This document shows, piece after piece, positions 1 to 64,000 of a stretch of DNA of 64,000 nt; positions within the stretch are counted from its first letter, which is position 1, and each line of letters begins with the position of its first letter. The translations under genes and the position numbers were made by a program. The notes under the pieces are model-generated. The model was not told the DNA's origin and searched no databases. It saw nothing but the letters and a program-made list of their open reading frames with translations. This DNA is from a virus: positions 79,152 to 143,151 of IMG/VR virus record IMGVR_UViG_3300028388_003908; one strand, written 5' to 3'.

Positions 1-129
1 CTTATCGTGTTGTAAGAGAAGCTATAACGAGGCCATATTGAAGGCACACCATCTACAGGAACCTTATAGCGTATGTCGTTTGAATCGAGATACGCTATGT
101 TGAAATGCTGTTGTAGGATATTTCCTCTG

Positions 130-1107
130 TTAGATGTGCTCTTTACGTCTACCTTGTGATAGCTGAGAGATCCTACGCTCAGCCTCATCGGGAGCGATGA
201 TTAATTCATAAGGACCATCATAGCCTCCTAAGATGCCCGTACCAAAGCAACCGAGACAGAGCGAATCCGGATGCTTTCCGTAGGTGATGGTCTGAGGATC
301 AAAAGCGGAGCAAGCGCAAGGCTGACCGGTCAATCTGCGGGTGAAGAACTTAACGCGCTCGCCTCCTTGCTCAAGCATCCAATTGTTTCTTCGGATGCCC
401 TCTCGCCAGATGTAATCAATCTTCTCTATATCAGCATCGGAAACGGGCTGACAGCGATCTAAAGGTGTCTCATATAGCTCACCAGTGGCGGTGTCTTCAG
501 CGACCGTAGAAACCCTATAAAACGAGCGCTTGTCGATACGCTTAACAGAGGGATCATAAGAGAGATAAGAGATAGTCACCTCGTCTTGATCCGTAATGGT
601 TAAGCTGGCGCCTTTGCGTAAGAGCACAGGATCAGGATGATAGGCTGCCTCTAGACTGACCTCCCCGGTGTTACCCATGACGGTGCGCGCCGGTATCTCT
701 GACCCATTTAAGAGCACCATCACATCTCTACCCGAGAAGGAAGGCTCTGAGTAGAGATAAGGTGACGCTATCGGATATTGAGTACGAAAGCGCCATGGGT
801 CTTCAGCTTGATCTCCGAAGCTAATCCAACTCGTCACAACCTCGTCATGTACGGGCGTCACCGCGTAGGCGTCCCGATAGAACGTACCGCCTACGGGGAG
901 CAGATTAATGCGCTTGTAAGGTCCTCTGTCAGAGCCTTGAGAACGATAAATGTTAACCCCTCTTATGAGCCATCCTTCGTTCTCATGTATCTCCGCAGGG
1001 GAAGACCATCTAAGGTCAATAACACCCCTCTTATAAGGGGAGAGCGCGTTGACCGTCTTAGGGGGTAAGGGCCAAGGGCCTCTCGATAAATTCCATCCTG
1101 CGGTCAT
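130..1107 (-). CDS. Putative virion neck/head-tail structural protein, apparently truncated by a frameshift or deletion near position 132
   Basis: Fn3-like N-terminus (LRWSSP...GVNIYRS) and CxC/CxxC motifs (CACS, CLGCFGTG). After the TAA, the +1 frame stays open to the window edge (NRGNILQQHFNIAYLD...). Confidence 0.5.
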   Translation of the reverse strand: MTAGWNLSRGPWPLPPKTVNALSPYKRGVIDLRWSSPAEIHENEGWLIRGVNIYRSQGSDRGPYKRINLLPVGGTFYRDAYAVTPVHDEVVTSWISFGDQAEDPWRFRTQYPIASPYLYSEPSFSGRDVMVLLNGSEIPARTVMGNTGEVSLEAAYHPDPVLLRKGASLTITDQDEVTISYLSYDPSVKRIDKRSFYRVSTVAEDTATGELYETPLDRCQPVSDADIEKIDYIWREGIRRNNWMLEQGGERVKFFTRRLTGQPCACSAFDPQTITYGKHPDSLCLGCFGTGILGGYDGPYELIIAPDEAERRISQLSQGRRKEHI

Positions 1108-1126
1108 ACGCGCTCCTTACATGATG

Positions 1127-1411
1127 TTAACCCTCTGCGGAGGTGTCTTCATCATCAGTAAGAACAATAAAAGAACCATCTTGGTCCACCTTCCAAGAGG
1201 TCTCCTCTGTGACCTCAAAGCGATCACGAACGTCTACGAGCAACTGACGAGCAGCCTGCTCATTAGCCTCAAGTTGAGCGGTCAAGCGCGACTTCTGCCA
1301 CTCAAGGTTTCCGATCTGATTCAAGATCTGAGTGGTGAGATTACGCCTCGTAGTGAGCGTGTTCTTCTCTTCGTCAGTGAGCGTGCCAAGTGTCTTCTCT
1401 GTCTGTGCCAT
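1127..1411 (-). CDS. Hypothetical coiled-coil protein
   Basis: AAAGGA RBS upstream; heptad pattern; colinear with neighbours. Confidence 0.6.
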   Translation of the reverse strand: MAQTEKTLGTLTDEEKNTLTTRRNLTTQILNQIGNLEWQKSRLTAQLEANEQAARQLLVDVRDRFEVTEETSWKVDQDGSFIVLTDDEDTSAEG

Positions 1412-1460
1412 GATTCAGTCCTTTCAAGATGCAAGATAACATGGTCACAGCATTATACTC

Positions 1461-1757
1461 TCACTTAGCGACAGCGCCTTCCTTATCTCGACATAATCTA
1501 GGAAGCTCTCTCACATATAAATGAATCTGCTCGGCTTCTGCCTTCATGTCTTGAGCGTCTCTCTGCATGATCTCAACCCCTCCAAGAGCGTGATTACTTG
1601 GAGGACCGACAAAAGATTTCTGCTCAAGATTGGGGCTTTTGATTTTTAGTCTAGTAACCTTCTTCTCCTTCTTTGATTCTTTTTCCGAGGAAGAACCACA
1701 CGATGGAAGCAGAGCCCATACGCAGAAGGATATGACGACAAAAAGTAGCGTTTTCAT
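1461..1757 (-). CDS. Lipoprotein, candidate o-spanin
   Basis: Signal peptide with lipobox-like LLPSC; 4-bp overlap with the upstream TM/coiled-coil gene. Confidence 0.45.
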   Translation of the reverse strand: MKTLLFVVISFCVWALLPSCGSSSEKESKKEKKVTRLKIKSPNLEQKSFVGPPSNHALGGVEIMQRDAQDMKAEAEQIHLYVRELPRLCRDKEGAVAK

Positions 1758-2035
1758 TGACGGATCTCCTGCAACATACGTCTAATGTCCTCTAACATGA
1801 GACGGGTGCGCTCAAGATCTTTTCTTATCTGCTCAAGCGCTTGAGCGTTAAGCTCGACCTTGGTCATGGAAGCCTTACATTCTTTCAGACCTTGTGTATT
1901 TTCGGTCTGCTCTCTCTCGATAAGAGCAAGCTGAACGCTAATGCTATTTACCCACAATAAGATTGGGATAATCAGCACTGATAAGATCTTAAATCCAAGG
2001 TCGATGATGTTCTTGTTATTTTCGCTGTTAGACAT
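1754..2035 (-). CDS. Membrane-anchored coiled-coil protein, candidate i-spanin or holin-like
   Basis: Single TM helix (ILSVLIIPILLWV) followed by a coiled coil. Confidence 0.45.
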   Translation of the reverse strand: MSNSENNKNIIDLGFKILSVLIIPILLWVNSISVQLALIEREQTENTQGLKECKASMTKVELNAQALEQIRKDLERTRLMLEDIRRMLQEIRQ

Positions 2036-2059
2036 GATCTTACGTCCCCCTAAAACCGA

Positions 2060-2803
2060 TCAAACTCGGAAGTATGATCTCAAGCTCTTGAAGGTCTCCA
2101 CATCCTCTTTAGAAGGAGATTGACCTGCCACAGCATTAAGACCGAGCGTCTTAATCGCATCCATCGCTCTCTGATCGCCTTGTGAGCGCGCCCTACGGAA
2201 AAGCTCTCTCAAGATCTCAGCGTCAAGAGGTGCAACAGGAGTAGAGACGTTTTGTCCATTACCTGCGCCTTGCATGGACAAGATTCTCTGCTCTTGAGAA
2301 GGCCAAAGAACATAACCCTTAGTCAGAGATTGATGATTCTTTACGAGACCTTGATTGCTCGCCCAATTGGGCACCGATTCGATATGTGCAATCCACTCTT
2401 GAGTGTACTTAGCGCGATCTGGTACACGCGCTATGTTGTCGTAAAAATCCGCCTTATCAGAGTAGACCCCAACCCAATGCAAGATACCCTCAAGCCAAGT
2501 CTTTTTCCAATTGGTCGTGCGGTGGAAGCGCGCTCTATCTCTCGCCTTTCTATTTAAGACAAGAGAAGGATAAAGACGAGACACAAGAGTCAGATTCATA
2601 GACGCTTTGCCTTTGCCCTTAGCGTCATCTGTTGTCCCAATCGTTGAACTCAGTTTCACGCTCACCATCTCCGAAAGATGAATTAGATAAACGCCTTTAA
2701 ATCCTGAGACGCGAGACCAGCCCTTGATCTTGGGATTACTCTTAATCGAATCTAACCATGATTCGAGTTCTGCGCGTGATATTTGAACATATGTTGCAGC
2801 CAT
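2060..2803 (-). CDS. Hypothetical protein
   Basis: 247-aa ORF with GAGG RBS, 2 bp from the upstream gene. Confidence 0.65.
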   Translation of the reverse strand: MAATYVQISRAELESWLDSIKSNPKIKGWSRVSGFKGVYLIHLSEMVSVKLSSTIGTTDDAKGKGKASMNLTLVSRLYPSLVLNRKARDRARFHRTTNWKKTWLEGILHWVGVYSDKADFYDNIARVPDRAKYTQEWIAHIESVPNWASNQGLVKNHQSLTKGYVLWPSQEQRILSMQGAGNGQNVSTPVAPLDAEILRELFRRARSQGDQRAMDAIKTLGLNAVAGQSPSKEDVETFKSLRSYFRV

Positions 2804-2805
2804 TT

Positions 2806-4125
2806 TTATGACCTCTTTCTTTGACGTAGAAGATAAAGATTCGTCTCATGTGCGTTAGCAATAGACATAATAAAATCATCAAGTCCTAGAGACATACCGC
2901 CATTATCTTTTATCATATCGTAGACGCGCTTTAAGATGGGCTGTATGCGCTCCTCTGCGATAAGAGCGCGTGTAATAGGATCGGTAGCGTCATTGTGGAT
3001 CAAGACCTGAATCGACTGCTGAGCTTGAGGCACCGGCGCAACCGCTACAGGACCGTATTCCCCTACAATCTTCTCCGCTAAGGTGTCGATCTCGTCCTCT
3101 AAGGACTCATAGAGACGCTCCATCAGCTGATGATCCCCATAAGAGGATAGTCCTTTAACCTGCCAATGTGAGGTCCAATGGGACCAATGCACAGCGCGCA
3201 GTACAGCCAAGAGCGTCTGCATGATCTCTAGCTTCACGTCAGCGGAGGCATATCGGATTTTATTAGAGGAAGCCTTCTTAGAACGAACCTTAAAGAACTC
3301 CTTAGACCCGTTGTGTGAGAGATTTCCTTGTCGATCAATATCGTAGTAACCCATGTCATTTACCCCTATATCAAGCGCCTTGCGCGAGCGTCTGTTCTTC
3401 TGTCTTACGGTAGAGACACCACCGCCCTCGTATCTTTTAAATCTGTTCAAGTGCTTACGCCTCTTTTGATTGTAGCGCTTGATCCTTGAGCGATTTTTCA
3501 GATAGTAGCGTCTTCTCTTTGTCTTGAGTTTGGTCTTGTTCTTAAGACGGTTTTTAATGCGCCATTTTTTGTACTCTCTGCGAGCCTGACCCTTCTGCTT
3601 ACGCTGTCTTTTTGAAGGGATTTTTACCGAGATAAACGCGCTCTTAAAGAGATCTCCGTTCTCGTCTACGTCATAGATAAAATCCTCGTCTTCAAGATAA
3701 GGATCTAATACCTCACCCATGAGCGCGTCTAAAGCTACTCTGCGCTTCAATCCTGTAGAGGTAGACTGATCTATATAAGGATGACCATACTGATCTCCGG
3801 GTAAACCACTAGAGCGAGGTCGCTGATGTAGAGGCTTACCGTCAGGCTGATTTGGTATCGCGTTAGGATTGGGAGCTTTGGAGTAAGACGTAGAAGCACC
3901 CGATGAATCCGAAGGTGTATTCGATACAGGAGGTCCCGCCCTCTGCTCTGTCCTGCCTTCTGGATGACCTGAAGGTAGGGGCAATACCCGATCTCTTTTA
4001 GGCTGACCGTCTGCGTAATCCTCTCTACTTGGAGAAGGCGCCGGCGTGTTCTCTCTAGAATCATTTACCCATGTACGAACGCCACTAAGCTCTTGAACAG
4101 GTTGACTATGACCCATAGTGTTCAC
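2806..4125 (-). CDS. Modular protein: Pro-rich N-terminus, very basic middle, C-terminal Dps/ferritin-like domain
   Basis: C-terminal HWSHWTSHWQVKG...GDHQLMERLY...DEIDTLAEK resembles the Dps ferroxidase motif (HW-x-VKG...H...D-x-x-AE). Confidence 0.65.
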   Translation of the reverse strand: MNTMGHSQPVQELSGVRTWVNDSRENTPAPSPSREDYADGQPKRDRVLPLPSGHPEGRTEQRAGPPVSNTPSDSSGASTSYSKAPNPNAIPNQPDGKPLHQRPRSSGLPGDQYGHPYIDQSTSTGLKRRVALDALMGEVLDPYLEDEDFIYDVDENGDLFKSAFISVKIPSKRQRKQKGQARREYKKWRIKNRLKNKTKLKTKRRRYYLKNRSRIKRYNQKRRKHLNRFKRYEGGGVSTVRQKNRRSRKALDIGVNDMGYYDIDRQGNLSHNGSKEFFKVRSKKASSNKIRYASADVKLEIMQTLLAVLRAVHWSHWTSHWQVKGLSSYGDHQLMERLYESLEDEIDTLAEKIVGEYGPVAVAPVPQAQQSIQVLIHNDATDPITRALIAEERIQPILKRVYDMIKDNGGMSLGLDDFIMSIANAHETNLYLLRQRKRS

Positions 4126-4487
4126 CTGCCTTTGAGATAGGCGAGCGCTACCTTCTTGACGGGATCTTGATTGTACTTAGAGGCGATATCCACCTTCTCT
4201 CGATCCGTGTGAGGCAAGCGTTGACGATAAAAACCTTCACCCATCTTGATGAGCGCATAATTGGTCATATCTAGAGAGCGCTCTAGTCTATCTAAAGACT
4301 GAGGAATACCGCTAAGCGCGTCCCCAAACTTCTGATAGATTTCCTCTTTCAGATCCTCATCGCAATCTTCCAAGGTCTCTCGGATTTGATTGCAAAAGGA
4401 TCTGATAATATGCGCCTGTACTCTAGAGGAGGAAGCCCCCTCTGCGAGCACAGACCAACTAGCTTGACTTGAGGATCTTTTTCTCAT
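4122..4487 (-). CDS. Hypothetical protein with C-terminal KKVALAYL motif
   Basis: AAGGAG RBS; putative late-promoter motif upstream. Confidence 0.65.
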   Translation of the reverse strand: MRKRSSSQASWSVLAEGASSSRVQAHIIRSFCNQIRETLEDCDEDLKEEIYQKFGDALSGIPQSLDRLERSLDMTNYALIKMGEGFYRQRLPHTDREKVDIASKYNQDPVKKVALAYLKGR

Positions 4488-4535
4488 AACCGCTCTCCTT
4501 CTTTATGTAGAGAGCGTTCATAAATGAGTTAAAGA

Positions 4536-5459
4536 TTAACCCTCCTCAAGACCCTTCTCAATACCATTCACAACGCCAGCGCTCTCTACTGCCTTGATCT
4601 CCTCAAGAACCTCAGGGCTGTCCGAGTAAAGCTCAAGAGCCTTCTTGACGCGCTTAGTCCAGTGAGGGTTCATATCCCACTCAATACCATTTGAAAGGAT
4701 CTTGATCTTGCTATCTTCTCCTACCTCGACAGCCCCTTGCTCGGGTGCTTGCTCAAGTCCGTCAAGAATCTGAGCTTCCTCTGAGGGACCTTCATCCTCA
4801 ACGGGCTCCTCAACGGGCTCCTCAACAGGCTCAAAATCCTCCTCCTGCTCGATGATCTCAGTAGAGAAATTACCTTCAAGATTCTCTAGCGTGTCAATCT
4901 CTTGACCGACCGCGTTCACGTCTGAGATCACGGTCTTTTGTTGGGCTGCGGTCTTGAGAGTAAGATTAACAGAGGTAGCGCCTTGCATCTCAGCTAGACC
5001 ATCCTCTGCGCTTGACGCGCTCTTTACGTCTGCACCTGAAGTGTCTGACACAGAACCGACAAGATAATTATCCTCGTCCTCTGTGGAGACCACTACAGGA
5101 AACTTAACACCCTCTTGCTCTACAACTGGCTCGGCAACAGGCTCGTTTACGGAAGACACCTTTGTCTCCTCGTCATAAACGGTCTCTACCTCCATCGAGG
5201 TGCGCTCTTTAACCTGCTCTACCGCCTGCTTTACGGGAGCCGGAGCAGGATCTGCCTTTGCCTCAGGTACTCGTAGCCAGCCTCTCTTAAGACCTGCTTT
5301 AAGCTCAGGCATCGCAACCTCTTCCCCACCGATGCGTAGAGAAGATCCGTCAAATTCGATAATGTCACCCGCAGTAAGATTACGCTCTAGTCTGCCAAGG
5401 TGGATTGTGGTTGTAGCCTCAAGCTCAATAAAGCTACCCTTTTTAAATGTAATGGACAC
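4536..5459 (-). CDS. Acidic hypothetical protein
   Basis: 307-aa ORF, GGAGG RBS, EEPV repeats. Confidence 0.7.
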   Translation of the reverse strand: MSITFKKGSFIELEATTTIHLGRLERNLTAGDIIEFDGSSLRIGGEEVAMPELKAGLKRGWLRVPEAKADPAPAPVKQAVEQVKERTSMEVETVYDEETKVSSVNEPVAEPVVEQEGVKFPVVVSTEDEDNYLVGSVSDTSGADVKSASSAEDGLAEMQGATSVNLTLKTAAQQKTVISDVNAVGQEIDTLENLEGNFSTEIIEQEEDFEPVEEPVEEPVEDEGPSEEAQILDGLEQAPEQGAVEVGEDSKIKILSNGIEWDMNPHWTKRVKKALELYSDSPEVLEEIKAVESAGVVNGIEKGLEEG

Positions 5460-5585
5460 GTTGTGTTCCTCCTAGGTTATCTGCATCACGCGCTCTATAA
5501 TACAGAGTTCGATATGCAGGTTCTTGGATTTTTGTTAATGCTTATATCCGACGTATAAGTAAATCAATGAGGCTAAGGGGTAAAC

Positions 5586-6041
5586 ATGAAACCGTCTAGA
5601 AGAGCAAAGATCATACGCGCTTTAAATCAATCGCTCAAAATCGCCATACAACATAGTCTCCGAAAGCTAAGAGAGACCAATGATGATGCGGTTTTCGAGG
5701 AGGCGCTCCGACGCTTTTACCTCAACAAAGGGTTACCTAAGGATTATGAAAACACCTTAGAAATGAGATACTTATCTGCATACTATAGAGATTCTCAGAA
5801 AATGCAAGTCGTTAAGCAGGATCTTAGCTATGAGCAGGAAAATGAGGTCTGCGACCGACTGCTTGAGGTCGGTATGTGGCTTCATACGAGATGGGCGCCT
5901 AAGGTTCGTACTCTAGTGGTAAAGGTCTGTGGGGGACAGGAAAATACTCTCACCTTCACGCGAACGCTCTTTGATATAAAGGATCGCACCCCTAACGGAC
6001 TACATATCGGTCGTATGCTTAACGTGATTTTAGACGCATAG
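5586..6041 (+). CDS. Hypothetical protein
   Basis: 151-aa ORF with AGGGG RBS, first gene of a + strand unit. Confidence 0.6.
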   Translation: MKPSRRAKIIRALNQSLKIAIQHSLRKLRETNDDAVFEEALRRFYLNKGLPKDYENTLEMRYLSAYYRDSQKMQVVKQDLSYEQENEVCDRLLEVGMWLHTRWAPKVRTLVVKVCGGQENTLTFTRTLFDIKDRTPNGLHIGRMLNVILDA

Positions 6042-6087
6042 TATAAGATAGTTTGTCTTTTAACACCCTCACACGAAAGGTAAAAAC

Positions 6088-7689
6088 GTGGAGAGCGACA
6101 AGCTATTAAAGACTATCGAGAAGCTGAGAAAAATCCGAACTAGAGAAGATCTTGTGCCTCCTGCTTCTAACATCTTGAGATCGCATCTGCCGGACGGAAA
6201 CAAACTCACCCTTCGTCAATATCAGATCCAAGGTATCCTACATCTGCTCGCCATGCCTCGCTTTGTGCTAGGGGATGACACCGGTCTTGGTAAGACTCTA
6301 CAGACGATCAGCGCGCTCTCGTATGTTTGGGATAAGCGACCAGAGATACCCGCGATTATCTGTACGACCAAGAGCGCTGTTGGTCAGTGGGAATCAGAAT
6401 TTGAGCGCTTTACACATGGCGTCAAGGTCTTTAAATGTCTCGGGACAAAAAAACAGCGCAGGAAGATTTATGACGCCTTCTTTGAAGCGGAAGGCCCTAA
6501 AGCGATCATCCTAGGATATCGCACCGCTTGCGTTGATTTCGACATCCTTCAACCTATGGCCGGTCACGTTATGATCTTTGACGAGGCGACCGCGTTTAAG
6601 AATGATACCTCACAAGTGCACCAAGTATGCAAGCACCTAGCAGGCTCAGCAGAGCGCGTGTGGTCTCTAAGCGCTACCATCATCAAAAATCGTCTGATGG
6701 AAGCATGGGCGATTTACAAAGTTACCGTGCCTCACCTCTTTACAACCAAGACCGCGTTTATGCGTGATTACTGCATCACCCGAGATCAACCCCTACCTGG
6801 AGGGCGCAGACGCATTAAGGTTGTGGTCGGTCACCGTAAGCATGACATACAAGCGTTCAGAGAGCTTATCGACCCGTACTTTATCGGAAGACCCAAGCAT
6901 GAGGTGGCTAAGGAGCTACCCCCTCTCACCTCTAAGACCATCGCTTGCGAACTCACAAAAGAGCAGAAGGTAAAGTATCGTGAAGCGCTTAATGGTCTAC
7001 TAGAGGTTAATGATGACGAGACCGGCGAGACAAAAGAGCGCGAGGTTACTAAGCTCACCGCCGTGACCGTCTGTCAGCAAATCGTAAACCACCCCTCTCT
7101 CGTTAATGTCGATGGTGAATCCGGTAAGCTAGACTCTCTTGTCGATTTGCTCACCAATGAGCTTGACGGTGAGAAGGTAATCGTCTTCTCTCGCTTCCGA
7201 CAGATGGTCGATATACTAGAGGAAACGCTGAAAAAAGCTAAGATTAAGACGAGCAGGATCACCGGCGCAGAGGGCGGGGATCAGCGTCTCGCGTCTCAGA
7301 AGGCCTTTCAAGACGAGAAATCAGACGTGAGGGTGTGCCTTATCACCATGGCGGCTGCCGAAGGCGTCAATCTACAGCTAGCCAAAGCGGTCGTCTTCTA
7401 TGACACGCCATGGAGCGCTGGTGATTATCTACAGATCATAGGGCGCATGATCCGTATTGGCTCAATACATGAGCGCGTATTCTCATATCACCTATGCGCC
7501 CCTAAGACCATTGATGACCGCGTTATGAAATCTCTCAAAGCTAAGATGAATCTGATCGAGAGCGTCTTAGGTAAGCGTCTCAAAGCAGAAGGCGAGGAAG
7601 AGGACGTGATCGAGGTCGGGCGCTCGGAGATCGCAGATCTATTCGATGGTCTGCTAGAGGATGCAAACGATATAATCAAAACCAAGTAA
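6088..7689 (+). CDS. SNF2/Swi2-family helicase/ATPase
   Basis: Q motif LRQYQ, Walker A GDDTGLGKT, DEAT, SAT, EGVNLQ and QIIGRMIRIG motifs. Confidence 0.92.
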   Translation: MESDKLLKTIEKLRKIRTREDLVPPASNILRSHLPDGNKLTLRQYQIQGILHLLAMPRFVLGDDTGLGKTLQTISALSYVWDKRPEIPAIICTTKSAVGQWESEFERFTHGVKVFKCLGTKKQRRKIYDAFFEAEGPKAIILGYRTACVDFDILQPMAGHVMIFDEATAFKNDTSQVHQVCKHLAGSAERVWSLSATIIKNRLMEAWAIYKVTVPHLFTTKTAFMRDYCITRDQPLPGGRRRIKVVVGHRKHDIQAFRELIDPYFIGRPKHEVAKELPPLTSKTIACELTKEQKVKYREALNGLLEVNDDETGETKEREVTKLTAVTVCQQIVNHPSLVNVDGESGKLDSLVDLLTNELDGEKVIVFSRFRQMVDILEETLKKAKIKTSRITGAEGGDQRLASQKAFQDEKSDVRVCLITMAAAEGVNLQLAKAVVFYDTPWSAGDYLQIIGRMIRIGSIHERVFSYHLCAPKTIDDRVMKSLKAKMNLIESVLGKRLKAEGEEEDVIEVGRSEIADLFDGLLEDANDIIKTK

Positions 7690-7703
7690 AAAGGACTTAC
7701 TGC

Positions 7704-7820
7704 GTGAAGCCCATTGAAGTGATTAAATATCTCAATCATCAAACCAAGAAATGTGCTTCATGCGGTAAGCGTATTGACAAGCGCATCGTCTGCCCCTGCA
7801 TCAAAAGGAAGACAGCATGA
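7704..7820 (+). CDS. 38-aa Cys-rich (CxxC...CxC) microprotein, not in the ORF track
   Basis: GTG start with AAAGGA RBS; reads MKPIEVIKYLNHQTKKCASCGKRIDKRIVCPCIKRKTA; ATGA overlap with the next gene. Confidence 0.55.
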   Translation: MKPIEVIKYLNHQTKKCASCGKRIDKRIVCPCIKRKTA

Positions 7821-8392
7821 AAGATCTCTATCTTGAATGTAATGACCGGGGTATGACGGAGCTTGAGTTTCAATCTTCCTTTTGCAACTACTGCCGACAG
7901 ACGCGCTGTAGTAGAGCAGGATGGTCTAAAACCTCTTGGGAACAGCGCATAAATACGCAGGTAGATCGCCTGCTCATCAACCCTAATATCCATCTACAGA
8001 GCGAATCGGAGAGATGGGCTGAGATACCGAACTTTGAGCTACCTCAAGAGGTCTTAGAGATATGGGGCTCAAAGAAGGTGAGCGCTGACCTTGCTGAGAT
8101 ACTAGAGAACGTTCCTGAGACAGAATCTCCATTAGAGATTGAGGGAGCGAGCGCAGAAGAACCTGCGAGCCCAAGGAATGACACATCGGAGAGCGTCACA
8201 GAAGGCTCTTTAGACGCTACAAGCCCTCAGATACTTGTCCCCGACAATAAGCCCTCAAAAAGAGCAAATACGAAAGCTCAAGAGATTATGATAGGAGAGG
8301 CGCCCGATACACCAAGCGCTCCTGCGGTAGATCCTTGGGCTCCTCAACCCGCTTCGATCAAGGTGGGCGGTACTTTTAAGATGGGCGGTTGA
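7817..8392 (+). CDS. Hypothetical protein with Cys-rich N-terminus
   Basis: C...CNYC...C motif; disordered C-terminal half. Confidence 0.65.
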   Translation: MKDLYLECNDRGMTELEFQSSFCNYCRQTRCSRAGWSKTSWEQRINTQVDRLLINPNIHLQSESERWAEIPNFELPQEVLEIWGSKKVSADLAEILENVPETESPLEIEGASAEEPASPRNDTSESVTEGSLDATSPQILVPDNKPSKRANTKAQEIMIGEAPDTPSAPAVDPWAPQPASIKVGGTFKMGG

Positions 8393-8426
8393 TAAGTAGA
8401 ACGTCTCTTGATAATAGGATTATCGT

Positions 8427-8672
8427 ATGGTCATCTTACCCCATGAGCGCTTGTTTCAAATACATCTGACCTACACAAAACCTACAGACCGTGTACCGAT
8501 TGCAGTAGGTCTTGGTCGTAGAGCTTATGTGCAGGGCTCGGAGAACTCACCTAACACCGACATAAAGTTTCAGCGTTGGGTTGAGAAGATCGAGAACTCA
8601 AGCATACGAGAGAACCTAGAGAGCGCTTGGCTCAGAGGTTGGGCACTAGAAGCTCAAAGAAGGTCTGTATAA
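8427..8672 (+). CDS. Hypothetical protein
   Basis: AGGA RBS; colinear. Confidence 0.5.
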   Translation: MVILPHERLFQIHLTYTKPTDRVPIAVGLGRRAYVQGSENSPNTDIKFQRWVEKIENSSIRENLESAWLRGWALEAQRRSV

Positions 8673-8703
8673 TCCAACAAACCTTCAACGATAAGGCTGA
8701 CAC

Positions 8704-9276
8704 ATGAGCAACGTATTTGGCGGGAAAAATGAGCGGGCGGTATATATACCCATGTCCGAGACCGAGCTTGAGGTTATAGCGCGTCTGGTTGATTCAGACG
8801 ACCTCAAGGTCGTGTTGCACGGTTGGGGAGTGATCGAATCTCCAAAGATCACATACGGAGACAAGAACTTGCACATCCCTATCAAGATGACCTTCAACAA
8901 GCCTGTAGAGGCTCCTCAAGACGTTTACTATTTCGACATGGAGCTAAAGACAGGATCAGGCATCTCTCTCTTTAAGAAGCGCATGAGCACCTCGTATGGA
9001 GGACAACCTTTAAAGGTGATGGCAGGTCTAGAGCTAGAGATGGTTTGGGATATCTCTATACGTCACCTAGACCCAAACCTAGTGCGCGCAGTAAAGCCCG
9101 GTGCTAGAGGTCTGACCTCTAAGCTACAAGACAAGCTGACGCTCGATTTTACCGATACCGGAAACATGAGGTTAGACCGGAATCAAGCAGATCAAGCTCG
9201 ACAAATCCGTGCGATGGAGAAACTGATCAACAAGATGGATCAGGGCAAGCTCGCAAAGAACAATCAGAAGACGTAA
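8704..9276 (+). CDS. Hypothetical protein
   Basis: 190-aa ORF with RBS. Confidence 0.65.
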   Translation: MSNVFGGKNERAVYIPMSETELEVIARLVDSDDLKVVLHGWGVIESPKITYGDKNLHIPIKMTFNKPVEAPQDVYYFDMELKTGSGISLFKKRMSTSYGGQPLKVMAGLELEMVWDISIRHLDPNLVRAVKPGARGLTSKLQDKLTLDFTDTGNMRLDRNQADQARQIRAMEKLINKMDQGKLAKNNQKT

Positions 9277-9755
9277 ACGCGGTAACCGGGGATGCCCGAC
9301 ATACGCGAGATCTCTCTTGAGATGGTCAAGCCTTTCTTGATCTTCGCAACATCTACGATAAGCTCATCATGCTCTTGACGAGTCTCATCGAGATTACTTG
9401 AAGTCACCTCAAGCTGATAAGTATCGCCCCTGCGCTCAGCCTGCTTTAGATCGCGCTCTAATCTAGAGATTATAGAGGCGTAATCTTTCTGCCTCTGCTC
9501 AAGATTCTTGATAATCTCCTTGTTCAGATTGGTCCGAGACCTCGTGATCAGATCACCCTCATCTTTGATCCAAATGGTCTCTCCAGTGTGGTATGTCCCG
9601 AGCAAACGGAAAGCGATAGCCTCTACAATCGAGGCAGGGTCACGATACTTTGCGGTATCGAAAATGGTAGGCTTACCTGCGCTACGCTCAAGGCGCGCTA
9701 CGCGCATCTCTAGGTCTTTTAGATTGAACATCATCAAATCCTTCACTTGTGTCAT
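9264..9755 (-). CDS. Leader-family protein (KDLEMRVARLERSAG) with coiled-coil payload
   Basis: 24-26 bp identical to the leaders at about 36460 and 51780. Confidence 0.7.
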   Translation of the reverse strand: MTQVKDLMMFNLKDLEMRVARLERSAGKPTIFDTAKYRDPASIVEAIAFRLLGTYHTGETIWIKDEGDLITRSRTNLNKEIIKNLEQRQKDYASIISRLERDLKQAERRGDTYQLEVTSSNLDETRQEHDELIVDVAKIKKGLTISREISRMSGIPGYRVYVF

Positions 9756-9785
9756 GTACTATAATCGAACCCTATTAAAGCAGAA

Positions 9786-10265
9786 TCAATGAGATTCTGC
9801 CTCGCCATAAGCAGGCATAAAATATGGATTCTCAATCTTCTCTAAAGCGCTCAGATCCATCGGACACATATAATGCTCTACTAACGAGCCTAGATTCATA
9901 GTGAGACATAAATGATCTTGATCTGTGTCGAGATCATTCTCCCCTACAACACATAGTATGACGTAACCTACTCCGCTGAGATTAAGGCGGGCGTCCTCTG
10001 CCACTGCTCTCCAATCATCTAGGGGAATGTCATCAAGCAAGAGGAAATCCTCTTGAAAAGAGAACCCATGCCCCGACATATCCGTGATAAACAGATGAGG
10101 CGGCATACCGTGTATGTTAAGATTATTCTCTTGAGCCTTGAGGATGTAATCCTTCAAAGAATCAGCGATCCAGACCTTATATAAATCAGGGAGTTTCTCC
10201 ATGGATGACCTCGACATGAGAAGACGCTTGAGCGCGTTGAAGACGTTGACCGATTGTCTTAGCAA
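9786..10265 (-). CDS. Hypothetical protein (true start probably MEKLPD near 10202)
   Basis: ORF; the N-terminal extension overlaps a + strand gene. Confidence 0.55.
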   Translation of the reverse strand: MLRQSVNVFNALKRLLMSRSSMEKLPDLYKVWIADSLKDYILKAQENNLNIHGMPPHLFITDMSGHGFSFQEDFLLLDDIPLDDWRAVAEDARLNLSGVGYVILCVVGENDLDTDQDHLCLTMNLGSLVEHYMCPMDLSALEKIENPYFMPAYGEAESH

Positions 10266-10404
10266 TACGCAGAGACAGATCGCTAAGTATTATAGTAGCC
10301 GAGACCCAATGATGAACCATCTCAACAAGCTAAAGACAGAATCTATCAAGGAGATTCAGCAACTTGAGCGCGTGTCTCGACAGAAGAAAAAAGGAGAAAA
10401 GTAA
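10201..10404 (+). CDS. Small hypothetical protein
   Basis: GGGAG RBS; stop overlaps the next start (TAATG). Confidence 0.5.
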   Translation: MDDLDMRRRLSALKTLTDCLSNTQRQIAKYYSSRDPMMNHLNKLKTESIKEIQQLERVSRQKKKGEK

Positions 10405-10577
10405 TGCCGATCTACACCTTTAAATGTAAGAAGTGCGGTGAGGAAACCAAGAAGCTACAGAAGTACGAGGACGCGCCACCCGCTTGTCCTAAATGCGAGG
10501 GTGAGACAGAGCGCGCACCGTCAAAAAGCTCTTTCGTGCTCAAAGGTCCCGGATGGTTTAACACAGGCGGTTATTGA
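10404..10577 (+). CDS. FmdB-family zinc-ribbon protein (57 aa), not in the ORF track
   Basis: MPIYTFKCKKCG...CPKCEG...FVLKGPGWF matches the FmdB pattern; AAGGAG RBS. Confidence 0.85.
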   Translation: MPIYTFKCKKCGEETKKLQKYEDAPPACPKCEGETERAPSKSSFVLKGPGWFNTGGY

Positions 10578-10906
10578 TGACAGGCTATCTTCTGCCATCG
10601 TTAGCGCTCTGCTTTGCTAACGTCATCTTCTGGTATAAGGGCAACGCAAAAGAGATCTACGGTCTCGATTGGAGCCCCTTCAAATGGTGGCTCTTTACGA
10701 GCTTGTTCACCAATTACATCACGCTCTACTCATGGTGGAGATTGATCGAGATCGGAGATGTTTGGAGAGCAGGGGTGACGTGGGGTCTGTGCAGTCTCAC
10801 CACTGATCTCATCTTAAACACCGTTTATTTCGGCTTTAATGTTCGAGGTATACTAGCTCTCTTACTCTGCGCTTTATCTGCGTTTATCGCGCACGGAAAG
10901 AGCTAA
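10574..10906 (+). CDS. Small multi-pass membrane protein (SMR/EamA-like)
   Basis: About four hydrophobic segments in 110 aa. Confidence 0.5.
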   Translation: MMTGYLLPSLALCFANVIFWYKGNAKEIYGLDWSPFKWWLFTSLFTNYITLYSWWRLIEIGDVWRAGVTWGLCSLTTDLILNTVYFGFNVRGILALLLCALSAFIAHGKS

Positions 10907-11484
10907 CGAGACAAATCCTCAGCGCTGTCTGCGCCCTCTAAGAATTCTTTTAGAGAGACAGGCACATAATGAAAACCTACGTCTTTAGAAGCGCCTGTTC
11001 TTACGCGCTCTCCTTGCTCATCTATCTTGATGTTGAACGTAGCCTTAGCTGGATAAGACGTGTCACGTCTTGAGAAGGTTGAAATCTCCTCAATCTGATC
11101 TGCCCATGCCAACAGATAGTGAGAGCCCTCAAAAAGCTCTCCTTGGAAATCCGTTCTCAGCCCGTAAGCGTAGACCTTGATCCCTTCTGTTGAGAGCGCG
11201 CAGAGATCAAAAACCTGCTGTTTGCTCAAGAACTGAGCCTCGTCCACAAAGATAATCTTAGCGCTACCTGCCGACAAGAGATAGAGATTAGATTCTTCCG
11301 TAAAGGTCTGCGCTTGCGCCTTAAAACCTGTCCTTGAGGAAATGAACCCTTCCCCATCTCTGCCCGAGACTATCTCCGGAATAAGCATGGTGTAAGGTAT
11401 ATTAGAGGTCTCACAGGAGTGCGCTCTCATAAGCAGATTCGCGCTTTTGCCTGCGTTTACGGTTGAGTAAATGAAGGTGATCAT
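10903..11484 (-). CDS. tdk: Thymidine kinase
   Basis: STVNAGKS, FVDEAQFL, YGLRTDF and LFEGS motifs. Confidence 0.93.
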   Translation of the reverse strand: MITFIYSTVNAGKSANLLMRAHSCETSNIPYTMLIPEIVSGRDGEGFISSRTGFKAQAQTFTEESNLYLLSAGSAKIIFVDEAQFLSKQQVFDLCALSTEGIKVYAYGLRTDFQGELFEGSHYLLAWADQIEEISTFSRRDTSYPAKATFNIKIDEQGERVRTGASKDVGFHYVPVSLKEFLEGADSAEDLSR

Positions 11485-12164
11485 CTCGATCCTAACTGCG
11501 TCTTGTGTGTGACAATCTCTCTTATATCATTAACGTGCTTACGGACAACCTTACTTTCAACACCCATGATCTCAGAGATCTCCTTGGTCTTGTAGCCATC
11601 TGTGAGCAGATCAAAAACCTTGCGATAATCACCTTTAAAAAGAGAGCCAATATCTCTGCGTAGCTCTTGATAATCGCGCTCGATCTCTACGTCTTCCAGA
11701 TCATGTATGCGGCCCTCAATAGGCTCAATCGCAATCTCAACACCTTTGGTTTTAGAGTGCTTCTTCAGAAAGTTGGTCATCACACAATGACAGACCATGG
11801 TCACATAGGTCGAGAAGGCGGATTTCTTAGGGTCATAAGGACACTTACCCTTATTCCTTATGAGTATGCCTTGCAGGATCTCCTGTAGCATATCCTGAGG
11901 ATCTTCTCCGATGGCGATGATCTGCTTGAGATAGCGCTTGAAATAAATCCTCTTAATGTCCTCGTACTTAGCCTCCACATCTATGCCTAGTTTCCGCGTA
12001 GGTGGATTTTGAAAGTTAAGATCAAATTCGTAAAGCGGGATACAATGTCTCTGCCAACGTCTGCTCTTAGTAGAATCTGAAACGCAAAGAAAATCACCCA
12101 TAAAACGCTCTCCTAAGGGAAACAAGATTTCCGATACTCTAAGAGCAACATCCGTAAATCGCAA
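11481..12164 (-). CDS. Sigma70-family (ECF-like) RNA polymerase sigma factor; true start may lie downstream of the ORF start
   Basis: Region 2-like DMLQE...YDPKKSAFSTYV and region 4 HTH GYKTKEISEIMGV. Confidence 0.75.
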   Translation of the reverse strand: MRFTDVALRVSEILFPLGERFMGDFLCVSDSTKSRRWQRHCIPLYEFDLNFQNPPTRKLGIDVEAKYEDIKRIYFKRYLKQIIAIGEDPQDMLQEILQGILIRNKGKCPYDPKKSAFSTYVTMVCHCVMTNFLKKHSKTKGVEIAIEPIEGRIHDLEDVEIERDYQELRRDIGSLFKGDYRKVFDLLTDGYKTKEISEIMGVESKVVRKHVNDIREIVTHKTQLGSR

Positions 12165-12172
12165 GGGACAAG

Positions 12173-12904
12173 ATGAATTACTTACTTGTATTATCCGTGT
12201 TCACTCAATGTATGATCACGAACGTCCAGAAACTCTCGGGTTTGGAGATCACGAAAAAAGGTCACGTTAAATGCAGACCAGCAAGCAAAAAACAGGTGAC
12301 CAGACTCGTCAAGATGTGGGAGAAACACTCGTCTGAAAAAGACGTGCGTCTACTCTCTCTCGCTTGGATGGAGAGCCGTCTAAGACCTTACACTAAGCGC
12401 GGAGATCGCGGTAAAGCGTGTGGTGTCTTTCAGATACACGCCCGTCACTCTTATCCGCTTTTCAGACGTAAAGGAGGCTATAAGGATTGGGACGAGAAAT
12501 CCTCTCGTAGAGAGATCGCGCTTGAGTGCGCCAAGCTAGAGCGTCTTGAATACTCTATCGAGACCATGAATCGTCTGATCAAACTTCTTGATCAAAAAGA
12601 CAAACACATCTGCCATCATAACAGCGGTATATATGCTAAATGTAATCCTTGGTATAAATATCGTCTTGATTATATCAACCAACAGCTAGAGCAGAGCAAA
12701 GCGCTCTGCGAAAAGGAACATGACATGGCTATGATAAGAACAGGCAACCCCGTATCTGTAGCACCTACCGAGAAGGTACAAGGCTATCTCGATTTCATGG
12801 CGGGCAAAGACCCCGCAAAGGATGACGAGGTTTATATGTCCGGGTATAAGCTGGCTGAGCAAGTCAAGAAAGGCGAGGCTGAGGCTCCCGTATGGGCAAA
12901 ATAA
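12173..12904 (+). CDS. Lytic transglycosylase/lysozyme-like protein with hydrophobic N-terminus
   Basis: AWMES catalytic motif followed by ACGVFQI. Confidence 0.55.
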   Translation: MNYLLVLSVFTQCMITNVQKLSGLEITKKGHVKCRPASKKQVTRLVKMWEKHSSEKDVRLLSLAWMESRLRPYTKRGDRGKACGVFQIHARHSYPLFRRKGGYKDWDEKSSRREIALECAKLERLEYSIETMNRLIKLLDQKDKHICHHNSGIYAKCNPWYKYRLDYINQQLEQSKALCEKEHDMAMIRTGNPVSVAPTEKVQGYLDFMAGKDPAKDDEVYMSGYKLAEQVKKGEAEAPVWAK

Positions 12905-13578
12905 GCGATTGGCTTAAAGATCATCTAGAGACCTGTCATCTCTCTGAGGATCATCAGCGCTTGCTTATGCGTAGAGGGGTTGACGAAGATTCGTCCGTTA
13001 GATTTCACACATGGAATCGAGCAACAACCCCCGCACCTTGTCCTGTGTTCGCTAAGAACTTTGGCGTGTACGGAGAGAAAGCTCAAGGTTTTCTGAGCTT
13101 CCCCATCACGTCACCTAAAGGCGAGGTCATAGGCTTAGAAGCTCGGAGATCGCTCCCTGACGGGTCCAAGAAGGTCTACCAATACAGAACCCCTAGCGCG
13201 TCTTGGAACCCCTATATGATAGGCTCAGAGAAGGCTTTTCAATCGCTGTGGACCGGCTGCGATTTGTGGGTTGTAGAAGGGGTGTTTGATATGACCACTC
13301 TTGAGCGCGTTACCGCCCCTTGTGATGCGGTTGTCTCTACCCTCAGAGCAGGCATGGATCAAGTGACCATGAACATGATCTCGCGCTTTGCAGGTAAAGG
13401 TAGCACCATCTTTATCGCCTATGATAATGACGAGACCGGACGTAAAAAAGCTCAGTGGCTACACCGACAATTCAGCAACCTAGACGTGCGCTGTGTCGTG
13501 TGGAACTACAAAGGCAAGGACCCAAACGAAGTCTGGAAAGCAGGGGGTGATCGCTTACTCAGACGTATGTTTCTTTAA
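12892..13578 (+). CDS. DnaG-type Toprim primase (no zinc-binding domain)
   Basis: VVEGVFD, YDNDETG and KDPNE motifs. Confidence 0.85.
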   Translation: MGKISDWLKDHLETCHLSEDHQRLLMRRGVDEDSSVRFHTWNRATTPAPCPVFAKNFGVYGEKAQGFLSFPITSPKGEVIGLEARRSLPDGSKKVYQYRTPSASWNPYMIGSEKAFQSLWTGCDLWVVEGVFDMTTLERVTAPCDAVVSTLRAGMDQVTMNMISRFAGKGSTIFIAYDNDETGRKKAQWLHRQFSNLDVRCVVWNYKGKDPNEVWKAGGDRLLRRMFL

Positions 13579-14705
13579 AGCTCTGATCTCATCATCTTAT
13601 CTAGGCTAGGGGTCGTCTCTAGATCAATAACGAGATGCAGACGATCCGCGCCTCGATTGATCACGCTGTGAGGCTTGCGGGTGTCGAGATACCACAGCGT
13701 ACCAGGCAACATCCTGTGAGATTCCTTGCCGTCCATGCCCCACACAAGAAACTCACAATCCTCGCTTACAAGGGGGATGTGAAATCTCGGTAGCTTCCCG
13801 AGCGCTACACCTGCGTCATCGTCAACAAGATCCGTATGCTGACCAATAACCTTGTCGCGCTCTAATCGCATAATACGAACACGGTGTACGGGCGCATCTC
13901 CTGCAAATGAGGCGATCATCTCTCTCACCTCAGGGAACTGATCATATAGCTCCGTATCTCTTAGCTGAGCTTCAGCCATCTCTGGATGCTTCTCATGCCA
14001 TTTATCGTTCATCTCAGAGGGCTTGGTAATGAACATCGGGTCGTCTGAATATCCTCTAAGCGCGACAGCGCCCCAACCACCATCGTTGTAGTTTGAGTAG
14101 TGATTGGAAAAACCCATGTTACCGAGCTTGCTCACAAGAGAAGAAACATCAAACGTGTAGCTCTTGAGTTGATACGCGGTAGCGCGCTCTAGAGGATCTG
14201 TGTAAAGACAGGTTTCAACGCTCTCTAGTACACCAAACATATCATCTGAAGGCGCTTCTGCCGTGTACTTAAAGACAAAAATGCAGTCGCCAAACGAGCT
14301 ATATTTAGCCCCTACTCGGGACAGACCATCAATCTTACTCAGAAGAGTGCCCGCACCCTCAGAGCAGAAGATCCACACAGAGGAGCCCAAGCCTTTCACA
14401 TACGATTCAAAGGCCTTCACGTCCTCAATAACCGGATAAAGGATCTCTACGTCACCCTTACTCTTGATCGCTAACAGATGCTCCGGTCTTGATGAGTAGA
14501 TCTTAATCGGAGTGTCTCTGCTAGACGTTCTCTGGATAAATCGGTAGTGGTCCTCGTGCACCAAATGACCGCTCTTGAGCGCGTCAGCTATCTTGTTCTT
14601 CTTGACCTCTAGAAAGGGAGAGATCATCTGCTCATTATGCGGTTTAAAAGTGCTCTCCAGCTCTTTTAGATAATCGAGTTCATAACCGTTTTGCCAAGGC
14701 TTCAT
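13575..14705 (-). CDS. 2OG-Fe(II) oxygenase (Asp/Asn beta-hydroxylase-like) fused to an uncharacterised N-terminal domain
   Basis: HTD...RFHIPL...LDTRKPHSVIN...RLHLVID (HxD...H triad plus 2OG-binding Arg). Confidence 0.8.
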   Translation of the reverse strand: MKPWQNGYELDYLKELESTFKPHNEQMISPFLEVKKNKIADALKSGHLVHEDHYRFIQRTSSRDTPIKIYSSRPEHLLAIKSKGDVEILYPVIEDVKAFESYVKGLGSSVWIFCSEGAGTLLSKIDGLSRVGAKYSSFGDCIFVFKYTAEAPSDDMFGVLESVETCLYTDPLERATAYQLKSYTFDVSSLVSKLGNMGFSNHYSNYNDGGWGAVALRGYSDDPMFITKPSEMNDKWHEKHPEMAEAQLRDTELYDQFPEVREMIASFAGDAPVHRVRIMRLERDKVIGQHTDLVDDDAGVALGKLPRFHIPLVSEDCEFLVWGMDGKESHRMLPGTLWYLDTRKPHSVINRGADRLHLVIDLETTPSLDKMMRSEL

Positions 14706-14737
14706 TCTGTACCCATTCTGAACAAATTGTGAAAGTC

Positions 14738-16561
14738 TTACTTCTTCAAGAATCCATAGGTATACACCCCATGCTCCAAGTTCTTAGCAAGCTGACGGTG
14801 CTTCACCTTCAGAGCTTCCCACTTCGACTTCAGCGTAGGGTCAGTAGCCCATAGCTTCTTATGCTGATAGACACCTGCGTCCCATGCTTGTAAGTGGAGA
14901 TCAATAGACTTGCCCTTCTCCAACACAGAGGTTGTCTGTGAACGTAGAGAGAAGCTCTCCACATGGAGGGCTTTGAGGTCATCTAGGATTTCATTAGCTA
15001 ATGGAGAGAGGTTAAGTGTGGGCAAGATGTGGGCGAAGTAGGGGTCACCGTCTTTACGCCATTGAGGGGTCAGGTCTTCACCGAGTACGCCTTCTTCCTT
15101 CTCATATGGGATAGGGTTTTTCTTAGCGTCTTGGTAGAGCTTCCTTGTATCGGGATGGTTGCCGTAGAGGTCGAGAGCTTCTTGACGAGTGAGCCAGAAG
15201 AAGTGGTTATGGATATTATGGGACTTACCCTTGTACACGACATCACGCATAGAGGTCATGTTGTTAGAGGTATGAAGCAAGGCGTAAATATGGCAATCGT
15301 CAAGCCATTGCTCATAGCCTTCTGCTTCAGTATTAGGGGCTAGGTATTCGTCTTTGTCATTAGCCCAATCCCCTGTGACGAGCTTACGCGCTGAGAATAA
15401 CGCGATGGAGCGTCTCCACCCCTCTCCTGCTAGGACTGAGAGCCCGTTTGAGGCAGAGCCACAAGAAGAAGTAAAAAACACAACCTGATTTTGAGCGATG
15501 CAGTTCGCGTTAGAGGTGAAATAAAGCAGGGCTTGAGGTGTGAGGTTTCCTCTGCCTGTTTGACCCACATTAAGACCCGATTTCATCTGAGGGGCATCTG
15601 TAGTCTTAATCCCCTTAACAGGCTCTCTCACCCAATCAGAAGCCTTGCGCCCATCTGCGTTATATAAGTCCTTATGTCCGATAGAAGCCACCTCTCCCAT
15701 ATCGAGGTCTTTCAGAGTGATTGGGAGGTCTTGTGTAATCTCTGTCTTACCTTCGTTCCATAGCGTAAAGGAGACGCCCCATGCTCCGCTCACATCTGCA
15801 AAGTGTGAGGCTTGAAACAGAAATCCTGACTCGTAAGAATAACGCTCATACCAAAAGGGGCGGAACTTGGCGAAAGACCCCGAAGTCATGAACAAGGTGG
15901 GTGAGAACACGCCCACAGACTTCTGCTTAAAGCCGTACTCCTGCGCTACTTGCTCACATTGAAATAAGAACTGAGCATAAAGCTGTTGCGAGCAAGCCCC
16001 CATCTTCGCGTCCTTCATCGCGCTGTTCACAATCGTGGAAGAAACATTCGCTTTTGAGGAGGTGGTTTTGACTCCGTTTCGTGCTGTCGCATAAGGGGGG
16101 TTAATCAGAAATACTAAACGCTTCCCCTCCTTCGCCCCCTTCTTCAAGAGCTTCTTCACCGCCAAAGGCAATACGTTGTCCCCATCTTCCTCCTCAAAGA
16201 AAGGACTCTCAGCGTCAGGGTTTAAGAAATCATACTGAAAGACATGAGCACCCTTGTTAGAACCCCCACGAATGATCGCCTTCACATCAGGTGACTCTGC
16301 CGTAGAAAGAATCAAGTTCTTAAAGTCATGCTCGTCACGAGTAAGGTTGCCCGTCCCCGCACAACAATCCCATACGATACACTCCTCGCGCCATTTCGCA
16401 CCTAAGGATTTCTCAATCTCTCTGTGCGCCTCATCGACCCATAAACGTGGCGTATAAAAAGCACCTTGTCTACGTCTAGCACCATCTTCCATAAGGCGAT
16501 CTCTCATAGAGAGAAGCACCTCAGCATCCTTTGCACTTAACCCTCTCATAATTTCGTGCAT
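14738..16561 (-). CDS. N6-adenine DNA methyltransferase (gamma class) with large C-terminal target-recognition region; no nuclease domain seen
   Basis: GAFYTP, WDCCAGTGNL and NPPY motifs in gamma order. Confidence 0.85.
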   Translation of the reverse strand: MHEIMRGLSAKDAEVLLSMRDRLMEDGARRRQGAFYTPRLWVDEAHREIEKSLGAKWREECIVWDCCAGTGNLTRDEHDFKNLILSTAESPDVKAIIRGGSNKGAHVFQYDFLNPDAESPFFEEEDGDNVLPLAVKKLLKKGAKEGKRLVFLINPPYATARNGVKTTSSKANVSSTIVNSAMKDAKMGACSQQLYAQFLFQCEQVAQEYGFKQKSVGVFSPTLFMTSGSFAKFRPFWYERYSYESGFLFQASHFADVSGAWGVSFTLWNEGKTEITQDLPITLKDLDMGEVASIGHKDLYNADGRKASDWVREPVKGIKTTDAPQMKSGLNVGQTGRGNLTPQALLYFTSNANCIAQNQVVFFTSSCGSASNGLSVLAGEGWRRSIALFSARKLVTGDWANDKDEYLAPNTEAEGYEQWLDDCHIYALLHTSNNMTSMRDVVYKGKSHNIHNHFFWLTRQEALDLYGNHPDTRKLYQDAKKNPIPYEKEEGVLGEDLTPQWRKDGDPYFAHILPTLNLSPLANEILDDLKALHVESFSLRSQTTSVLEKGKSIDLHLQAWDAGVYQHKKLWATDPTLKSKWEALKVKHRQLAKNLEHGVYTYGFLKK

Positions 16562-16617
16562 AAATCATAACCTGTCTAAGTTATTTCCGACAGATTATTA
16601 TACTCAACAGGCTATGT

Positions 16618-17811
16618 CTAAAAACCGAAAAATCCAGTGTCAGACCAAACAGGAGGACGAGCATCGCCTTTAGACCATATAAAGATCGGCTCGCCTAGCT
16701 CAGTACCTTCCTTAATGAAAGGATCGTTAGGTCGCTTCTTGAGTTTATAACCTATCACGCCTTCATAAATAGCGCCCAAGCTCTCCATATATTCGATCAT
16801 AGGCTGACAGACTATCTTATATTCATCTTTGCCCGCTTTAACATCCGAGATGTTGATCGCTATGCGTCCACCTTCCTCTAAATGACACCAAGCGTTCTTG
16901 AGCGCTCTGAAAAGGAAATCTTTTAGCCAACTCTCGTCCGTTGCATAGCGCTTCCAACTCTGTGTGCTCTCGTCTGAATAACGCTCTCGATCAAAATAAG
17001 GCGGTGACGTGAAAACAAAATCAAAGCGCCTATCCCCTAGATCTACATCCTCAGCGCACCCGCAGATAAACTCTGTCTGCTTAGGTCTGTTGCAGTAGTC
17101 TCTAATCCCCTCGTAAAAGGGGTGTAGAGCGCTGTTAGGGTCGATACCTACATAAGACGTTGCCTCTGACGCTAAGAACCCTACAAGACGATCTCCCCAC
17201 CCCATAGAGAGATCAAGCACCGAGCGAGCTTGAAAAGCCCGATAGACGGCCTTGACCACGGAAGGTTTGAATTGACTCGCCATGTACGAGTGCAATCTTA
17301 ATCCGTCATATAAAACCCGATTATTAACCTGACCTCTAATGATACCTTCTAACGTAAAGAGAGGTCTCAAGATCGGTCTCTTTTCGCCCTTGCGATTCCA
17401 CTGAGCATACGGAGACATTCCGCCCGAGAAGGCACATTTCATCCTCTGCTCTTGCGTGAAATGATCAGACACCTTCAACCCATAGTTAGAGCCTCTGATA
17501 AGACGATACTCTCCTAGATAGGTGAAATCTTTAATGCTCGGGACGCGCTTCGCTTCCCATCTCTCCTCTTTAAAGTTCTCCTCCTCGGTTAAGAGACGTT
17601 GCCAATCCCTGCGTAGCTGTACCTCGCTATAGTCTCGATATGGGAACTCTAGATTGTCGATCAGATTTGAGACGTGTCGATGAAGCGCGTCTCTACCGAA
17701 TCGCTCCAGCATCTCTAACCACACAGATTCTGGAAAATCCAGCTTTCCGTTTTTGACAAGCTCGTACTCCTCTAAGGATTTCTTGCCGTCTTGTTTTGTC
17801 TCAAAAATCAA
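16618..17811 (-). CDS. SPPY-type amino-methyltransferase, paralog 3 (TTG start at 17811)
   Basis: VLDLSMGWGDRL and FTSPPYF motifs; GGGAG RBS before the TTG. Confidence 0.85.
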   Translation of the reverse strand: MIFETKQDGKKSLEEYELVKNGKLDFPESVWLEMLERFGRDALHRHVSNLIDNLEFPYRDYSEVQLRRDWQRLLTEEENFKEERWEAKRVPSIKDFTYLGEYRLIRGSNYGLKVSDHFTQEQRMKCAFSGGMSPYAQWNRKGEKRPILRPLFTLEGIIRGQVNNRVLYDGLRLHSYMASQFKPSVVKAVYRAFQARSVLDLSMGWGDRLVGFLASEATSYVGIDPNSALHPFYEGIRDYCNRPKQTEFICGCAEDVDLGDRRFDFVFTSPPYFDRERYSDESTQSWKRYATDESWLKDFLFRALKNAWCHLEEGGRIAINISDVKAGKDEYKIVCQPMIEYMESLGAIYEGVIGYKLKKRPNDPFIKEGTELGEPIFIWSKGDARPPVWSDTGFFGF

Positions 17812-19012
17812 AGAAGGTCTCCCTATCCCAAAGGGGCTCGGGCGCGTTGCCTTTTGCCCATATAAAGACAGGCTCCGCCTGAGTACCATCCTTGAGAAGA
17901 TTCTTTAATCTACTACCTGCTCTAGGTCTGACCTTTAACGGATAACCTATTACGCCTTCGTAGTTCGCCCCTAATCCTTTCATAAACGCTAAGAGATCTT
18001 CGCATACAAATACCTTTTTATAAGGTGCGTCACAGATATTAACCGCTATACGACCTCCCTCTTGTAAGCCCCTGTAAATCTTGCCCAAAACATCAAACAA
18101 GAAATCTTCCTTCCAAGAAGATAGCGTGGGAAACAGATTGACCGATTGTAAAGGATCATCCGCATATATCTCTAGGTCAAAGTAGGGCGGTGATGTAAAA
18201 ACAAAATCGTAGGAGAGCGAGCTAAAATCCACATTACTAGCTGAATCGCATATATGCTTTACGGTCTTGCCTGTATTACAAAAATCAGAAATATCTCTGT
18301 AAGGCTCAAGTAGACGATGATTAGGGTCAATACCCGTATAAGAGCGCGCATTAGATGCGTGAAAGCCTACAAGACGGTCTCCCCAACCCGAGCTAAAATC
18401 CAATACGTCCTTTGCGCGGAAAAACTCATAAACTGAACGAGCCAAAGAAGGACTAAACTGACTGGCGATTATGCCGTGCATTCTCATAGATGATCGCAGG
18501 GTGTTTGCACTTAAATTCTTCTCATACATCAAGCCTATAAAAAAATTGAGAGTCTCTGGTTCAAATCGACCTTTCAATAGACCTTCCCATCTATCAACCA
18601 CCGAGATCCCTCTTGTCCTTGCTTTAAGTCTCTCACCCATGGTATATTGATCGCTAACGATTTTACCTAAAGCATCTCCTACAAGTAGCACACCTTCATC
18701 TTGATATGTTAGGGGCATAGTCACAGGTAAGGACCGGTGCGACCAAGCACCCTTGTAAGCAAAACTGCTGTACGATTTTAGCAGGTTGAACTCCTTATGA
18801 GTCCTTATTGCAGAGTGATTTTTATAAGGGAAAGGTATCTGATGCTCTTTTACGATACCTCCTATGTGTCGGATAATATCTTTTCTGTCAAAGCGCTCGA
18901 TAACCTCTGACCATTCGGTCTCATTCATAAAAAATTCTTTACCGTCTGGACTCAGCCAATTGTAGTCCGATAACGCTGTTCGCTCGGTCTTATCTTCTAG
19001 ATCAAAAAACAT
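17801..19012 (-). CDS. SPPY-type amino-methyltransferase, paralog 2 (ATG at 19012)
   Basis: VLDFSSGWGDRL and FTSPPYF motifs; AAGGAG RBS. Confidence 0.85.
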   Translation of the reverse strand: MFFDLEDKTERTALSDYNWLSPDGKEFFMNETEWSEVIERFDRKDIIRHIGGIVKEHQIPFPYKNHSAIRTHKEFNLLKSYSSFAYKGAWSHRSLPVTMPLTYQDEGVLLVGDALGKIVSDQYTMGERLKARTRGISVVDRWEGLLKGRFEPETLNFFIGLMYEKNLSANTLRSSMRMHGIIASQFSPSLARSVYEFFRAKDVLDFSSGWGDRLVGFHASNARSYTGIDPNHRLLEPYRDISDFCNTGKTVKHICDSASNVDFSSLSYDFVFTSPPYFDLEIYADDPLQSVNLFPTLSSWKEDFLFDVLGKIYRGLQEGGRIAVNICDAPYKKVFVCEDLLAFMKGLGANYEGVIGYPLKVRPRAGSRLKNLLKDGTQAEPVFIWAKGNAPEPLWDRETFFDF

Positions 19013-20204
19013 CGAAAAAAGTCTCCTTATTCCAAAGAGGCTCGGGCGCGTTACCTTTTGACCATATAAAGACAGGCTCACAGAAGATGTAATCCGAATC
19101 GTGCTTCCCCTCTGCGTCAGGTCGCTTGTTCATCTTATACCCTAAGACACCCTCATAGGTAGCACCTAAACTCTCCATGTGAGAGAACATCGGGGAGCAT
19201 ATATCCACGCCCTTCTTGTCTGCGATATTAACCGCAATACGACCGCCTTCTTTGAGTGCGCCCCATACGTTGGTTAATGTCGGCTTCAAAAAACCTTCTG
19301 TCCAAGCGTCTGAGGACTTGTATCTCTGCCAGCTCTGAGTGCTCTCTGTCGAGTATTTTTCGATATTAAAGTAAGGCGGTGACGTGAAGATAAAATCTAC
19401 CTCAACACCGGACAGATCTGTATCTTCGGCAGGGGAACAAAACAGCTTTACAGGCTTGCCCGTATCGCAATATCGCGTGATCGCTTGATAGTGAGGGTGC
19501 ATCTTTGAGTTAGGGTCAATACCCGTATAAGAACGAGCGCTTGATGCGTGAAAACCTACAAGACGATCACCCCAACCCGAGCTAAAATCCAATACGTCCT
19601 TTGCGCGGAAAAACTCGTAGAACGCTTTAGCGACAGCAGGCTTAAATTGGCTCGCCAAGTAGGTGTGCATCTTGAGAGAATCAAAAAGTGATTTCTGATA
19701 AAGCCCCTTCTTACGGACAATCTCGTCCATAAGACCAAAGCTACAGCGCAGGAAGGTGCTCCCCTTGTCGGGCGCGTTATGCCATTCATCCCAAGGAGAA
19801 TCTCCGTGTGCGGATCCGCATTTGACGCGCTCGGATTGAGCAAATTGATCTGACACCTTCATGCCATGTAGAGAGCCAGGGAAATAGATCTGTCTACCGA
19901 GATACTTGTACTCAAAATCCACGACCTGCTTTGGGGCGTGCCAAGGCGCTTCGATATACTCGGAGTAAAAGCCGTTCCGAACAACATTCCAATCTTTGCG
20001 GACAGCTTCTGCGTCAAGGTGACGTAAAGGAAAACGAGGTTGATGTAATCTCATCTGCTCCTTGAGATAATCAATAATCTCCTTCTTCTCAAAGCGATCT
20101 CTCATCTCATTCCATTGAGCGGGCTTAATCAAAAGCTCACCGTTGTGAATGACCTGATATCCTTCAATCGTCTTAGGCTTTGGCTTCTCGTATTCAAAAA
20201 ACAT
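19002..20204 (-). CDS. SPPY-type amino-methyltransferase, paralog 1
   Basis: VLDFSSGWGDRL and FTSPPYF motifs. Confidence 0.87.
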   Translation of the reverse strand: MFFEYEKPKPKTIEGYQVIHNGELLIKPAQWNEMRDRFEKKEIIDYLKEQMRLHQPRFPLRHLDAEAVRKDWNVVRNGFYSEYIEAPWHAPKQVVDFEYKYLGRQIYFPGSLHGMKVSDQFAQSERVKCGSAHGDSPWDEWHNAPDKGSTFLRCSFGLMDEIVRKKGLYQKSLFDSLKMHTYLASQFKPAVAKAFYEFFRAKDVLDFSSGWGDRLVGFHASSARSYTGIDPNSKMHPHYQAITRYCDTGKPVKLFCSPAEDTDLSGVEVDFIFTSPPYFNIEKYSTESTQSWQRYKSSDAWTEGFLKPTLTNVWGALKEGGRIAVNIADKKGVDICSPMFSHMESLGATYEGVLGYKMNKRPDAEGKHDSDYIFCEPVFIWSKGNAPEPLWNKETFFDVF

Positions 20205-20246
20205 ACACGTCCTTACGCGGGTTTGGGTTGTCTCTCTTAGATTATC

Positions 20247-21755
20247 TCAAGCGTCATTTAGCGCGTCATCTAGAGGATCTTTAGGTCCGGCTGCACCACC
20301 GAGATTAAAGCTCTGAACCATGTTCAAGATTCTACCGGACGGCCAGACCGTCTGCGCTTCAAAAGGATCAAAAGGAGCTTGATCGCGTGACTTCAAGCAC
20401 TGATATTTAATCGTGCCTTTCTCTCTCATGTCGTCACCATACCAAGAAGCGATCACAACGTCTGCGGAGCGCTCTGCCTCGTTAGCGTAAGAAAGGTGAG
20501 TAAGATTGTAGTTACCGTTGTTCTTCTCGGCAGCCTTAAAGCCTTCACGGTTAATCTGAAAGAGACATAAGATAGGAATCCCCGCCCCTCGATTAAACCC
20601 GAGCGCTGTCTTTTTCAGATCTCGGATAACCTCGTTGAGCTTGTCTGTGGTAGATGTGGTTTTCATGCGCGATGACATGAGGAGCGCGTGATCGACCACA
20701 AGCGTCTTAAACGGATCCTTCTGCATGACCAACTCTGCCTTAGTGCGTAAATCCTCTACGGTGAAATCAAGAGAATCAGGATCGGCAACCTCAAAATGAA
20801 TCTTACCATAGACCCCCTCACGAACGCCTTCCTTGAGATCTTTGACCACCTCTTTCAGGAACATCTCCTCGTCATCATTTAGAGAGCCAGAGCGTATGCG
20901 CTGAGGATCAAGACCAATGTCGGGAGACTTAGCACCATGTATCCCGAGCGCGATTCTTAGCTCACGGAATTTAGGGTGCATAGTATGAAAGGATATGATC
21001 GCTCTACGACATTGGGAATAGTGCATCTCAAGGCTGAAATATAAGCACGAATGACCGCCAAAGACCGCCTGATTATAAACCCAATTAAGAGCGGTGCGTG
21101 ACTTCATGTGTCCCGTAAAGCCGGCGATGATGTAGAGCTCTTTACGTCTAAAACCTTCAAGCGCGTTGTCAATGATCTCAAGACCGGTATTGGGCAAAAT
21201 CTCTATGGTACGATCCTTTGCCTTCTGATACTCCTCAAAGAAATCCTCGTCATCGGTCATCGCCTCACCGCCGATGCGCGTACCGAACGTAGGGGTCATA
21301 ATGTTAGCAATCTTATTGCTCAGATGACGCCCTGCATCTCTCACCCCTCTTAGTTTGATCTTTTGACGACCGTCCTTGATCTCTAACCCCTGCTTAATGA
21401 TGGTCTTAGCATCATTCATGGCGTTAGAGATTTGAAGTATGCGAGCTTCCTCTACCTCGCGCTCGATCTCAGAGATGAAATCCCCACGATAAAGCACTGA
21501 TTTAAGGGCTCCGACCTGCTTTACGCGGTCTGCTTCATCATAATAGTTATTGCCCTCAAAATAGCTGGATAACGTGCTCTGTGTAGGGAGGTGACCGTGA
21601 GACAAGGTGAAATCGCAGATGTACTCATAAATCTGCTGATCCTCCTTCATGTCAAAACGGTAAATGCTCTCGCGTAGCGCGTTGAAATTACGGAACATCT
21701 GATCCGCGTCATCGCCCACTCTAGGCTCGGGTAAAATGGATCTCAAAATCTTCAT
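20247..21755 (-). CDS. DnaB-like replicative helicase
   Basis: Walker A-like AGFTGHMKS, YFSLEM, VVDH, QINREG and ERSAD motifs. Confidence 0.88.
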   Translation of the reverse strand: MKILRSILPEPRVGDDADQMFRNFNALRESIYRFDMKEDQQIYEYICDFTLSHGHLPTQSTLSSYFEGNNYYDEADRVKQVGALKSVLYRGDFISEIEREVEEARILQISNAMNDAKTIIKQGLEIKDGRQKIKLRGVRDAGRHLSNKIANIMTPTFGTRIGGEAMTDDEDFFEEYQKAKDRTIEILPNTGLEIIDNALEGFRRKELYIIAGFTGHMKSRTALNWVYNQAVFGGHSCLYFSLEMHYSQCRRAIISFHTMHPKFRELRIALGIHGAKSPDIGLDPQRIRSGSLNDDEEMFLKEVVKDLKEGVREGVYGKIHFEVADPDSLDFTVEDLRTKAELVMQKDPFKTLVVDHALLMSSRMKTTSTTDKLNEVIRDLKKTALGFNRGAGIPILCLFQINREGFKAAEKNNGNYNLTHLSYANEAERSADVVIASWYGDDMREKGTIKYQCLKSRDQAPFDPFEAQTVWPSGRILNMVQSFNLGGAAGPKDPLDDALNDA

Positions 21756-22432
21756 AGGTTAAACCTCTTCTTGCCGGTAGCGCCTTCATCGGACTTGCTC
21801 TGCTTATTATATCCCTTAACGAGAGGCACCGTCTCCCATCTACTTATGCTGTCCTCTAAAGAGCGCGACCAACACAGATGCCCTTCCTCTAAAGGTCGAT
21901 CTGGCTCGGTTACAATCCACATAGGCTTAGAGCAGTGGTCTCTTAGTGAGATCGCCTCGGTTAACACCTCAGGCATAGCTGAGTTACGAGCGCCCTTAAC
22001 CCCTAAGCGCACAATCAAGAGTGAGGGGGACTCTACCAAATCCTCTAATGAGGAGGCTCTTACATCACGGATAAAATCCGGATCGTAAATCTCCCGATTA
22101 GAGCTTGAGAGATTATTGAGCCATGCGCTCATAAGCGTAGCGTCTGATACGACCTTTACAAAGCGCATAGGCTTACGCTCATGCCACATCACCGTGCGTA
22201 CATGAGACGCTAGGTTTTCCTTCTCCCCCACCAAGACGATGTTCTTATAGAGATACTTGGTGAGTGGCGTTCTTTTCCTGACCTTAATATCACTCAAACC
22301 TGTCCAAGCTCGCTCGGCCTGAGCGTTAAGATCCTTCTCTACTCGACACTCACAAGGCACCGCTTGTGGTATCCCTAACGGGCCTCCATCTCGTTGGACA
22401 AACCCGTAATCCCCGCAGATTTCACACACCAT
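21752..22432 (-). CDS. DnaC/helicase-loader-like protein with N-terminal Zn finger and degenerate ATPase
   Basis: CEICG...CECR; Walker B position reads LLIVRLG; directly upstream of DnaB. Confidence 0.55.
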   Translation of the reverse strand: MVCEICGDYGFVQRDGGPLGIPQAVPCECRVEKDLNAQAERAWTGLSDIKVRKRTPLTKYLYKNIVLVGEKENLASHVRTVMWHERKPMRFVKVVSDATLMSAWLNNLSSSNREIYDPDFIRDVRASSLEDLVESPSLLIVRLGVKGARNSAMPEVLTEAISLRDHCSKPMWIVTEPDRPLEEGHLCWSRSLEDSISRWETVPLVKGYNKQSKSDEGATGKKRFNL

Positions 22433-22511
22433 GCGATCTTCCTTATCTGTCGATGTTTACTGCTCTCTTATACTACACACAAGAGCACCTAACACCGACA
22501 GACGAGAAAGG

Positions 22512-25187
22512 TTAAAACAGAATCGTAATGTCCTTGCCTTCATGGTAAATCTTGTAAGACAGCCCTTGATTGACTTGATCTCTCACCCAATAAGCAAGCT
22601 CTACCGCCTGCACCTCGCTAAGCTCTTTAACATGAAAAACCGAGACAGATGACGCGCTGTCTTCCACGTTAGCAGAATCCTCATTTTGAGCACTGAGGGC
22701 GGGAGGATTATCCTCGGATTCGATCTCCTCTTGCTTAAAGATCTCGACAAGAGATTCTGGCAGATCATAGACGCGCTCTCCCTTCTTATTGGTCGAGTAG
22801 CCTTTTCTCAGATCTTTGAGATCATAAGGCACCGTCCAATCTTTACCGATCTCTACGTCTACGAGCAGAGGTATGGGCCAACCCTGCGCTTTGATAGCGC
22901 TATTTCTCACCATCGTCTTACAGACAAAATCAATCGCCTCACCCATAATGCTCTCATGGATCTCAAAAACAATCTCATCATGTACGGTCAAGATCATGCG
23001 GAATTTATCCGACCAACCGCGCTTCTTAACCCCCTTATAGATGAGACCCATGGCGAGCTTGGTAATGTCAGCGCTCGTCCCCTGCACAGGAGAATTTACG
23101 CTCTTGCGCTCGTCTTTAGAACGTAGCTTACGCTCTTTACTATTGATCTCTGGCATAGGCAAGACACGTCCGAAAGCGGTCTTAACGAACTCGTTTTTAG
23201 ACGAAAACTTATGCTGATTCTGCCACCAACCATAGAGCGTTCGATACGTCTTGATGAACGTATTATATTTCTCCTCACCCTCTTGCTCTGAACACTCGAT
23301 AGTGCGAACCACAGCGCGACCGGTACCGCCATAACAGAGCGCAAAATTGCAACCCTTAGCGTTCTGACGTAGCGCCTTCCATTCCTTCTTCTGCTTAGAA
23401 TCTTCCCCATAAAAAGCCACCGCGGTGAGCGTGTGAATATCCCCAATCTTATCTGACCCGCAAGGACAGATGGGTGGGGTCGGTCTTGGGAAGCCCTCCT
23501 CGTCAAGCTCTTGAGGAAACGTATTATTGCAATCTGAACAACGGAAGAACTCTCGAATCCATTTAGGCTCTCGGGACAGATTTGTGATCAAGCGTAACTC
23601 TACACCGGCGTAGTCAATAGCAGCCAGCCACCACCCTTCCTCTCGCGCTCGGATGCAAGATCTCATCTCACGCACACACTCAGGCTTAGACATATCATAG
23701 GTCGCAGGGATGCCCTGAAAAGGTACGCGACAACCGCCGTCTCTTGTCTTCTTAGGGTCTTTAGTCACCTTACAAGAGAAGCGCCCTGTATCGGTCGCAA
23801 ACTGATCAAATTTAGGCTTTAGCGTACCATCGACCGCCACGTCTTCGATCATCGGCACAAGATACTGAGACAGCGCCTTGGCTAACTCACGATAACGCTT
23901 GATCTTAGCAAGGAAAGGATACTCGGACTCTAGGTCCTCGATGAAGCGGTCAAGCACCTCTGCACCTGTTGCTACTTGACCGGACGCACCGGTTGTCTTA
24001 AGACCGGGAATCTGAAGTTCACGAAAAAGCAAACCCAACTGCTGAGGACTCGCTACGTCATAGATATACGGAAAATCCACGTCCTCTCGATCTCCCTCTC
24101 TTAAAAGAGAAGGCACGTTAACGGTGATCTTCCTCTTTAAAAGAATCGACCTCTCCATGTCACTGCGATCATAACGCTCGCCCTCTTTACGCGCTTCATT
24201 TATACGCGATTTATAATTGAGTTGACCATCTCCAATCTCGTTATAATCAAAACGATTTTCCGTGTTTGAGATCTCGCCCTTCATTATCTTGATATATGTA
24301 GGCTCAATATCTCTGCCAAGCAGATCAGAAGCCCCCTTGTAGACCTCTAACAGAGAATCGAACCATTCCTTCTGACCGTCTCGGGCTAGCTTTAATGTAC
24401 GCTCTCGGTCGACATATACGCGGTTACGGTGCATCCAGCGCACTGATGTGGCGCACATCTTTTCCAAGCCGTAAAGGAAGGTCGTGTGCTCGGGCGCTTC
24501 TGTATAGCGCTTATCCATCACCTCCCAAATCCTCAACGTACAGAGAGGGTCAGCGGCCGCATACCATACGCAAGGCTCCCAAGAAGGATCTAATGTCGAG
24601 TAATCCTTCACGTCCTCAAAAATCAGCTCGTTAAGCTCGATCATCTCCATGTTGACAAGGGTTTTAGAGAGATATTTCAAACCCTTCTTGCCTTTAGTCC
24701 TAGAATCAAGAAGATAAGCTAGGATATGCGTATCTTCCCAACCGAGATGATTATCCCAACGCTCCTCTCCTAGAGGCTTGTGACCGTTAAACTCAAGAAA
24801 CTCTAAATCGAAACCCGAGTTGTGAACCACAGGACGCGCCTTAACCTCAGGGTCAAACAATCGAGTAAACTCTTGAGCAAATAAACGCCATGAGACGTTA
24901 TGTTCCGAACCCGCTGAGTGCGCTAACGGGAAATAATATGCCTTGTTCTTTGTCGGGGCGATGCCCACACCCACAATCGAATCGACCGTGCGCCCATCAA
25001 ATACTCGATTATCAAGACCGGTCGTCTCAAGGTCTAATCCGTAAACCCCTAAAGGGGCGTTGATACACTCATCTACAGCCTGCGATAGATTGTCTGCCGT
25101 ACCCAAGATCAACTGAATCTCAGGGTCTAACATCCAATCCTTGCGCTTCACGTCAGGTCGTGATAGCGCCTCAAACAATTCAAACAC
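22512..25187 (-). CDS. Family A DNA polymerase with 3'-5' exonuclease domain
   Basis: Exonuclease LDLETTG, HNSGFD, YAAAD; polymerase DYAGVELR, RQNAKGCNFALCYG, QGTSAD, TVHDE. Confidence 0.96.
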   Translation of the reverse strand: MFELFEALSRPDVKRKDWMLDPEIQLILGTADNLSQAVDECINAPLGVYGLDLETTGLDNRVFDGRTVDSIVGVGIAPTKNKAYYFPLAHSAGSEHNVSWRLFAQEFTRLFDPEVKARPVVHNSGFDLEFLEFNGHKPLGEERWDNHLGWEDTHILAYLLDSRTKGKKGLKYLSKTLVNMEMIELNELIFEDVKDYSTLDPSWEPCVWYAAADPLCTLRIWEVMDKRYTEAPEHTTFLYGLEKMCATSVRWMHRNRVYVDRERTLKLARDGQKEWFDSLLEVYKGASDLLGRDIEPTYIKIMKGEISNTENRFDYNEIGDGQLNYKSRINEARKEGERYDRSDMERSILLKRKITVNVPSLLREGDREDVDFPYIYDVASPQQLGLLFRELQIPGLKTTGASGQVATGAEVLDRFIEDLESEYPFLAKIKRYRELAKALSQYLVPMIEDVAVDGTLKPKFDQFATDTGRFSCKVTKDPKKTRDGGCRVPFQGIPATYDMSKPECVREMRSCIRAREEGWWLAAIDYAGVELRLITNLSREPKWIREFFRCSDCNNTFPQELDEEGFPRPTPPICPCGSDKIGDIHTLTAVAFYGEDSKQKKEWKALRQNAKGCNFALCYGGTGRAVVRTIECSEQEGEEKYNTFIKTYRTLYGWWQNQHKFSSKNEFVKTAFGRVLPMPEINSKERKLRSKDERKSVNSPVQGTSADITKLAMGLIYKGVKKRGWSDKFRMILTVHDEIVFEIHESIMGEAIDFVCKTMVRNSAIKAQGWPIPLLVDVEIGKDWTVPYDLKDLRKGYSTNKKGERVYDLPESLVEIFKQEEIESEDNPPALSAQNEDSANVEDSASSVSVFHVKELSEVQAVELAYWVRDQVNQGLSYKIYHEGKDITILF

Positions 25188-25203
25188 GTCTGCTCCTTAG
25201 CGA

Positions 25204-25247
25204 TAAGAGAGAGAGGCAAGCGCTTATTGGCTCACCCCTCTCTCTTA
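25204..25247 (-). terminator. Hairpin between tail sheath and DNA polymerase
   Basis: Inverted repeat taagagagag...ctctctctta. Confidence 0.4.
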
Positions 25248-25265
25248 TACTAAATCAGCAGATGA

Positions 25266-28200
25266 TTACACGGCGCTACGCACGTTGAACGTAAACTGGA
25301 TATAGAGGAGAGGGAACATCGGACGATAGTACGCCTCGATAAGAATCCCCGTTGGGTCCTCAGGATCCTGCGCTACGCTCACGCCGGTGAAGCTGTTGAT
25401 GATCTGCTCTGCAACCAATCTACGGAACATCTCATTAACGCGCCCCTCAATCTGATTGATCACAGCAGGCACAAACTTCTGACCGATATAATCGTTGGTC
25501 AGATTGCGCGCTCTCAGATGCACCTCGTCTGCGATCTGAATCACGGTAGGTGTCTTGGTCAGCGCGCTCGTCATGTCAGTGGTTAGACCATGACGGACAA
25601 CAATCTGTCCGCCTCTCTGTTGTAGCACGGTCACGCCAGAATTAGCTGTCTGATTCGCGTCCACAGCGTCAAGGTTGCGAGAGAGCGTATTGAAGCCAAG
25701 TACCTGCAAGCTCGTCCAAGGAGTCGCCACGTCAATCGTACCCGCGGTGGTCGCGGATGCGAGCGCTACTGCGAGATAACGACCATCTAGAAGATAGGTC
25801 TGAGAGACGCCCTGCACGTTCGTGATGGTTGACGAGACAATATCAGGATAAACAAGACGCACTCTTGAGTTCTTAGTAATAGACGCGAGACGCTGTGCTT
25901 CCTTAGGCTGTGTGCCAGCAGGGAAACCAACAATCGCTGTGCGCTCTGATCTATAACGCAAGCTAGACTGAATGTCACAATGACGTGACAGCTCAGTAAG
26001 AATAGCGTCATTAGCAGGGACGAGAGGCACGATAATAGAGGGAGAGAGACCGGTAAGGATCTCACCCTCAGACTCAGTAATCGAAGCGAGAATCTGAGCC
26101 GTTGTAAGCTCTGTCTCACCCTCCAACAAAGGCACCTGCTTAAGTGCAATCGCGCTCGCGCCATTCACAAAAGCGTAATAGGCTGCCATCGTCAGAGAGT
26201 TCTGAGGAGATATATCACCAAACTCTGCGATCACGTCCGAGATACGAGTAAACACCGCTGTGCCGAACACACTCTTATTACGGACAATATCGAGGTAATA
26301 AGTGCTACCGATAGAGGGCTCACGATTAACATCAATATCCCCCGCGTTGGCAAACGTCTCGACATAGACGGTCTCCCCAACGGTCACGCCTGACGTGTTC
26401 TCTACAATCAGAGACACACCAGGGATCACCTTCACAGGCAACGTGCTATTGGTCAAAATCGTCTTGCTAGACACAAAGGTCAAGGTCGCGTTCGCGCCTG
26501 TAGGATAACGCTGTCCGCCATCTCTCGCCAACACGGTGAGACGTAGCCCGGTCACGCTGTCCACATAGGTCTGACCAACAACACCATCTGCACCGGTCGC
26601 GCTCAAAACTGAGGTGCCCGCTGAACCTGAACCGGCAGGGTTATCCGAGGTCACGACAAAGCCTTGATAAGGCGCCTCGCCCACAACGCTGTCGCCAGCG
26701 TTAATGCCAAGACCGCTACCGATCTCATCTACGCCGGTTGAGCTACTAAAGGTGATGTTAGAATCAATCCCTACGTTCAAGCTCTCAAACGTCACATAAG
26801 AACGACCCGCCACGTCCTCAGTGAGATAGGTAATCCCATAAGTAGTGACGAAATCTCCTTGTAGCGCGCTCACGCTCTGAATGTCCGTTGAGAACATGAA
26901 GGCGCGTAGAGCAAGCTGACCGCCTTGAGCGAGATGAGAATTCAACGCGCTTGAGAAGGCTGACGCGCTCACAGCGCTGGTCGTAAACGTATCACCTGCG
27001 GTTAGAGAGAATCTGTCGTTAGCAGACCCCTCACCTACCTCGATGTAAGCGTTCACAGACACAGGCAAATGAGCGTGAATCAGATTACCGTTGACCACAG
27101 AGGTCGTACCGATAACAGAGTCGATCAAATCTGCGATCTGTTGGGCGCTTCTGGTCGTACCGTCTGCGTTACCGTCTAGTAGATCTATGTTGTGAGACTG
27201 ACCGTTGACCACAAGAGAGAGCAGATTATTTGCGCTCTCAGTGCCGGTGCCGTCATACAAGGTCACCCCTGCGAGAGATCCGCTCGTCTCGTCCCAACCC
27301 ATATCAAGGGTCAGAAGAATATCAAGCGAGCGTCCGAGAGGTGCAGAGGTCGCCACGGTACCTGCAACAAGACCACAAGCCTCTGCGAGATCCCCTCCGG
27401 AGACAACCTCAATGGTGTTTCTAGTGAGCGACACATAACGAGCACCTGCAACAAAGCGAGAGCGCAGAATCAAGCGATCTCTGAGGAACTGGTTATTACC
27501 ATCGCTAGTGTCGGTTGAGACGAAATCCGCAACGGGCAGAATACCGAACTTGCTCTGACTGCCATCTGCAATATCAACATCAACACCGATGACCTGAGCT
27601 AGATCATCCACGCTTGTGACGAACTCGATATATCCGTAAATGTCGGCAGCCGCCACATCCGTTAGTGTAAAGACCATGCGACCGATTGAATCGGCGGTCA
27701 CCTCAAGAGAGGTCGTGCCCGCTCCGTCATCAGAAATCACGCCATCAAAGACTGCCTGCAATTGATCTTGTATCTCTTGAGCAAGCTCGGCTGCCGTGTA
27801 TGAAGCATTCGGAATAGTCACGGTAACGTCTGTACGAGAGACAAGTCCTGCGCCCGTAATGCCTACATAAGACACGCTCAACTCATCATGGTCCCCCGCC
27901 ACAATGGTGACGCTATCAGAACCGAGAGCAGACATAGCGGTATAAGACGCTTCTACGCTCTGAGAGGCGACATTAATGGCGTTCACAAGGGTTGACACGT
28001 CACCCGCAGGATTGCTCACATTAACGCTCAAAGCCTGACCGTCAACCTCTAGAAGCAAGGTGCCGTCTAGATCGAGAGTCGTCCCGTTAGACGCTACGGT
28101 GTAATCAAGAGGAGCGCCTACAATGGTCGCCTTATTAATGCTGAGATCGAGATCAATCCCGTTAAGGGTTGTCGAGTCGATATCCATCTCAAAGCTCAGA

Positions 28201-30053
28201 GAGCCGAGCAGATAAGGACCAAAGCCAGGTGTCGTGTAGAGCGCAGGAGTGCCGTTAAAGTCCTGAAACTGAACGGTGACGGTCTCTTCTACAGGAACCC
28301 CGCCCTCGATACGGGCGTCAGAGATAAGCTCGCTTCCTGATGGGAAGTTCACATCAACAACAGCGAGATCGGTGCCCTTGCCGGTGTAGCGTACACCATA
28401 AAGATTGCTCGTACCTCTAGTGACGCGATAAGAACCTACCCCGCTACGGTCCGCGACAACAGCGGTAAGCTCATAGCCGCCACCATTAACCACAGCCTCT
28501 GTCTGTAACAGGTTGTAGTAGAACGTAGCGAAAACCTTATGACCGGCAGGAACAGGTCTAGCCAAGACGATAGATGAATCTTGAGGATTAACCCTAGCGA
28601 CCGCAACGTCGGAGCGCTCAAGAGCGTCTGCCAACGTGTAGCCTGTCTTAACCTGCACAAGATCGGTGCGTGAGGTGGGAGTGCCAGTCCCCGTACCATC
28701 AACAGGCTGTGCAGGTAGCTTAAACGTGTTTGCTACGATTCTGCCGTTGATCACATGAGCAGAACACTCAGCAAGGAACATACGGTTATCCATATTTGAA
28801 GGGATAACCTTTGTTGTTGGGAAGCTAGAGCCCTCAACAGCGGTAGGCAGAGTAGCGCTACCCCAAAGGATCTTGTCGTCCTTGAGAACCCAATTTACGC
28901 CCTCGATGTATGTTGTGGCAGGTGAATTACCTGTCGCTACATCAGAGACTCTAGTGACCTCTCTTACACCCCTAGCAGGAATATAATCGAACTGATCCTT
29001 GAAAGGATTAAAGGCATAATCAACGGTGAGCGTAGAGCCAACCTTAGGCGCCTCACTAAGAGTGATCGCACCGGTAGCACCATCTACAGAGAGAGGTGTG
29101 ACGCTCACGCCATCTACCAACACAGACACATCGGAGACGTTCGTGGTCACGATACCAGAGCCGGTACCATCGGTAATAGGATTGTAGTTGGTGTGGAAGA
29201 TGGTCTTACGCGCAGAACCCGTCTGACCTTGGAAGATCCCGAGCGCGTCATTTGCAGTACCGCCTCCAACCACAATCGAACCATCGGCGGTCAACTCGAG
29301 GTTGTCTACTCCGAAGTTATCCGTAAAGACGGCTGCCTCTAGACTGCCCTTATTGGCTGTCGTGTTAACAGCGATCACAGCGCGAGCAAGATTATCCGCT
29401 CTGTTGGTGTTAACAAGAGGAAGACTGACGGTCACAGACACGCCATCTACAACAAGAGAAAGCGTGTTTGCTCCTGCGGTGAAGCCGTAATCGTCTGTGC
29501 TCTTCTTGACAACGCGGAGAGCGGTGCGCTCAGCGGTAATCTGATTGCTCAGATCCTCACCTACAACCGAGGTATCGTTTCGGTCAAAGAAGTAGGTGAG
29601 ATAAACGACATCCCCATCCTTAGGCGCTTGCGCGAGAGACACAATACCATTGACCCCATCAACAGCGAGCACTACAGCAGGATCGCCATTAATGGTCGCG
29701 CTCACAGAGGCGGGACTTGTTGTAGGGGTGCCCGTACCGTCTCCTGTGACGATAGGCCACAGCTTGGTTCTAACACGCGCTGAAGCGCCATCAAAATCCC
29801 CTAGGCTATAAGAGCCGTCAGGATTAACAGCGAGCACAGCGCGAGCGCTCATATCCTCTTCAACGATTTGCTGATCTACGGTCGCAGAGCTTCCGCGGAC
29901 CAAGGTCAATCCGTTAGATTCGATTGTCTCTCTGCCCGTACCGATGAACAGAGGAACACGGCCTGAAACGGTCGTGTCAGGTGTCGGTGTTTCAAAAACC
30001 GATTGCGTATATACGCCAGGTGGCGCGTAGCCTCCACTAATAGCCATGGTCAA
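25266..30053 (-). CDS. Contractile tail sheath protein with very large insertion
   Basis: N-terminal YAPPGVY; C-terminal sheath-like IQIADEV...Y(x)PMFPLLYIQFTF. Confidence 0.85.
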   Translation of the reverse strand: MTMAISGGYAPPGVYTQSVFETPTPDTTVSGRVPLFIGTGRETIESNGLTLVRGSSATVDQQIVEEDMSARAVLAVNPDGSYSLGDFDGASARVRTKLWPIVTGDGTGTPTTSPASVSATINGDPAVVLAVDGVNGIVSLAQAPKDGDVVYLTYFFDRNDTSVVGEDLSNQITAERTALRVVKKSTDDYGFTAGANTLSLVVDGVSVTVSLPLVNTNRADNLARAVIAVNTTANKGSLEAAVFTDNFGVDNLELTADGSIVVGGGTANDALGIFQGQTGSARKTIFHTNYNPITDGTGSGIVTTNVSDVSVLVDGVSVTPLSVDGATGAITLSEAPKVGSTLTVDYAFNPFKDQFDYIPARGVREVTRVSDVATGNSPATTYIEGVNWVLKDDKILWGSATLPTAVEGSSFPTTKVIPSNMDNRMFLAECSAHVINGRIVANTFKLPAQPVDGTGTGTPTSRTDLVQVKTGYTLADALERSDVAVARVNPQDSSIVLARPVPAGHKVFATFYYNLLQTEAVVNGGGYELTAVVADRSGVGSYRVTRGTSNLYGVRYTGKGTDLAVVDVNFPSGSELISDARIEGGVPVEETVTVQFQDFNGTPALYTTPGFGPYLLGSLSFEMDIDSTTLNGIDLDLSINKATIVGAPLDYTVASNGTTLDLDGTLLLEVDGQALSVNVSNPAGDVSTLVNAINVASQSVEASYTAMSALGSDSVTIVAGDHDELSVSYVGITGAGLVSRTDVTVTIPNASYTAAELAQEIQDQLQAVFDGVISDDGAGTTSLEVTADSIGRMVFTLTDVAAADIYGYIEFVTSVDDLAQVIGVDVDIADGSQSKFGILPVADFVSTDTSDGNNQFLRDRLILRSRFVAGARYVSLTRNTIEVVSGGDLAEACGLVAGTVATSAPLGRSLDILLTLDMGWDETSGSLAGVTLYDGTGTESANNLLSLVVNGQSHNIDLLDGNADGTTRSAQQIADLIDSVIGTTSVVNGNLIHAHLPVSVNAYIEVGEGSANDRFSLTAGDTFTTSAVSASAFSSALNSHLAQGGQLALRAFMFSTDIQSVSALQGDFVTTYGITYLTEDVAGRSYVTFESLNVGIDSNITFSSSTGVDEIGSGLGINAGDSVVGEAPYQGFVVTSDNPAGSGSAGTSVLSATGADGVVGQTYVDSVTGLRLTVLARDGGQRYPTGANATLTFVSSKTILTNSTLPVKVIPGVSLIVENTSGVTVGETVYVETFANAGDIDVNREPSIGSTYYLDIVRNKSVFGTAVFTRISDVIAEFGDISPQNSLTMAAYYAFVNGASAIALKQVPLLEGETELTTAQILASITESEGEILTGLSPSIIVPLVPANDAILTELSRHCDIQSSLRYRSERTAIVGFPAGTQPKEAQRLASITKNSRVRLVYPDIVSSTITNVQGVSQTYLLDGRYLAVALASATTAGTIDVATPWTSLQVLGFNTLSRNLDAVDANQTANSGVTVLQQRGGQIVVRHGLTTDMTSALTKTPTVIQIADEVHLRARNLTNDYIGQKFVPAVINQIEGRVNEMFRRLVAEQIINSFTGVSVAQDPEDPTGILIEAYYRPMFPLLYIQFTFNVRSAV

Positions 30054-30475
30054 CTCCCTTTAGCTTCTGTTTGAGTGTTCTTGATAATCTCCATAGCACC
30101 GTCTCGGTAATCTTTAAGTACCTCACCGGCTTCTCTATGCAAGGAATATGTGCCATCATCCTCTCGTAAAAGATCATATCCGGTCGCACCCTCGTTATCG
30201 TTGAGAATGTCCCATTTGTCTTTACGTCTCTGATAGATCGCGTCCCATTTCTGTCGAGCGTCCTCACCGATCACACGGTCAAAGTCCAAGTCCAAGGATT
30301 CAATCCCCGTAGATTGGACCTCTAAAGAACCGCTCACGTCAGAGGAGAAGCCTACAGATAGATCTTTCTTCTCCGAGTAAGCGATCTGACCGCAGTCGCA
30401 AGACACGCTCTCTAAAGTAGACCTCTTACGAAAAGAAAGTCCACACGAGTCGCAGAGATAACGGATAATCGGCAT
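30050..30475 (-). CDS. FmdB-like zinc-ribbon protein
   Basis: MPIIRYLCDSCG...CDCG. Confidence 0.65.
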   Translation of the reverse strand: MPIIRYLCDSCGLSFRKRSTLESVSCDCGQIAYSEKKDLSVGFSSDVSGSLEVQSTGIESLDLDFDRVIGEDARQKWDAIYQRRKDKWDILNDNEGATGYDLLREDDGTYSLHREAGEVLKDYRDGAMEIIKNTQTEAKGS

Positions 30476-30526
30476 ATTGTCCTCTCATGTATCGCTAGGT
30501 AATAGCGTTTAAAGATTAACAATATA

Positions 30527-31645
30527 TCAAAGCACCGTAGGTATCACTACCTCCGTACCGATACCGGATATCATATCCCCTGCTGGAGCGATCTCAAAAG
30601 GCACCACACCTTCTGTCGTTAAATAATAAATGGGGATGTAAACGGGCTCATGCACAAACCAATTTGTCTGCGCTGTAAATGAGATCGAACCCGTATAAAA
30701 GTAATCATCTCCGTTCTCGTCATAAACCTCTTCTGCCTCGCCCCCTAGGTTTACCTCAGAGATATCCACTCCCATGTCTGTTAAGGACTTACGCAGAGAC
30801 GACCAAATCCAAACCACCGTTCTGTCGCAAATATCTGCTTGAGAATGAGGATCTCTAGCGATTAGCTCTATGTCTACAGACACATCCCAACGCCCGCCAT
30901 ATTCTTGAGATACAATCTCGGGCGTCTCGTTAACCAACACCACCTGCTGATCACCTTCTTTGAGCTTGCGTCCGAAAGCAAGTATCGCCCCCTGCACAAT
31001 GTTGTTATATGCGCTGGCTGGCTTGACCGTGAAAGGACCTTCTTGTCCAGAATCAACCGTGTAGCGCGCCTCCAAAGAAAGCCCGTTAGGTAGTGCCTCG
31101 TTAAGTGTCACCGTGCCCGTCTCATAATCCAGCGTATATTCGCTCGTTCTCACCAAACGCATAGACGGATACTCGATCAGTCTTAAAGACCCCTCTAAGG
31201 GCACGTCCAATAGCTGTACCTCGCTACCTACAACAATAGGTGAGGTCTCTAAGCGTCTCTCATATCGGTGAGCGTAGACGTGAAAGCTATGTCCGGACAC
31301 ATTAGCGTTGGGATCGTCAAAAATCTTAATGACGTAGACGCCGGGGGAATTAGCGCTCGCCATCGCGTCCTCTTTGACCCACTCGATAGATCCGTAAGGC
31401 TTGAATTCCTTTAGACGTGCTAAACTAACTGTGCTCTTAACCGTACCTATGAAGTTATCAGGACTAAGCACGATATTTGAAGCTCCTCCTGTTCTTACGA
31501 CCATACCGAACTGAGGACGCTCCTCAAAGCTATACTTACCTTGTATGTTATTGGACAATCCAACATAACGTGGATCGTCATTCCAAAAGCCCCTAAGCTC
31601 ATGGATGATTCTATCTCTGACCGCAAGCGTAAGATGGGCGAACAT
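30527..31645 (-). CDS. Putative tail completion/terminator structural protein
   Basis: Position upstream of the sheath; beta-rich; C-terminal D-I-E-L-I-ARD pattern. Confidence 0.45.
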   Translation of the reverse strand: MFAHLTLAVRDRIIHELRGFWNDDPRYVGLSNNIQGKYSFEERPQFGMVVRTGGASNIVLSPDNFIGTVKSTVSLARLKEFKPYGSIEWVKEDAMASANSPGVYVIKIFDDPNANVSGHSFHVYAHRYERRLETSPIVVGSEVQLLDVPLEGSLRLIEYPSMRLVRTSEYTLDYETGTVTLNEALPNGLSLEARYTVDSGQEGPFTVKPASAYNNIVQGAILAFGRKLKEGDQQVVLVNETPEIVSQEYGGRWDVSVDIELIARDPHSQADICDRTVVWIWSSLRKSLTDMGVDISEVNLGGEAEEVYDENGDDYFYTGSISFTAQTNWFVHEPVYIPIYYLTTEGVVPFEIAPAGDMISGIGTEVVIPTVL

Positions 31646-31851
31646 TACTGATCCCCTTCCTTGTGCAGTACGACCCTCAACGTGTCATTAATGATCTGTA
31701 GCGTTACCTTATGTCCGTGATCATGATTTATCGCATACTCAAGACCTGAGCTGTCTATCTTGACAACCTCTAAACGAGATACGTCAGGTACGCGCTTAGG
31801 TTCTGTACCGATCAAAATGACAGGCTGAGTTCTTTCCATGTCATTACTCAT
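31645..31851 (-). CDS. Small hypothetical protein
   Basis: GGAGG RBS; coupled to the next gene. Confidence 0.6.
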   Translation of the reverse strand: MSNDMERTQPVILIGTEPKRVPDVSRLEVVKIDSSGLEYAINHDHGHKVTLQIINDTLRVVLHKEGDQ

Positions 31852-31928
31852 AGCGTCACCTCCTCTTTAAACACAGAGGCTATAGACGCTTAAAAAGGTA
31901 ATCACCCCCAAGGATTTTAGACCGATTC

Positions 31929-32224
31929 TTATGGTTGAGAGAAGACGCTTACCCGACCCATAGAGATTGTCACATCAATAGCAAAGTTCTTCTCAAGTTC
32001 CCCCCATGAATATGGAACCTTATCATAATCAAAATGAGCTATACCTACTACGCTGACACAGATCTAGGATTCACGCGCTCTCCGAGATTATTAATCTCTC
32101 CTGCGACCTGCTGGCTTAAACCTCTAAGATCCACCATACGACCTGCGGTGCGACCCATGCCTTGCTCAAGACGTGCTACGCGCTGTTGTAACTCACGGAT
32201 CATTTCACTTGCTGTTCTTCTCAT
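31929..32224 (-). pseudogene. Leader-family gene (MRRTASEMIRELQQRVARLE...RTAG) interrupted by a frameshift at about 32052-32060
   Basis: First frame ends TAG TAG at 32050-32045; the -1 frame continues SVVGIAHFDYDKVPYSWGELEKNFAIDVTISMGRVSVFSQP* to 31929. Confidence 0.65.
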
Positions 32225-32287
32225 GGGGAGATCCTTTCTCATGTTGGCATGATTGCTCTCTCAGAGCGCTCATAAATGAAAAAACGC

Positions 32288-32545
32288 TTAAAAGATTTCC
32301 TGCCCAACATTCTCCGATTTCAAGATAATCTCAGGACCATCTGAACTCATCTGAAAAGGCCCATCTACGATAAACCTCTGACCATTACCGTCCTCAAAAA
32401 CAACCCGGACGTATGTCCTCGGTAGCCATTCTGTGTCCATGTCGTATTCGTCATCCTTTAGATTTAGAATCTCGTCTACGACCTTTACCATGTCTTCTTC
32501 CATAAGAGCCTCACATAAAAAAGAGTAAGGATTATGAGTAGACAT
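32288..32545 (-). CDS. Hypothetical protein
   Basis: 85-aa acidic ORF. Confidence 0.5.
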   Translation of the reverse strand: MSTHNPYSFLCEALMEEDMVKVVDEILNLKDDEYDMDTEWLPRTYVRVVFEDGNGQRFIVDGPFQMSSDGPEIILKSENVGQEIF

Positions 32546-32559
32546 GATAAGAACAAACC

Positions 32560-32934
32560 ATGCAAGAGGATTTAAAGGATTTGCACATGAGTGAATGGGT
32601 CGTCTACGTCATACAGAGTCAACAACCACGCAAAACAGCTTCCGGAAAGCCTGCGGAAGGATTCTTCTATGTCGGCTGTACCACCGATGTAGAGCGCAGA
32701 CTAAGACAGCATAATGGCGAGATCAAAGGAGGCGCGAAATACACATCTAAGTATCGCCCTTGGAAGCTCATGTGTACTTATGGTACATACGCTAATCGTT
32801 CAGAAGCGATGAAGGCGGAGCGCGCTCTCAAAAAAAAGAGAGGGCGCCACCGCCTTCATTGGACACCAGAAGAATCAAAATGGTGTCGAGGCAGAGAACC
32901 TAGAGATTTACTTAAAAGTGGTACACAGTCTTAG
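32560..32934 (+). CDS. GIY-YIG nuclease (Slx1/UPF0213-like)
   Basis: VYVI...YVGCTTDVERRLRQHNG...GAKYT...RPW...AMKAE. Confidence 0.9.
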   Translation: MQEDLKDLHMSEWVVYVIQSQQPRKTASGKPAEGFFYVGCTTDVERRLRQHNGEIKGGAKYTSKYRPWKLMCTYGTYANRSEAMKAERALKKKRGRHRLHWTPEESKWCRGREPRDLLKSGTQS

Positions 32935-33202
32935 TACCCAAAGATTCAGCCACCATCTTGATAAAAGCTCTCGCATCTCCACGATACTCTTTACCATTCC
33001 TGTTCAGAGCAACCTCAGCACCGCGACCAAAGGTAGCAAATGCGTTACCTTTTAGGACAGCTTTCAGTTCATTAAAATTATTGATCTTAATCATATCCCC
33101 GTCTTCAGCTATAAGGATGAAAGATTCCCCTGCGGTCTTACCCTCAAGTTGTGCGATACGGGTTTCAAGATCACGAATTACTTCACTAGCTGTTCTTCTC
33201 AT
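32912..33202 (-). CDS. Leader-family protein (MRRTASEVIRDLETRIAQLEGKTAG)
   Basis: Leader and upstream region conserved with the copies at 32224 and 51835. Confidence 0.8.
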   Translation of the reverse strand: MRRTASEVIRDLETRIAQLEGKTAGESFILIAEDGDMIKINNFNELKAVLKGNAFATFGRGAEVALNRNGKEYRGDARAFIKMVAESLGTKTVYHF

Positions 33203-33266
33203 GTGGAAGATCCTTTCTCGGTTAGCATGATTGCTCTCTCAGAGCATTTATAAATGAAAAAAAAAA

Positions 33267-33494
33267 TCAAAGAGACCGATAGTACTCAGAGAGCAGTTGC
33301 TTGGCCATGTTCAAACCTACATCGAACTTGCGCGAAATCGCCTTCAAGATCAGATCATCTGACATACCTATATCCTTCAAAGATCTGATCTCTCTGTTCA
33401 CCTTAAAAGGTGGTAAAAAGAAACCTCGATCCCTTTCCAAATAAGCGTTCGCCACTCTTCGGGCGCTCTCTTTAAGCATAGCTAATCTTCTCAT
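33267..33494 (-). CDS. Small protein with MRRLA...ARRVANAYL motif
   Basis: ORF carrying the recurring RVAxxY motif. Confidence 0.65.
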   Translation of the reverse strand: MRRLAMLKESARRVANAYLERDRGFFLPPFKVNREIRSLKDIGMSDDLILKAISRKFDVGLNMAKQLLSEYYRSL

Positions 33495-33637
33495 ATTCGT
33501 AACCTATCTGTGAGTATTTTATGACCCTAAATCAGCCTGATTAAAAAATCAGTGGTCGGTCAGGCTCTCTCATTGAGAAGCTCACAGGCGAGGTTCTTAG
33601 TCCTCGTCATCCTCGTAGTCCTTGAAGGTGAGGTAAG

Positions 33638-35017
33638 TTATTGACCCAAAAACCTCTCAACCTTCTCAATCACTGACCTCTCGTCTGACCTTATCTCTCC
33701 CTCCCAAATCACAAGGCAAGACACACCACAACAAGCATAGTAGTCAACCACCTCTGCTTCATGCTCCTCATTACTCTTGCCCGTCTTTGATTCCCCATGC
33801 CAGTAGTCCCCAAATACCTCCACCACCTTATACACCCGTAAATCGTTCAAATTAGCGCCGGCTATATAACTCTCGTACTGACTCTCAGACAAATAAATGA
33901 AATCAGGGTTTCTCGCCCTCTCCGCCCCCTTATGCCTTAACCAGTATGAGTGATCCCCTGCATAAACCAATCTCTCTGGCGTGATCGAATCAAAGTATCT
34001 CTCCAACTTGTTAGGGAAATCAAAGGTACTTTGTAAGCTCTGAGGAGGAAATGGTACCCCGTACTTTTCTAGCCAAGTTGCTTTAATACGGTCCTTGACC
34101 TCTTGTGATTTAGATGGATTATCCACCCCATAACGCTCAAGACAAGTCGCCCTACTCTTATCAAGAAAATCTGCTCTTTTTAAAGGATGTTCAACACCAT
34201 ACCTCTCAAGGTAAGTAGCTTTTGCTTTCTGATCGAACCAAGATACTTGTGGGGAGTATTTCACCCCATAACGCTCAAGATTCGTCTCTTTTTGCCTTTG
34301 TTTAACCACATCACATTTCATAGGGTGTTCAACACCATAGCGCTCTAAACAAGCCTCCTTAAATTTCGCTTGAAACTCGTCCGTCTCAACATAGTGTTCA
34401 ACACCATAACGCTCAAGATTCGTAGCTTTACGCTTATCCATAATCTCATCAGACTGATTAGGGTACTCTACCCCATAACGCTCAAGATTCGTCTCTTTAA
34501 TGCGCTCCTGTACGACACCCGAAGCAAATACGTTCTCTACCCCATAACGCTCAAGATTCGTAGCCTTACGCCTCTCTTTAATCTCATCACTATGAGCTAC
34601 GTTCTCTACCCCATAACGCTCAAGATTCGTATCTTTGATCTTCTCTCTTATAGAGCTATCTTGAAACACGTTATCCACACCATAACGCTCCTTGACCGTA
34701 GCCTTACGCTTCTCGTTTGTCTTAGGTATCGAGGTAAGAGCGCTGTACTTAGCACGATACTCTTTTGCGTCATAACCATGCACCTTCCTTACATGATCCG
34801 CAATACGCTTCTTACGATAACCGCAAATCTTACAAGATAGATAGTCCACACCCTCTACCAAATCAGGCTCATACAAACCCCTTTGAAAATATTCATCGAA
34901 GTTGAAATCAGATGAAGGTACGCCAATCTTAGCCTCCCAATCACTACAGCGTGTAATGTGACCAGGGAGACCTTTAGCGCTCACTTCCTTTTTACAAGCA
35001 GGACAATGTGTTGTCAT
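33638..35017 (-). CDS. Free-standing homing-endonuclease-like protein: Zn fingers, ten ~23-aa E(R/K)YGV repeats, C-terminal PD-(D/E)xK/Vsr-like nuclease
   Basis: CPAC and CKIC...H; repeats of KATNLERYGVE; NPDF...VVEVFGDYWHG...LVIWE. Confidence 0.8.
   Translation of the reverse strand: MTTHCPACKKEVSAKGLPGHITRCSDWEAKIGVPSSDFNFDEYFQRGLYEPDLVEGVDYLSCKICGYRKKRIADHVRKVHGYDAKEYRAKYSALTSIPKTNEKRKATVKERYGVDNVFQDSSIREKIKDTNLERYGVENVAHSDEIKERRKATNLERYGVENVFASGVVQERIKETNLERYGVEYPNQSDEIMDKRKATNLERYGVEHYVETDEFQAKFKEACLERYGVEHPMKCDVVKQRQKETNLERYGVKYSPQVSWFDQKAKATYLERYGVEHPLKRADFLDKSRATCLERYGVDNPSKSQEVKDRIKATWLEKYGVPFPPQSLQSTFDFPNKLERYFDSITPERLVYAGDHSYWLRHKGAERARNPDFIYLSESQYESYIAGANLNDLRVYKVVEVFGDYWHGESKTGKSNEEHEAEVVDYYACCGVSCLVIWEGEIRSDERSVIEKVERFLGQ
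34050..34720. repeat. Coding tandem repeat with a period of about 69 bp (core ccataacgctcaagattcgt)
   Basis: Recurs in frame; encodes the ERYGV repeats. Confidence 0.85.
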
Positions 35018-35120
35018 AAAACACCCCTAAATAGACAAGAGTGCTTAATCCTACATCAAACTTTATGTGCTGTAAAGTATATTGAAAAATATATCGTAAG
35101 TGTCTATAACTAAAAGAGAT

Positions 35121-36017
35121 TTACAGGAAGTTCCTCGGACCTAAAACCCCTCGACCAACGTGGGGACCAAATGCCGACCTGATGCCCACCCCATATTTAG
35201 GCTGACGTAATCCTCTCAAAATCTTCACCGTGCGCGATTTAGCTTCAACGCTTTGAGACCACATCTGCTCAGCGCTCGATTTCAAGGATTCATAGCGTGA
35301 CGATTTATCGAGACTAAGTGAGATACCTCCTATCGAATAATCAAATTCATCCACGATCCAATTCGCCTGTAGCGCCATGGCTGCGAACTGAATAGCCCCT
35401 TGAAGAATCGGAGTTCTCCAAGCGGGCTTACGAGAGACGATGGCGTCTAGATTGGTGTACTCATCGGTCTCAGGTGGTTGCATATTCCACCAGTCTAAGG
35501 CGCGCTCTAGATACTCAAGAAACTCCTCGTCTTCCCACACCTGACCGAACACCTGATTATATGAGTTGATGTTAGCCTCATGCTCAGGCGGTCTGAAATG
35601 ATAATATTTATCAGGGTTGGCGTCACGGAGGAGTATCCTCAGTTTATCGACCATTATTCTCTGACCATCTGTCATGCTAATCCCGAGCATCGAACCTTCA
35701 GAGACAATCTGAAAGTCCTGTACCACGGTTTGCTCGGGAGAATTCACAAGCTCTCTAAGCGTCCATCTTATGCGGTATCTACCATAGGCTGCCGATGTAG
35801 GTATTGTTACCGAAGCGTAATACTCACCGATAGCGGGATTCTCAGGTATGCGCTGTGCAGGACCGATAAGCACGTCTGCCTCAGGCGGTCCTGGATCTAC
35901 ATAATAAAGCGCATAAGTAATCTCGGCCGCGTTAGCGATGTTGCCCGCAGAGTTGGTCAAGAAGATGTCTAAATCCCCTCTTGAGAGCGTCTGATTGCGC
36001 TTAAAGATAACAGACAT
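35121..36017 (-). CDS. Putative neck/head-tail adaptor structural protein
   Basis: Ig-like N-terminus; helical C-terminus with FDYSIGGISLSLDKS; structural-gene context. Confidence 0.5.
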   Translation of the reverse strand: MSVIFKRNQTLSRGDLDIFLTNSAGNIANAAEITYALYYVDPGPPEADVLIGPAQRIPENPAIGEYYASVTIPTSAAYGRYRIRWTLRELVNSPEQTVVQDFQIVSEGSMLGISMTDGQRIMVDKLRILLRDANPDKYYHFRPPEHEANINSYNQVFGQVWEDEEFLEYLERALDWWNMQPPETDEYTNLDAIVSRKPAWRTPILQGAIQFAAMALQANWIVDEFDYSIGGISLSLDKSSRYESLKSSAEQMWSQSVEAKSRTVKILRGLRQPKYGVGIRSAFGPHVGRGVLGPRNFL

Positions 36018-36018
36018 G

Positions 36019-36065
36019 ATAAACCCCCTTGTCTTGAGCTTTTAAATCAAGACAAGGGGGTTTAT
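36019..36065 (-). promoter_or_regulatory. Perfect 19-bp inverted repeat sequestering the RBS of 35121..36017
   Basis: ataaacccccttgtcttga, 9-nt loop, tcaagacaagggggtttat; ends 1 nt before the ATG. Confidence 0.75.
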
Positions 36066-36090
36066 TTAAGGTTTACAGCGCGTCTAGTTC

Positions 36091-36774
36091 TTAGACGACA
36101 AGACTAAAGGTAACGTGGTTGCTACCTTCCTCAAAGATCCAAACGTCCGCCCTCATTCTTACTAGAGAAGGATGTGGGATAAGGATCTCTACATATCCTG
36201 CATCTCTGTAGAGCTTAACTCCTTTGACCGCTTTCAAGAGCGTTCTGTAAACAAGTCTTGGACGCATATTGACCCTAACGGAACCTCGCACAATGTCGGC
36301 AGAGATGCCTGCATCTTCCAAGATCTGCAAAAGAGCAAGATTCTCTTTACTAACTGTAGAAGGTGCTCGTCTATCAGTAATGAAATCCTGATCTAACCCA
36401 TCGGGGTCCTCAAGACCAATTCATCTTGAAGTCTCCCAAGGGTCGATAGCCTCCTTCTCAAGGCGCGCTACGCGCATCTCAAGCTCACGGATAACCTCAC
36501 CGGCTGTTCTTCCCATATTTGCTGTTCTTAGTAGATTCTTGGGGGTGTTGCGCTTCAAGAAATTCTGAACGGTTTGGGCAGCCTTTGATCCGAGATCATT
36601 AGTCACAATGCGACCACCCTCCCAATGAGCGATATTTGACCCGCCCATCCATACGCCATCTAGACGCATACCGTTAGTGAGTAGCTTCTTAGACTCTGCG
36701 GGTTTTTGATCAATAAATGCGTTGATCACCATCTTATCCTTCTCGGATAGACGTAGCTCTGCGATTCGTCTCAT
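36091..36774 (-). pseudogene. Two-module leader-family gene with a single in-frame TGA at 36421-36423
   Basis: ORFs 36421..36822 and 36091..36330 are in frame; the gap reads IGLEDPDGLDQDFITDRRAPSTVSKENLAL with no further stop. Confidence 0.65.
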
Positions 36775-36848
36775 AATAGATAACCTTTCAATCTGTCGTG
36801 TGCATGAGCGTACTATAAGCAAAAAAAAAGACCAAAGGAGAGACCGAC

Positions 36849-37274
36849 ATGAAGGCGTTATATTTCGCTTACGGAGCTAACATGGAGCTTGAAGGCATAA
36901 AGATGATCTGCCCCTCTGCTCGATTGTTAGGTCAAGGATTCTTGCAAGGATTTCGTCTGCGATTTACGAACGCGGACCCTAACAAGAGAGGTCTCTGCTC
37001 TATAGAGCCGTCCTGCTTTAAGGATTTGGTGCAGGGGGTGGTATATGAGATCAATCATTGGGAGCTTCCAGAGGTCTACACTAACTCTCGAACTTCTCTT
37101 TTAGACGTGCTGATGGAAGACGGATCTTTCCTAAAGGTCAACGTCTACTACGCCAAGGATAATCATCTCGTAGCGCCTGATGAAGGCTACCTAATGAAGG
37201 TGCATCAAAACTACGTCAAGCAGGGCTTCAACATGAAAGCCCTAGAAGACGCGCTCGACAAGACGACCTATTAA
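36849..37274 (+). CDS. Gamma-glutamylcyclotransferase-fold (AIG2-like) protein
   Basis: YFAYGANM, VQGVVYEI and P...YL motifs. Confidence 0.8.
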   Translation: MKALYFAYGANMELEGIKMICPSARLLGQGFLQGFRLRFTNADPNKRGLCSIEPSCFKDLVQGVVYEINHWELPEVYTNSRTSLLDVLMEDGSFLKVNVYYAKDNHLVAPDEGYLMKVHQNYVKQGFNMKALEDALDKTTY

Positions 37275-37534
37275 GAATCTTCCCTCATGCACATATAGGT
37301 AAGACTCTTAAGATTTCGGATCTCGTCAACAAATGACAGCGCGCAGATCTTGGCCGATCTGTTAAAGTATTCCTTCTTCAGATCTCGAATCGAATCCGTG
37401 CGCTCAAAGATGAAAACGACTTTACGTCTGTCTCTCTCTGCCCCAATAAAGGGGACGCAGGCAGCCTTGAGAAACGAGGCAAAATAAAGATCTGAGGTGC
37501 TGTATCTGCCCTCTAGTATTTCTGCCCCGTTCAT
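37271..37534 (-). CDS. Small phage protein (DUF5659-like)
   Basis: YSTSDLYFASFL...VVFIF pattern. Confidence 0.55.
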   Translation of the reverse strand: MNGAEILEGRYSTSDLYFASFLKAACVPFIGAERDRRKVVFIFERTDSIRDLKKEYFNRSAKICALSFVDEIRNLKSLTYMCMREDS

Positions 37535-37548
37535 ATCTCAAAACCCCC

Positions 37549-38157
37549 TTAGAGTAAGGTGCCGTCCTCTGCGTAGACAACCACTAGACCTGCGTCTTTT
37601 GCTCTAGCTACCTGACCCTCTGCGAGAGAAATCCAGAAGCTAGAATCCTCCTCTACGATATCCTGATAAGCTCCCTCGTCAAAGAAGACAGCGTTATTAG
37701 GATCTAGAACGGTGGTGTCGTGACCTGCGGGCAAGGTGTACTTAGCGCCTGAGAGCAGACGAAGCACCTCTTGAACATCTACAGAACCGGGCAGGAAACC
37801 CGCCACGGCGGCCGCGATGTAAGCGCCAATGTTTGCGATATCCATGGCGCTACCATCTCTCATCTCAGACACAAGCGCCTCTGCGATGGTCGCAGCTTGA
37901 GCAGGCGTCGGACGAGCGTTAGCTCCGTTAACTACGTTAGTAAGAACGTAGGCTGCCAAACCATCTACAGCGCGAGTAATCGCACCTGCACCATTAATGG
38001 TAGGCAGAACGATCACAGGCTGTCGTAGATAGCGAGGACCTTGAGGTGCAGGATCCTTTACAGGATTGGCTAGAGAACGGCTAGGCCAAAGATCACGGAT
38101 TGAGAATGAACCGTTTTGAACGGTCGCGCTTCTAATGCAAATAGCGGGGCTTGCCAT
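37549..38157 (-). CDS. Putative virion protein, paralog C of a tandem triplet
   Basis: QNGS...DL...PAPQGP; GLAAYVL; SGAKYTLPAG; C-terminal YAEDGTLL. Confidence 0.6.
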   Translation of the reverse strand: MASPAICIRSATVQNGSFSIRDLWPSRSLANPVKDPAPQGPRYLRQPVIVLPTINGAGAITRAVDGLAAYVLTNVVNGANARPTPAQAATIAEALVSEMRDGSAMDIANIGAYIAAAVAGFLPGSVDVQEVLRLLSGAKYTLPAGHDTTVLDPNNAVFFDEGAYQDIVEEDSSFWISLAEGQVARAKDAGLVVVYAEDGTLL

Positions 38158-38168
38158 GAGCTATCTCC

Positions 38169-38804
38169 TTATTGGATGAGTGAACCGTCATCCGCATAGC
38201 AGACAACAAAAGGGGTGGTTGCGGTCTGAGCAGTCTTAAGCTGACCTCTACGAGCGCTAATATAGAAGCTCGTACTGAAGTTGGTGATGGTCGTATCTAG
38301 GAAGCCATCAGTAGGATCTGCAAAGAAAGCTCCGAGAGCGAAAGGACCTTCAAAAGCACCGGCGTTGTTCTCGTCCCCGATAGACTGAGCAGGCAAGGTG
38401 AAAACCTTATAGCCCGAGACAATCTGGAGAAGCTCTACGAGATCGCCATCAAAGGCGTTACCCGCTTGAGTGTTAGCAACCACGATAGCATCAAGAGCAG
38501 TCTGTGTAAGCTCGGTACCGGAATCGAGAGCGTCTACAATAGCACCACCGATAGCGTTAGCCTGATTTGCGGTGAGCGCGTCACCTGCATTATCAGTGGT
38601 TGCTAGGATATATGCAGACACGCCTGAAAAAGGGGTTGCCGTGTCGAAATTACCGTCTAGTGCCACATCCTCATTAATCGCTCTAGCGTGAGCCTTGAGC
38701 GTGATAGGACCTTGGAAAAGAGGGCTGTAAACACCGCTGTCTTGGGTCTTGTGTGGTGACAGGTCGGTTACCGTGAAAGTGCTCTTAGGACATACAAAAG
38801 GCAT
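38169..38804 (-). CDS. Putative virion protein, paralog B
   Basis: QGP; GVSAYIL; SGYKVFTLPA; C-terminal YADDGSLIQ. Confidence 0.6.
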   Translation of the reverse strand: MPFVCPKSTFTVTDLSPHKTQDSGVYSPLFQGPITLKAHARAINEDVALDGNFDTATPFSGVSAYILATTDNAGDALTANQANAIGGAIVDALDSGTELTQTALDAIVVANTQAGNAFDGDLVELLQIVSGYKVFTLPAQSIGDENNAGAFEGPFALGAFFADPTDGFLDTTITNFSTSFYISARRGQLKTAQTATTPFVVCYADDGSLIQ

Positions 38805-38817
38805 AGTCTACTCCTTA

Positions 38818-39462
38818 TTAAACGGCGGTCAGAGAGCCGTCAGACTCGTAGAGCGTGATGGTCTGATTATTAACAAAAGCGCCTAGCGCGCCTTGACGAA
38901 GGGATGTTCTCCAATTCAGATCATTCTCCACAAGACGCTTCACGTCTCGACCGAAGAAATCATCGGCAAGAACTGCAATCAATCCGCCAGCGTCCTGAAT
39001 GGCAGTACCAGCGGCCACCGTGTAAGACTCGCCTGAAATAATGCGGATCAGCTCCTCAACGTCACCCGTTGAGTTAGATGCCTGACCGTCAAAATCTGCG
39101 GGCACGATCCCGTTAAGGAAACCAAGATTAACCACACCACCAGCCTCAATCTGTGTACGAATAGCAGATACGATAGGTAATGCGTCCGTCACGGTCAGCG
39201 CGTCACCATTACCGTCCTCAACTCTTCTTAGAAGATACGCGAGAACACCTGTAGCAGTACCAATAAATCTCACGTTAGCGCCTGCAACACCGAGAGTAGG
39301 TACTTGACCTACAGCGTCACCCCAAACAGGAACACGAACGTGGACGGGGCTTTGAGGGGCAGGATCATTAGTGAGATTCGCTTGGCTCTTGTTGATAAAG
39401 AGGTCGTGAATCTGAACGGAGCCGTTTTGTGCGCCGGCAACGCGAGATACGATATAAGGCAT
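38818..39462 (-). CDS. Putative virion protein, paralog A
   Basis: QNGS...DL...PAPQSP; GVLAYLL; SGESYTVAAG; C-terminal YESDGSL. Confidence 0.6.
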   Translation of the reverse strand: MPYIVSRVAGAQNGSVQIHDLFINKSQANLTNDPAPQSPVHVRVPVWGDAVGQVPTLGVAGANVRFIGTATGVLAYLLRRVEDGNGDALTVTDALPIVSAIRTQIEAGGVVNLGFLNGIVPADFDGQASNSTGDVEELIRIISGESYTVAAGTAIQDAGGLIAVLADDFFGRDVKRLVENDLNWRTSLRQGALGAFVNNQTITLYESDGSLTAV

Positions 39463-39520
39463 GAGAGCCTCCTTAAATTGAGAGGGTTAACACAATAAGG
39501 AAGCAAACATAAAACGATTA

Positions 39521-40234
39521 TCAACCTCTATTGACCGTAGACACCCTCATGGTAACCAGAGGCGTACCTCCATCCGAACCGATGAAGAACTCTGGCGCGC
39601 CCGCACCCGTTAAACCAAGAGTTTCCCCTGGTCTTAGGATAGAAGGTGAGAGACCGGGATGGAACGTGATGAATACGATATTCGTCCCAAGATTGGTCAC
39701 GTTCACGCTCTGAGAGTACATAGGCAAATGCAGATTGACACAGCCTTCCCCTAGCACATCCGGAATAACCCCGTTCGTCTGTAGATCCGGCGCATTACCC
39801 GAGCAGGTAAATGTAGGATTACCTGTGCTAAAGAAATCATAAGGGGGCAGAGCCGTAATAGGGCCGTAAGGACCCTTTGTCCCGTCTGAGAACACACCTC
39901 TTAAAACGATATAGCAAGTTTCGTGATCGCCCGGTATACGAGCAGTATTCAACACGAAAGGGGTTGAGTAATCGTTAATGTCAAACAGCGCTCGGGTCAG
40001 ATTCAGATCCGATTGATCAATCTGTCTCTTTAAGATGTGAGCAGAAGAGGATCTAAAGACCCGACCCACATCTACCGTAAACGCTAAAAGAGGGGCAGTA
40101 AAAGCGTCATTTAGATTAGACGCCATGTGGAACTCAATGCTCTTGTAAACGCCACAAGAACCATTGGCGATGGTCATATCCACTAAGCCCTTACTACGTC
40201 TAACGAGAGACGGGACCAATCGTGATCTAGACAT
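39521..40234 (-). CDS. Hypothetical protein, probably structural
   Basis: 237-aa beta-rich ORF in the late region. Confidence 0.6.
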   Translation of the reverse strand: MSRSRLVPSLVRRSKGLVDMTIANGSCGVYKSIEFHMASNLNDAFTAPLLAFTVDVGRVFRSSSAHILKRQIDQSDLNLTRALFDINDYSTPFVLNTARIPGDHETCYIVLRGVFSDGTKGPYGPITALPPYDFFSTGNPTFTCSGNAPDLQTNGVIPDVLGEGCVNLHLPMYSQSVNVTNLGTNIVFITFHPGLSPSILRPGETLGLTGAGAPEFFIGSDGGTPLVTMRVSTVNRG

Positions 40235-40236
40235 GA

Positions 40237-40626
40237 TTAACTACCTTTCTTTTCCTTTGCCACCATAGTCTCATAAGACGTGGTGTCTTTGCCTTTAGAT
40301 TTAGCAAGGCTCTGTGCCTCTGACCAAGAATCAACGCGCTCGCCATCTACATTTGGAGCGAGGCGACCACCAACATTGGTGTCGTTTTTCATCTCGTATT
40401 GTCTGTGATCGAGCTTATTGTTCTTAGCCTTCATTTGACGCTTAATGCGCTCATTCTTGGTCGACCAACCATCGCCTTTAAAAACATGATTGACGCAAGG
40501 CTTGAAGATCCTAGGGTTATCTCGACCGCAATCGGGACAAGGTTGCTCCTTGTCATAGTCTTCCATCGAGACTTTCTTGAGATATTCCTTATCGCAATCA
40601 GCGCAATTATAAGAGTAAAAAGGCAT
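40237..40626 (-). CDS. FmdB-family zinc-ribbon protein
   Basis: MPFYSYNCADC...CPDCG...FKGDGW. Confidence 0.85.
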   Translation of the reverse strand: MPFYSYNCADCDKEYLKKVSMEDYDKEQPCPDCGRDNPRIFKPCVNHVFKGDGWSTKNERIKRQMKAKNNKLDHRQYEMKNDTNVGGRLAPNVDGERVDSWSEAQSLAKSKGKDTTSYETMVAKEKKGS

Positions 40627-40666
40627 CGGTAATCTCCTGCTTAGTATGTCGTCATACGCAATAATA

Positions 40667-43081
40667 CTAAGCGCGACCTTTGCCGTAACCGATAAATCTC
40701 GCTACGTCCGAGACAGCTCCGTGAGCATGAGAAATCTTGTCCTCAACCCAATCGTCAAGCTCACCTTCAAAATCGACATGATCTAGTAGGAACTCTGCCA
40801 TCTCACGCATCTCCTCTAGATTCTGTCGTGACATATATGAGCCCTCATGCCCTCCGGATAAGATTTTTCTGCGCGCTACGCGCTGTACTGCTTTTTTCGT
40901 CATTTGGTGACTAACCGCATCATAGAAGATACCCATCGCTTTCCTCCAGTTTTTTGGCTTGTATCTCTTGAGACTTACAAAGAAAGGTCGATCTGAGGTC
41001 CACCGTAGGATAGACTGATTATCTACGACACGATTCTTCCGTTTAAATAGCTTTGTCTCGTCTAACAATCTTGAGTAGAACTCTATGTCGTCTAGAGCGT
41101 GGATGCTGATCAGATCCGTATCAGCCCCTCCCTCTCTAGCATATTCCCTCTTTAGCTCTATCTCTTTATCCTTCAGATGTTGTGTGTATTGCTCGTCTTT
41201 CTTAGAGAAAGGATTTCCAGCCCGTCCTATCTCTATTTCAGCATTGTTCGCCAGATGTACTTGGGTAGCGTGAACAAGCTCATGCGCCACTATATCTTCA
41301 AACTCGTTTAAATAGTTTAGAGGTAGCTCTCCCGAGAACTTAGGTAAGACGTTAATGTAGATAGAATGATAATTGTCCCACTTGTAAGAACCCCTACTTC
41401 TCATCGCCTTTGGCGTAGTCTGTAGAAGCACAAATAAGAGACCATACTCCTCGTCCTTAATGACAACCTGACGTGAATTCCTGCTGTAATACGACTCTCT
41501 GTTGAGAGATTTAACCGCCTCCTCGTAGTCCTCTCTCACGAGTGCAGGCACATATCGTGCGGGGCTTGTCGTCCATCTTTTTAGCTCTTTAAGAACCTCA
41601 TATTGTAAATCACCAATCGAACCAATTAGCGCCCGAGACCCATTAGGATTTGCAAAGATTTCCGCAGGGTCCAAGATGTCTATCTTACTCTTAATCTTAT
41701 CAAAAAGAGGGTAGCCGAGATCTGCGTCTTTAAGTTGCTTTTCTATCTCTTGCGAGGATCGCTGAAGACTATTGATTTGGAAAATAACCTCTTCCTCATC
41801 GTACTCGCCTCTACGAATACCGATAGGCAGAGTTTCTATCTCGTCAAGAGAAAATTCTAAGCCGTCTACAGCGTCTTGAGTAAGACCGCCCTTTGCGCTG
41901 TCCTCCTCTTCTTTTTGTAAGACGTGTTGAGCTACCAAGCCTTGAGCGATCTTGGTTACTCGATCTACAAGACGTTGAGGAGGCTTGATGAGACCTGCAT
42001 TACGAAGCGCAGATGAATTATTAGCAAACCCGCTATCGTAAGGTATTACGCGAGCAGACCCGGATCCGCTGTCATGCACATAACCTAAATCTGCGCGCTC
42101 GGCAGGTCTACGACCTACGGATTCCCCTCGATCTAGATTGCGATATTTCAGATTAGGGGAATCGGGAGATGGACGACCTATGTTTCTCGCGGTGTCTCCG
42201 GAAGGTAAAGAACTCGCGCCCGCAGAGGTCTCATCTGCGCGCCCTACATCGCTCCCATTTGAAAAAGAGGAAAGCTGATCGGGAGGTGTGACCTGACGAT
42301 AAAAATCCGCCTTCTTGTCTTTGATCATCTCTTTAGCCTCTTCGTCAAAGGTAGGTGTATTCACAGGCTTCTGCCCTCGGTGCTTAGCTTCTTCCCTACG
42401 CTTCTTGCGAGCGAGCGTAGCGCGCTGTTCTTTAGTCATGTCGTATGCCTTTTCTCTCGGCATACATTTAAGAGGCTTACTACCATTACCCGTAACCTCT
42501 GCCCATTCCTTCTCACTAGAGACAGCGCAGGGACCTACAATATCTCCCGCCTCGTAAACCTTATCCTCTTTGTCCTCTCTCTTGACCGTATGCTTTATAG
42601 GCGTAATCGCTACCCAATCACCCCATGTTGCGCGCTCGTCTGGCTTACCTCCCCCATGTCCCGCGAACCAAGTATCTAGACCACCCATACCGGTGTTCTT
42701 CATCTTCTTGTCATCTCGGGCTATCAAGTACCTGTCCGTCAGTCTCTCCCCTGCGCTCTTGTAGCAATTCTTGTAAGGTCTACATGACGCCTTCTCAGAA
42801 AAGCCCATCTCGTCACAGGTCTTGGATTCACAATGCTCCTTATCCCATTTACGAGGTGTCTTGTACTCAGAGCTTTCCTTCTTCCACTTACCGCCTAGAC
42901 GCTTGTATTGAGCGAGCGCCCAACCGTTCGCGTATGCAGACGGGAAAGTTCTAAAGCCTTTACCATCATTAACCGGATTTACGGATTCCCCGTTAGCGGT
43001 GACGGGCTTATTTGATTCCCCTCTAGCTAGATCTAGGATCTTATCCCATAGCTTTGGGTCTGTAGGCACGTTCTTAGACAT
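40667..43081 (-). CDS. Modular 804-aa polyprotein-like protein including a zincin HExxH domain
   Basis: Distinct blocks separated by KSA, KKA, RNA and KKA; AHELVH...E motif. Confidence 0.65.
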   Translation of the reverse strand: MSKNVPTDPKLWDKILDLARGESNKPVTANGESVNPVNDGKGFRTFPSAYANGWALAQYKRLGGKWKKESSEYKTPRKWDKEHCESKTCDEMGFSEKASCRPYKNCYKSAGERLTDRYLIARDDKKMKNTGMGGLDTWFAGHGGGKPDERATWGDWVAITPIKHTVKREDKEDKVYEAGDIVGPCAVSSEKEWAEVTGNGSKPLKCMPREKAYDMTKEQRATLARKKRREEAKHRGQKPVNTPTFDEEAKEMIKDKKADFYRQVTPPDQLSSFSNGSDVGRADETSAGASSLPSGDTARNIGRPSPDSPNLKYRNLDRGESVGRRPAERADLGYVHDSGSGSARVIPYDSGFANNSSALRNAGLIKPPQRLVDRVTKIAQGLVAQHVLQKEEEDSAKGGLTQDAVDGLEFSLDEIETLPIGIRRGEYDEEEVIFQINSLQRSSQEIEKQLKDADLGYPLFDKIKSKIDILDPAEIFANPNGSRALIGSIGDLQYEVLKELKRWTTSPARYVPALVREDYEEAVKSLNRESYYSRNSRQVVIKDEEYGLLFVLLQTTPKAMRSRGSYKWDNYHSIYINVLPKFSGELPLNYLNEFEDIVAHELVHATQVHLANNAEIEIGRAGNPFSKKDEQYTQHLKDKEIELKREYAREGGADTDLISIHALDDIEFYSRLLDETKLFKRKNRVVDNQSILRWTSDRPFFVSLKRYKPKNWRKAMGIFYDAVSHQMTKKAVQRVARRKILSGGHEGSYMSRQNLEEMREMAEFLLDHVDFEGELDDWVEDKISHAHGAVSDVARFIGYGKGRA

Positions 43082-43158
43082 GACATATAACCTTTCATCT
43101 TATCCTAGAACGCTTGATAGATGTTTTATCTTAAAGAGCAGAAAAAAGGAGAGTAAAT

Positions 43159-43605
43159 ATGCTGAGATACGCAGGCAGAAAATTTAACGGAGGTGTCGAG
43201 TTCTACGATCTAGACGAGGACAAGAACCCCGCTCTCATGGGGGATCGTATGTACCCTCAATGGTCTTCCTTTCAGTGGAAGCCCATGCTCATTAAGTACC
43301 AAGGAAATCACCCTTACGTCCATCCTAAAATGCTCGTCTCGGATATTTCAGTGAGATGGAGATATGTCCTGCAATTTAACGAGAACCAGCTAAAGAGAGA
43401 TCGTGCTACCATCTCTGAGCTAGAGGATCTCCTATACTCGGACCCTACAAACAGAGCATATAAAAAGCGCATGGAAGAAGCGCAGAGATCCAAGAATATC
43501 CTAGAGACGGAGATTTCAGATATCCATCAAAAGCTCTCGCGCTTGAGAGTAGAGCCTTTTATATCTCCTCGCACCGGCGTGACCGGCTTTAAGGTGATCT
43601 TCTAA
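43159..43605 (+). CDS. Hypothetical protein
   Basis: AAGGAG RBS; coiled-coil segment. Confidence 0.6.
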   Translation: MLRYAGRKFNGGVEFYDLDEDKNPALMGDRMYPQWSSFQWKPMLIKYQGNHPYVHPKMLVSDISVRWRYVLQFNENQLKRDRATISELEDLLYSDPTNRAYKKRMEEAQRSKNILETEISDIHQKLSRLRVEPFISPRTGVTGFKVIF

Positions 43606-44144
43606 GATTCTTTTTCCTCTTCTTGATCACTCTCACCCTTTGAGAGCTTATCCTTGAGACCGTAGACGAACTTACCGCCATCAACGATTTGCTTTCTCAG
43701 AACCTTGCCCTCTAGAGACGCTATACGATTGATCGCTTCAACGTGTCGCATCTCACAGGTGCCCGCTTTTAGCTGTTTATCGAGTCCTGCGATCTTCTTG
43801 AGTAGTAGAAGCATAGAAGCACCGATGAGCGCAAAAGGCGTATAGGGCACCTCCGCCACCGGAGGGAGCGGTAGAGGAGCTTTTATCTCTTGTCTCGTTA
43901 GACGTACTACAGGCGCCTCTAAACCGCCCGTAAATCGCTCTAAATGATCTAAGGAGAGCAGAGACACACCCTCGATCTTAATTCTATTAGGTGAAGATTT
44001 GACAGGTACAGCAGAGATCGAGAGAGAGAGAGTACCGCCTGCTTTGAGCGTACAATCAGACAGATGATAGATTGAACCATCCTCTAACATGACAAGACCA
44101 CCCTTCAACAAGGTTGCTCTAACGCCTTCTCCGATTACACACAT
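43602..44144 (-). CDS. Hypothetical protein with one TM segment
   Basis: Hydrophobic FALIGASMLLLL stretch. Confidence 0.5.
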   Translation of the reverse strand: MCVIGEGVRATLLKGGLVMLEDGSIYHLSDCTLKAGGTLSLSISAVPVKSSPNRIKIEGVSLLSLDHLERFTGGLEAPVVRLTRQEIKAPLPLPPVAEVPYTPFALIGASMLLLLKKIAGLDKQLKAGTCEMRHVEAINRIASLEGKVLRKQIVDGGKFVYGLKDKLSKGESDQEEEKES

Positions 44145-44189
44145 AAGCGATATCCGATCTCTCTAAAAAAATAAAAACCGGATAAAAAC

Positions 44190-44232
44190 AAAAAAAGACC
44201 CTCATCCCCCCGAAGAAGATGAGGATCTTTTG
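44190..44232 (-). terminator. Rho-independent terminator after the major capsid gene
   Basis: Stem aaagaccctcatc/gatgaggatcttt with adjacent A-run (U-tail on the minus strand). Confidence 0.75.
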
Positions 44233-44268
44233 ATCCTCTTACGCCTTAGAAGGCGTGATCACAAGCTA

Positions 44269-45147
44269 TTAGCGAGTGACGCTGAGACGAGCAAGACCGC
44301 GAGGGTTGTACGCGCCAATACCGAGGTTCTCAAACACAGAGAAGCCGATAGTACGAGCCTTAGGGTCGTCCGCAGAGAGGACGGTAAGCTCGGTACGAAC
44401 GGGGATACGACCAAACATCTCAGGCTCACAGCAGACATACACGGTGCCCGCAGGAACAAGACGGCTGGTGATAACCTGTGCGCCCCAAAGAGTAGCCTGA
44501 AGACCAGTCTTGAGAAGGGCTGCTTGGCTCTCAATGTCGAGAATGTCACGACCAAACTTACGGATGTCAGCGTAGTCACGAGCGTTCATGAACACGCGAG
44601 CAACGCGAAGGTCATGGCTCTCAACGAGGCTGTATGCGTCAGCAAGCACAGAGCCGTTAAGAGGCGCGATCACCTGAATGTCAGAGTTGGTCTGACCAGG
44701 TACGCTATCAAAGCCCTGCGTTGCCACAGCGTTAAGGATAGCGAACACGCGCTCGTCCTCGGCAGCCTGAATCTGGCTACGAGCGAGATCCTGAGCGCGC
44801 TCGATGAGATCGAAGCGTCTCTCCTTGATCTGTGTCAAGGGGATCTCAGGGTTTGATGCGATCTCAAAGAGAGGGAAGATCACACGGCGGGGCTTGGTGA
44901 TGCTGAGGATGTTCTGTCCCTCTTCACCAACCACAAACGCGGTTACGTCAGGGTCCTTGTCGTAGATAGGAAGCGCGCCATCGGGCAACTGCTCTACGAG
45001 GAAGGTCTTACGACCCACAGAGGTATAGTCTCTGCGGAGGCGTAGGGGTTGTGTCATTGAGGCAGCCAACTTCGCACGACCCGCAGGGGTCTTGATGTAG
45101 TCGGCAATAATCTTGCTCTTTACGCTATTATCAACATTGTTGCTCAT
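44269..45147 (-). CDS. Major capsid protein (HK97 fold)
   Basis: About 290 aa; follows protease, scaffold and decoration genes; biased codon use; followed by a terminator. Confidence 0.85.
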   Translation of the reverse strand: MSNNVDNSVKSKIIADYIKTPAGRAKLAASMTQPLRLRRDYTSVGRKTFLVEQLPDGALPIYDKDPDVTAFVVGEEGQNILSITKPRRVIFPLFEIASNPEIPLTQIKERRFDLIERAQDLARSQIQAAEDERVFAILNAVATQGFDSVPGQTNSDIQVIAPLNGSVLADAYSLVESHDLRVARVFMNARDYADIRKFGRDILDIESQAALLKTGLQATLWGAQVITSRLVPAGTVYVCCEPEMFGRIPVRTELTVLSADDPKARTIGFSVFENLGIGAYNPRGLARLSVTR

Positions 45148-45164
45148 CTTAATATCCTTTCCGA

Positions 45165-45797
45165 TCAGATGCGCTGGTCGTAAACAAGCTCATCAGAAGA
45201 TGAGTCAGGAGTGATCTTAAGGATACCGATAACGGTCACCTCATTCGCGCCACCGATATTGTGAGCAACATCATGTAGATTGGCTGCGTCACCGAGGGCT
45301 GCCTGAGTAAGGAAACCGTTAACAGAGGCTGCGAGAGTCTGACCAACGGAAAACGCGAGAGCGTTGCCATTATTACCAAGATCCTTAGTCTCGTAAAGGC
45401 TGTTGCCGTAGGTACCCTGCGCTGAGACGTAGGGGCCACGGTTTGAAGCAACGCCAGGGGTGTTCTCGAAAGCGTTACCGCTCGCGTTGTTAATGAACAC
45501 ACCAAGAACGCGCTCGCCAGTTGCCTGAGCGGCCGTGTGATCGCTAGGACCACCGTGATAGTTAGCGCCCTCGTCAGGACGTGCAAAAGCGACAGAACCG
45601 CTGAGCACACCGAGTACGTTTGTAAGAAGACCAGACGCCTCGGTAGTGAAACCGGTTGCGTCAAAATCAACAGGATTTCTCTGAGTGAAAGCGTCAGCGG
45701 TAAGCTGTCCGAGGGTGTTGCGAACACCAACGTGCAGAATACGAAGCGCTGAGCTTGACTCTGAGAAACCACCACTAGCTTGTCCAAGTAGAGCCAT
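45165..45797 (-). CDS. Capsid decoration/cement protein
   Basis: Gly/Ala-rich and beta-rich; immediately upstream of the major capsid gene. Confidence 0.6.
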   Translation of the reverse strand: MALLGQASGGFSESSSALRILHVGVRNTLGQLTADAFTQRNPVDFDATGFTTEASGLLTNVLGVLSGSVAFARPDEGANYHGGPSDHTAAQATGERVLGVFINNASGNAFENTPGVASNRGPYVSAQGTYGNSLYETKDLGNNGNALAFSVGQTLAASVNGFLTQAALGDAANLHDVAHNIGGANEVTVIGILKITPDSSSDELVYDQRI

Positions 45798-45937
45798 AGT
45801 AATCTCCTATGTTGCTCATACTCCCTGTTTTCAAGGAAGTAGGGTTTTGTTAAAAGGGAAGTTGTGTAAAGCGCCCCTCTCCATCAAAGGGCTCTGTATA
45901 TAGCGAGGCTATATAAACGAATCACAAGGATTCCTTA

Positions 45938-47293
45938 TTAGCCGAAGTATCTGCTAACGTCAGGTGCGGTCTCCCACAGCTTGCTGAGATCGTCTGCACC
46001 GCTTGAAGCCTCACGGCTGATGTTGCCGAGGGTCTTCACAGCAGGCTGACGACTAGCGAGACGAGGACGTGCGTGAGCCTTCTTAGAAGCGGTAGGCTCC
46101 TCCTCGCTCATCTGAATCTCCTCAGACTCTTCCTCCTCAGTCTCTTCCTCCTCAGTCTCTTCCTCCTCAGTCTCTTCCTCAGAAGCCTCAAAGATACGAG
46201 CGAGCTTAGGATCAACAGACGCCTCCTCGGTTGCGTCTAGACCCATGGTGTCCTCTGAAGTCTCCTCCTCTGAAGCCTCCTCCTCTGAAGCCTCCTCCTC
46301 TGAAGCGCTATGATAGAAGTTAGCCTTCTTGCTATCCATGTCAGCTAGGATAGAAGCGAGTACGCCCTCCTCTGCGCTCTCCTCGTCTGCTTCCTCCTCC
46401 TCTGAAAGGATCTCAGCGAGTACGCTGGCGAGACGGTTTATACCACGGCTCTCGCTACGGGGACGCCAAGAAGCCTGCTTAGGCTGCTCAACGCTCTCCT
46501 CCATCAACTCCTCTTCATCGTCAGAGTATCCGGTAGCCTTTGCCACAGCGTCATCAGCGAGCTTGCGAACCTGTGAAGCAAGACGAGCGTTAGCGAGCTT
46601 TAAGGTATCAACCTGCTCTTGAAGCATCTCAGCTAGACGGTCGGTGTGTCTGCGAGACGCCATGTGATGAGTTCCCATGTAGCCAGACTCATGCTCATCT
46701 GCCATGTGATAATCAGACTCATGCTCGTCTGCCATGTGATAATCAGACTCATGCTCGTCTGCCATGAGATCAAGATCATCAATGATCTCGTCATCATCAG
46801 CGTACATATCAGCGTTCACGTTACCAGGGCCGCGATCTGTGACGTGATAGCCGGTAGCTACCTCCATCTCGTCATGCGCCATGTCCTCCTCAGAAAGACG
46901 TGCCAGCTTGTTTTCGATTTGACGATTAGGGAGATCCATGAAGCGAAGCGCGAGATCCTCAATATCGTTCTGTGAAGCTCTGCGACCAAGCTGAGCCTCT
47001 GCGATACGGATGCACTTGGCAGCCTTGCGCTCCATAGCCTGACGAAGACCAAAGTCCTCTGCAAGCTCATCGGTCACGGCAGGGTGATCAGGCTCCCAAC
47101 CGTAAGAAGCAGGAGGAGGACCTGAACGGTAAGGACCCTCATGTACTGCCTCACCGAAATCTGAATCAATTGCGTAATCGTCAATCTCAGGAAGAGGCTT
47201 AGTAGCAGGATGCCCGAAAGCATCGAAACCGAGATTATCATAACCAGGAAGGGCGCTGTTCGCCCTGCGACCTCTACGGGGGAAACGTGACAT
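45938..47293 (-). CDS. Prohead scaffolding protein
   Basis: Very acidic, coiled coil, between protease and capsid genes; many [K/R/H]-x-A sites. Confidence 0.65.
   Translation of the reverse strand: MSRFPRRGRRANSALPGYDNLGFDAFGHPATKPLPEIDDYAIDSDFGEAVHEGPYRSGPPPASYGWEPDHPAVTDELAEDFGLRQAMERKAAKCIRIAEAQLGRRASQNDIEDLALRFMDLPNRQIENKLARLSEEDMAHDEMEVATGYHVTDRGPGNVNADMYADDDEIIDDLDLMADEHESDYHMADEHESDYHMADEHESGYMGTHHMASRRHTDRLAEMLQEQVDTLKLANARLASQVRKLADDAVAKATGYSDDEEELMEESVEQPKQASWRPRSESRGINRLASVLAEILSEEEEADEESAEEGVLASILADMDSKKANFYHSASEEEASEEEASEEETSEDTMGLDATEEASVDPKLARIFEASEEETEEEETEEEETEEEESEEIQMSEEEPTASKKAHARPRLASRQPAVKTLGNISREASSGADDLSKLWETAPDVSRYFG
46677..46766. repeat. 30-bp coding tandem repeat x3 (MADEHESDYH)
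   Basis: cagactcatgctc(a/g)tctgccatg repeated; shorter EEETE and SEEEA repeats at 46125-46305. Confidence 0.85.
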
Positions 47294-47325
47294 AGCTTGT
47301 CAACCTTTCGTAGCGTGTGGGGCTT

Positions 47326-48732
47326 TCAAGCCCTTGTGGAGATTAACTTGGATAATCTTACCAAGCGTGATTTGTCTTGATCAGAGAGTTCCGCTCCATT
47401 ATACATGGTCGCCCTCTGTAAAAATGCCTCGACAGAAGCATATCTATCAGCCCTGCCCAAGAGCTTGGCGATACGATAGATTTTCTCAGACATCCGGACG
47501 TTGTAATGGTCATTAACAAGACGGATGTTGTCGACCACCTCGGAATCGCTCTTGGCGATACGGATGGCTGATTCAAGATTGCGGGCATAGACCTTACGGA
47601 GCGCTTGACCCTCTTTAATAATGGTGTCGTTCTCGCTCACGGTAGATTCGCTTATGGCGGGCTTGAGTGCCTCGTCCATAAGACCGCTCTTGATCTCTTG
47701 CTCAATCTTCTTACGGATACGATTGATGACCGCGTCTGTAACCGCTGTCTCTACCTCGTCAATAATTGACTTGGGACCAGCAGGTTCGGCGGGCTTCTCA
47801 TCTCCATCGTCATCATCAAATCCGAAAGCTAGACGATGAGACGCGCTCTTTTGAATCCATTTCTCGGGTACATCAGATGATTCTTCTGATGAAGGGATCT
47901 CAAGTATGTTACGAGCTACAGCACCCTTAAAGGCTGGCGTCTCTACCCAAGAAGCCTCGATAAAGGTAACCCCACCTGTCTCTCCTGCGGTGTGATGACC
48001 ACAAAGCTCTGCGACACGGTGCTTATTGCCTTGCTCGTCATAGAAGGTATTACCCTTCTCATACTTGATGTGCTGACACATCTCGGTCTCATCGGCTGCG
48101 ACATGACCACATTTCGTGCAGATAGTAAAATCGACACTACAGCCCATGCTCATGGCGTTGGTCTTACCGCTCAGAATATCCTCGACAAGACCCTCATGCT
48201 TACGATCTGTCGCCACAAGGATATCCACATAAAGCGATTCCCCTACGTCACGGAGAACAGCGTCAATAATGCGCCCCTTTGAAAGCTCCTCAACCTGAAC
48301 GTGCTCTACAAAGTTATGCGCCCCGACAAAGGTCTTGTAGGACTTTTGAATGACTTCTCTTGACCAGCTATCGAGATTATTGTTGATGTACTGATCGGTC
48401 TTAGGACTAATACGATAATCCGCATACTTGCGATGTATCTGCTGACCGTCTTGTGTAAGCGAGCCTGTCTTAGTCCCGGGAGGAGTCACAGCGTCTACAG
48501 AGCAGACAATCGTGGCGTGAGTAAGCAGGAAACGGTCGGGCGTGAAGGCCTCCCCTAGTATATCCTCTGCTTGCTTACGCAAGGATTTATTGACCGTAGC
48601 CTTAGAAGCTACGCGCACTTTATCCCAATGATTACCTCTCACGTCAGGCGTGACAACCCCTGCGCGAGCGTATCTTAGAAATGCCATTAGAAACCTCCTA
48701 TAATGTCTTCTTGCTTGATTAGGAAAAGACAC
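47326..48732 (-). CDS. Prohead maturation protease with Zn-finger insertion (start probably MAFLRY near 48687)
   Basis: NNNLDSW, HNFVEH, KGRIID and SMGC (His/Ser candidates); CTKCG...CQH; lies upstream of the scaffold. Confidence 0.75.
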   Translation of the reverse strand: MSFPNQARRHYRRFLMAFLRYARAGVVTPDVRGNHWDKVRVASKATVNKSLRKQAEDILGEAFTPDRFLLTHATIVCSVDAVTPPGTKTGSLTQDGQQIHRKYADYRISPKTDQYINNNLDSWSREVIQKSYKTFVGAHNFVEHVQVEELSKGRIIDAVLRDVGESLYVDILVATDRKHEGLVEDILSGKTNAMSMGCSVDFTICTKCGHVAADETEMCQHIKYEKGNTFYDEQGNKHRVAELCGHHTAGETGGVTFIEASWVETPAFKGAVARNILEIPSSEESSDVPEKWIQKSASHRLAFGFDDDDGDEKPAEPAGPKSIIDEVETAVTDAVINRIRKKIEQEIKSGLMDEALKPAISESTVSENDTIIKEGQALRKVYARNLESAIRIAKSDSEVVDNIRLVNDHYNVRMSEKIYRIAKLLGRADRYASVEAFLQRATMYNGAELSDQDKSRLVRLSKLISTRA

Positions 48733-50825
48733 GAAGGACAGCCCAAAAGACGCTCGCTCACGCCATCTCTTCTCTTATAGCAGGTTCTCTTAAGAGGCAC
48801 TTCGCATTTAGGACAATGAGGGTGAATCTCATCTTTGCGCTGTCGATACTGGCGATTCTTAGCGCCCCAATAAAGAGCAGTCTTAGACTGACCATATCGA
48901 GACGCAACGCGGGAAGCACCCGTAGATACAGGCACGACCCCTAGTCCACCAGGCACCGAATCCTCAATGCTCTTAGGATCTACAGGATCAGATGATTCAT
49001 CAATCTCAAGATCCTCTACGGGCATCCTTGTAGAGCCGTGAGGAAACTGAACGTCAACCATACCGATACCAGGGAAAACCGCAAGAACGACACCTGACTG
49101 AGTTTCAGAGCCACCCATAAACGGATACACCTTATCACCAGGCTCAAACTGACGAGCCCTGCCCTGATAATCCGAATATACGGTCGCTCTTTTGTGTCTC
49201 ATGTTCGGTCCTCCGTATATATTGCGTCTCTCAATAAAAGATATATAAGAGCGGGCAATCCTTGCAGAAAGAGAGCCAGTTTTATCAAAGAAGGATTCCG
49301 TCTCGCCTTCTCCCTCTTCTCCCCCCTCAGAAGATTCTGAATCCTCATCGTCTATATCAAACGCGCTCTCTAAATCCGCTAAAGATGACTCTTCATTAGA
49401 CGCTATATCCAAGAACCTGCTCTGATAAGCCTCTTGCGTCTTATTATGCGTCTTGTACTGAGAGACGTTTTTAACTCTTTGCTCGCGCTCATAACGAGAA
49501 AGCACATCCTCATCTCCGCTGATCAGAGCTTGCAGATAATCCTCCTCTGTAAGCTCCTTCTTCTCTCCTTTGCCTTTGCCCTTACCCTTATCTCCCTTGT
49601 CATCCTCTTTATCCCGAGAAGATTCTCCTTCCCCGCTGACAAAGGACATACCATCGAGGGCCATGTTATTGATAAATTCCTTCAAGCGCTCTCGGGCAGC
49701 CTCAGAAATAGGCGCAGGACATTTCTGACCTACCGCTAAGACCTTACCTCCCATGTCTCCGTTGTCAGGAGAGGCGGGACAATAATTAGGATTTAGCTTC
49801 TCGATGAGACTGCCATAAGGGCCGTCTGCGCCTCCAACAGCGTTCACCCAATCCTCATCGCTTAGTTCGTTGAGATAATCTTTTCTTAACGATCTACGCG
49901 CTAGTCCGTTCCTTACTCTTACTGATCTGGCAGCCATGTCCATGGCTTGCTTTTTTCCCTCATCTGAAAGATCTGCGCTCTTGACAGACCTAACAATATA
50001 AGGATCGACACGACCGGATTTGTCTTCCCCATTAACCGCCATCACCGCGAGCAAGGAATCTCGGGCATCCTCTAGAGCCATCTTCTTAGACCCGCTCGAC
50101 TGACCGATAGCTTGCTCAAAGTTGACTAACGATTCTGCTCTCTGATCCTTGCCAAGAGCGCTGAAGCGCTTGATATGCTTCTCTCGCTCTGCTCTGCGCG
50201 CTATGTTCAGAGCATTACCCTTCATGTTGTCAAAATGACTAGAATCCACATCAAAGCTAGGATTGGTCATCACCTTATCTTTGATGCGTTCATGTACGGG
50301 ATTATCAACATCCTCTTTCGACATTTCGTCATAAAGATCGCTCTCGTCACCGTCCATGACTTGGCTGTAAGCGTCCTCTAGCTCTTTCTCTAAAGAATCA
50401 TCCTTTCTCTTAGAAGGCTTAGGGGACTTAGGGGACTTAGGGGACTTAGGGGAGCCTCCACCGGGTGCTGAAGACGTACCCCTACCTGAGCCTCCTTCTG
50501 ACCCACCTCCGGAGCCACCTCCTTTACCTTCCTCTCTGCTACGCTCAAGCTCCTTTAGATACTCCTCTCGGAAATCCTTTACAGCTTTAGGGTGTTTTTG
50601 ATTATAAGCGGTCGTGAATTTGATCTTATTGCCGGTCGATTTACTTGTGTAGGTTTTGTCCTTGAGCTTCTTGTTGACTCTCTTAACAACCTCTATATCG
50701 ACTTTAGGACCTTTCTTGGATTCTGTCTCCTCAGGTTCCTCTTCACCTTCTCCCTCAGGAACAGGCTCTTCTGCGCTTAGGTATCTTGACGCAATCCTAC
50801 TCGCTAGTCCTCTGTTTTTAAACAT
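48687..50825 (-). CDS. Modular head-region protein with internal in-frame start at 49202 and C-terminal Zn ribbon
   Basis: RIASRY, RIARSY and RVASRY motifs; SPK repeats; CPKC...CPSC. Confidence 0.65.
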   Translation of the reverse strand: MFKNRGLASRIASRYLSAEEPVPEGEGEEEPEETESKKGPKVDIEVVKRVNKKLKDKTYTSKSTGNKIKFTTAYNQKHPKAVKDFREEYLKELERSREEGKGGGSGGGSEGGSGRGTSSAPGGGSPKSPKSPKSPKPSKRKDDSLEKELEDAYSQVMDGDESDLYDEMSKEDVDNPVHERIKDKVMTNPSFDVDSSHFDNMKGNALNIARRAEREKHIKRFSALGKDQRAESLVNFEQAIGQSSGSKKMALEDARDSLLAVMAVNGEDKSGRVDPYIVRSVKSADLSDEGKKQAMDMAARSVRVRNGLARRSLRKDYLNELSDEDWVNAVGGADGPYGSLIEKLNPNYCPASPDNGDMGGKVLAVGQKCPAPISEAARERLKEFINNMALDGMSFVSGEGESSRDKEDDKGDKGKGKGKGEKKELTEEDYLQALISGDEDVLSRYEREQRVKNVSQYKTHNKTQEAYQSRFLDIASNEESSLADLESAFDIDDEDSESSEGGEEGEGETESFFDKTGSLSARIARSYISFIERRNIYGGPNMRHKRATVYSDYQGRARQFEPGDKVYPFMGGSETQSGVVLAVFPGIGMVDVQFPHGSTRMPVEDLEIDESSDPVDPKSIEDSVPGGLGVVPVSTGASRVASRYGQSKTALYWGAKNRQYRQRKDEIHPHCPKCEVPLKRTCYKRRDGVSERLLGCPSCLFLIKQEDIIGGF

Positions 50826-51448
50826 TAGTCTCTCCTCTTGAAATCAGGATCGCCTTTGTGACCTCTACCCAAGCCTTCTAGATCCTTGTCCTCTACCCTC
50901 ATGCGATTACGCATTAAATCTTTACGAGGAGGCCTCTTCTTAGGCTTGACCTTAGACAGCTCTCTTATGTCGTCATCCTCTTTGTCAGTGACGCTCAGTG
51001 TAGCCATTCTCTTGAGAGCTACCCTGCGCGCCATGATATGCTGACAATCATGGAAATGCGCCATACGCTCGATTGAAGCCATTTTACGCACATCGAAACA
51101 CAGAGGCGCAAAACCCTTCCTGAGCGCCCTTAAAGCCTGCGCTATCGCAAGGTGCCCTTCATGCTCCTTCTTGGTCTCTAAACAATCAAGCCACTCGCCT
51201 TGTAGATCTCTCACCTCTTGAGCTTTACCGTCTAAAGGCTCCTCGTACTTGAAATCCTTATCCAAGGACACGGCCTCTTCAAACAGCGCTTCGATGGTGA
51301 GAAAATGCTTTCGGATACAATCACGACAGCGCTTGCGCGGATTGTTTAGATGATCCTCTAGCAAGCTCATCTGCTTACAGATCTCTCTCAAATTAAAGAG
51401 AGGATTCATAATAGGCAGTAAGCCCATTTTTTGCTCTTGTGCGCTCAT
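50825..51448 (-). CDS. Hypothetical protein with LEDHL...CxxC...KH metal-binding-like motif
   Basis: NLREICKQMSLLEDHLNNPRKRCRDCIRKH. Confidence 0.65.
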   Translation of the reverse strand: MSAQEQKMGLLPIMNPLFNLREICKQMSLLEDHLNNPRKRCRDCIRKHFLTIEALFEEAVSLDKDFKYEEPLDGKAQEVRDLQGEWLDCLETKKEHEGHLAIAQALRALRKGFAPLCFDVRKMASIERMAHFHDCQHIMARRVALKRMATLSVTDKEDDDIRELSKVKPKKRPPRKDLMRNRMRVEDKDLEGLGRGHKGDPDFKRRD

Positions 51449-51514
51449 AATAAAAAGCCCCCATCTGCATGATTTACAGATGGAGGCTTAATAAAGAGAT
51501 TAAGAGGCTAAGTA

Positions 51515-51835
51515 TTAACCCTTAATGTTGTCCCTAGACTCTTGAATCACACTAAGGAACGTGCTCTCAAGGCTGTTGAGCGCGTCTAGGGTGTGACCTA
51601 CAAGTCTACCACCGCTAAAGTGCTCATAAACAACCTGGTCCCCGTCCTCGATCTTACCGCTCTTAACCGCGTCTTGCTCTGCCTTAGCTTGAGCCTTAGC
51701 GATAGAGACGAGCTTAGAGGTGAGATCATCAAACACCTTTTGGATGTCTGCGTCATACTTACCGGCGGCTGAGCGCTCAAGGCGCGCTACGCGCATCTCA
51801 AGCTCACGGATTACTTCACTAGCTGTTCTTCTCAT
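51515..51835 (-). CDS. Leader-family protein (MRRTASEVIRELEMRVARLERSAAG)
   Basis: GAAAGGA RBS before the ATG at 51835; 36 bp identical to 36457-36492. Confidence 0.8.
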   Translation of the reverse strand: MRRTASEVIRELEMRVARLERSAAGKYDADIQKVFDDLTSKLVSIAKAQAKAEQDAVKSGKIEDGDQVVYEHFSGGRLVGHTLDALNSLESTFLSVIQESRDNIKG

Positions 51836-51873
51836 AATAGAGATCCTTTCATTTCCAGCGTGTTTGCTTCTCA

Positions 51874-52413
51874 TCAATCCTCAGGATAAAAGAAGTATGA
51901 GTGCTTCTTATATTTCTTACGCTGTAGACGATTCTTTTTTCTGTTTGGATTCGGCTTGTTGCGAGATTTAGTCATAGACCTCACCCTTGTGGATTTGTTT
52001 CCTTTCCAAGATTTCTTCTGCCCCTTAGAAATCGCTCTAGCGTGAGCAGGGGAGAGGCGCTTGATAGCCATGCGATCCTCAGACAAGCGCTCCTCTAAAA
52101 TCTCCTCATCAAGAGCCTCGATCTCTGCGTCTAGCTCCAAAGAAGCGATACGGATTTCAAGCTCAGCGAGGTAATCACCTGCGCTCTTACTCTGAGTTAA
52201 ACCCTTAACGTGCACCCTATCGGCCTTAACCGAAAAGCGCAGACTAGGGAAATCTCGCCTCAGAAAAACATAAGCCTGAGAAGCCTCGTCATAATCCTCA
52301 AAGCCTAGATAACCACGACCGGTCTCTAAGACTTCAATACCTCTGCGCTCTAGCGCCTGTATTAAATCTTCCATAATAATCTCCTTGACGTACATAGCGT
52401 AAATGTACGTCAC
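51874..52413 (-). CDS. Protein with internal leader-like motif (KSAGDYLAELEIRIASLE) and very basic tail
   Basis: Internal motif; K/R-rich C-terminus after RMA; AAGGAG RBS suggests a start near 52374. Confidence 0.65.
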   Translation of the reverse strand: MTYIYAMYVKEIIMEDLIQALERRGIEVLETGRGYLGFEDYDEASQAYVFLRRDFPSLRFSVKADRVHVKGLTQSKSAGDYLAELEIRIASLELDAEIEALDEEILEERLSEDRMAIKRLSPAHARAISKGQKKSWKGNKSTRVRSMTKSRNKPNPNRKKNRLQRKKYKKHSYFFYPED

Positions 52414-52428
52414 ATAAAGAGACTATTA

Positions 52429-54117
52429 TTAGAATCTACCACCATCCTCCGCAGGGGCTGCGTACTTGAGACCTAGATTCTCTGCGATCTTCTCCATCAC
52501 GTCTGAATTTTCAGCTATGGCTCTACCAGCCTCTCCGTAGATGCCTCTAAGAACCTCATTAAACTGAGAATCGTTGAGTGTCCACATATCGCGCTCTAGC
52601 TTCTGCTTTGTAAGCGCAGGGTCGATGTTCAGTAGCTCTAAGATCACATCAACGTCTAGAGACCCCTTCTGATACAGATTAAAGAGCGCGTCAAACGTGT
52701 CCTGATTATCTCTCAATCCGAGACGGGTAAAGCTCAGAGTAGGATGTATCACCACCTCCTCTCCGTCTTCATCTTCCTCTATAAAGCCCATGCGCTTACA
52801 CATAGGCTTGAGCATATTCTCCTCAACCATATCTTGTAGCACCTCACGCATAAGCATATAGCGCGTGTTAATGACCTCAAGATTGATTCTGTCTCCTGAG
52901 TAGCTAGATTCACCGCTCAATAAAGATTCGGTGACACCAAGTCCAGCGTACATCTGACGGTCTGTAATGTCGTACTCTCCGGAAAGCTCCAAGAGACGTG
53001 AATCAGCGCCCATCTCCTCCCATGATACTTGAAAGTTGGCGATGATCGAATAGTCCGGATCTTGTAGCGCTAGGTCTACTTGCTCACGAAGCGCCTCCAC
53101 GTCTGCCACGTCCATGTCCTCAGCATAGACAAGACGGATAGGTGTCATGTGACGAGAGGCGATTGAGGTCTGTGCCTGACGTAGCTTGTCTCGATAAACC
53201 AAGATACGGAGACAGCGCTCTAGCATGGAGTGACCGCGGGGCTCATACTGCGATTTCTTACGCGCCATAAAGTAGCAGAATGACCCGAGATCAGGATCGG
53301 TGTTTAATGGGATATTACGTCCATTACGGATAGATTCAACAACGTGCTCAGGCATAGACTCTGCGATGCGTAGCGCATTTGGGTCTTCCATAGAAGCGCG
53401 CTCGATCACGTCTTTGGTTTTAGAATCCGGAATAAGCTCGATGATCTTCTCATCTGTAAAAGGAAAGCTCTCCATGTGAACCTGCTCGGGAGGTAAAACT
53501 CTCACGGCAGTCCAGCCCTTATAGTTTTTCTTGAGCCAGCGATAGGCTCTCACCTCCGCGTCTTCTCTCTCTGACCAAATCTCCTCTACTTCACCGCTCT
53601 CCTCATTTAATTTACGAGACAACGTGTGAGTGACCTCCTTAGGTAGATCAGGATTATTATCCTCACAAAACACAAACACCTCTCCGAGCAGATTGTATTC
53701 GTGCAGGATCTCGATCAGACGATGGAGTAGTCCCACGCGCTTAGCCCATTTCTCACAGAAGCGTAGCGCTTCAAGCGCGAGATCACGATTCTTAGCCTTA
53801 GGCAGACCCAAGCGAACCTTAGATAAAGGAAGCTCTGTGTGCAGATCTACCGCCTGCCCAACGAAAGGATCGGTGCGGTAGAAAAATCGGAAATAATTGC
53901 GCTGTTCGTCTTGGCTCTGAGGTAGCTCAAGAAAATCTGTAGAAAGCTCAGGAGAGTAGAAGTTACCGCCTGACCCGAGCATTGAACCTCCCGCGGTTGT
54001 AGCGACCTTTACGCGAGATCTCATATCGGAGGCTTTTAATTTGCGCGCCTTTGAGACCTGCGCTTTTGAGCGCACCTCCTCTAAAGGTATCTCTAAATCA
54101 ATCTCGGTTTTGCTCAT
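52429..54117 (-). CDS. Portal protein
   Basis: 562 aa, just downstream of TerL; DPFVGQAVDLH and PRGHSMLERC...YRDKLRQAQ patterns. Confidence 0.8.
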   Translation of the reverse strand: MSKTEIDLEIPLEEVRSKAQVSKARKLKASDMRSRVKVATTAGGSMLGSGGNFYSPELSTDFLELPQSQDEQRNYFRFFYRTDPFVGQAVDLHTELPLSKVRLGLPKAKNRDLALEALRFCEKWAKRVGLLHRLIEILHEYNLLGEVFVFCEDNNPDLPKEVTHTLSRKLNEESGEVEEIWSEREDAEVRAYRWLKKNYKGWTAVRVLPPEQVHMESFPFTDEKIIELIPDSKTKDVIERASMEDPNALRIAESMPEHVVESIRNGRNIPLNTDPDLGSFCYFMARKKSQYEPRGHSMLERCLRILVYRDKLRQAQTSIASRHMTPIRLVYAEDMDVADVEALREQVDLALQDPDYSIIANFQVSWEEMGADSRLLELSGEYDITDRQMYAGLGVTESLLSGESSYSGDRINLEVINTRYMLMREVLQDMVEENMLKPMCKRMGFIEEDEDGEEVVIHPTLSFTRLGLRDNQDTFDALFNLYQKGSLDVDVILELLNIDPALTKQKLERDMWTLNDSQFNEVLRGIYGEAGRAIAENSDVMEKIAENLGLKYAAPAEDGGRF

Positions 54118-54403
54118 TCTTCACAACCTTCTTAATGACCGTCTTGAGTAGCTTCACCTGGTCCGGCTCCCCTTTAAAGAAGCTAGACCATTTACCGCCG
54201 TTACCCTTGTAGATGTCCGTTATTTTACTCAGTAATAAATCGCTCGGACTGGCGATCCCATGCGAGAGCACAAGTATTCTCGCTATCACCCTAAAATCAG
54301 CCCTTTTATGTGTTCTAGGTGTCATGTCATCTACCTCTCTTAAACATAGCTCTAGGCATACGCTTCTCATCAGAGCCGGCGCGCACCTTATTAGGTTGAG
54401 CAA
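54098..54403 (-). CDS. Small hypothetical protein (start probably MTPRTH near 54325)
   Basis: GAGG RBS; overlaps the portal start. Confidence 0.55.
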   Translation of the reverse strand: MLNLIRCAPALMRSVCLELCLREVDDMTPRTHKRADFRVIARILVLSHGIASPSDLLLSKITDIYKGNGGKWSSFFKGEPDQVKLLKTVIKKVVKNEQNRD

Positions 54404-56147
54404 AGACCTTGCCCGAGTTGTGATAAGAGGATCTTCCTATCCTAGAACCAGCCATGTACTTCTCTTTACCGATGTTGTTTGAAGCGAGCCATATCATACG
54501 AACGAGCGCGTCTGACATATCATCATGCTTACCCTGCACCTGAGGCGCCTCCACGGTGATAACGTGCTTGCTCTCGACCTTAGCTTGTAGCTCCAAAAGC
54601 TCTAGCAGATAAGGCTCGCTTCCCTGCGTCTCCGCGTCCTTTCGATCATAGAGAGATAGCTTACGATCCCACATCAAATCCTTGAAGTTCTGGAACATCT
54701 GAGAGGTAAGGTTTTTTGTCATCGACACGGATTTAAGCTGTGATAATCCGCGCTTGTTCAGCGCTTGCTCAAAAGGAATCCCCGCCCATTGATCGAAGAT
54801 TCCTTCCACAATATAGAAGCGCTTTGTCATCGCCAACACCCAATCGGCAACGTCATCAAACTCAAGACGCTCTTTATCCTTGAAATCACCCTCACCCGCT
54901 TTGATCTGCTCAACAAGATCTAAGACAACCTGACCGTCTTGCTCTAGGTGACCGATAGCGAGCGCTGAACCGTCACCCACAAGACCAAGGTCAATTCCCA
55001 TGAAATGAGGCTTGCGCGCCGGCGCATTACGAGCAGGTCTACGAGAAGGATCAACACAAGCGAAAAGGTCCTCACGCTTCTCGATCCAACCTCTTGTGCG
55101 GTCGGTAAACTCGCCACCGTACTCGGTGAAGAACACGGCCGCGTTCTTGAGATAATGCTTTTCAAACTCCTCCGCAGGTACGGTAGGATTTACCTCCCAT
55201 GTTGGCGCTTGAACAGCTAGGATGTTCTCGCTCGCTTTACCGCCTCTCATACCAATCTGAAAGAGCGTATAAAACAACCCCTGCTTACCTAAAGGAGAGG
55301 AGATCAGAATCACGCGACCTTCAACGTCCCCGATAGGCACCGTAGGATTATCCGAATCTTTAGGAGAGTATGCAGAGGTAGAAGGCACGACCGCGTTATA
55401 GACCTCTTCTGCTCCCGATTGACCTGCGTTCGGAAAGTGCGCTACCTCGTCAAGTATTACGCAGATATTACCTGCACCGCGAAGCCCCTTAGCCACACAA
55501 GATCTGAACGTGACCTTGAGCGTAGCCTTAGCGTCAGGATTCTCTATATAGCGACCGTATCTTTCAACATCTTTAGGTGTCTGAAAGCGCGCATAAGACA
55601 TAGTGTTATTAGCGGTGTAAGGCCCAAAAAAACCACAATTGCGGTAGTGACCTGACACCTCTTGATAGAGCAACCCCGCCTGATCCTTATCGGTCGCTAC
55701 AGAGATGATCTGTATATTATTGGAAGCAGGCAATCCGTAGTATTTTTGAGGGTCCTGTTTACGGATTAGCTTGTATGTCTCATAGGCCGCGATACAAGCG
55801 GAAATAGTCGTCTTACCCGAGCGCCTCCCGATTGATAGGATCATCTCTCGTCTCTGCTTACCGGGTATGACCTCCCCTATATTACAGCGCCCTTCATCAT
55901 AGAGCTTCTTGAGATAACTCTTCTCAGTATGCTCCTCCCAATCCCTGCGCCTCCAATCGGAGATTTTGAAGGTCTTTTTGTCGTCTAGCTCTATTCCGTA
56001 GTGAGCTTTAAGAATAACCCTCTGCACAGGAAAAAGCGTCATTCTCAAGCCCCAACTGGACTCAACAAACTCAATAATATTCGCGTCCTTTTCGGACTGC
56101 TTACCTGCCTTGGCGGAGGAGGAGATTGCGATGGAGGATAAGCTCAT
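54327..56147 (-). CDS. Terminase large subunit
   Basis: Walker A GRRSGKT, Walker B VILDE, coupling ISSP, nuclease GIDLG...HDDMSDA. Confidence 0.93.
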   Translation of the reverse strand: MSLSSIAISSSAKAGKQSEKDANIIEFVESSWGLRMTLFPVQRVILKAHYGIELDDKKTFKISDWRRRDWEEHTEKSYLKKLYDEGRCNIGEVIPGKQRREMILSIGRRSGKTTISACIAAYETYKLIRKQDPQKYYGLPASNNIQIISVATDKDQAGLLYQEVSGHYRNCGFFGPYTANNTMSYARFQTPKDVERYGRYIENPDAKATLKVTFRSCVAKGLRGAGNICVILDEVAHFPNAGQSGAEEVYNAVVPSTSAYSPKDSDNPTVPIGDVEGRVILISSPLGKQGLFYTLFQIGMRGGKASENILAVQAPTWEVNPTVPAEEFEKHYLKNAAVFFTEYGGEFTDRTRGWIEKREDLFACVDPSRRPARNAPARKPHFMGIDLGLVGDGSALAIGHLEQDGQVVLDLVEQIKAGEGDFKDKERLEFDDVADWVLAMTKRFYIVEGIFDQWAGIPFEQALNKRGLSQLKSVSMTKNLTSQMFQNFKDLMWDRKLSLYDRKDAETQGSEPYLLELLELQAKVESKHVITVEAPQVQGKHDDMSDALVRMIWLASNNIGKEKYMAGSRIGRSSYHNSGKVFAQPNKVRAGSDEKRMPRAMFKRGR

Positions 56148-56797
56148 CAGACCTTCTCCATCTTGCTCTTAGCTTCCCTCACCCAATCGTCATCATCTAC
56201 GAATTTAGCGAAGTTGGCGAAGATGGTTTCTGCCATCTCAGGTCTAACACCAGCCTCATCACAAGCCTTTCTAAAGGTCTCCGCGATATGACCAAAGACA
56301 ATCTGAAAGGACTTGCTCTCAAGGTCGAGCGATTTTGATGAGACTAGCTCGCGCTTCTTCAACCATACGTCACCTACAGCGCGTAGCGCGTTAACACGTC
56401 TCAAGGATATCTGAGATGTAGATTCCCCTCGCTTCTCAGCCTCCTCGCGCTCAAATGCGAGAGAAGCTGTCTCCTCTGCGAGACCTTTGATGACCGAATC
56501 GAGAACATCGGAAGAATCTAGGTCGCTGTTGACAGCGTTATTGACCCCATCCTTCTTGATGTAATCCTTCTTGATCACCTTGTTCTTTTCGGCAGGGGTG
56601 GCAGCCTTTTGAACCTCTTTTTCAAGAGAAGGCTTACCGGGCGAACCGAACATAAAGACCGGCGCGCCTTTGTCGTTGAAATCGGGAACATCCGTGTCCT
56701 TAATGTCTTTAATCTTACGCCACAAGCTCTTGCCATTAGGGTCTTTCACTCTAATCCTAACAGCACCTTCAGGTATTGGAAAATTAAAAGCAGACAC
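56147..56797 (-). CDS. Candidate terminase small subunit
   Basis: Helical 216-aa ORF coupled to TerL; called on position only. Confidence 0.45.
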   Translation of the reverse strand: MSAFNFPIPEGAVRIRVKDPNGKSLWRKIKDIKDTDVPDFNDKGAPVFMFGSPGKPSLEKEVQKAATPAEKNKVIKKDYIKKDGVNNAVNSDLDSSDVLDSVIKGLAEETASLAFEREEAEKRGESTSQISLRRVNALRAVGDVWLKKRELVSSKSLDLESKSFQIVFGHIAETFRKACDEAGVRPEMAETIFANFAKFVDDDDWVREAKSKMEKV

Positions 56798-56810
56798 AGC
56801 GCATACCCCT

Positions 56811-57476
56811 TTAGTTGATGATCATAGGATCAATGCCGGTAGAGCGTATGAAAACCCTTGCGTTGGATTTTCCGTTAACGGAAGGATCATACAGCGTGTT
56901 GCCGTCTACGCTCAAAATGAGAAACGGAGGGTTCCCATTAAACAGATTAAACGCAACCGACCTAATACTCAAGATAAGAGGGTCTGTAGGGGTCACGCTC
57001 TTGACAATAACCTGCGTAGCGTCATTAGGATCAACGCTCGCTTTCACCCCCAAATCGAGATGATTGAGCGCAGAAGATAAAGAGCTTGCTACGTCTGAAG
57101 GATTACCTTGCGCGTTGCCTTGACCTACCCCGAAATCAGAGCCAGCCTCTAGCGTTCTAATGCTAGAGCTATCCTCTAAGCCACCTGCCCAAATCTGTAT
57201 CGTGTCCTTATCGTAAAAAGGAGGACCTGCGACCACGTTTGTGTTGCCGTACTCGGTTGAGTTCACCTTGATAATGGCGGTAGGAGACTGAGCACCTACA
57301 AGACCATGAAAGCCAACACCCTCGGGTGAGGTGATCACCTGCGATTGAAAAGATTGTCGAATCGCCACAGGATTTCCAGCCTCTCCCTTGCTAGGGTCAG
57401 ACGAGCGCTCAAGATGAGCGACCAACATCTTAAAGGGAGGGGAGGTAGCAATCCTCTTTCTGTATGTCTCAGCCAT
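56811..57476 (-). CDS. Hypothetical structural protein
   Basis: AAGGAG RBS; beta-rich. Confidence 0.6.
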   Translation of the reverse strand: MAETYRKRIATSPPFKMLVAHLERSSDPSKGEAGNPVAIRQSFQSQVITSPEGVGFHGLVGAQSPTAIIKVNSTEYGNTNVVAGPPFYDKDTIQIWAGGLEDSSSIRTLEAGSDFGVGQGNAQGNPSDVASSLSSALNHLDLGVKASVDPNDATQVIVKSVTPTDPLILSIRSVAFNLFNGNPPFLILSVDGNTLYDPSVNGKSNARVFIRSTGIDPMIIN

Positions 57477-57487
57477 GTCGATTCTCC

Positions 57488-59857
57488 TTAAACCTCAAAT
57501 CCACCGAAAAGAACGTCACCAAGATTTTCGTGAGAAGGCTCAGTCTCCTCAATCTCGACAACACCATCTGCGACCAAATTAAACTCGTCTTGGTCATACT
57601 CATTAACAAACAAGGAAGCGGTGCGCTCTGCGTCATCTGCGTTAGCTAGACGTATCATCTCCTTCTGATACTTAGGGGCGTTCTCTACAATATCAGATGC
57701 GGACGCAATAATCGTCTTGGCGTACTTTTGACAGGTACCTTGAGAGTTGAAAACACAGCCCCCACAGCGCGCTGTCTTGAGCACCGCAGGTATCTGATTC
57801 GCTCTATGTACGAGCGCGCCCTTGTCACAACCTTCCATGCCCTCTGTCATGTAAACCTCAGCGTCTACATAAGCGTGACCTGAAAGCCCCTCATGTGCGA
57901 GTCTCATGCTCTTAATCTGCGATTCGTAATGAGACAAAACCTCGCTAGAGAAGCGAGCGTTTATCAAGGTGTCGAGATCTTTACCCGCCATGCCTTCGGA
58001 CATTTTTTGTCTTAACCACGAAGCAACTTTCTGCTCAGTTGACACACGAACGCTCGCCTTCTTTTGACCTAAGACGTGCAGGGTGTTGTCTTGTGCAACC
58101 TGAACAGGTCTGCTTGAAATCTCTTTCACAATGTGAGCCAGTCGCGCCTCTAAAGTAGATTGCTCATCAATAATCTGCTGTACGCGCTCAGAACTGATCA
58201 AGCCCGCCTTAATAACACGATTGATCTCTCCGCTGACTCTACTCTGATAAGCCTTGACGCTACGATCCGCGCTCTGTCTTGCGAACTTATCTTGTATGCT
58301 CTTTAGCTGTGATACAGAGAGACGAGAATCCCCGTTATCTATCGGACCTTGGTAAACCGATACGTCATAGCCCTTTGACGCTACGCGGTTCATAATCGCT
58401 TGCATCTTCTTTTCAGGCGTCTTGAACTTAGAGGATACGTCTTGGGCTTCCTCTAAAGAGATCAACCCTGCGGAGACAAGCTCAGACACCTTCTGCTGTG
58501 CTGTAGCGATACGCTTCTCTAGCGTGATCTCTTCCCGAGAGCGATAATTCATCTCTTGAGCGCTCTTGGTCGGAGTGTGATAGGTCTCCTCTAAGCCTCT
58601 GCCTCTATACGCGCTAGATTGCTTAGGCGTAACCGACAGCGCGTAAAGACGGTCGATCTTTGCTTGAGTGTCCATGTTAGCGCTCTTGACAACAGCCTCT
58701 ACTTGCTCCTCCTCCAGAAAGCCCTCACGGATAAGATCCTTAGACACGCGCTCAAGACGCTTAGCTAAGCGCTCTATTCTCACATCCTCAACGGTGTTGA
58801 TGTGGAATTCCTCTAGAGGGGAATCCGCAAGCTCTCTACGCGCTCGGTCAAGAGAGATCAGATCAGAAGGATCCTCTTGTATCTGATACCAAGGCTGTGA
58901 GGATTCTAAGGTCTGCACTCGACCCTCCATCAAATCCGTAAACGCCTTACGCACTCTCTCACGGTAATCTAGATGACCCGCGAGCTTTACGCCATAAGCG
59001 TCTAGCTTTGGGCACAAAGTCTTAGAGACGTGCTTCCAATCAATCTCGGAGACGCTCGCCACCACCTTACGTCCAAGGAATCGGTCGTGTACGTTGTCGG
59101 CATGATCTGCGACAATATAGAGAGAGGTAGCGCATCTGCGATTAATGACCTCATCCCATCTACCATTAAAGATACCAGGGAAATCTCGCTCTCTCACATA
59201 GACACGACCCGCTAGACCATACTCATCTTTGAGACGCGCAAATACTCCCATCTTCTCGTTAGAATCGAGCGCGTCAAGCTCATCCATCGCGGTATCAATA
59301 CTCTCCCCATAAGAGAGCTTTCTATAAGCCTTCTTGACGAGATCTTGAGGTAGAGTAGACATAGGCCCTTGCTTGATCGCTTTGGGCTTAACAGCGCGTC
59401 CTTGATTAGGCATGATGTTCAGACCGTCTGTGCGCTCCTCTCCCCAAGCCTGACCCAAAGTAAGCATCGCCTCAGATTCAGGAGAATTAGCTTCCCCATG
59501 CTCTAGTGCGTTCACAAGCTCTTGCATCTCCATCATACCAGAAAGATCTTCTTGAGGCTGAGAAGCGAGCCAAGAATGATCGACAATAGAGAGCGTCTGA
59601 GAGCCCTCCTTGTAAAGATCGTCCAAGTCCATAGCGGTGTCAGCCTCGATGCCATCGGGCAAACCCGAGGAGATTGGATCTCCTTCAGGTATCATACCGC
59701 TAGGTAACGCGGACAATCCTTTAGCCTCAGGTAGACGCGCTTTCTCTTGAGGGCCGCCTCCATATTCGGTGTCGAACTGAAAGCCGTCCATCATGTAGTT
59801 GGACCCATGCGTTAACGTGTAACCGCCGTTGGGCAGATTGCTCTTGCCATTACTCAT
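57488..59857 (-). CDS. Large hypothetical head-region protein with three helical repeats and a C-terminal Cys cluster
   Basis: LIREGFLEEE, LVSAGLISLE and VIKAGLISSE repeats; C...CGGC...C. Confidence 0.7.
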   Translation of the reverse strand: MSNGKSNLPNGGYTLTHGSNYMMDGFQFDTEYGGGPQEKARLPEAKGLSALPSGMIPEGDPISSGLPDGIEADTAMDLDDLYKEGSQTLSIVDHSWLASQPQEDLSGMMEMQELVNALEHGEANSPESEAMLTLGQAWGEERTDGLNIMPNQGRAVKPKAIKQGPMSTLPQDLVKKAYRKLSYGESIDTAMDELDALDSNEKMGVFARLKDEYGLAGRVYVRERDFPGIFNGRWDEVINRRCATSLYIVADHADNVHDRFLGRKVVASVSEIDWKHVSKTLCPKLDAYGVKLAGHLDYRERVRKAFTDLMEGRVQTLESSQPWYQIQEDPSDLISLDRARRELADSPLEEFHINTVEDVRIERLAKRLERVSKDLIREGFLEEEQVEAVVKSANMDTQAKIDRLYALSVTPKQSSAYRGRGLEETYHTPTKSAQEMNYRSREEITLEKRIATAQQKVSELVSAGLISLEEAQDVSSKFKTPEKKMQAIMNRVASKGYDVSVYQGPIDNGDSRLSVSQLKSIQDKFARQSADRSVKAYQSRVSGEINRVIKAGLISSERVQQIIDEQSTLEARLAHIVKEISSRPVQVAQDNTLHVLGQKKASVRVSTEQKVASWLRQKMSEGMAGKDLDTLINARFSSEVLSHYESQIKSMRLAHEGLSGHAYVDAEVYMTEGMEGCDKGALVHRANQIPAVLKTARCGGCVFNSQGTCQKYAKTIIASASDIVENAPKYQKEMIRLANADDAERTASLFVNEYDQDEFNLVADGVVEIEETEPSHENLGDVLFGGFEV

Positions 59858-60528
59858 TTTGAACCTCTCATATATCTGTCAGCTAAGAGACGGGCGCGTC
59901 TGTTCTGAAAGGAAGCCTTCTTTGCATAACCGCCTCCACCTCTTGAAGGATTTAGATTTCTCTCTCTAGGCTCCTCCCCCTCCTTTTTCTTCTTGGTTTT
60001 ATCCTCAACCTCTACTGCACTCGGGTCTTCTTCTAGCTCTTGAGCCCATGATTCAGGGTCCTCCATCACCGCCTCGGCTTGCTCCATGATCTGCTCTACA
60101 ATCTTCTGCTGAGCGATCTCCCAATGATCTGCGTTGATTTCGTCATAGATGGTGTCCGATAACGCGCTCAAAGCCTCGACCACGTTCATAAACTGGCGTC
60201 TCATGTTTTTGATTTCCATGATGTAGCCACGACCACCCATGTTACCGTCTGGCGACACGTCACGACTCTTGATCTTGGTGAAGACCGCATACGCGGACAT
60301 GGCGTGACCTAGAGACATAAGAGATGATCTCAAGACACGCGCCAAATCCTTAGCGCACTTCTTGTTGTATCTGTAATCGGGCATCATCATGCGCTCTTGA
60401 GGGTTGTGTTGTCCCCAAGCCCATGCGGTCGAATCGTCTCCGCGATCCTTGATGAAGCGCACCTCGCCCGCTGTTTTCACCCTGCGCTTCGGGCTGTAAA
60501 TTTCATTATCCTCTCGGAAATCGCTCAT
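59854..60528 (-). CDS. Hypothetical protein with KTA/KKA sites and C-terminal RLLADRY
   Basis: GAGG RBS; coupled to the next gene. Confidence 0.7.
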   Translation of the reverse strand: MSDFREDNEIYSPKRRVKTAGEVRFIKDRGDDSTAWAWGQHNPQERMMMPDYRYNKKCAKDLARVLRSSLMSLGHAMSAYAVFTKIKSRDVSPDGNMGGRGYIMEIKNMRRQFMNVVEALSALSDTIYDEINADHWEIAQQKIVEQIMEQAEAVMEDPESWAQELEEDPSAVEVEDKTKKKKEGEEPRERNLNPSRGGGGYAKKASFQNRRARLLADRYMRGSK

Positions 60529-60613
60529 ATCGCTACCTCTCTTGGTGTTCTTAGCAAGACAGCAAGATAAACAAACAATAATCTCTACTATAAGAGACGC
60601 AAAGGAGGTGGCT

Positions 60614-61174
60614 ATGACGCCCTATTATCGCTTCTGTAAATCACCCGTCAACTTTGTGTCCATCATGTCCGAGAAGAAGATGGATCTCGTACAAGGTTAT
60701 GCCAACGTCTCATTCAAGAAAGATCAGCTTTATCTGTATGTGGATATCTACTCAAATAAGATTCTTGATCAAGATCTAATACAGATCACAGGCGCGGGCT
60801 TTGACAACATGATTATCTCGTCAAAAAAACTAGACGATGATCAGTACATGACCTCATACGTCACAAGACAGATCTCCACTACAGGTCTGATATCCTTCAC
60901 ACATAAGAACACCAAAGAATCGCTCTCTCTGTCTTGGCATGAAGATAAGATTACCGACCCTCACGGATTCTCTGCGCGCATTATTGAAGGCGAGCTACCT
61001 ACAGAGAGAGGTCTTGAGGAGATCATCTCTGACGAAGAGATCAATCACCATGAGAGACTAAAAGCGCTGTTCAGCTATCTCTCAGATTGTGAAGCGGATA
61101 AGAGGATTGAGATCCTTCAAGAGATCTCAACCGAGATGGAGAGAGGTCGTCAATTTGCAGAGAACGGACATTAA
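60614..61174 (+). CDS. Hypothetical protein
   Basis: AAGGAGG RBS before the ATG at 60614. Confidence 0.65.
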
Positions 61175-61974
61175 ACCGAAACCTCTGCTTTGATTGCAGG
61201 TCTTGGATTATAACCGTTCAGCTCTATATGCTCATACGTCAAGCCTTCAAGCGAAGGGAAAGGCTTGATGGTCAAGGTTGGCATCGCTCTAGGACCCTCA
61301 AAATAACGTCTAATCTGAAGACGCGCTTGATCTAGATGATTCACATACACATGAGCGTCACCGATGACGTGTATCAAACGACCAGGCTTATAGCCCGTAA
61401 GAGCACATAAGATATGCGTCAAGAGCGCGTATGAGGCGATGTTGAAAGGCACCCCTAAGAACAGATCTGCTGATCTCTGATAAAGCTGTACGTCCAGCGC
61501 CTTGTCGCGCTTCCTTACATAGCATTGGAACATGAGATGACAAGGGGGCAACGCCATCTGATCTAGCTCCCCTACATTCCAAGCGCTCACAAGATGTCGT
61601 CTAGAGTAAGGATCTTCCTTGAGGGACTTGATGAGATTTGAGATCTGATCAATCCCCGACCAATCGCGCCATTGTTTCCCATAAACGGGACCGAGATTAC
61701 CTTCCTCGTCCGCCCATTCATCCCAAATCTTTACGTTGTTCTCTTGCAGGTAGCGTACATTAGTAGAGCCCTTTAAGAACCAAAGAAGCTCATGGACAAC
61801 CCCCTTAAAATAAACCTTCTTAGAGGTCAGCAAGGGAAAGCCCAAGCGCAAATCATACTCTGCCCGCTCCCCAAACAGAGAGAGCGTACCTGTGCCAGTG
61901 CGATCCTCCTTGCGCTCGCCGGTGAGTAAAACCTTATTTAAGAGATTGATATACTGATCCTCAATTAGACTCAT
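61171..61974 (-). CDS. thyA: Thymidylate synthase
   Basis: [28 protein letters not shown] and [13 protein letters not shown] motifs. Confidence 0.97.
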
Positions 61975-62464
61975 CTGTTCTCCTATACTCGTTAAAGGTC
62001 AGCCACATATTACCTGACCAAACCTCTTCCGTACGATACAACGCGAACCCCTCTTTAAGATTCTCGGGTAAGTAAGTATCGCAACGGAACATCATCTGAA
62101 TCTGCGTCTCATAAATGCGCTCACACAGCTTTACGGCCTCCGTATAGATCGACACGCCCCCGATGAAGAACACCTCGTTTTGGGCGTTTTTTAGCGCTTC
62201 CTCGATGGACGTACATGAGAGCACGTCTCCTTCTACAGGACCCGAGGAAACGACAATGTTTTGACGGTTAGGTAAAGGTCTACCTATCGACTCATACGTC
62301 TTACGACCCATGATGACGGTTGTGCCTTGTGTGAGATACTTAAAGCGCTCAAGATCAACAGAGATTCTAGGCCAAGGCAGATCGCCTTTATAGCCGATAC
62401 CTCTGTTTAGGTCTTGAGCGTAGATTAACGAGCAGATCATGTCGCGTGTGTCTCCTATCACCAT
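61961..62464 (-). CDS. folA: Dihydrofolate reductase
   Basis: [29 protein letters not shown] and IGG motifs. Confidence 0.95.
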
Positions 62465-62482
62465 TTAGAGACACAATACAGA

Positions 62483-62980
62483 TTACTTACCTTTCTTAGA
62501 AGGATTTTGCGGAGCGCTCGTACCTTTGTCTTGATCAGAGGTCTTGGGCGTCCATTGATCGACCACGTCTTTAAGCTCTACCTCGGATGCGTCCTTAGTC
62601 CGTATCGTTTGAGAACCTGCGAAAATGGACAGCTTCTCGATCATAGCGTTCTGAAGCTCAAACACCTGCTCCCTAAGCAACTGCATCTGAATCTGCGCGT
62701 CTCTCAAGCGAGCGATCAGCGCTTCCCTATCTGCGTTAGCGGAGGCGAGCTTATCCTTGAGTTCCCCGATCTCGCTAGGATCTCTGCCGGACGCGATGGC
62801 GAGCATCGAGGAGATTGATCCCGTGAGCATACCAATAATGCCCACCAATATATCTCGATTCTCCTCCACAATCTTGGTCGTGGACAGAAAGTAGATCAAG
62901 ACGCAGATCAGGATAATAAAGACGACACTCGCCCACCAGCCTCTTTTAGCCTTATCGTTTTCTGTTAGTTTCTCCGTCAT
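62483..62980 (-). CDS. 2-TM membrane protein with C-terminal coiled coil
   Basis: Two hydrophobic segments followed by heptads. Confidence 0.7.
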   Translation of the reverse strand: MTEKLTENDKAKRGWWASVVFIILICVLIYFLSTTKIVEENRDILVGIIGMLTGSISSMLAIASGRDPSEIGELKDKLASANADREALIARLRDAQIQMQLLREQVFELQNAMIEKLSIFAGSQTIRTKDASEVELKDVVDQWTPKTSDQDKGTSAPQNPSKKGK

Positions 62981-62983
62981 GTA

Positions 62984-63847
62984 TCACCTCGTATGCGCCT
63001 TTAAAAAACTAATAATCTGTCCCCAAAGCTCGACAACATAGTGGTCTATATCCTCTACAAAGTAGAGCCAAGGCATCCCTAAAATGTCACGACCTATTGA
63101 GTTGTTTGCGAGCGCGTGAAACAACCACAGATAAAAGAAGAACGTGAGCCAGAGAGATTTACGATAACCCCAAATCTTCCAATCCTCCAAGGTCATATCC
63201 TTGTAAGAGTGCTTTGTCTTTTTAGGCCCGTTCACCTTCTTAGCTTTATCGCTTCCTTTAGGTGGTCTAAGAGAATATACGGACTCTCCCACAGCATATA
63301 TCTTTTGTGGTTTACGGACGCCTTTAAAACGATAATCTCCTACGCAAAAATACCGAGTATTAGAAGGCGTCTCTCTATTAGTACGACCTTTGGCAATCTC
63401 CATCGCTTCTGCTGTCAAGAGAACCTGACCAGCCTCACATAGACTCATAGTGCGGGCTGCGATGTTCTTGGAAAGACCTTCCAGCTCAACCTTCTTAGCC
63501 CCTACGCCCACATAAACCTCGCTCTGTTGCACCTCTACAACAGGGCCCCAATGTATGCCGATACGAGCTTGTAAACCCGTCTTTTGAGGTATAGAGCGCT
63601 GATAGTGAAGGGCGAAATTCACCGCGTCCACAATACCCTCAAAAGAGAGCAGAAAACCATCAGAGCGATCAATCTCTCTGCCGTTAAACTTGTAGCAGAG
63701 ATTACGAGCTAGACGGTCGTGTCTCTGGAAATGTAGAGCGCTCCTTACGGCACCATTCCTCTGCACAAAGGCTGTAGAGCCGATCAAATCTAGTAGCACT
63801 ATCGCAAGTTTTCTCTGTCTCATTGTCACGGATCGTAGATCACTCAC
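62984..63847 (-). CDS. Class III nucleotide (adenylate/guanylate-type) cyclase with C-terminal TM segment
   Basis: IVLLDLIGST, SDGFL, RIGIHWGPV, NIAAR, GQVLLT and FKG motifs. Confidence 0.85.
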   Translation of the reverse strand: MSDLRSVTMRQRKLAIVLLDLIGSTAFVQRNGAVRSALHFQRHDRLARNLCYKFNGREIDRSDGFLLSFEGIVDAVNFALHYQRSIPQKTGLQARIGIHWGPVVEVQQSEVYVGVGAKKVELEGLSKNIAARTMSLCEAGQVLLTAEAMEIAKGRTNRETPSNTRYFCVGDYRFKGVRKPQKIYAVGESVYSLRPPKGSDKAKKVNGPKKTKHSYKDMTLEDWKIWGYRKSLWLTFFFYLWLFHALANNSIGRDILGMPWLYFVEDIDHYVVELWGQIISFLKAHTR

Positions 63848-63904
63848 GACAGCTCTCCTTCTAGACTAGATACCTCCTTCAAGGGATCTCTCTTTGATCA
63901 TCCG

Positions 63905-64000
63905 TCAATAAACAACGCCCTCATCATCTTCGGGCTGATACTCAGAGAAGTCCGGCATACCTACAATGTCACAAAACGTATCCGTAATGCGTCTGTTGAT
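63905..64000 (-). CDS. 3' end of a gene truncated by the window edge
   Basis: Open frame INRRITDTFCDIVGMPDFSEYQPEDDEGVVY*. Confidence 0.5.
   Translation of the reverse strand: MNRRITDTFCDIVGMPDFSEYQPEDDEGVVY

What the first reader, a model, noticed from the sequence alone, without database searches (positions are those of the whole stretch)
9264..52413. Portable leader cassette (MRRTASEVIRELEMRVARLE...[K/R]xA) on unrelated payloads: candidate capsid-targeting cargo system
Seen: six minus-strand loci carry the same amphipathic motif followed by unrelated sequence. They are 9264..9755 (KDLEMRVARLERSA), 32224 (MRRTASEMIRELQQRVARLEQGMGRTA), 33202 (MRRTASEVIRDLETRIAQLEGKTA), about 36515 internal (MGRTAGEVIRELEMRVARLEKEA), 51835 (MRRTASEVIRELEMRVARLERSA) and about 52190 internal (KSAGDYLAELEIRIASLE). 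Conservation extends to the DNA: 36457-36492 is identical to 51776-51811 (36 bp), 9687-9710 shares 24 bp of this, and 33177-33202 is identical to 51810-51835. In five of the six copies a [K/R]-x-A site follows the motif just before the payload. Established: T4 internal proteins carry a short N-terminal capsid-targeting sequence that prohead protease gp21 removes. Inference: this is an analogous address label, possibly undescribed, that loads diverse proteins into the head for injection and is swapped between genes by recombination in the conserved DNA.
Basis: partly seen in the sequence, partly recalled or inferred. Interest (0 to 1): 0.88.

Follow-up and report, generated by a model that had tools for sequence, protein, structure and literature searches.

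The report
Address-and-cut leader of huge phages
A clade of uncultured 275-376 kb phages puts the same 23-residue helical leader, ending in a likely head-protease cut site, on dozens of unrelated small proteins per genome; it most likely loads them into the capsid as phage T4 does with a different tag, but no experiment shows this yet.

Summary
There are 9-10 copies in this 143 kb contig, 26 and 32 in two complete relatives, and at least 1,142 distinct protein clusters in public metagenomes. No copy was found in deposited phages or bacterial genomes.

Selection acts on the peptide: synonymous sites vary freely. Payloads are almost all unrelated ORFans.

The leader has two parts. Residues 1-14 occur once per protein. 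Residues 15-23, R[VI]ARLE[KR][QS][AS], recur alone at domain junctions of fusion proteins whose halves exist elsewhere as separate leader-bearing genes.

An internal standard fixes the cut. In a phage Ntn hydrolase (PF03417-like) the catalytic Cys follows [KR]-x-[ASG] in 80 homologues and the T4-type [LIV]-x-E in 25.

The phage's prohead protease best matches the T4 gp21/herpes assemblin fold (moderate support) and has two conserved [KR]-x-A-S sites of its own. Leader genes share a promoter-like motif with structural genes, and replication genes lack it.

Best reading (about 0.6): a T4-CTS-like capsid-targeting propeptide with new sequence, specificity and scale. Packaging and cleavage remain inferred.

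This scan has flagged analogous leader systems in other huge phages.

The parts
51515..51835 (-). Leader protein, 106 aa. Full 23-aa leader at 51767-51835 (ends RSA), helical payload. Lies between portal and head operon.
   Evidence: 56 bits; leader helix pLDDT 92-95.
51874..52413 (-). 179-aa ORF directly after the portal. Degenerate internal leader at 52126-52188 (KSA-GDYLAELEIRIASLE), acidic stretch, very basic C-terminal tail. Start codon uncertain.
   Evidence: 44.8 bits; TAGTCTCTTTAT motif abuts the called GTG.
36421..36774 (-). 117-aa ORF with the leader at its C-terminal end (36448-36516: MGRTAGEVIRELEMRVARLEKEA). RTA sites on both sides of the helix.
   Evidence: (54 bits).
32912..33202 (-). 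Leader protein, 96 aa. Leader at 33131-33202 (ends GKTA).
33203..33268 (-). Shared upstream cassette: T-run, TTTCATTTAT promoter-like core, GCTCT-loop-AGAGC hairpin, GAAAGGATCT Shine-Dalgarno.
32048..32224 (-). Leader protein, 58 aa. Leader at 32144-32224 (ends QGMGRTA).
32225..32288 (-). Second copy of the shared upstream cassette.
9264..9755 (-). 163-aa ORF carrying only the core half of the leader near its N-terminus (9678-9734: ..LKDLEMRVARLERSA).
   Evidence: 48.9 bits.
47326..48687 (-). Prohead protease, 453 aa from Met16 of the called ORF. Catalytic domain of about 265 aa plus a helical C-terminal domain. Conserved R-V-A-S at 48604-48615 and K-S-A-S at 47839-47850, the latter at the domain boundary.
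   Evidence: phrog_18299; T4 gp21 5JBL Z 7.0; VZV protease 1VZV Z 7.0.
44269..45147 (-). Major capsid protein, 292 aa.
   Evidence: PDB 6WKK gp27 major capsid protein, E 6e-62. 93-94% identical in G001-G003.
45938..47293 (-). Acidic scaffold-like protein p451 with conserved ends.
   Evidence: Function inferred from position and composition only.
48687..51448 (-). p207 and p712, the first two genes of the conserved head operon (fused in G003). p712 carries three R[IV]A[SR][RS]Y motifs. p207 has one conserved K-M-A-S site.
52429..54117 (-). Portal protein.
   Evidence: phrog_16240. 83-84% identical in relatives.
54327..56147 (-). Large terminase.

Best explanation
The loci belong to a very large family of small, soluble, mostly ORFan proteins of a clade of uncultured huge phages whose capsid protein resembles that of PDB 6WKK (from memory, phage G). 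Each protein carries a bipartite 23-residue leader.

The N-half (about residues 1-14, MRR[ST]ASE[VI]I..LE.) and the C-half together form one amphipathic helix. Its 4-3-4-3 hydrophobic stripe (A5, I9, L12, V16, L19) is inferred to dock the protein onto a component of the assembling prohead core.

The C-half, R[VI]ARLE[KR][QS][AS], ends in the cut site [KR]-x-[AS]|[SAGC]. The enzyme is inferred to be the phage's own prohead protease, whose fold best matches T4 gp21/herpes assemblin.

The inferred sequence of events is as follows. Leader genes are transcribed with the structural genes. The proteins co-assemble into the prohead. The protease removes the leader, separates fused payloads at internal copies of the C-half, and unmasks zymogens such as an Ntn hydrolase. 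The mature payloads stay in the head and probably enter the host with the DNA.

Shown here: the leader family, selection on the peptide, payload diversity, bipartite architecture, fusion/fission equivalence, a shared promoter class, a likely protease fold, and a motif partition before an obligatory N-terminal nucleophile.

Inferred: actual cleavage, which enzyme does it, packaging, and ejection.
For: 1. Scale and position. There are 9-10 copies here, 13, 26 and 32 in relatives. At least 1,142 clusters at 50% identity have E<=1e-3, almost all with the leader at residues 1-28.

2. Peptide-level selection. A5, L12 and E20 are invariant in A3; R15 and L19 nearly so. Third-codon-position entropy at these sites is 0.8-1.6 bits.

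3. Unrelated payloads. 97 payloads fall into 77 BLAST clusters. Only WGR, RyR, HAAS and DUF5419 hits occur among 244 proteins.

4. Linear-motif behaviour. 13 of 150 proteins carry an internal copy of residues 15-23 only, against 0.015 expected. The domain behind such a site in P0013 is 53% identical (E 1e-46) to the whole payload of P0090, where it sits directly behind a full leader. P0012/P0066 and P0010/P0007 behave likewise.

5. Scissile bond. In 105 homologues of the genome's PF03417-type Ntn hydrolase, the catalytic Cys follows [KR]-x-[ASG] in 80 and [LIV]-x-E in 25, with no mixed cases. Six more begin M-C. The Cys is often internal, behind other tags or fusion partners.

6. Protease. The best fold matches are T4 gp21 and VZV assemblin, both at Z 7.0. 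R[VI]A-S near the N-terminus and K[SA]A-S at the catalytic/C-terminal boundary are conserved in four genomes. These are 2 of only 5 positionally conserved [KR]xAS sites in 23,342 aligned columns, and a third is in head protein p207. The leader-less outgroup LR745208.1 lacks both protease sites.

7. Timing. In G001 the motif TAGTTTnTTTAT occurs 76 times against 12.6 expected. It precedes at least 20 leader genes, the head operon, p210-MCP, portal, sheath and baseplate. It does not precede DNA polymerase, DnaB, helicase or methyltransferase.

8. Two copies lie between portal and head operon here, and one lies after the portal in G004.

9. The leader is modelled as a helix at pLDDT 92-95.
Against: - There are no proteomic, structural or genetic data. 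No cultured phage carries the leader.
- The position next to the portal is not conserved.
- A related head module works without the leader in LR745208.1, so the system is an add-on, not part of core assembly.
- A PSSM and an HMM built from leaders do not pick out scaffold or other head proteins, so no docking partner is identified.
- Ntn hydrolases of this family can self-process, so the motif before the Cys could reflect something other than the head protease. I could not verify that the [LIV]-x-E group sits in phages with T4-type proteases.
- The protease model is of moderate quality (pLDDT 62) and Z 7 is moderate. Foldseek found nothing significant.
- The promoter motif marks a class that includes many genes of unknown function. 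Its late timing is inferred from gene content only.
Confidence: 0.6

Rival explanations
1. Processing tag without packaging. The leader is a propeptide and polyprotein junction recognised by a phage protease acting in the cytoplasm (the head protease before assembly, or another enzyme). It keeps payloads inactive or fused until late infection. The helix is a protease exosite, not an address.
For: Internal junction copies and fusion/fission pairs and the masked Ntn nucleophile need only cleavage, not packaging. No docking partner was found.
Against: The N-half is as strongly conserved as the cut site but is dispensable at internal sites. This suggests a once-per-protein function separate from cleavage. 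Known proteases of this fold act inside proheads (PMC5694885, PMC9958956). Leader genes share the structural-gene promoter class.
Confidence: 0.15
2. Address tag for another phage-built assembly, such as the tail lumen or baseplate, a membrane structure or an intracellular compartment, with cleavage on arrival.
For: The promoter class is shared with tail and baseplate genes as well as head genes. Leader genes are scattered over the genome.
Against: The only recognisable maturation protease is the prohead protease, encoded in the head operon, and it carries the same kind of site at its own domain boundary. No other compartment-forming genes were noticed, though they were not searched for systematically.
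Confidence: 0.1
3. Structural coiled-coil module. The leader is a short oligomerisation helix that multimerises small proteins or joins them to a common hub, with no cleavage.
For: Perfect 4-3-4-3 hydrophobic repeat with flanking charges. Modelled as a continuous helix with the payload in one member.
Against: Internal copies keep only nine residues, too short for a coiled coil. Conservation continues past the helix into [KR][QS][AS] and then stops abruptly. The same [KR]-x-[AS] precedes an obligatory N-terminal nucleophile.
Confidence: 0.07
4. DNA-level mobile cassette. Promoter, ribosome-binding site and first codons spread by recombination, as with T4 PeSL elements, and the encoded peptide is incidental.
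For: Five copies here share about 70 nt upstream and identical 23-36 nt coding stretches. Within-genome codon sharing is elevated in G000 (0.65 against 0.48). A homing endonuclease gene lies beside two cassettes.
Against: Residues are conserved through free synonymous change across genomes. The upstream element and the leader occur separately. Internal and C-terminal copies have no promoter.
Confidence: 0.03

Closest known systems
Capsid targeting sequence (CTS) of phage T4 internal proteins IPI, IPII, IPIII and Alt, removed by prohead protease gp21 (Mullaney and Black 1996, as described in PMC5694885 and PMC9958956)
   Same: A short N-terminal peptide shared by otherwise unrelated proteins. 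It ends at a protease site. The protease has the same fold class. Small core genes lie next to the portal gene. Additional processing of scaffold-type proteins and of the protease itself is expected.
   Different: No sequence similarity. 23 residues against 10-20. The inferred cut is after [KR]-x-[AS], not after Glu. The architecture is bipartite, with the cut-site half reused at internal junctions. The scale is 13-32 genes per genome and over 1,000 payload families, against a handful in T4. Function here is untested.
Propeptides of phiKZ, 201phi2-1 and SPN3US head and ejection proteins, cut by gp175/gp245 at S/A/G-x-E or A-x-E (PMC5694885, PMC10052503)
   Same: Huge phages with many processed inner-head proteins, several cut sites per protein, and C-terminal autocleavage of the protease.
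   Different: Those propeptides are long (often over 100 residues) and are shared only among paralogues. The cut is after Glu. Here one short leader is shared across unrelated families.
Herpesvirus assemblin maturational and release sites, (V/L/I)-x-A|S (from my own knowledge)
   Same: Protease of the same fold (VZV and HCMV proteases among the best structural matches). Small P1 (Ala) and small P1' (Ser). A site at the boundary between the protease domain and the C-terminal scaffold-like domain.
   Different: P3 is basic here. Herpesviruses process only the scaffold and protease, not a cargo repertoire.
Encapsulin cargo-loading peptides
   Same: A short portable peptide directs diverse cargo into an HK97-fold shell.
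   Different: Those peptides are usually C-terminal, are not cleaved, and have a different motif. Here the shell is a tailed-phage capsid with portal, terminase and maturation protease.
T4-type PeSL mobile regulatory cassettes (promoter plus stem-loop flanking variable ORFs; from my own knowledge)
   Same: A repeated promoter-like element with a small hairpin precedes variable small ORFs and could mediate shuffling.
   Different: Here the cassette is of the structural-gene promoter class. It is separable from a selected coding leader.

Membership tests
T4-type capsid-targeting propeptide system (functional class) | The same short terminal peptide on otherwise unrelated proteins | tested here: met
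T4-type capsid-targeting propeptide system (functional class) | The peptide ends at the cleavage motif of the phage's own prohead protease | tested here: inconclusive
   The [KR]-x-[AS] end of the leader matches the motif before the Ntn nucleophile (80 of 105) and two conserved sites in the protease. The enzyme's specificity is not measured.
T4-type capsid-targeting propeptide system (functional class) | Phage encodes a prohead protease of the gp21/assemblin fold in the head module | tested here: met
   phrog_18299. Position in the conserved head operon. T4 gp21 Z 7.0 (rmsd 3.2 Å, 129 aligned) and VZV protease Z 7.0 (rmsd 3.5 Å, 114 aligned) are the top two of 48,161 chains. Support is moderate because the model's pLDDT is 62.
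T4-type capsid-targeting propeptide system (functional class) | Tagged genes are expressed with the head genes | tested here: inconclusive
   Promoter-like motif shared with structural genes and absent from replication genes.
T4-type capsid-targeting propeptide system (functional class) | Tagged proteins are present in proheads or virions with the tag removed | not testable with these tools
   Needs particle proteomics.
T4-type capsid-targeting propeptide system (functional class) | The tag is sufficient to package a foreign protein | not testable with these tools
   Needs an experiment.
T4 CTS (sequence family: MKTYQEFIAE-like, cut after [LI]-x-E) | Sequence similarity and a Glu at P1 | tested here: not met
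   The leader consensus is unrelated. Conservation ends at [KR][QS][AS], and the clade's Ntn hydrolase has [KR]-x-[AS] where another group has [LIV]-x-E.
Encapsulin cargo-loading peptide | Shell is an encapsulin (no portal, terminase or tail), and the peptide is retained | tested here: not met
   Portal, terminase, sheath and baseplate are present.
Pfam or PHROG family for the leader or its bearers | Significant profile match | tested here: not met
   No family at E<=1e-3 for the window's members. No literature hit for the motif strings.

The most novel reading that the evidence does not exclude
A universal, portable 23-residue address-and-cut label lets a large clade of huge phages load dozens of arbitrary proteins into the capsid for delivery to the host. 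The cargo includes fused multi-payload polyproteins and zymogens that become active only after trimming. The enzyme would be a gp21/assemblin-fold protease with a previously undescribed [KR]-x-A| specificity. The label's two halves (address and cut site) would be separable, and could be reused to package foreign proteins.
Probability: 0.45. Interest if true: 0.8.

Novelty: new variant of a known kind. Interest (0 to 1): 0.62.

Why it matters
If correct, it gives a sequence rule that predicts the packaged, and probably injected, proteome of a widespread group of uncultured huge phages: 13-32 proteins per genome and over 1,000 families, nearly all of unknown function.

It predicts a new cleavage specificity for the capsid-protease fold shared by phages and herpesviruses. 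It also shows how a phage can add cargo by simple cassette fusion.

The bipartite design gives direct experiments: the N-half for address, the nine-residue C-half for cutting. It could also yield a packaging tag for engineered capsids.

It would further explain why so many huge-phage ORFans are small soluble proteins: they may be the ejected first-strike repertoire.

Tried and rejected
1. **Complex prediction.** The leader was tested against MCP, p451 (residues 80-300) and the protease catalytic domain. There was no verdict (score 0.00, controls not run), so this says nothing about binding.

2. **Scaffold as leader relative.** R[LIV]AS motifs are over-represented in p451 and p712 and partly conserved in position. 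A PSSM and an HMM built from leaders alone did not recover them, so the idea was dropped as evidence.

3. **Payload annotation.** Pfam and PHROGs gave almost nothing.

4. **Foldseek of the protease model against PDB.** No significant match, with gp21 and assemblins only among weak rows.

5. **Leader in deposited phages, the nearest relative LR745208.1, or 185,579 prokaryote genomes.** None found. This rejects host mimicry and a prophage origin.

7. **Protease type in a contig of the [LIV]-x-E group.** The record is not held, and the neighbouring genes were uninformative.

8. **Literature search for the motif strings.** Only unrelated synthetic peptides were found.

9. **Cut after ...LE (Glu at P1, as in T4 and phiKZ).** Considered first, then set aside. 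Conservation runs three residues further, and the Ntn standard places the cut after [KR]-x-[AS].

10. **Payload charge.** Not distinctive: median pI 6.1 against 6.4.


Full report
**What is there.** The window is the last 64 kb of a 143 kb IMG/VR viral contig judged 46% complete. The three DNA identities it quoted hold to the base.

Three copies start a protein: 51515-51835, 32912-33202 and 32048-32224. One ORF (9264-9755) has only the second half of the motif near its N-terminus. One (36421-36774) has a full copy at its C-terminal end. One (51874-52413) has a degenerate internal copy.

Three further copies lie outside the window. Five copies also share about 70 nt of upstream DNA: a T-run, a TTT[CT]ATTTAT core, a small GCTCT/AGAGC hairpin and a GAAAGGATCT ribosome-binding site. 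That element and the peptide are separable. It precedes one non-leader ORF, and several leader genes lack it.

**What kind of phage.** The window holds terminase, portal, a head operon (p207, p712, protease, p451), p210 and a 292-residue major capsid protein. It also holds DNA polymerase, DnaB, methyltransferases and a sheath-containing giant protein.

The capsid protein matches the solved 'Gp27 major capsid protein' of PDB 6WKK at E 6e-62. From memory that entry is phage G, whose head genes have the same order.

Four related contigs (G001 376 kb and G002 312 kb, both rated complete; G003; G004) have portals 83-84% identical and capsid proteins 93-94% identical.

**How widespread is the leader.** A 25-column profile found at least 109 loci in IMG/VR. 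A 30-column profile found 1,142 clusters at 50% identity in 1.84 billion representatives, nearly all with the match at residues 1-28.

A six-frame census gives 32 leader genes in G001, 26 in G002, 13 in G003 and 9-10 here. They lie on both strands, sometimes in tandem arrays.

No deposited phage, no reference prokaryote genome and no paper in the library holds it. The nearest deposited relative, LR745208.1 (terminase 66% identical), has the same head operon but no leader. There the portal gene is followed directly by p207.

**Peptide or DNA?** Across 85 distinct leader DNAs, A5, L12, L19 and E20 never change, and R15 changes only once. Third-codon-position entropy at these sites is 0.8-1.6 bits. 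R15 uses five codons in G001 alone.

Same-codon use among identical residues is 0.65 within this genome against 0.47-0.48 between genomes, so some recent copying or conversion occurred here. In the relatives the excess is small (0.53-0.56 against 0.48-0.53). The peptide is therefore the selected object.

**Payloads.** 97 payloads form 77 BLAST clusters, and none of this genome's payloads match each other. Of 244 leader proteins scanned, only a handful hit any Pfam family: WGR, RyR, HAAS and DUF5419. Payloads are small (median 120 residues), hydrophilic and not membrane proteins.

**Two halves.** In 13 of 150 proteins a second copy lies inside the protein, against 0.015 expected. In most of these cases it is cut down to residues 15-23, R[VIT]ARLE[KR]Q[AS], with no trace of the N-half.

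These sites are junctions between independent payloads. The domain after the site in P0013 is 53% identical (E 1e-46) to the entire payload of P0090, which follows a full N-terminal leader. P0012/P0066 and P0010/P0007 are similar pairs.

So the C-half is needed at every junction and the N-half once per polypeptide. This is what an address plus a cut site would predict. A nine-residue remnant is too short to be an oligomerisation helix.

**Where is the cut?** Conservation runs through E20, [KR]21, [QS]22 and [AS]23, and then stops. I first considered a T4-like cut after Glu.

A lead from another first-stage note on this genome gave a better test. The ORF at genome 71330-72274 begins MDKKA-C. 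Its homologues carry PF03417 (AAT, peptidase C45), an Ntn-hydrolase family whose Cys nucleophile must be the free N-terminus (the chemistry is established knowledge).

In the 105 homologues with at least three residues before that Cys, the preceding residues are [KR]-x-[ASG] in 80 and [LIV]-x-E in 25, with no mixed cases. Six more start M-C. The Cys is often at position 6, but it can be as deep as residue 229, behind other tags or fusion partners.

[LI]-x-E is the T4 gp21 motif (established knowledge; cleavage after Glu in T4, phiKZ and SPN3US is stated in PMC5694885). The partition therefore looks like two protease specificities reading the same substrate. It places the cut in this clade directly after [KR]-x-[AS], that is, after residue 23 of the leader.

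Two caveats apply. Such hydrolases can self-process. And I could not confirm the protease type in a contig of the Glu group.

**The enzyme.** The 453-residue protease belongs to a family of 1,359 proteins with no Pfam model. Its model is of moderate quality (pLDDT 62).

Of 48,161 chains, the two best structural matches are T4 gp21 (Z 7.0, rmsd 3.2 Å, 129 residues) and varicella-zoster protease (Z 7.0, rmsd 3.5 Å, 114 residues). HCMV protease scores Z 5.1. Foldseek was not significant.

Four genomes conserve R[VI]A-S near the N-terminus. They also conserve K[SA]A-S exactly where the conserved catalytic domain gives way to a variable acidic linker. In 68 ortholog families (23,342 columns) only five [KR]xAS sites are conserved in position. 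Two are these, one is in head protein p207, and the other two are in a baseplate protein and a helicase.

T4 gp21 removes its own N-terminal nine residues (PMC9958956). The phiKZ and SPN3US proteases remove their C-termini (PMC5694885). The leader-less outgroup lacks both sites (one genome only).

**Timing.** In G001 the motif TAGTTTnTTTAT occurs 76 times against 12.6 in shuffles, typically 30-60 nt before a start codon. It precedes at least 20 leader genes.

It also lies upstream, in uninterrupted same-strand runs, of the head operon, p210-MCP, portal, sheath, baseplate and terminase. DNA polymerase, DnaB, a helicase and a methyltransferase have none without crossing 7-14 opposite-strand genes. 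In this genome the variants TCTCTTTAT and TTT[CT]ATTTAT sit before p207, the 179-residue gene and the leader cassettes.

**Structure.** The leader is modelled as a helix from residue 5 at pLDDT 92-95. Its conserved residues A5, I9, L12, V16 and L19 form a 4-3-4-3 stripe.

**What remains open.** No docking partner is identified. Profile scans do not find leader-like segments in scaffold or shell proteins. The single complex job gave no verdict. Nothing shows that the proteins are in particles.

**Verdict.** The best-supported mechanism is a T4-CTS-like capsid-targeting propeptide with a new sequence, a bipartite design, an inferred [KR]-x-A| cut and a very large cargo repertoire (confidence about 0.6).

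This is a new variant of a known kind. Other agents of this scan have reported analogous leader systems in other huge phages, and related notes exist for this genome.

Noticed in passing
window 48687-50825 (p712); genome 71330-72274, just outside the window: A second short tag, R[VI]A[SR]xY[LM]. It occurs three times in p712 (ASRIASRYL, SARIARSYI, ASRVASRYG) and at the extreme C-terminus of the Ntn hydrolase (RVASKYLG). In many homologues it directly precedes [KR]-x-A|Cys (for example RVASTYLRSKTA|C). It may be a sister address tag of the same system.
   Followed up: partly
genome 71330-72274 minus strand (about 6.9 kb before the window): PF03417-like Ntn hydrolase whose nucleophile Cys6 is masked by MDKKA. 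In G003 the ORF is read as fused behind another domain. It is a candidate zymogen switched on by the maturation protease.
   Followed up: yes
window 32225-32288 and 33203-33268; genome 11998 minus strand: The promoter-like and 5'UTR cassette contains a two-tier hairpin (UAUGA..GCUCU-loop-AGAGC..UCAUG) whose loop varies between copies. Fold z-scores are modest (-0.3 to -2.5). One copy precedes a non-leader 49-aa ORF.
   Followed up: partly
window 47326-48687: The protease catalytic domain carries an invariant C-x2-C ... C-x-H cluster (C190, C193, C204, H206 in the 453-aa numbering). This looks like a zinc-ribbon-like insert, which I do not recall in T4 gp21 or assemblins (from memory, not checked).
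   Followed up: no
window 51874-52413: The protein next to the portal ends in a roughly 45-residue tail very rich in K, R and N. This is reminiscent of DNA-binding internal proteins. Its called GTG start is probably wrong.
   Followed up: partly
window 33638-35017: A homing-endonuclease-like gene (phrog_12131, E 5e-45) lies beside two leader cassettes. This is a possible route for cassette mobility.
   Followed up: no
window 16618-20204: Three consecutive, partly overlapping ORFs of about 400-426 aa all hit the same methyltransferase-like PHROGs (phrog_12517, phrog_498). They look like a tandem paralogue array.
   Followed up: no
window 25266-30053: In this 1,595-aa protein only the last 300 or so residues match tail sheath (phrog_2839). 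The N-terminal 1,270 residues are unexplained.
   Followed up: no
leader codons 2-3 in all genomes: The two arginines after the start codon are almost always AGA (24 of 27 in G001), while R15 and R18 use many codons. This suggests an mRNA-level constraint at the translation start in addition to the peptide constraint.
   Followed up: partly
payloads in general: Cysteine content of payloads is about 0.4%, against about 1.5% in other called ORFs of the four genomes. The background includes uncurated ORF calls, so the contrast is uncertain.
   Followed up: no
genome 66575-67570 minus strand (outside the window): Another first-stage note reports an acidic protein that copies residues 32-43 of the capsid protein's N-arm. 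I did not check it. If true, it may be a shell-docking mimic relevant to how cargo is held.
   Followed up: no
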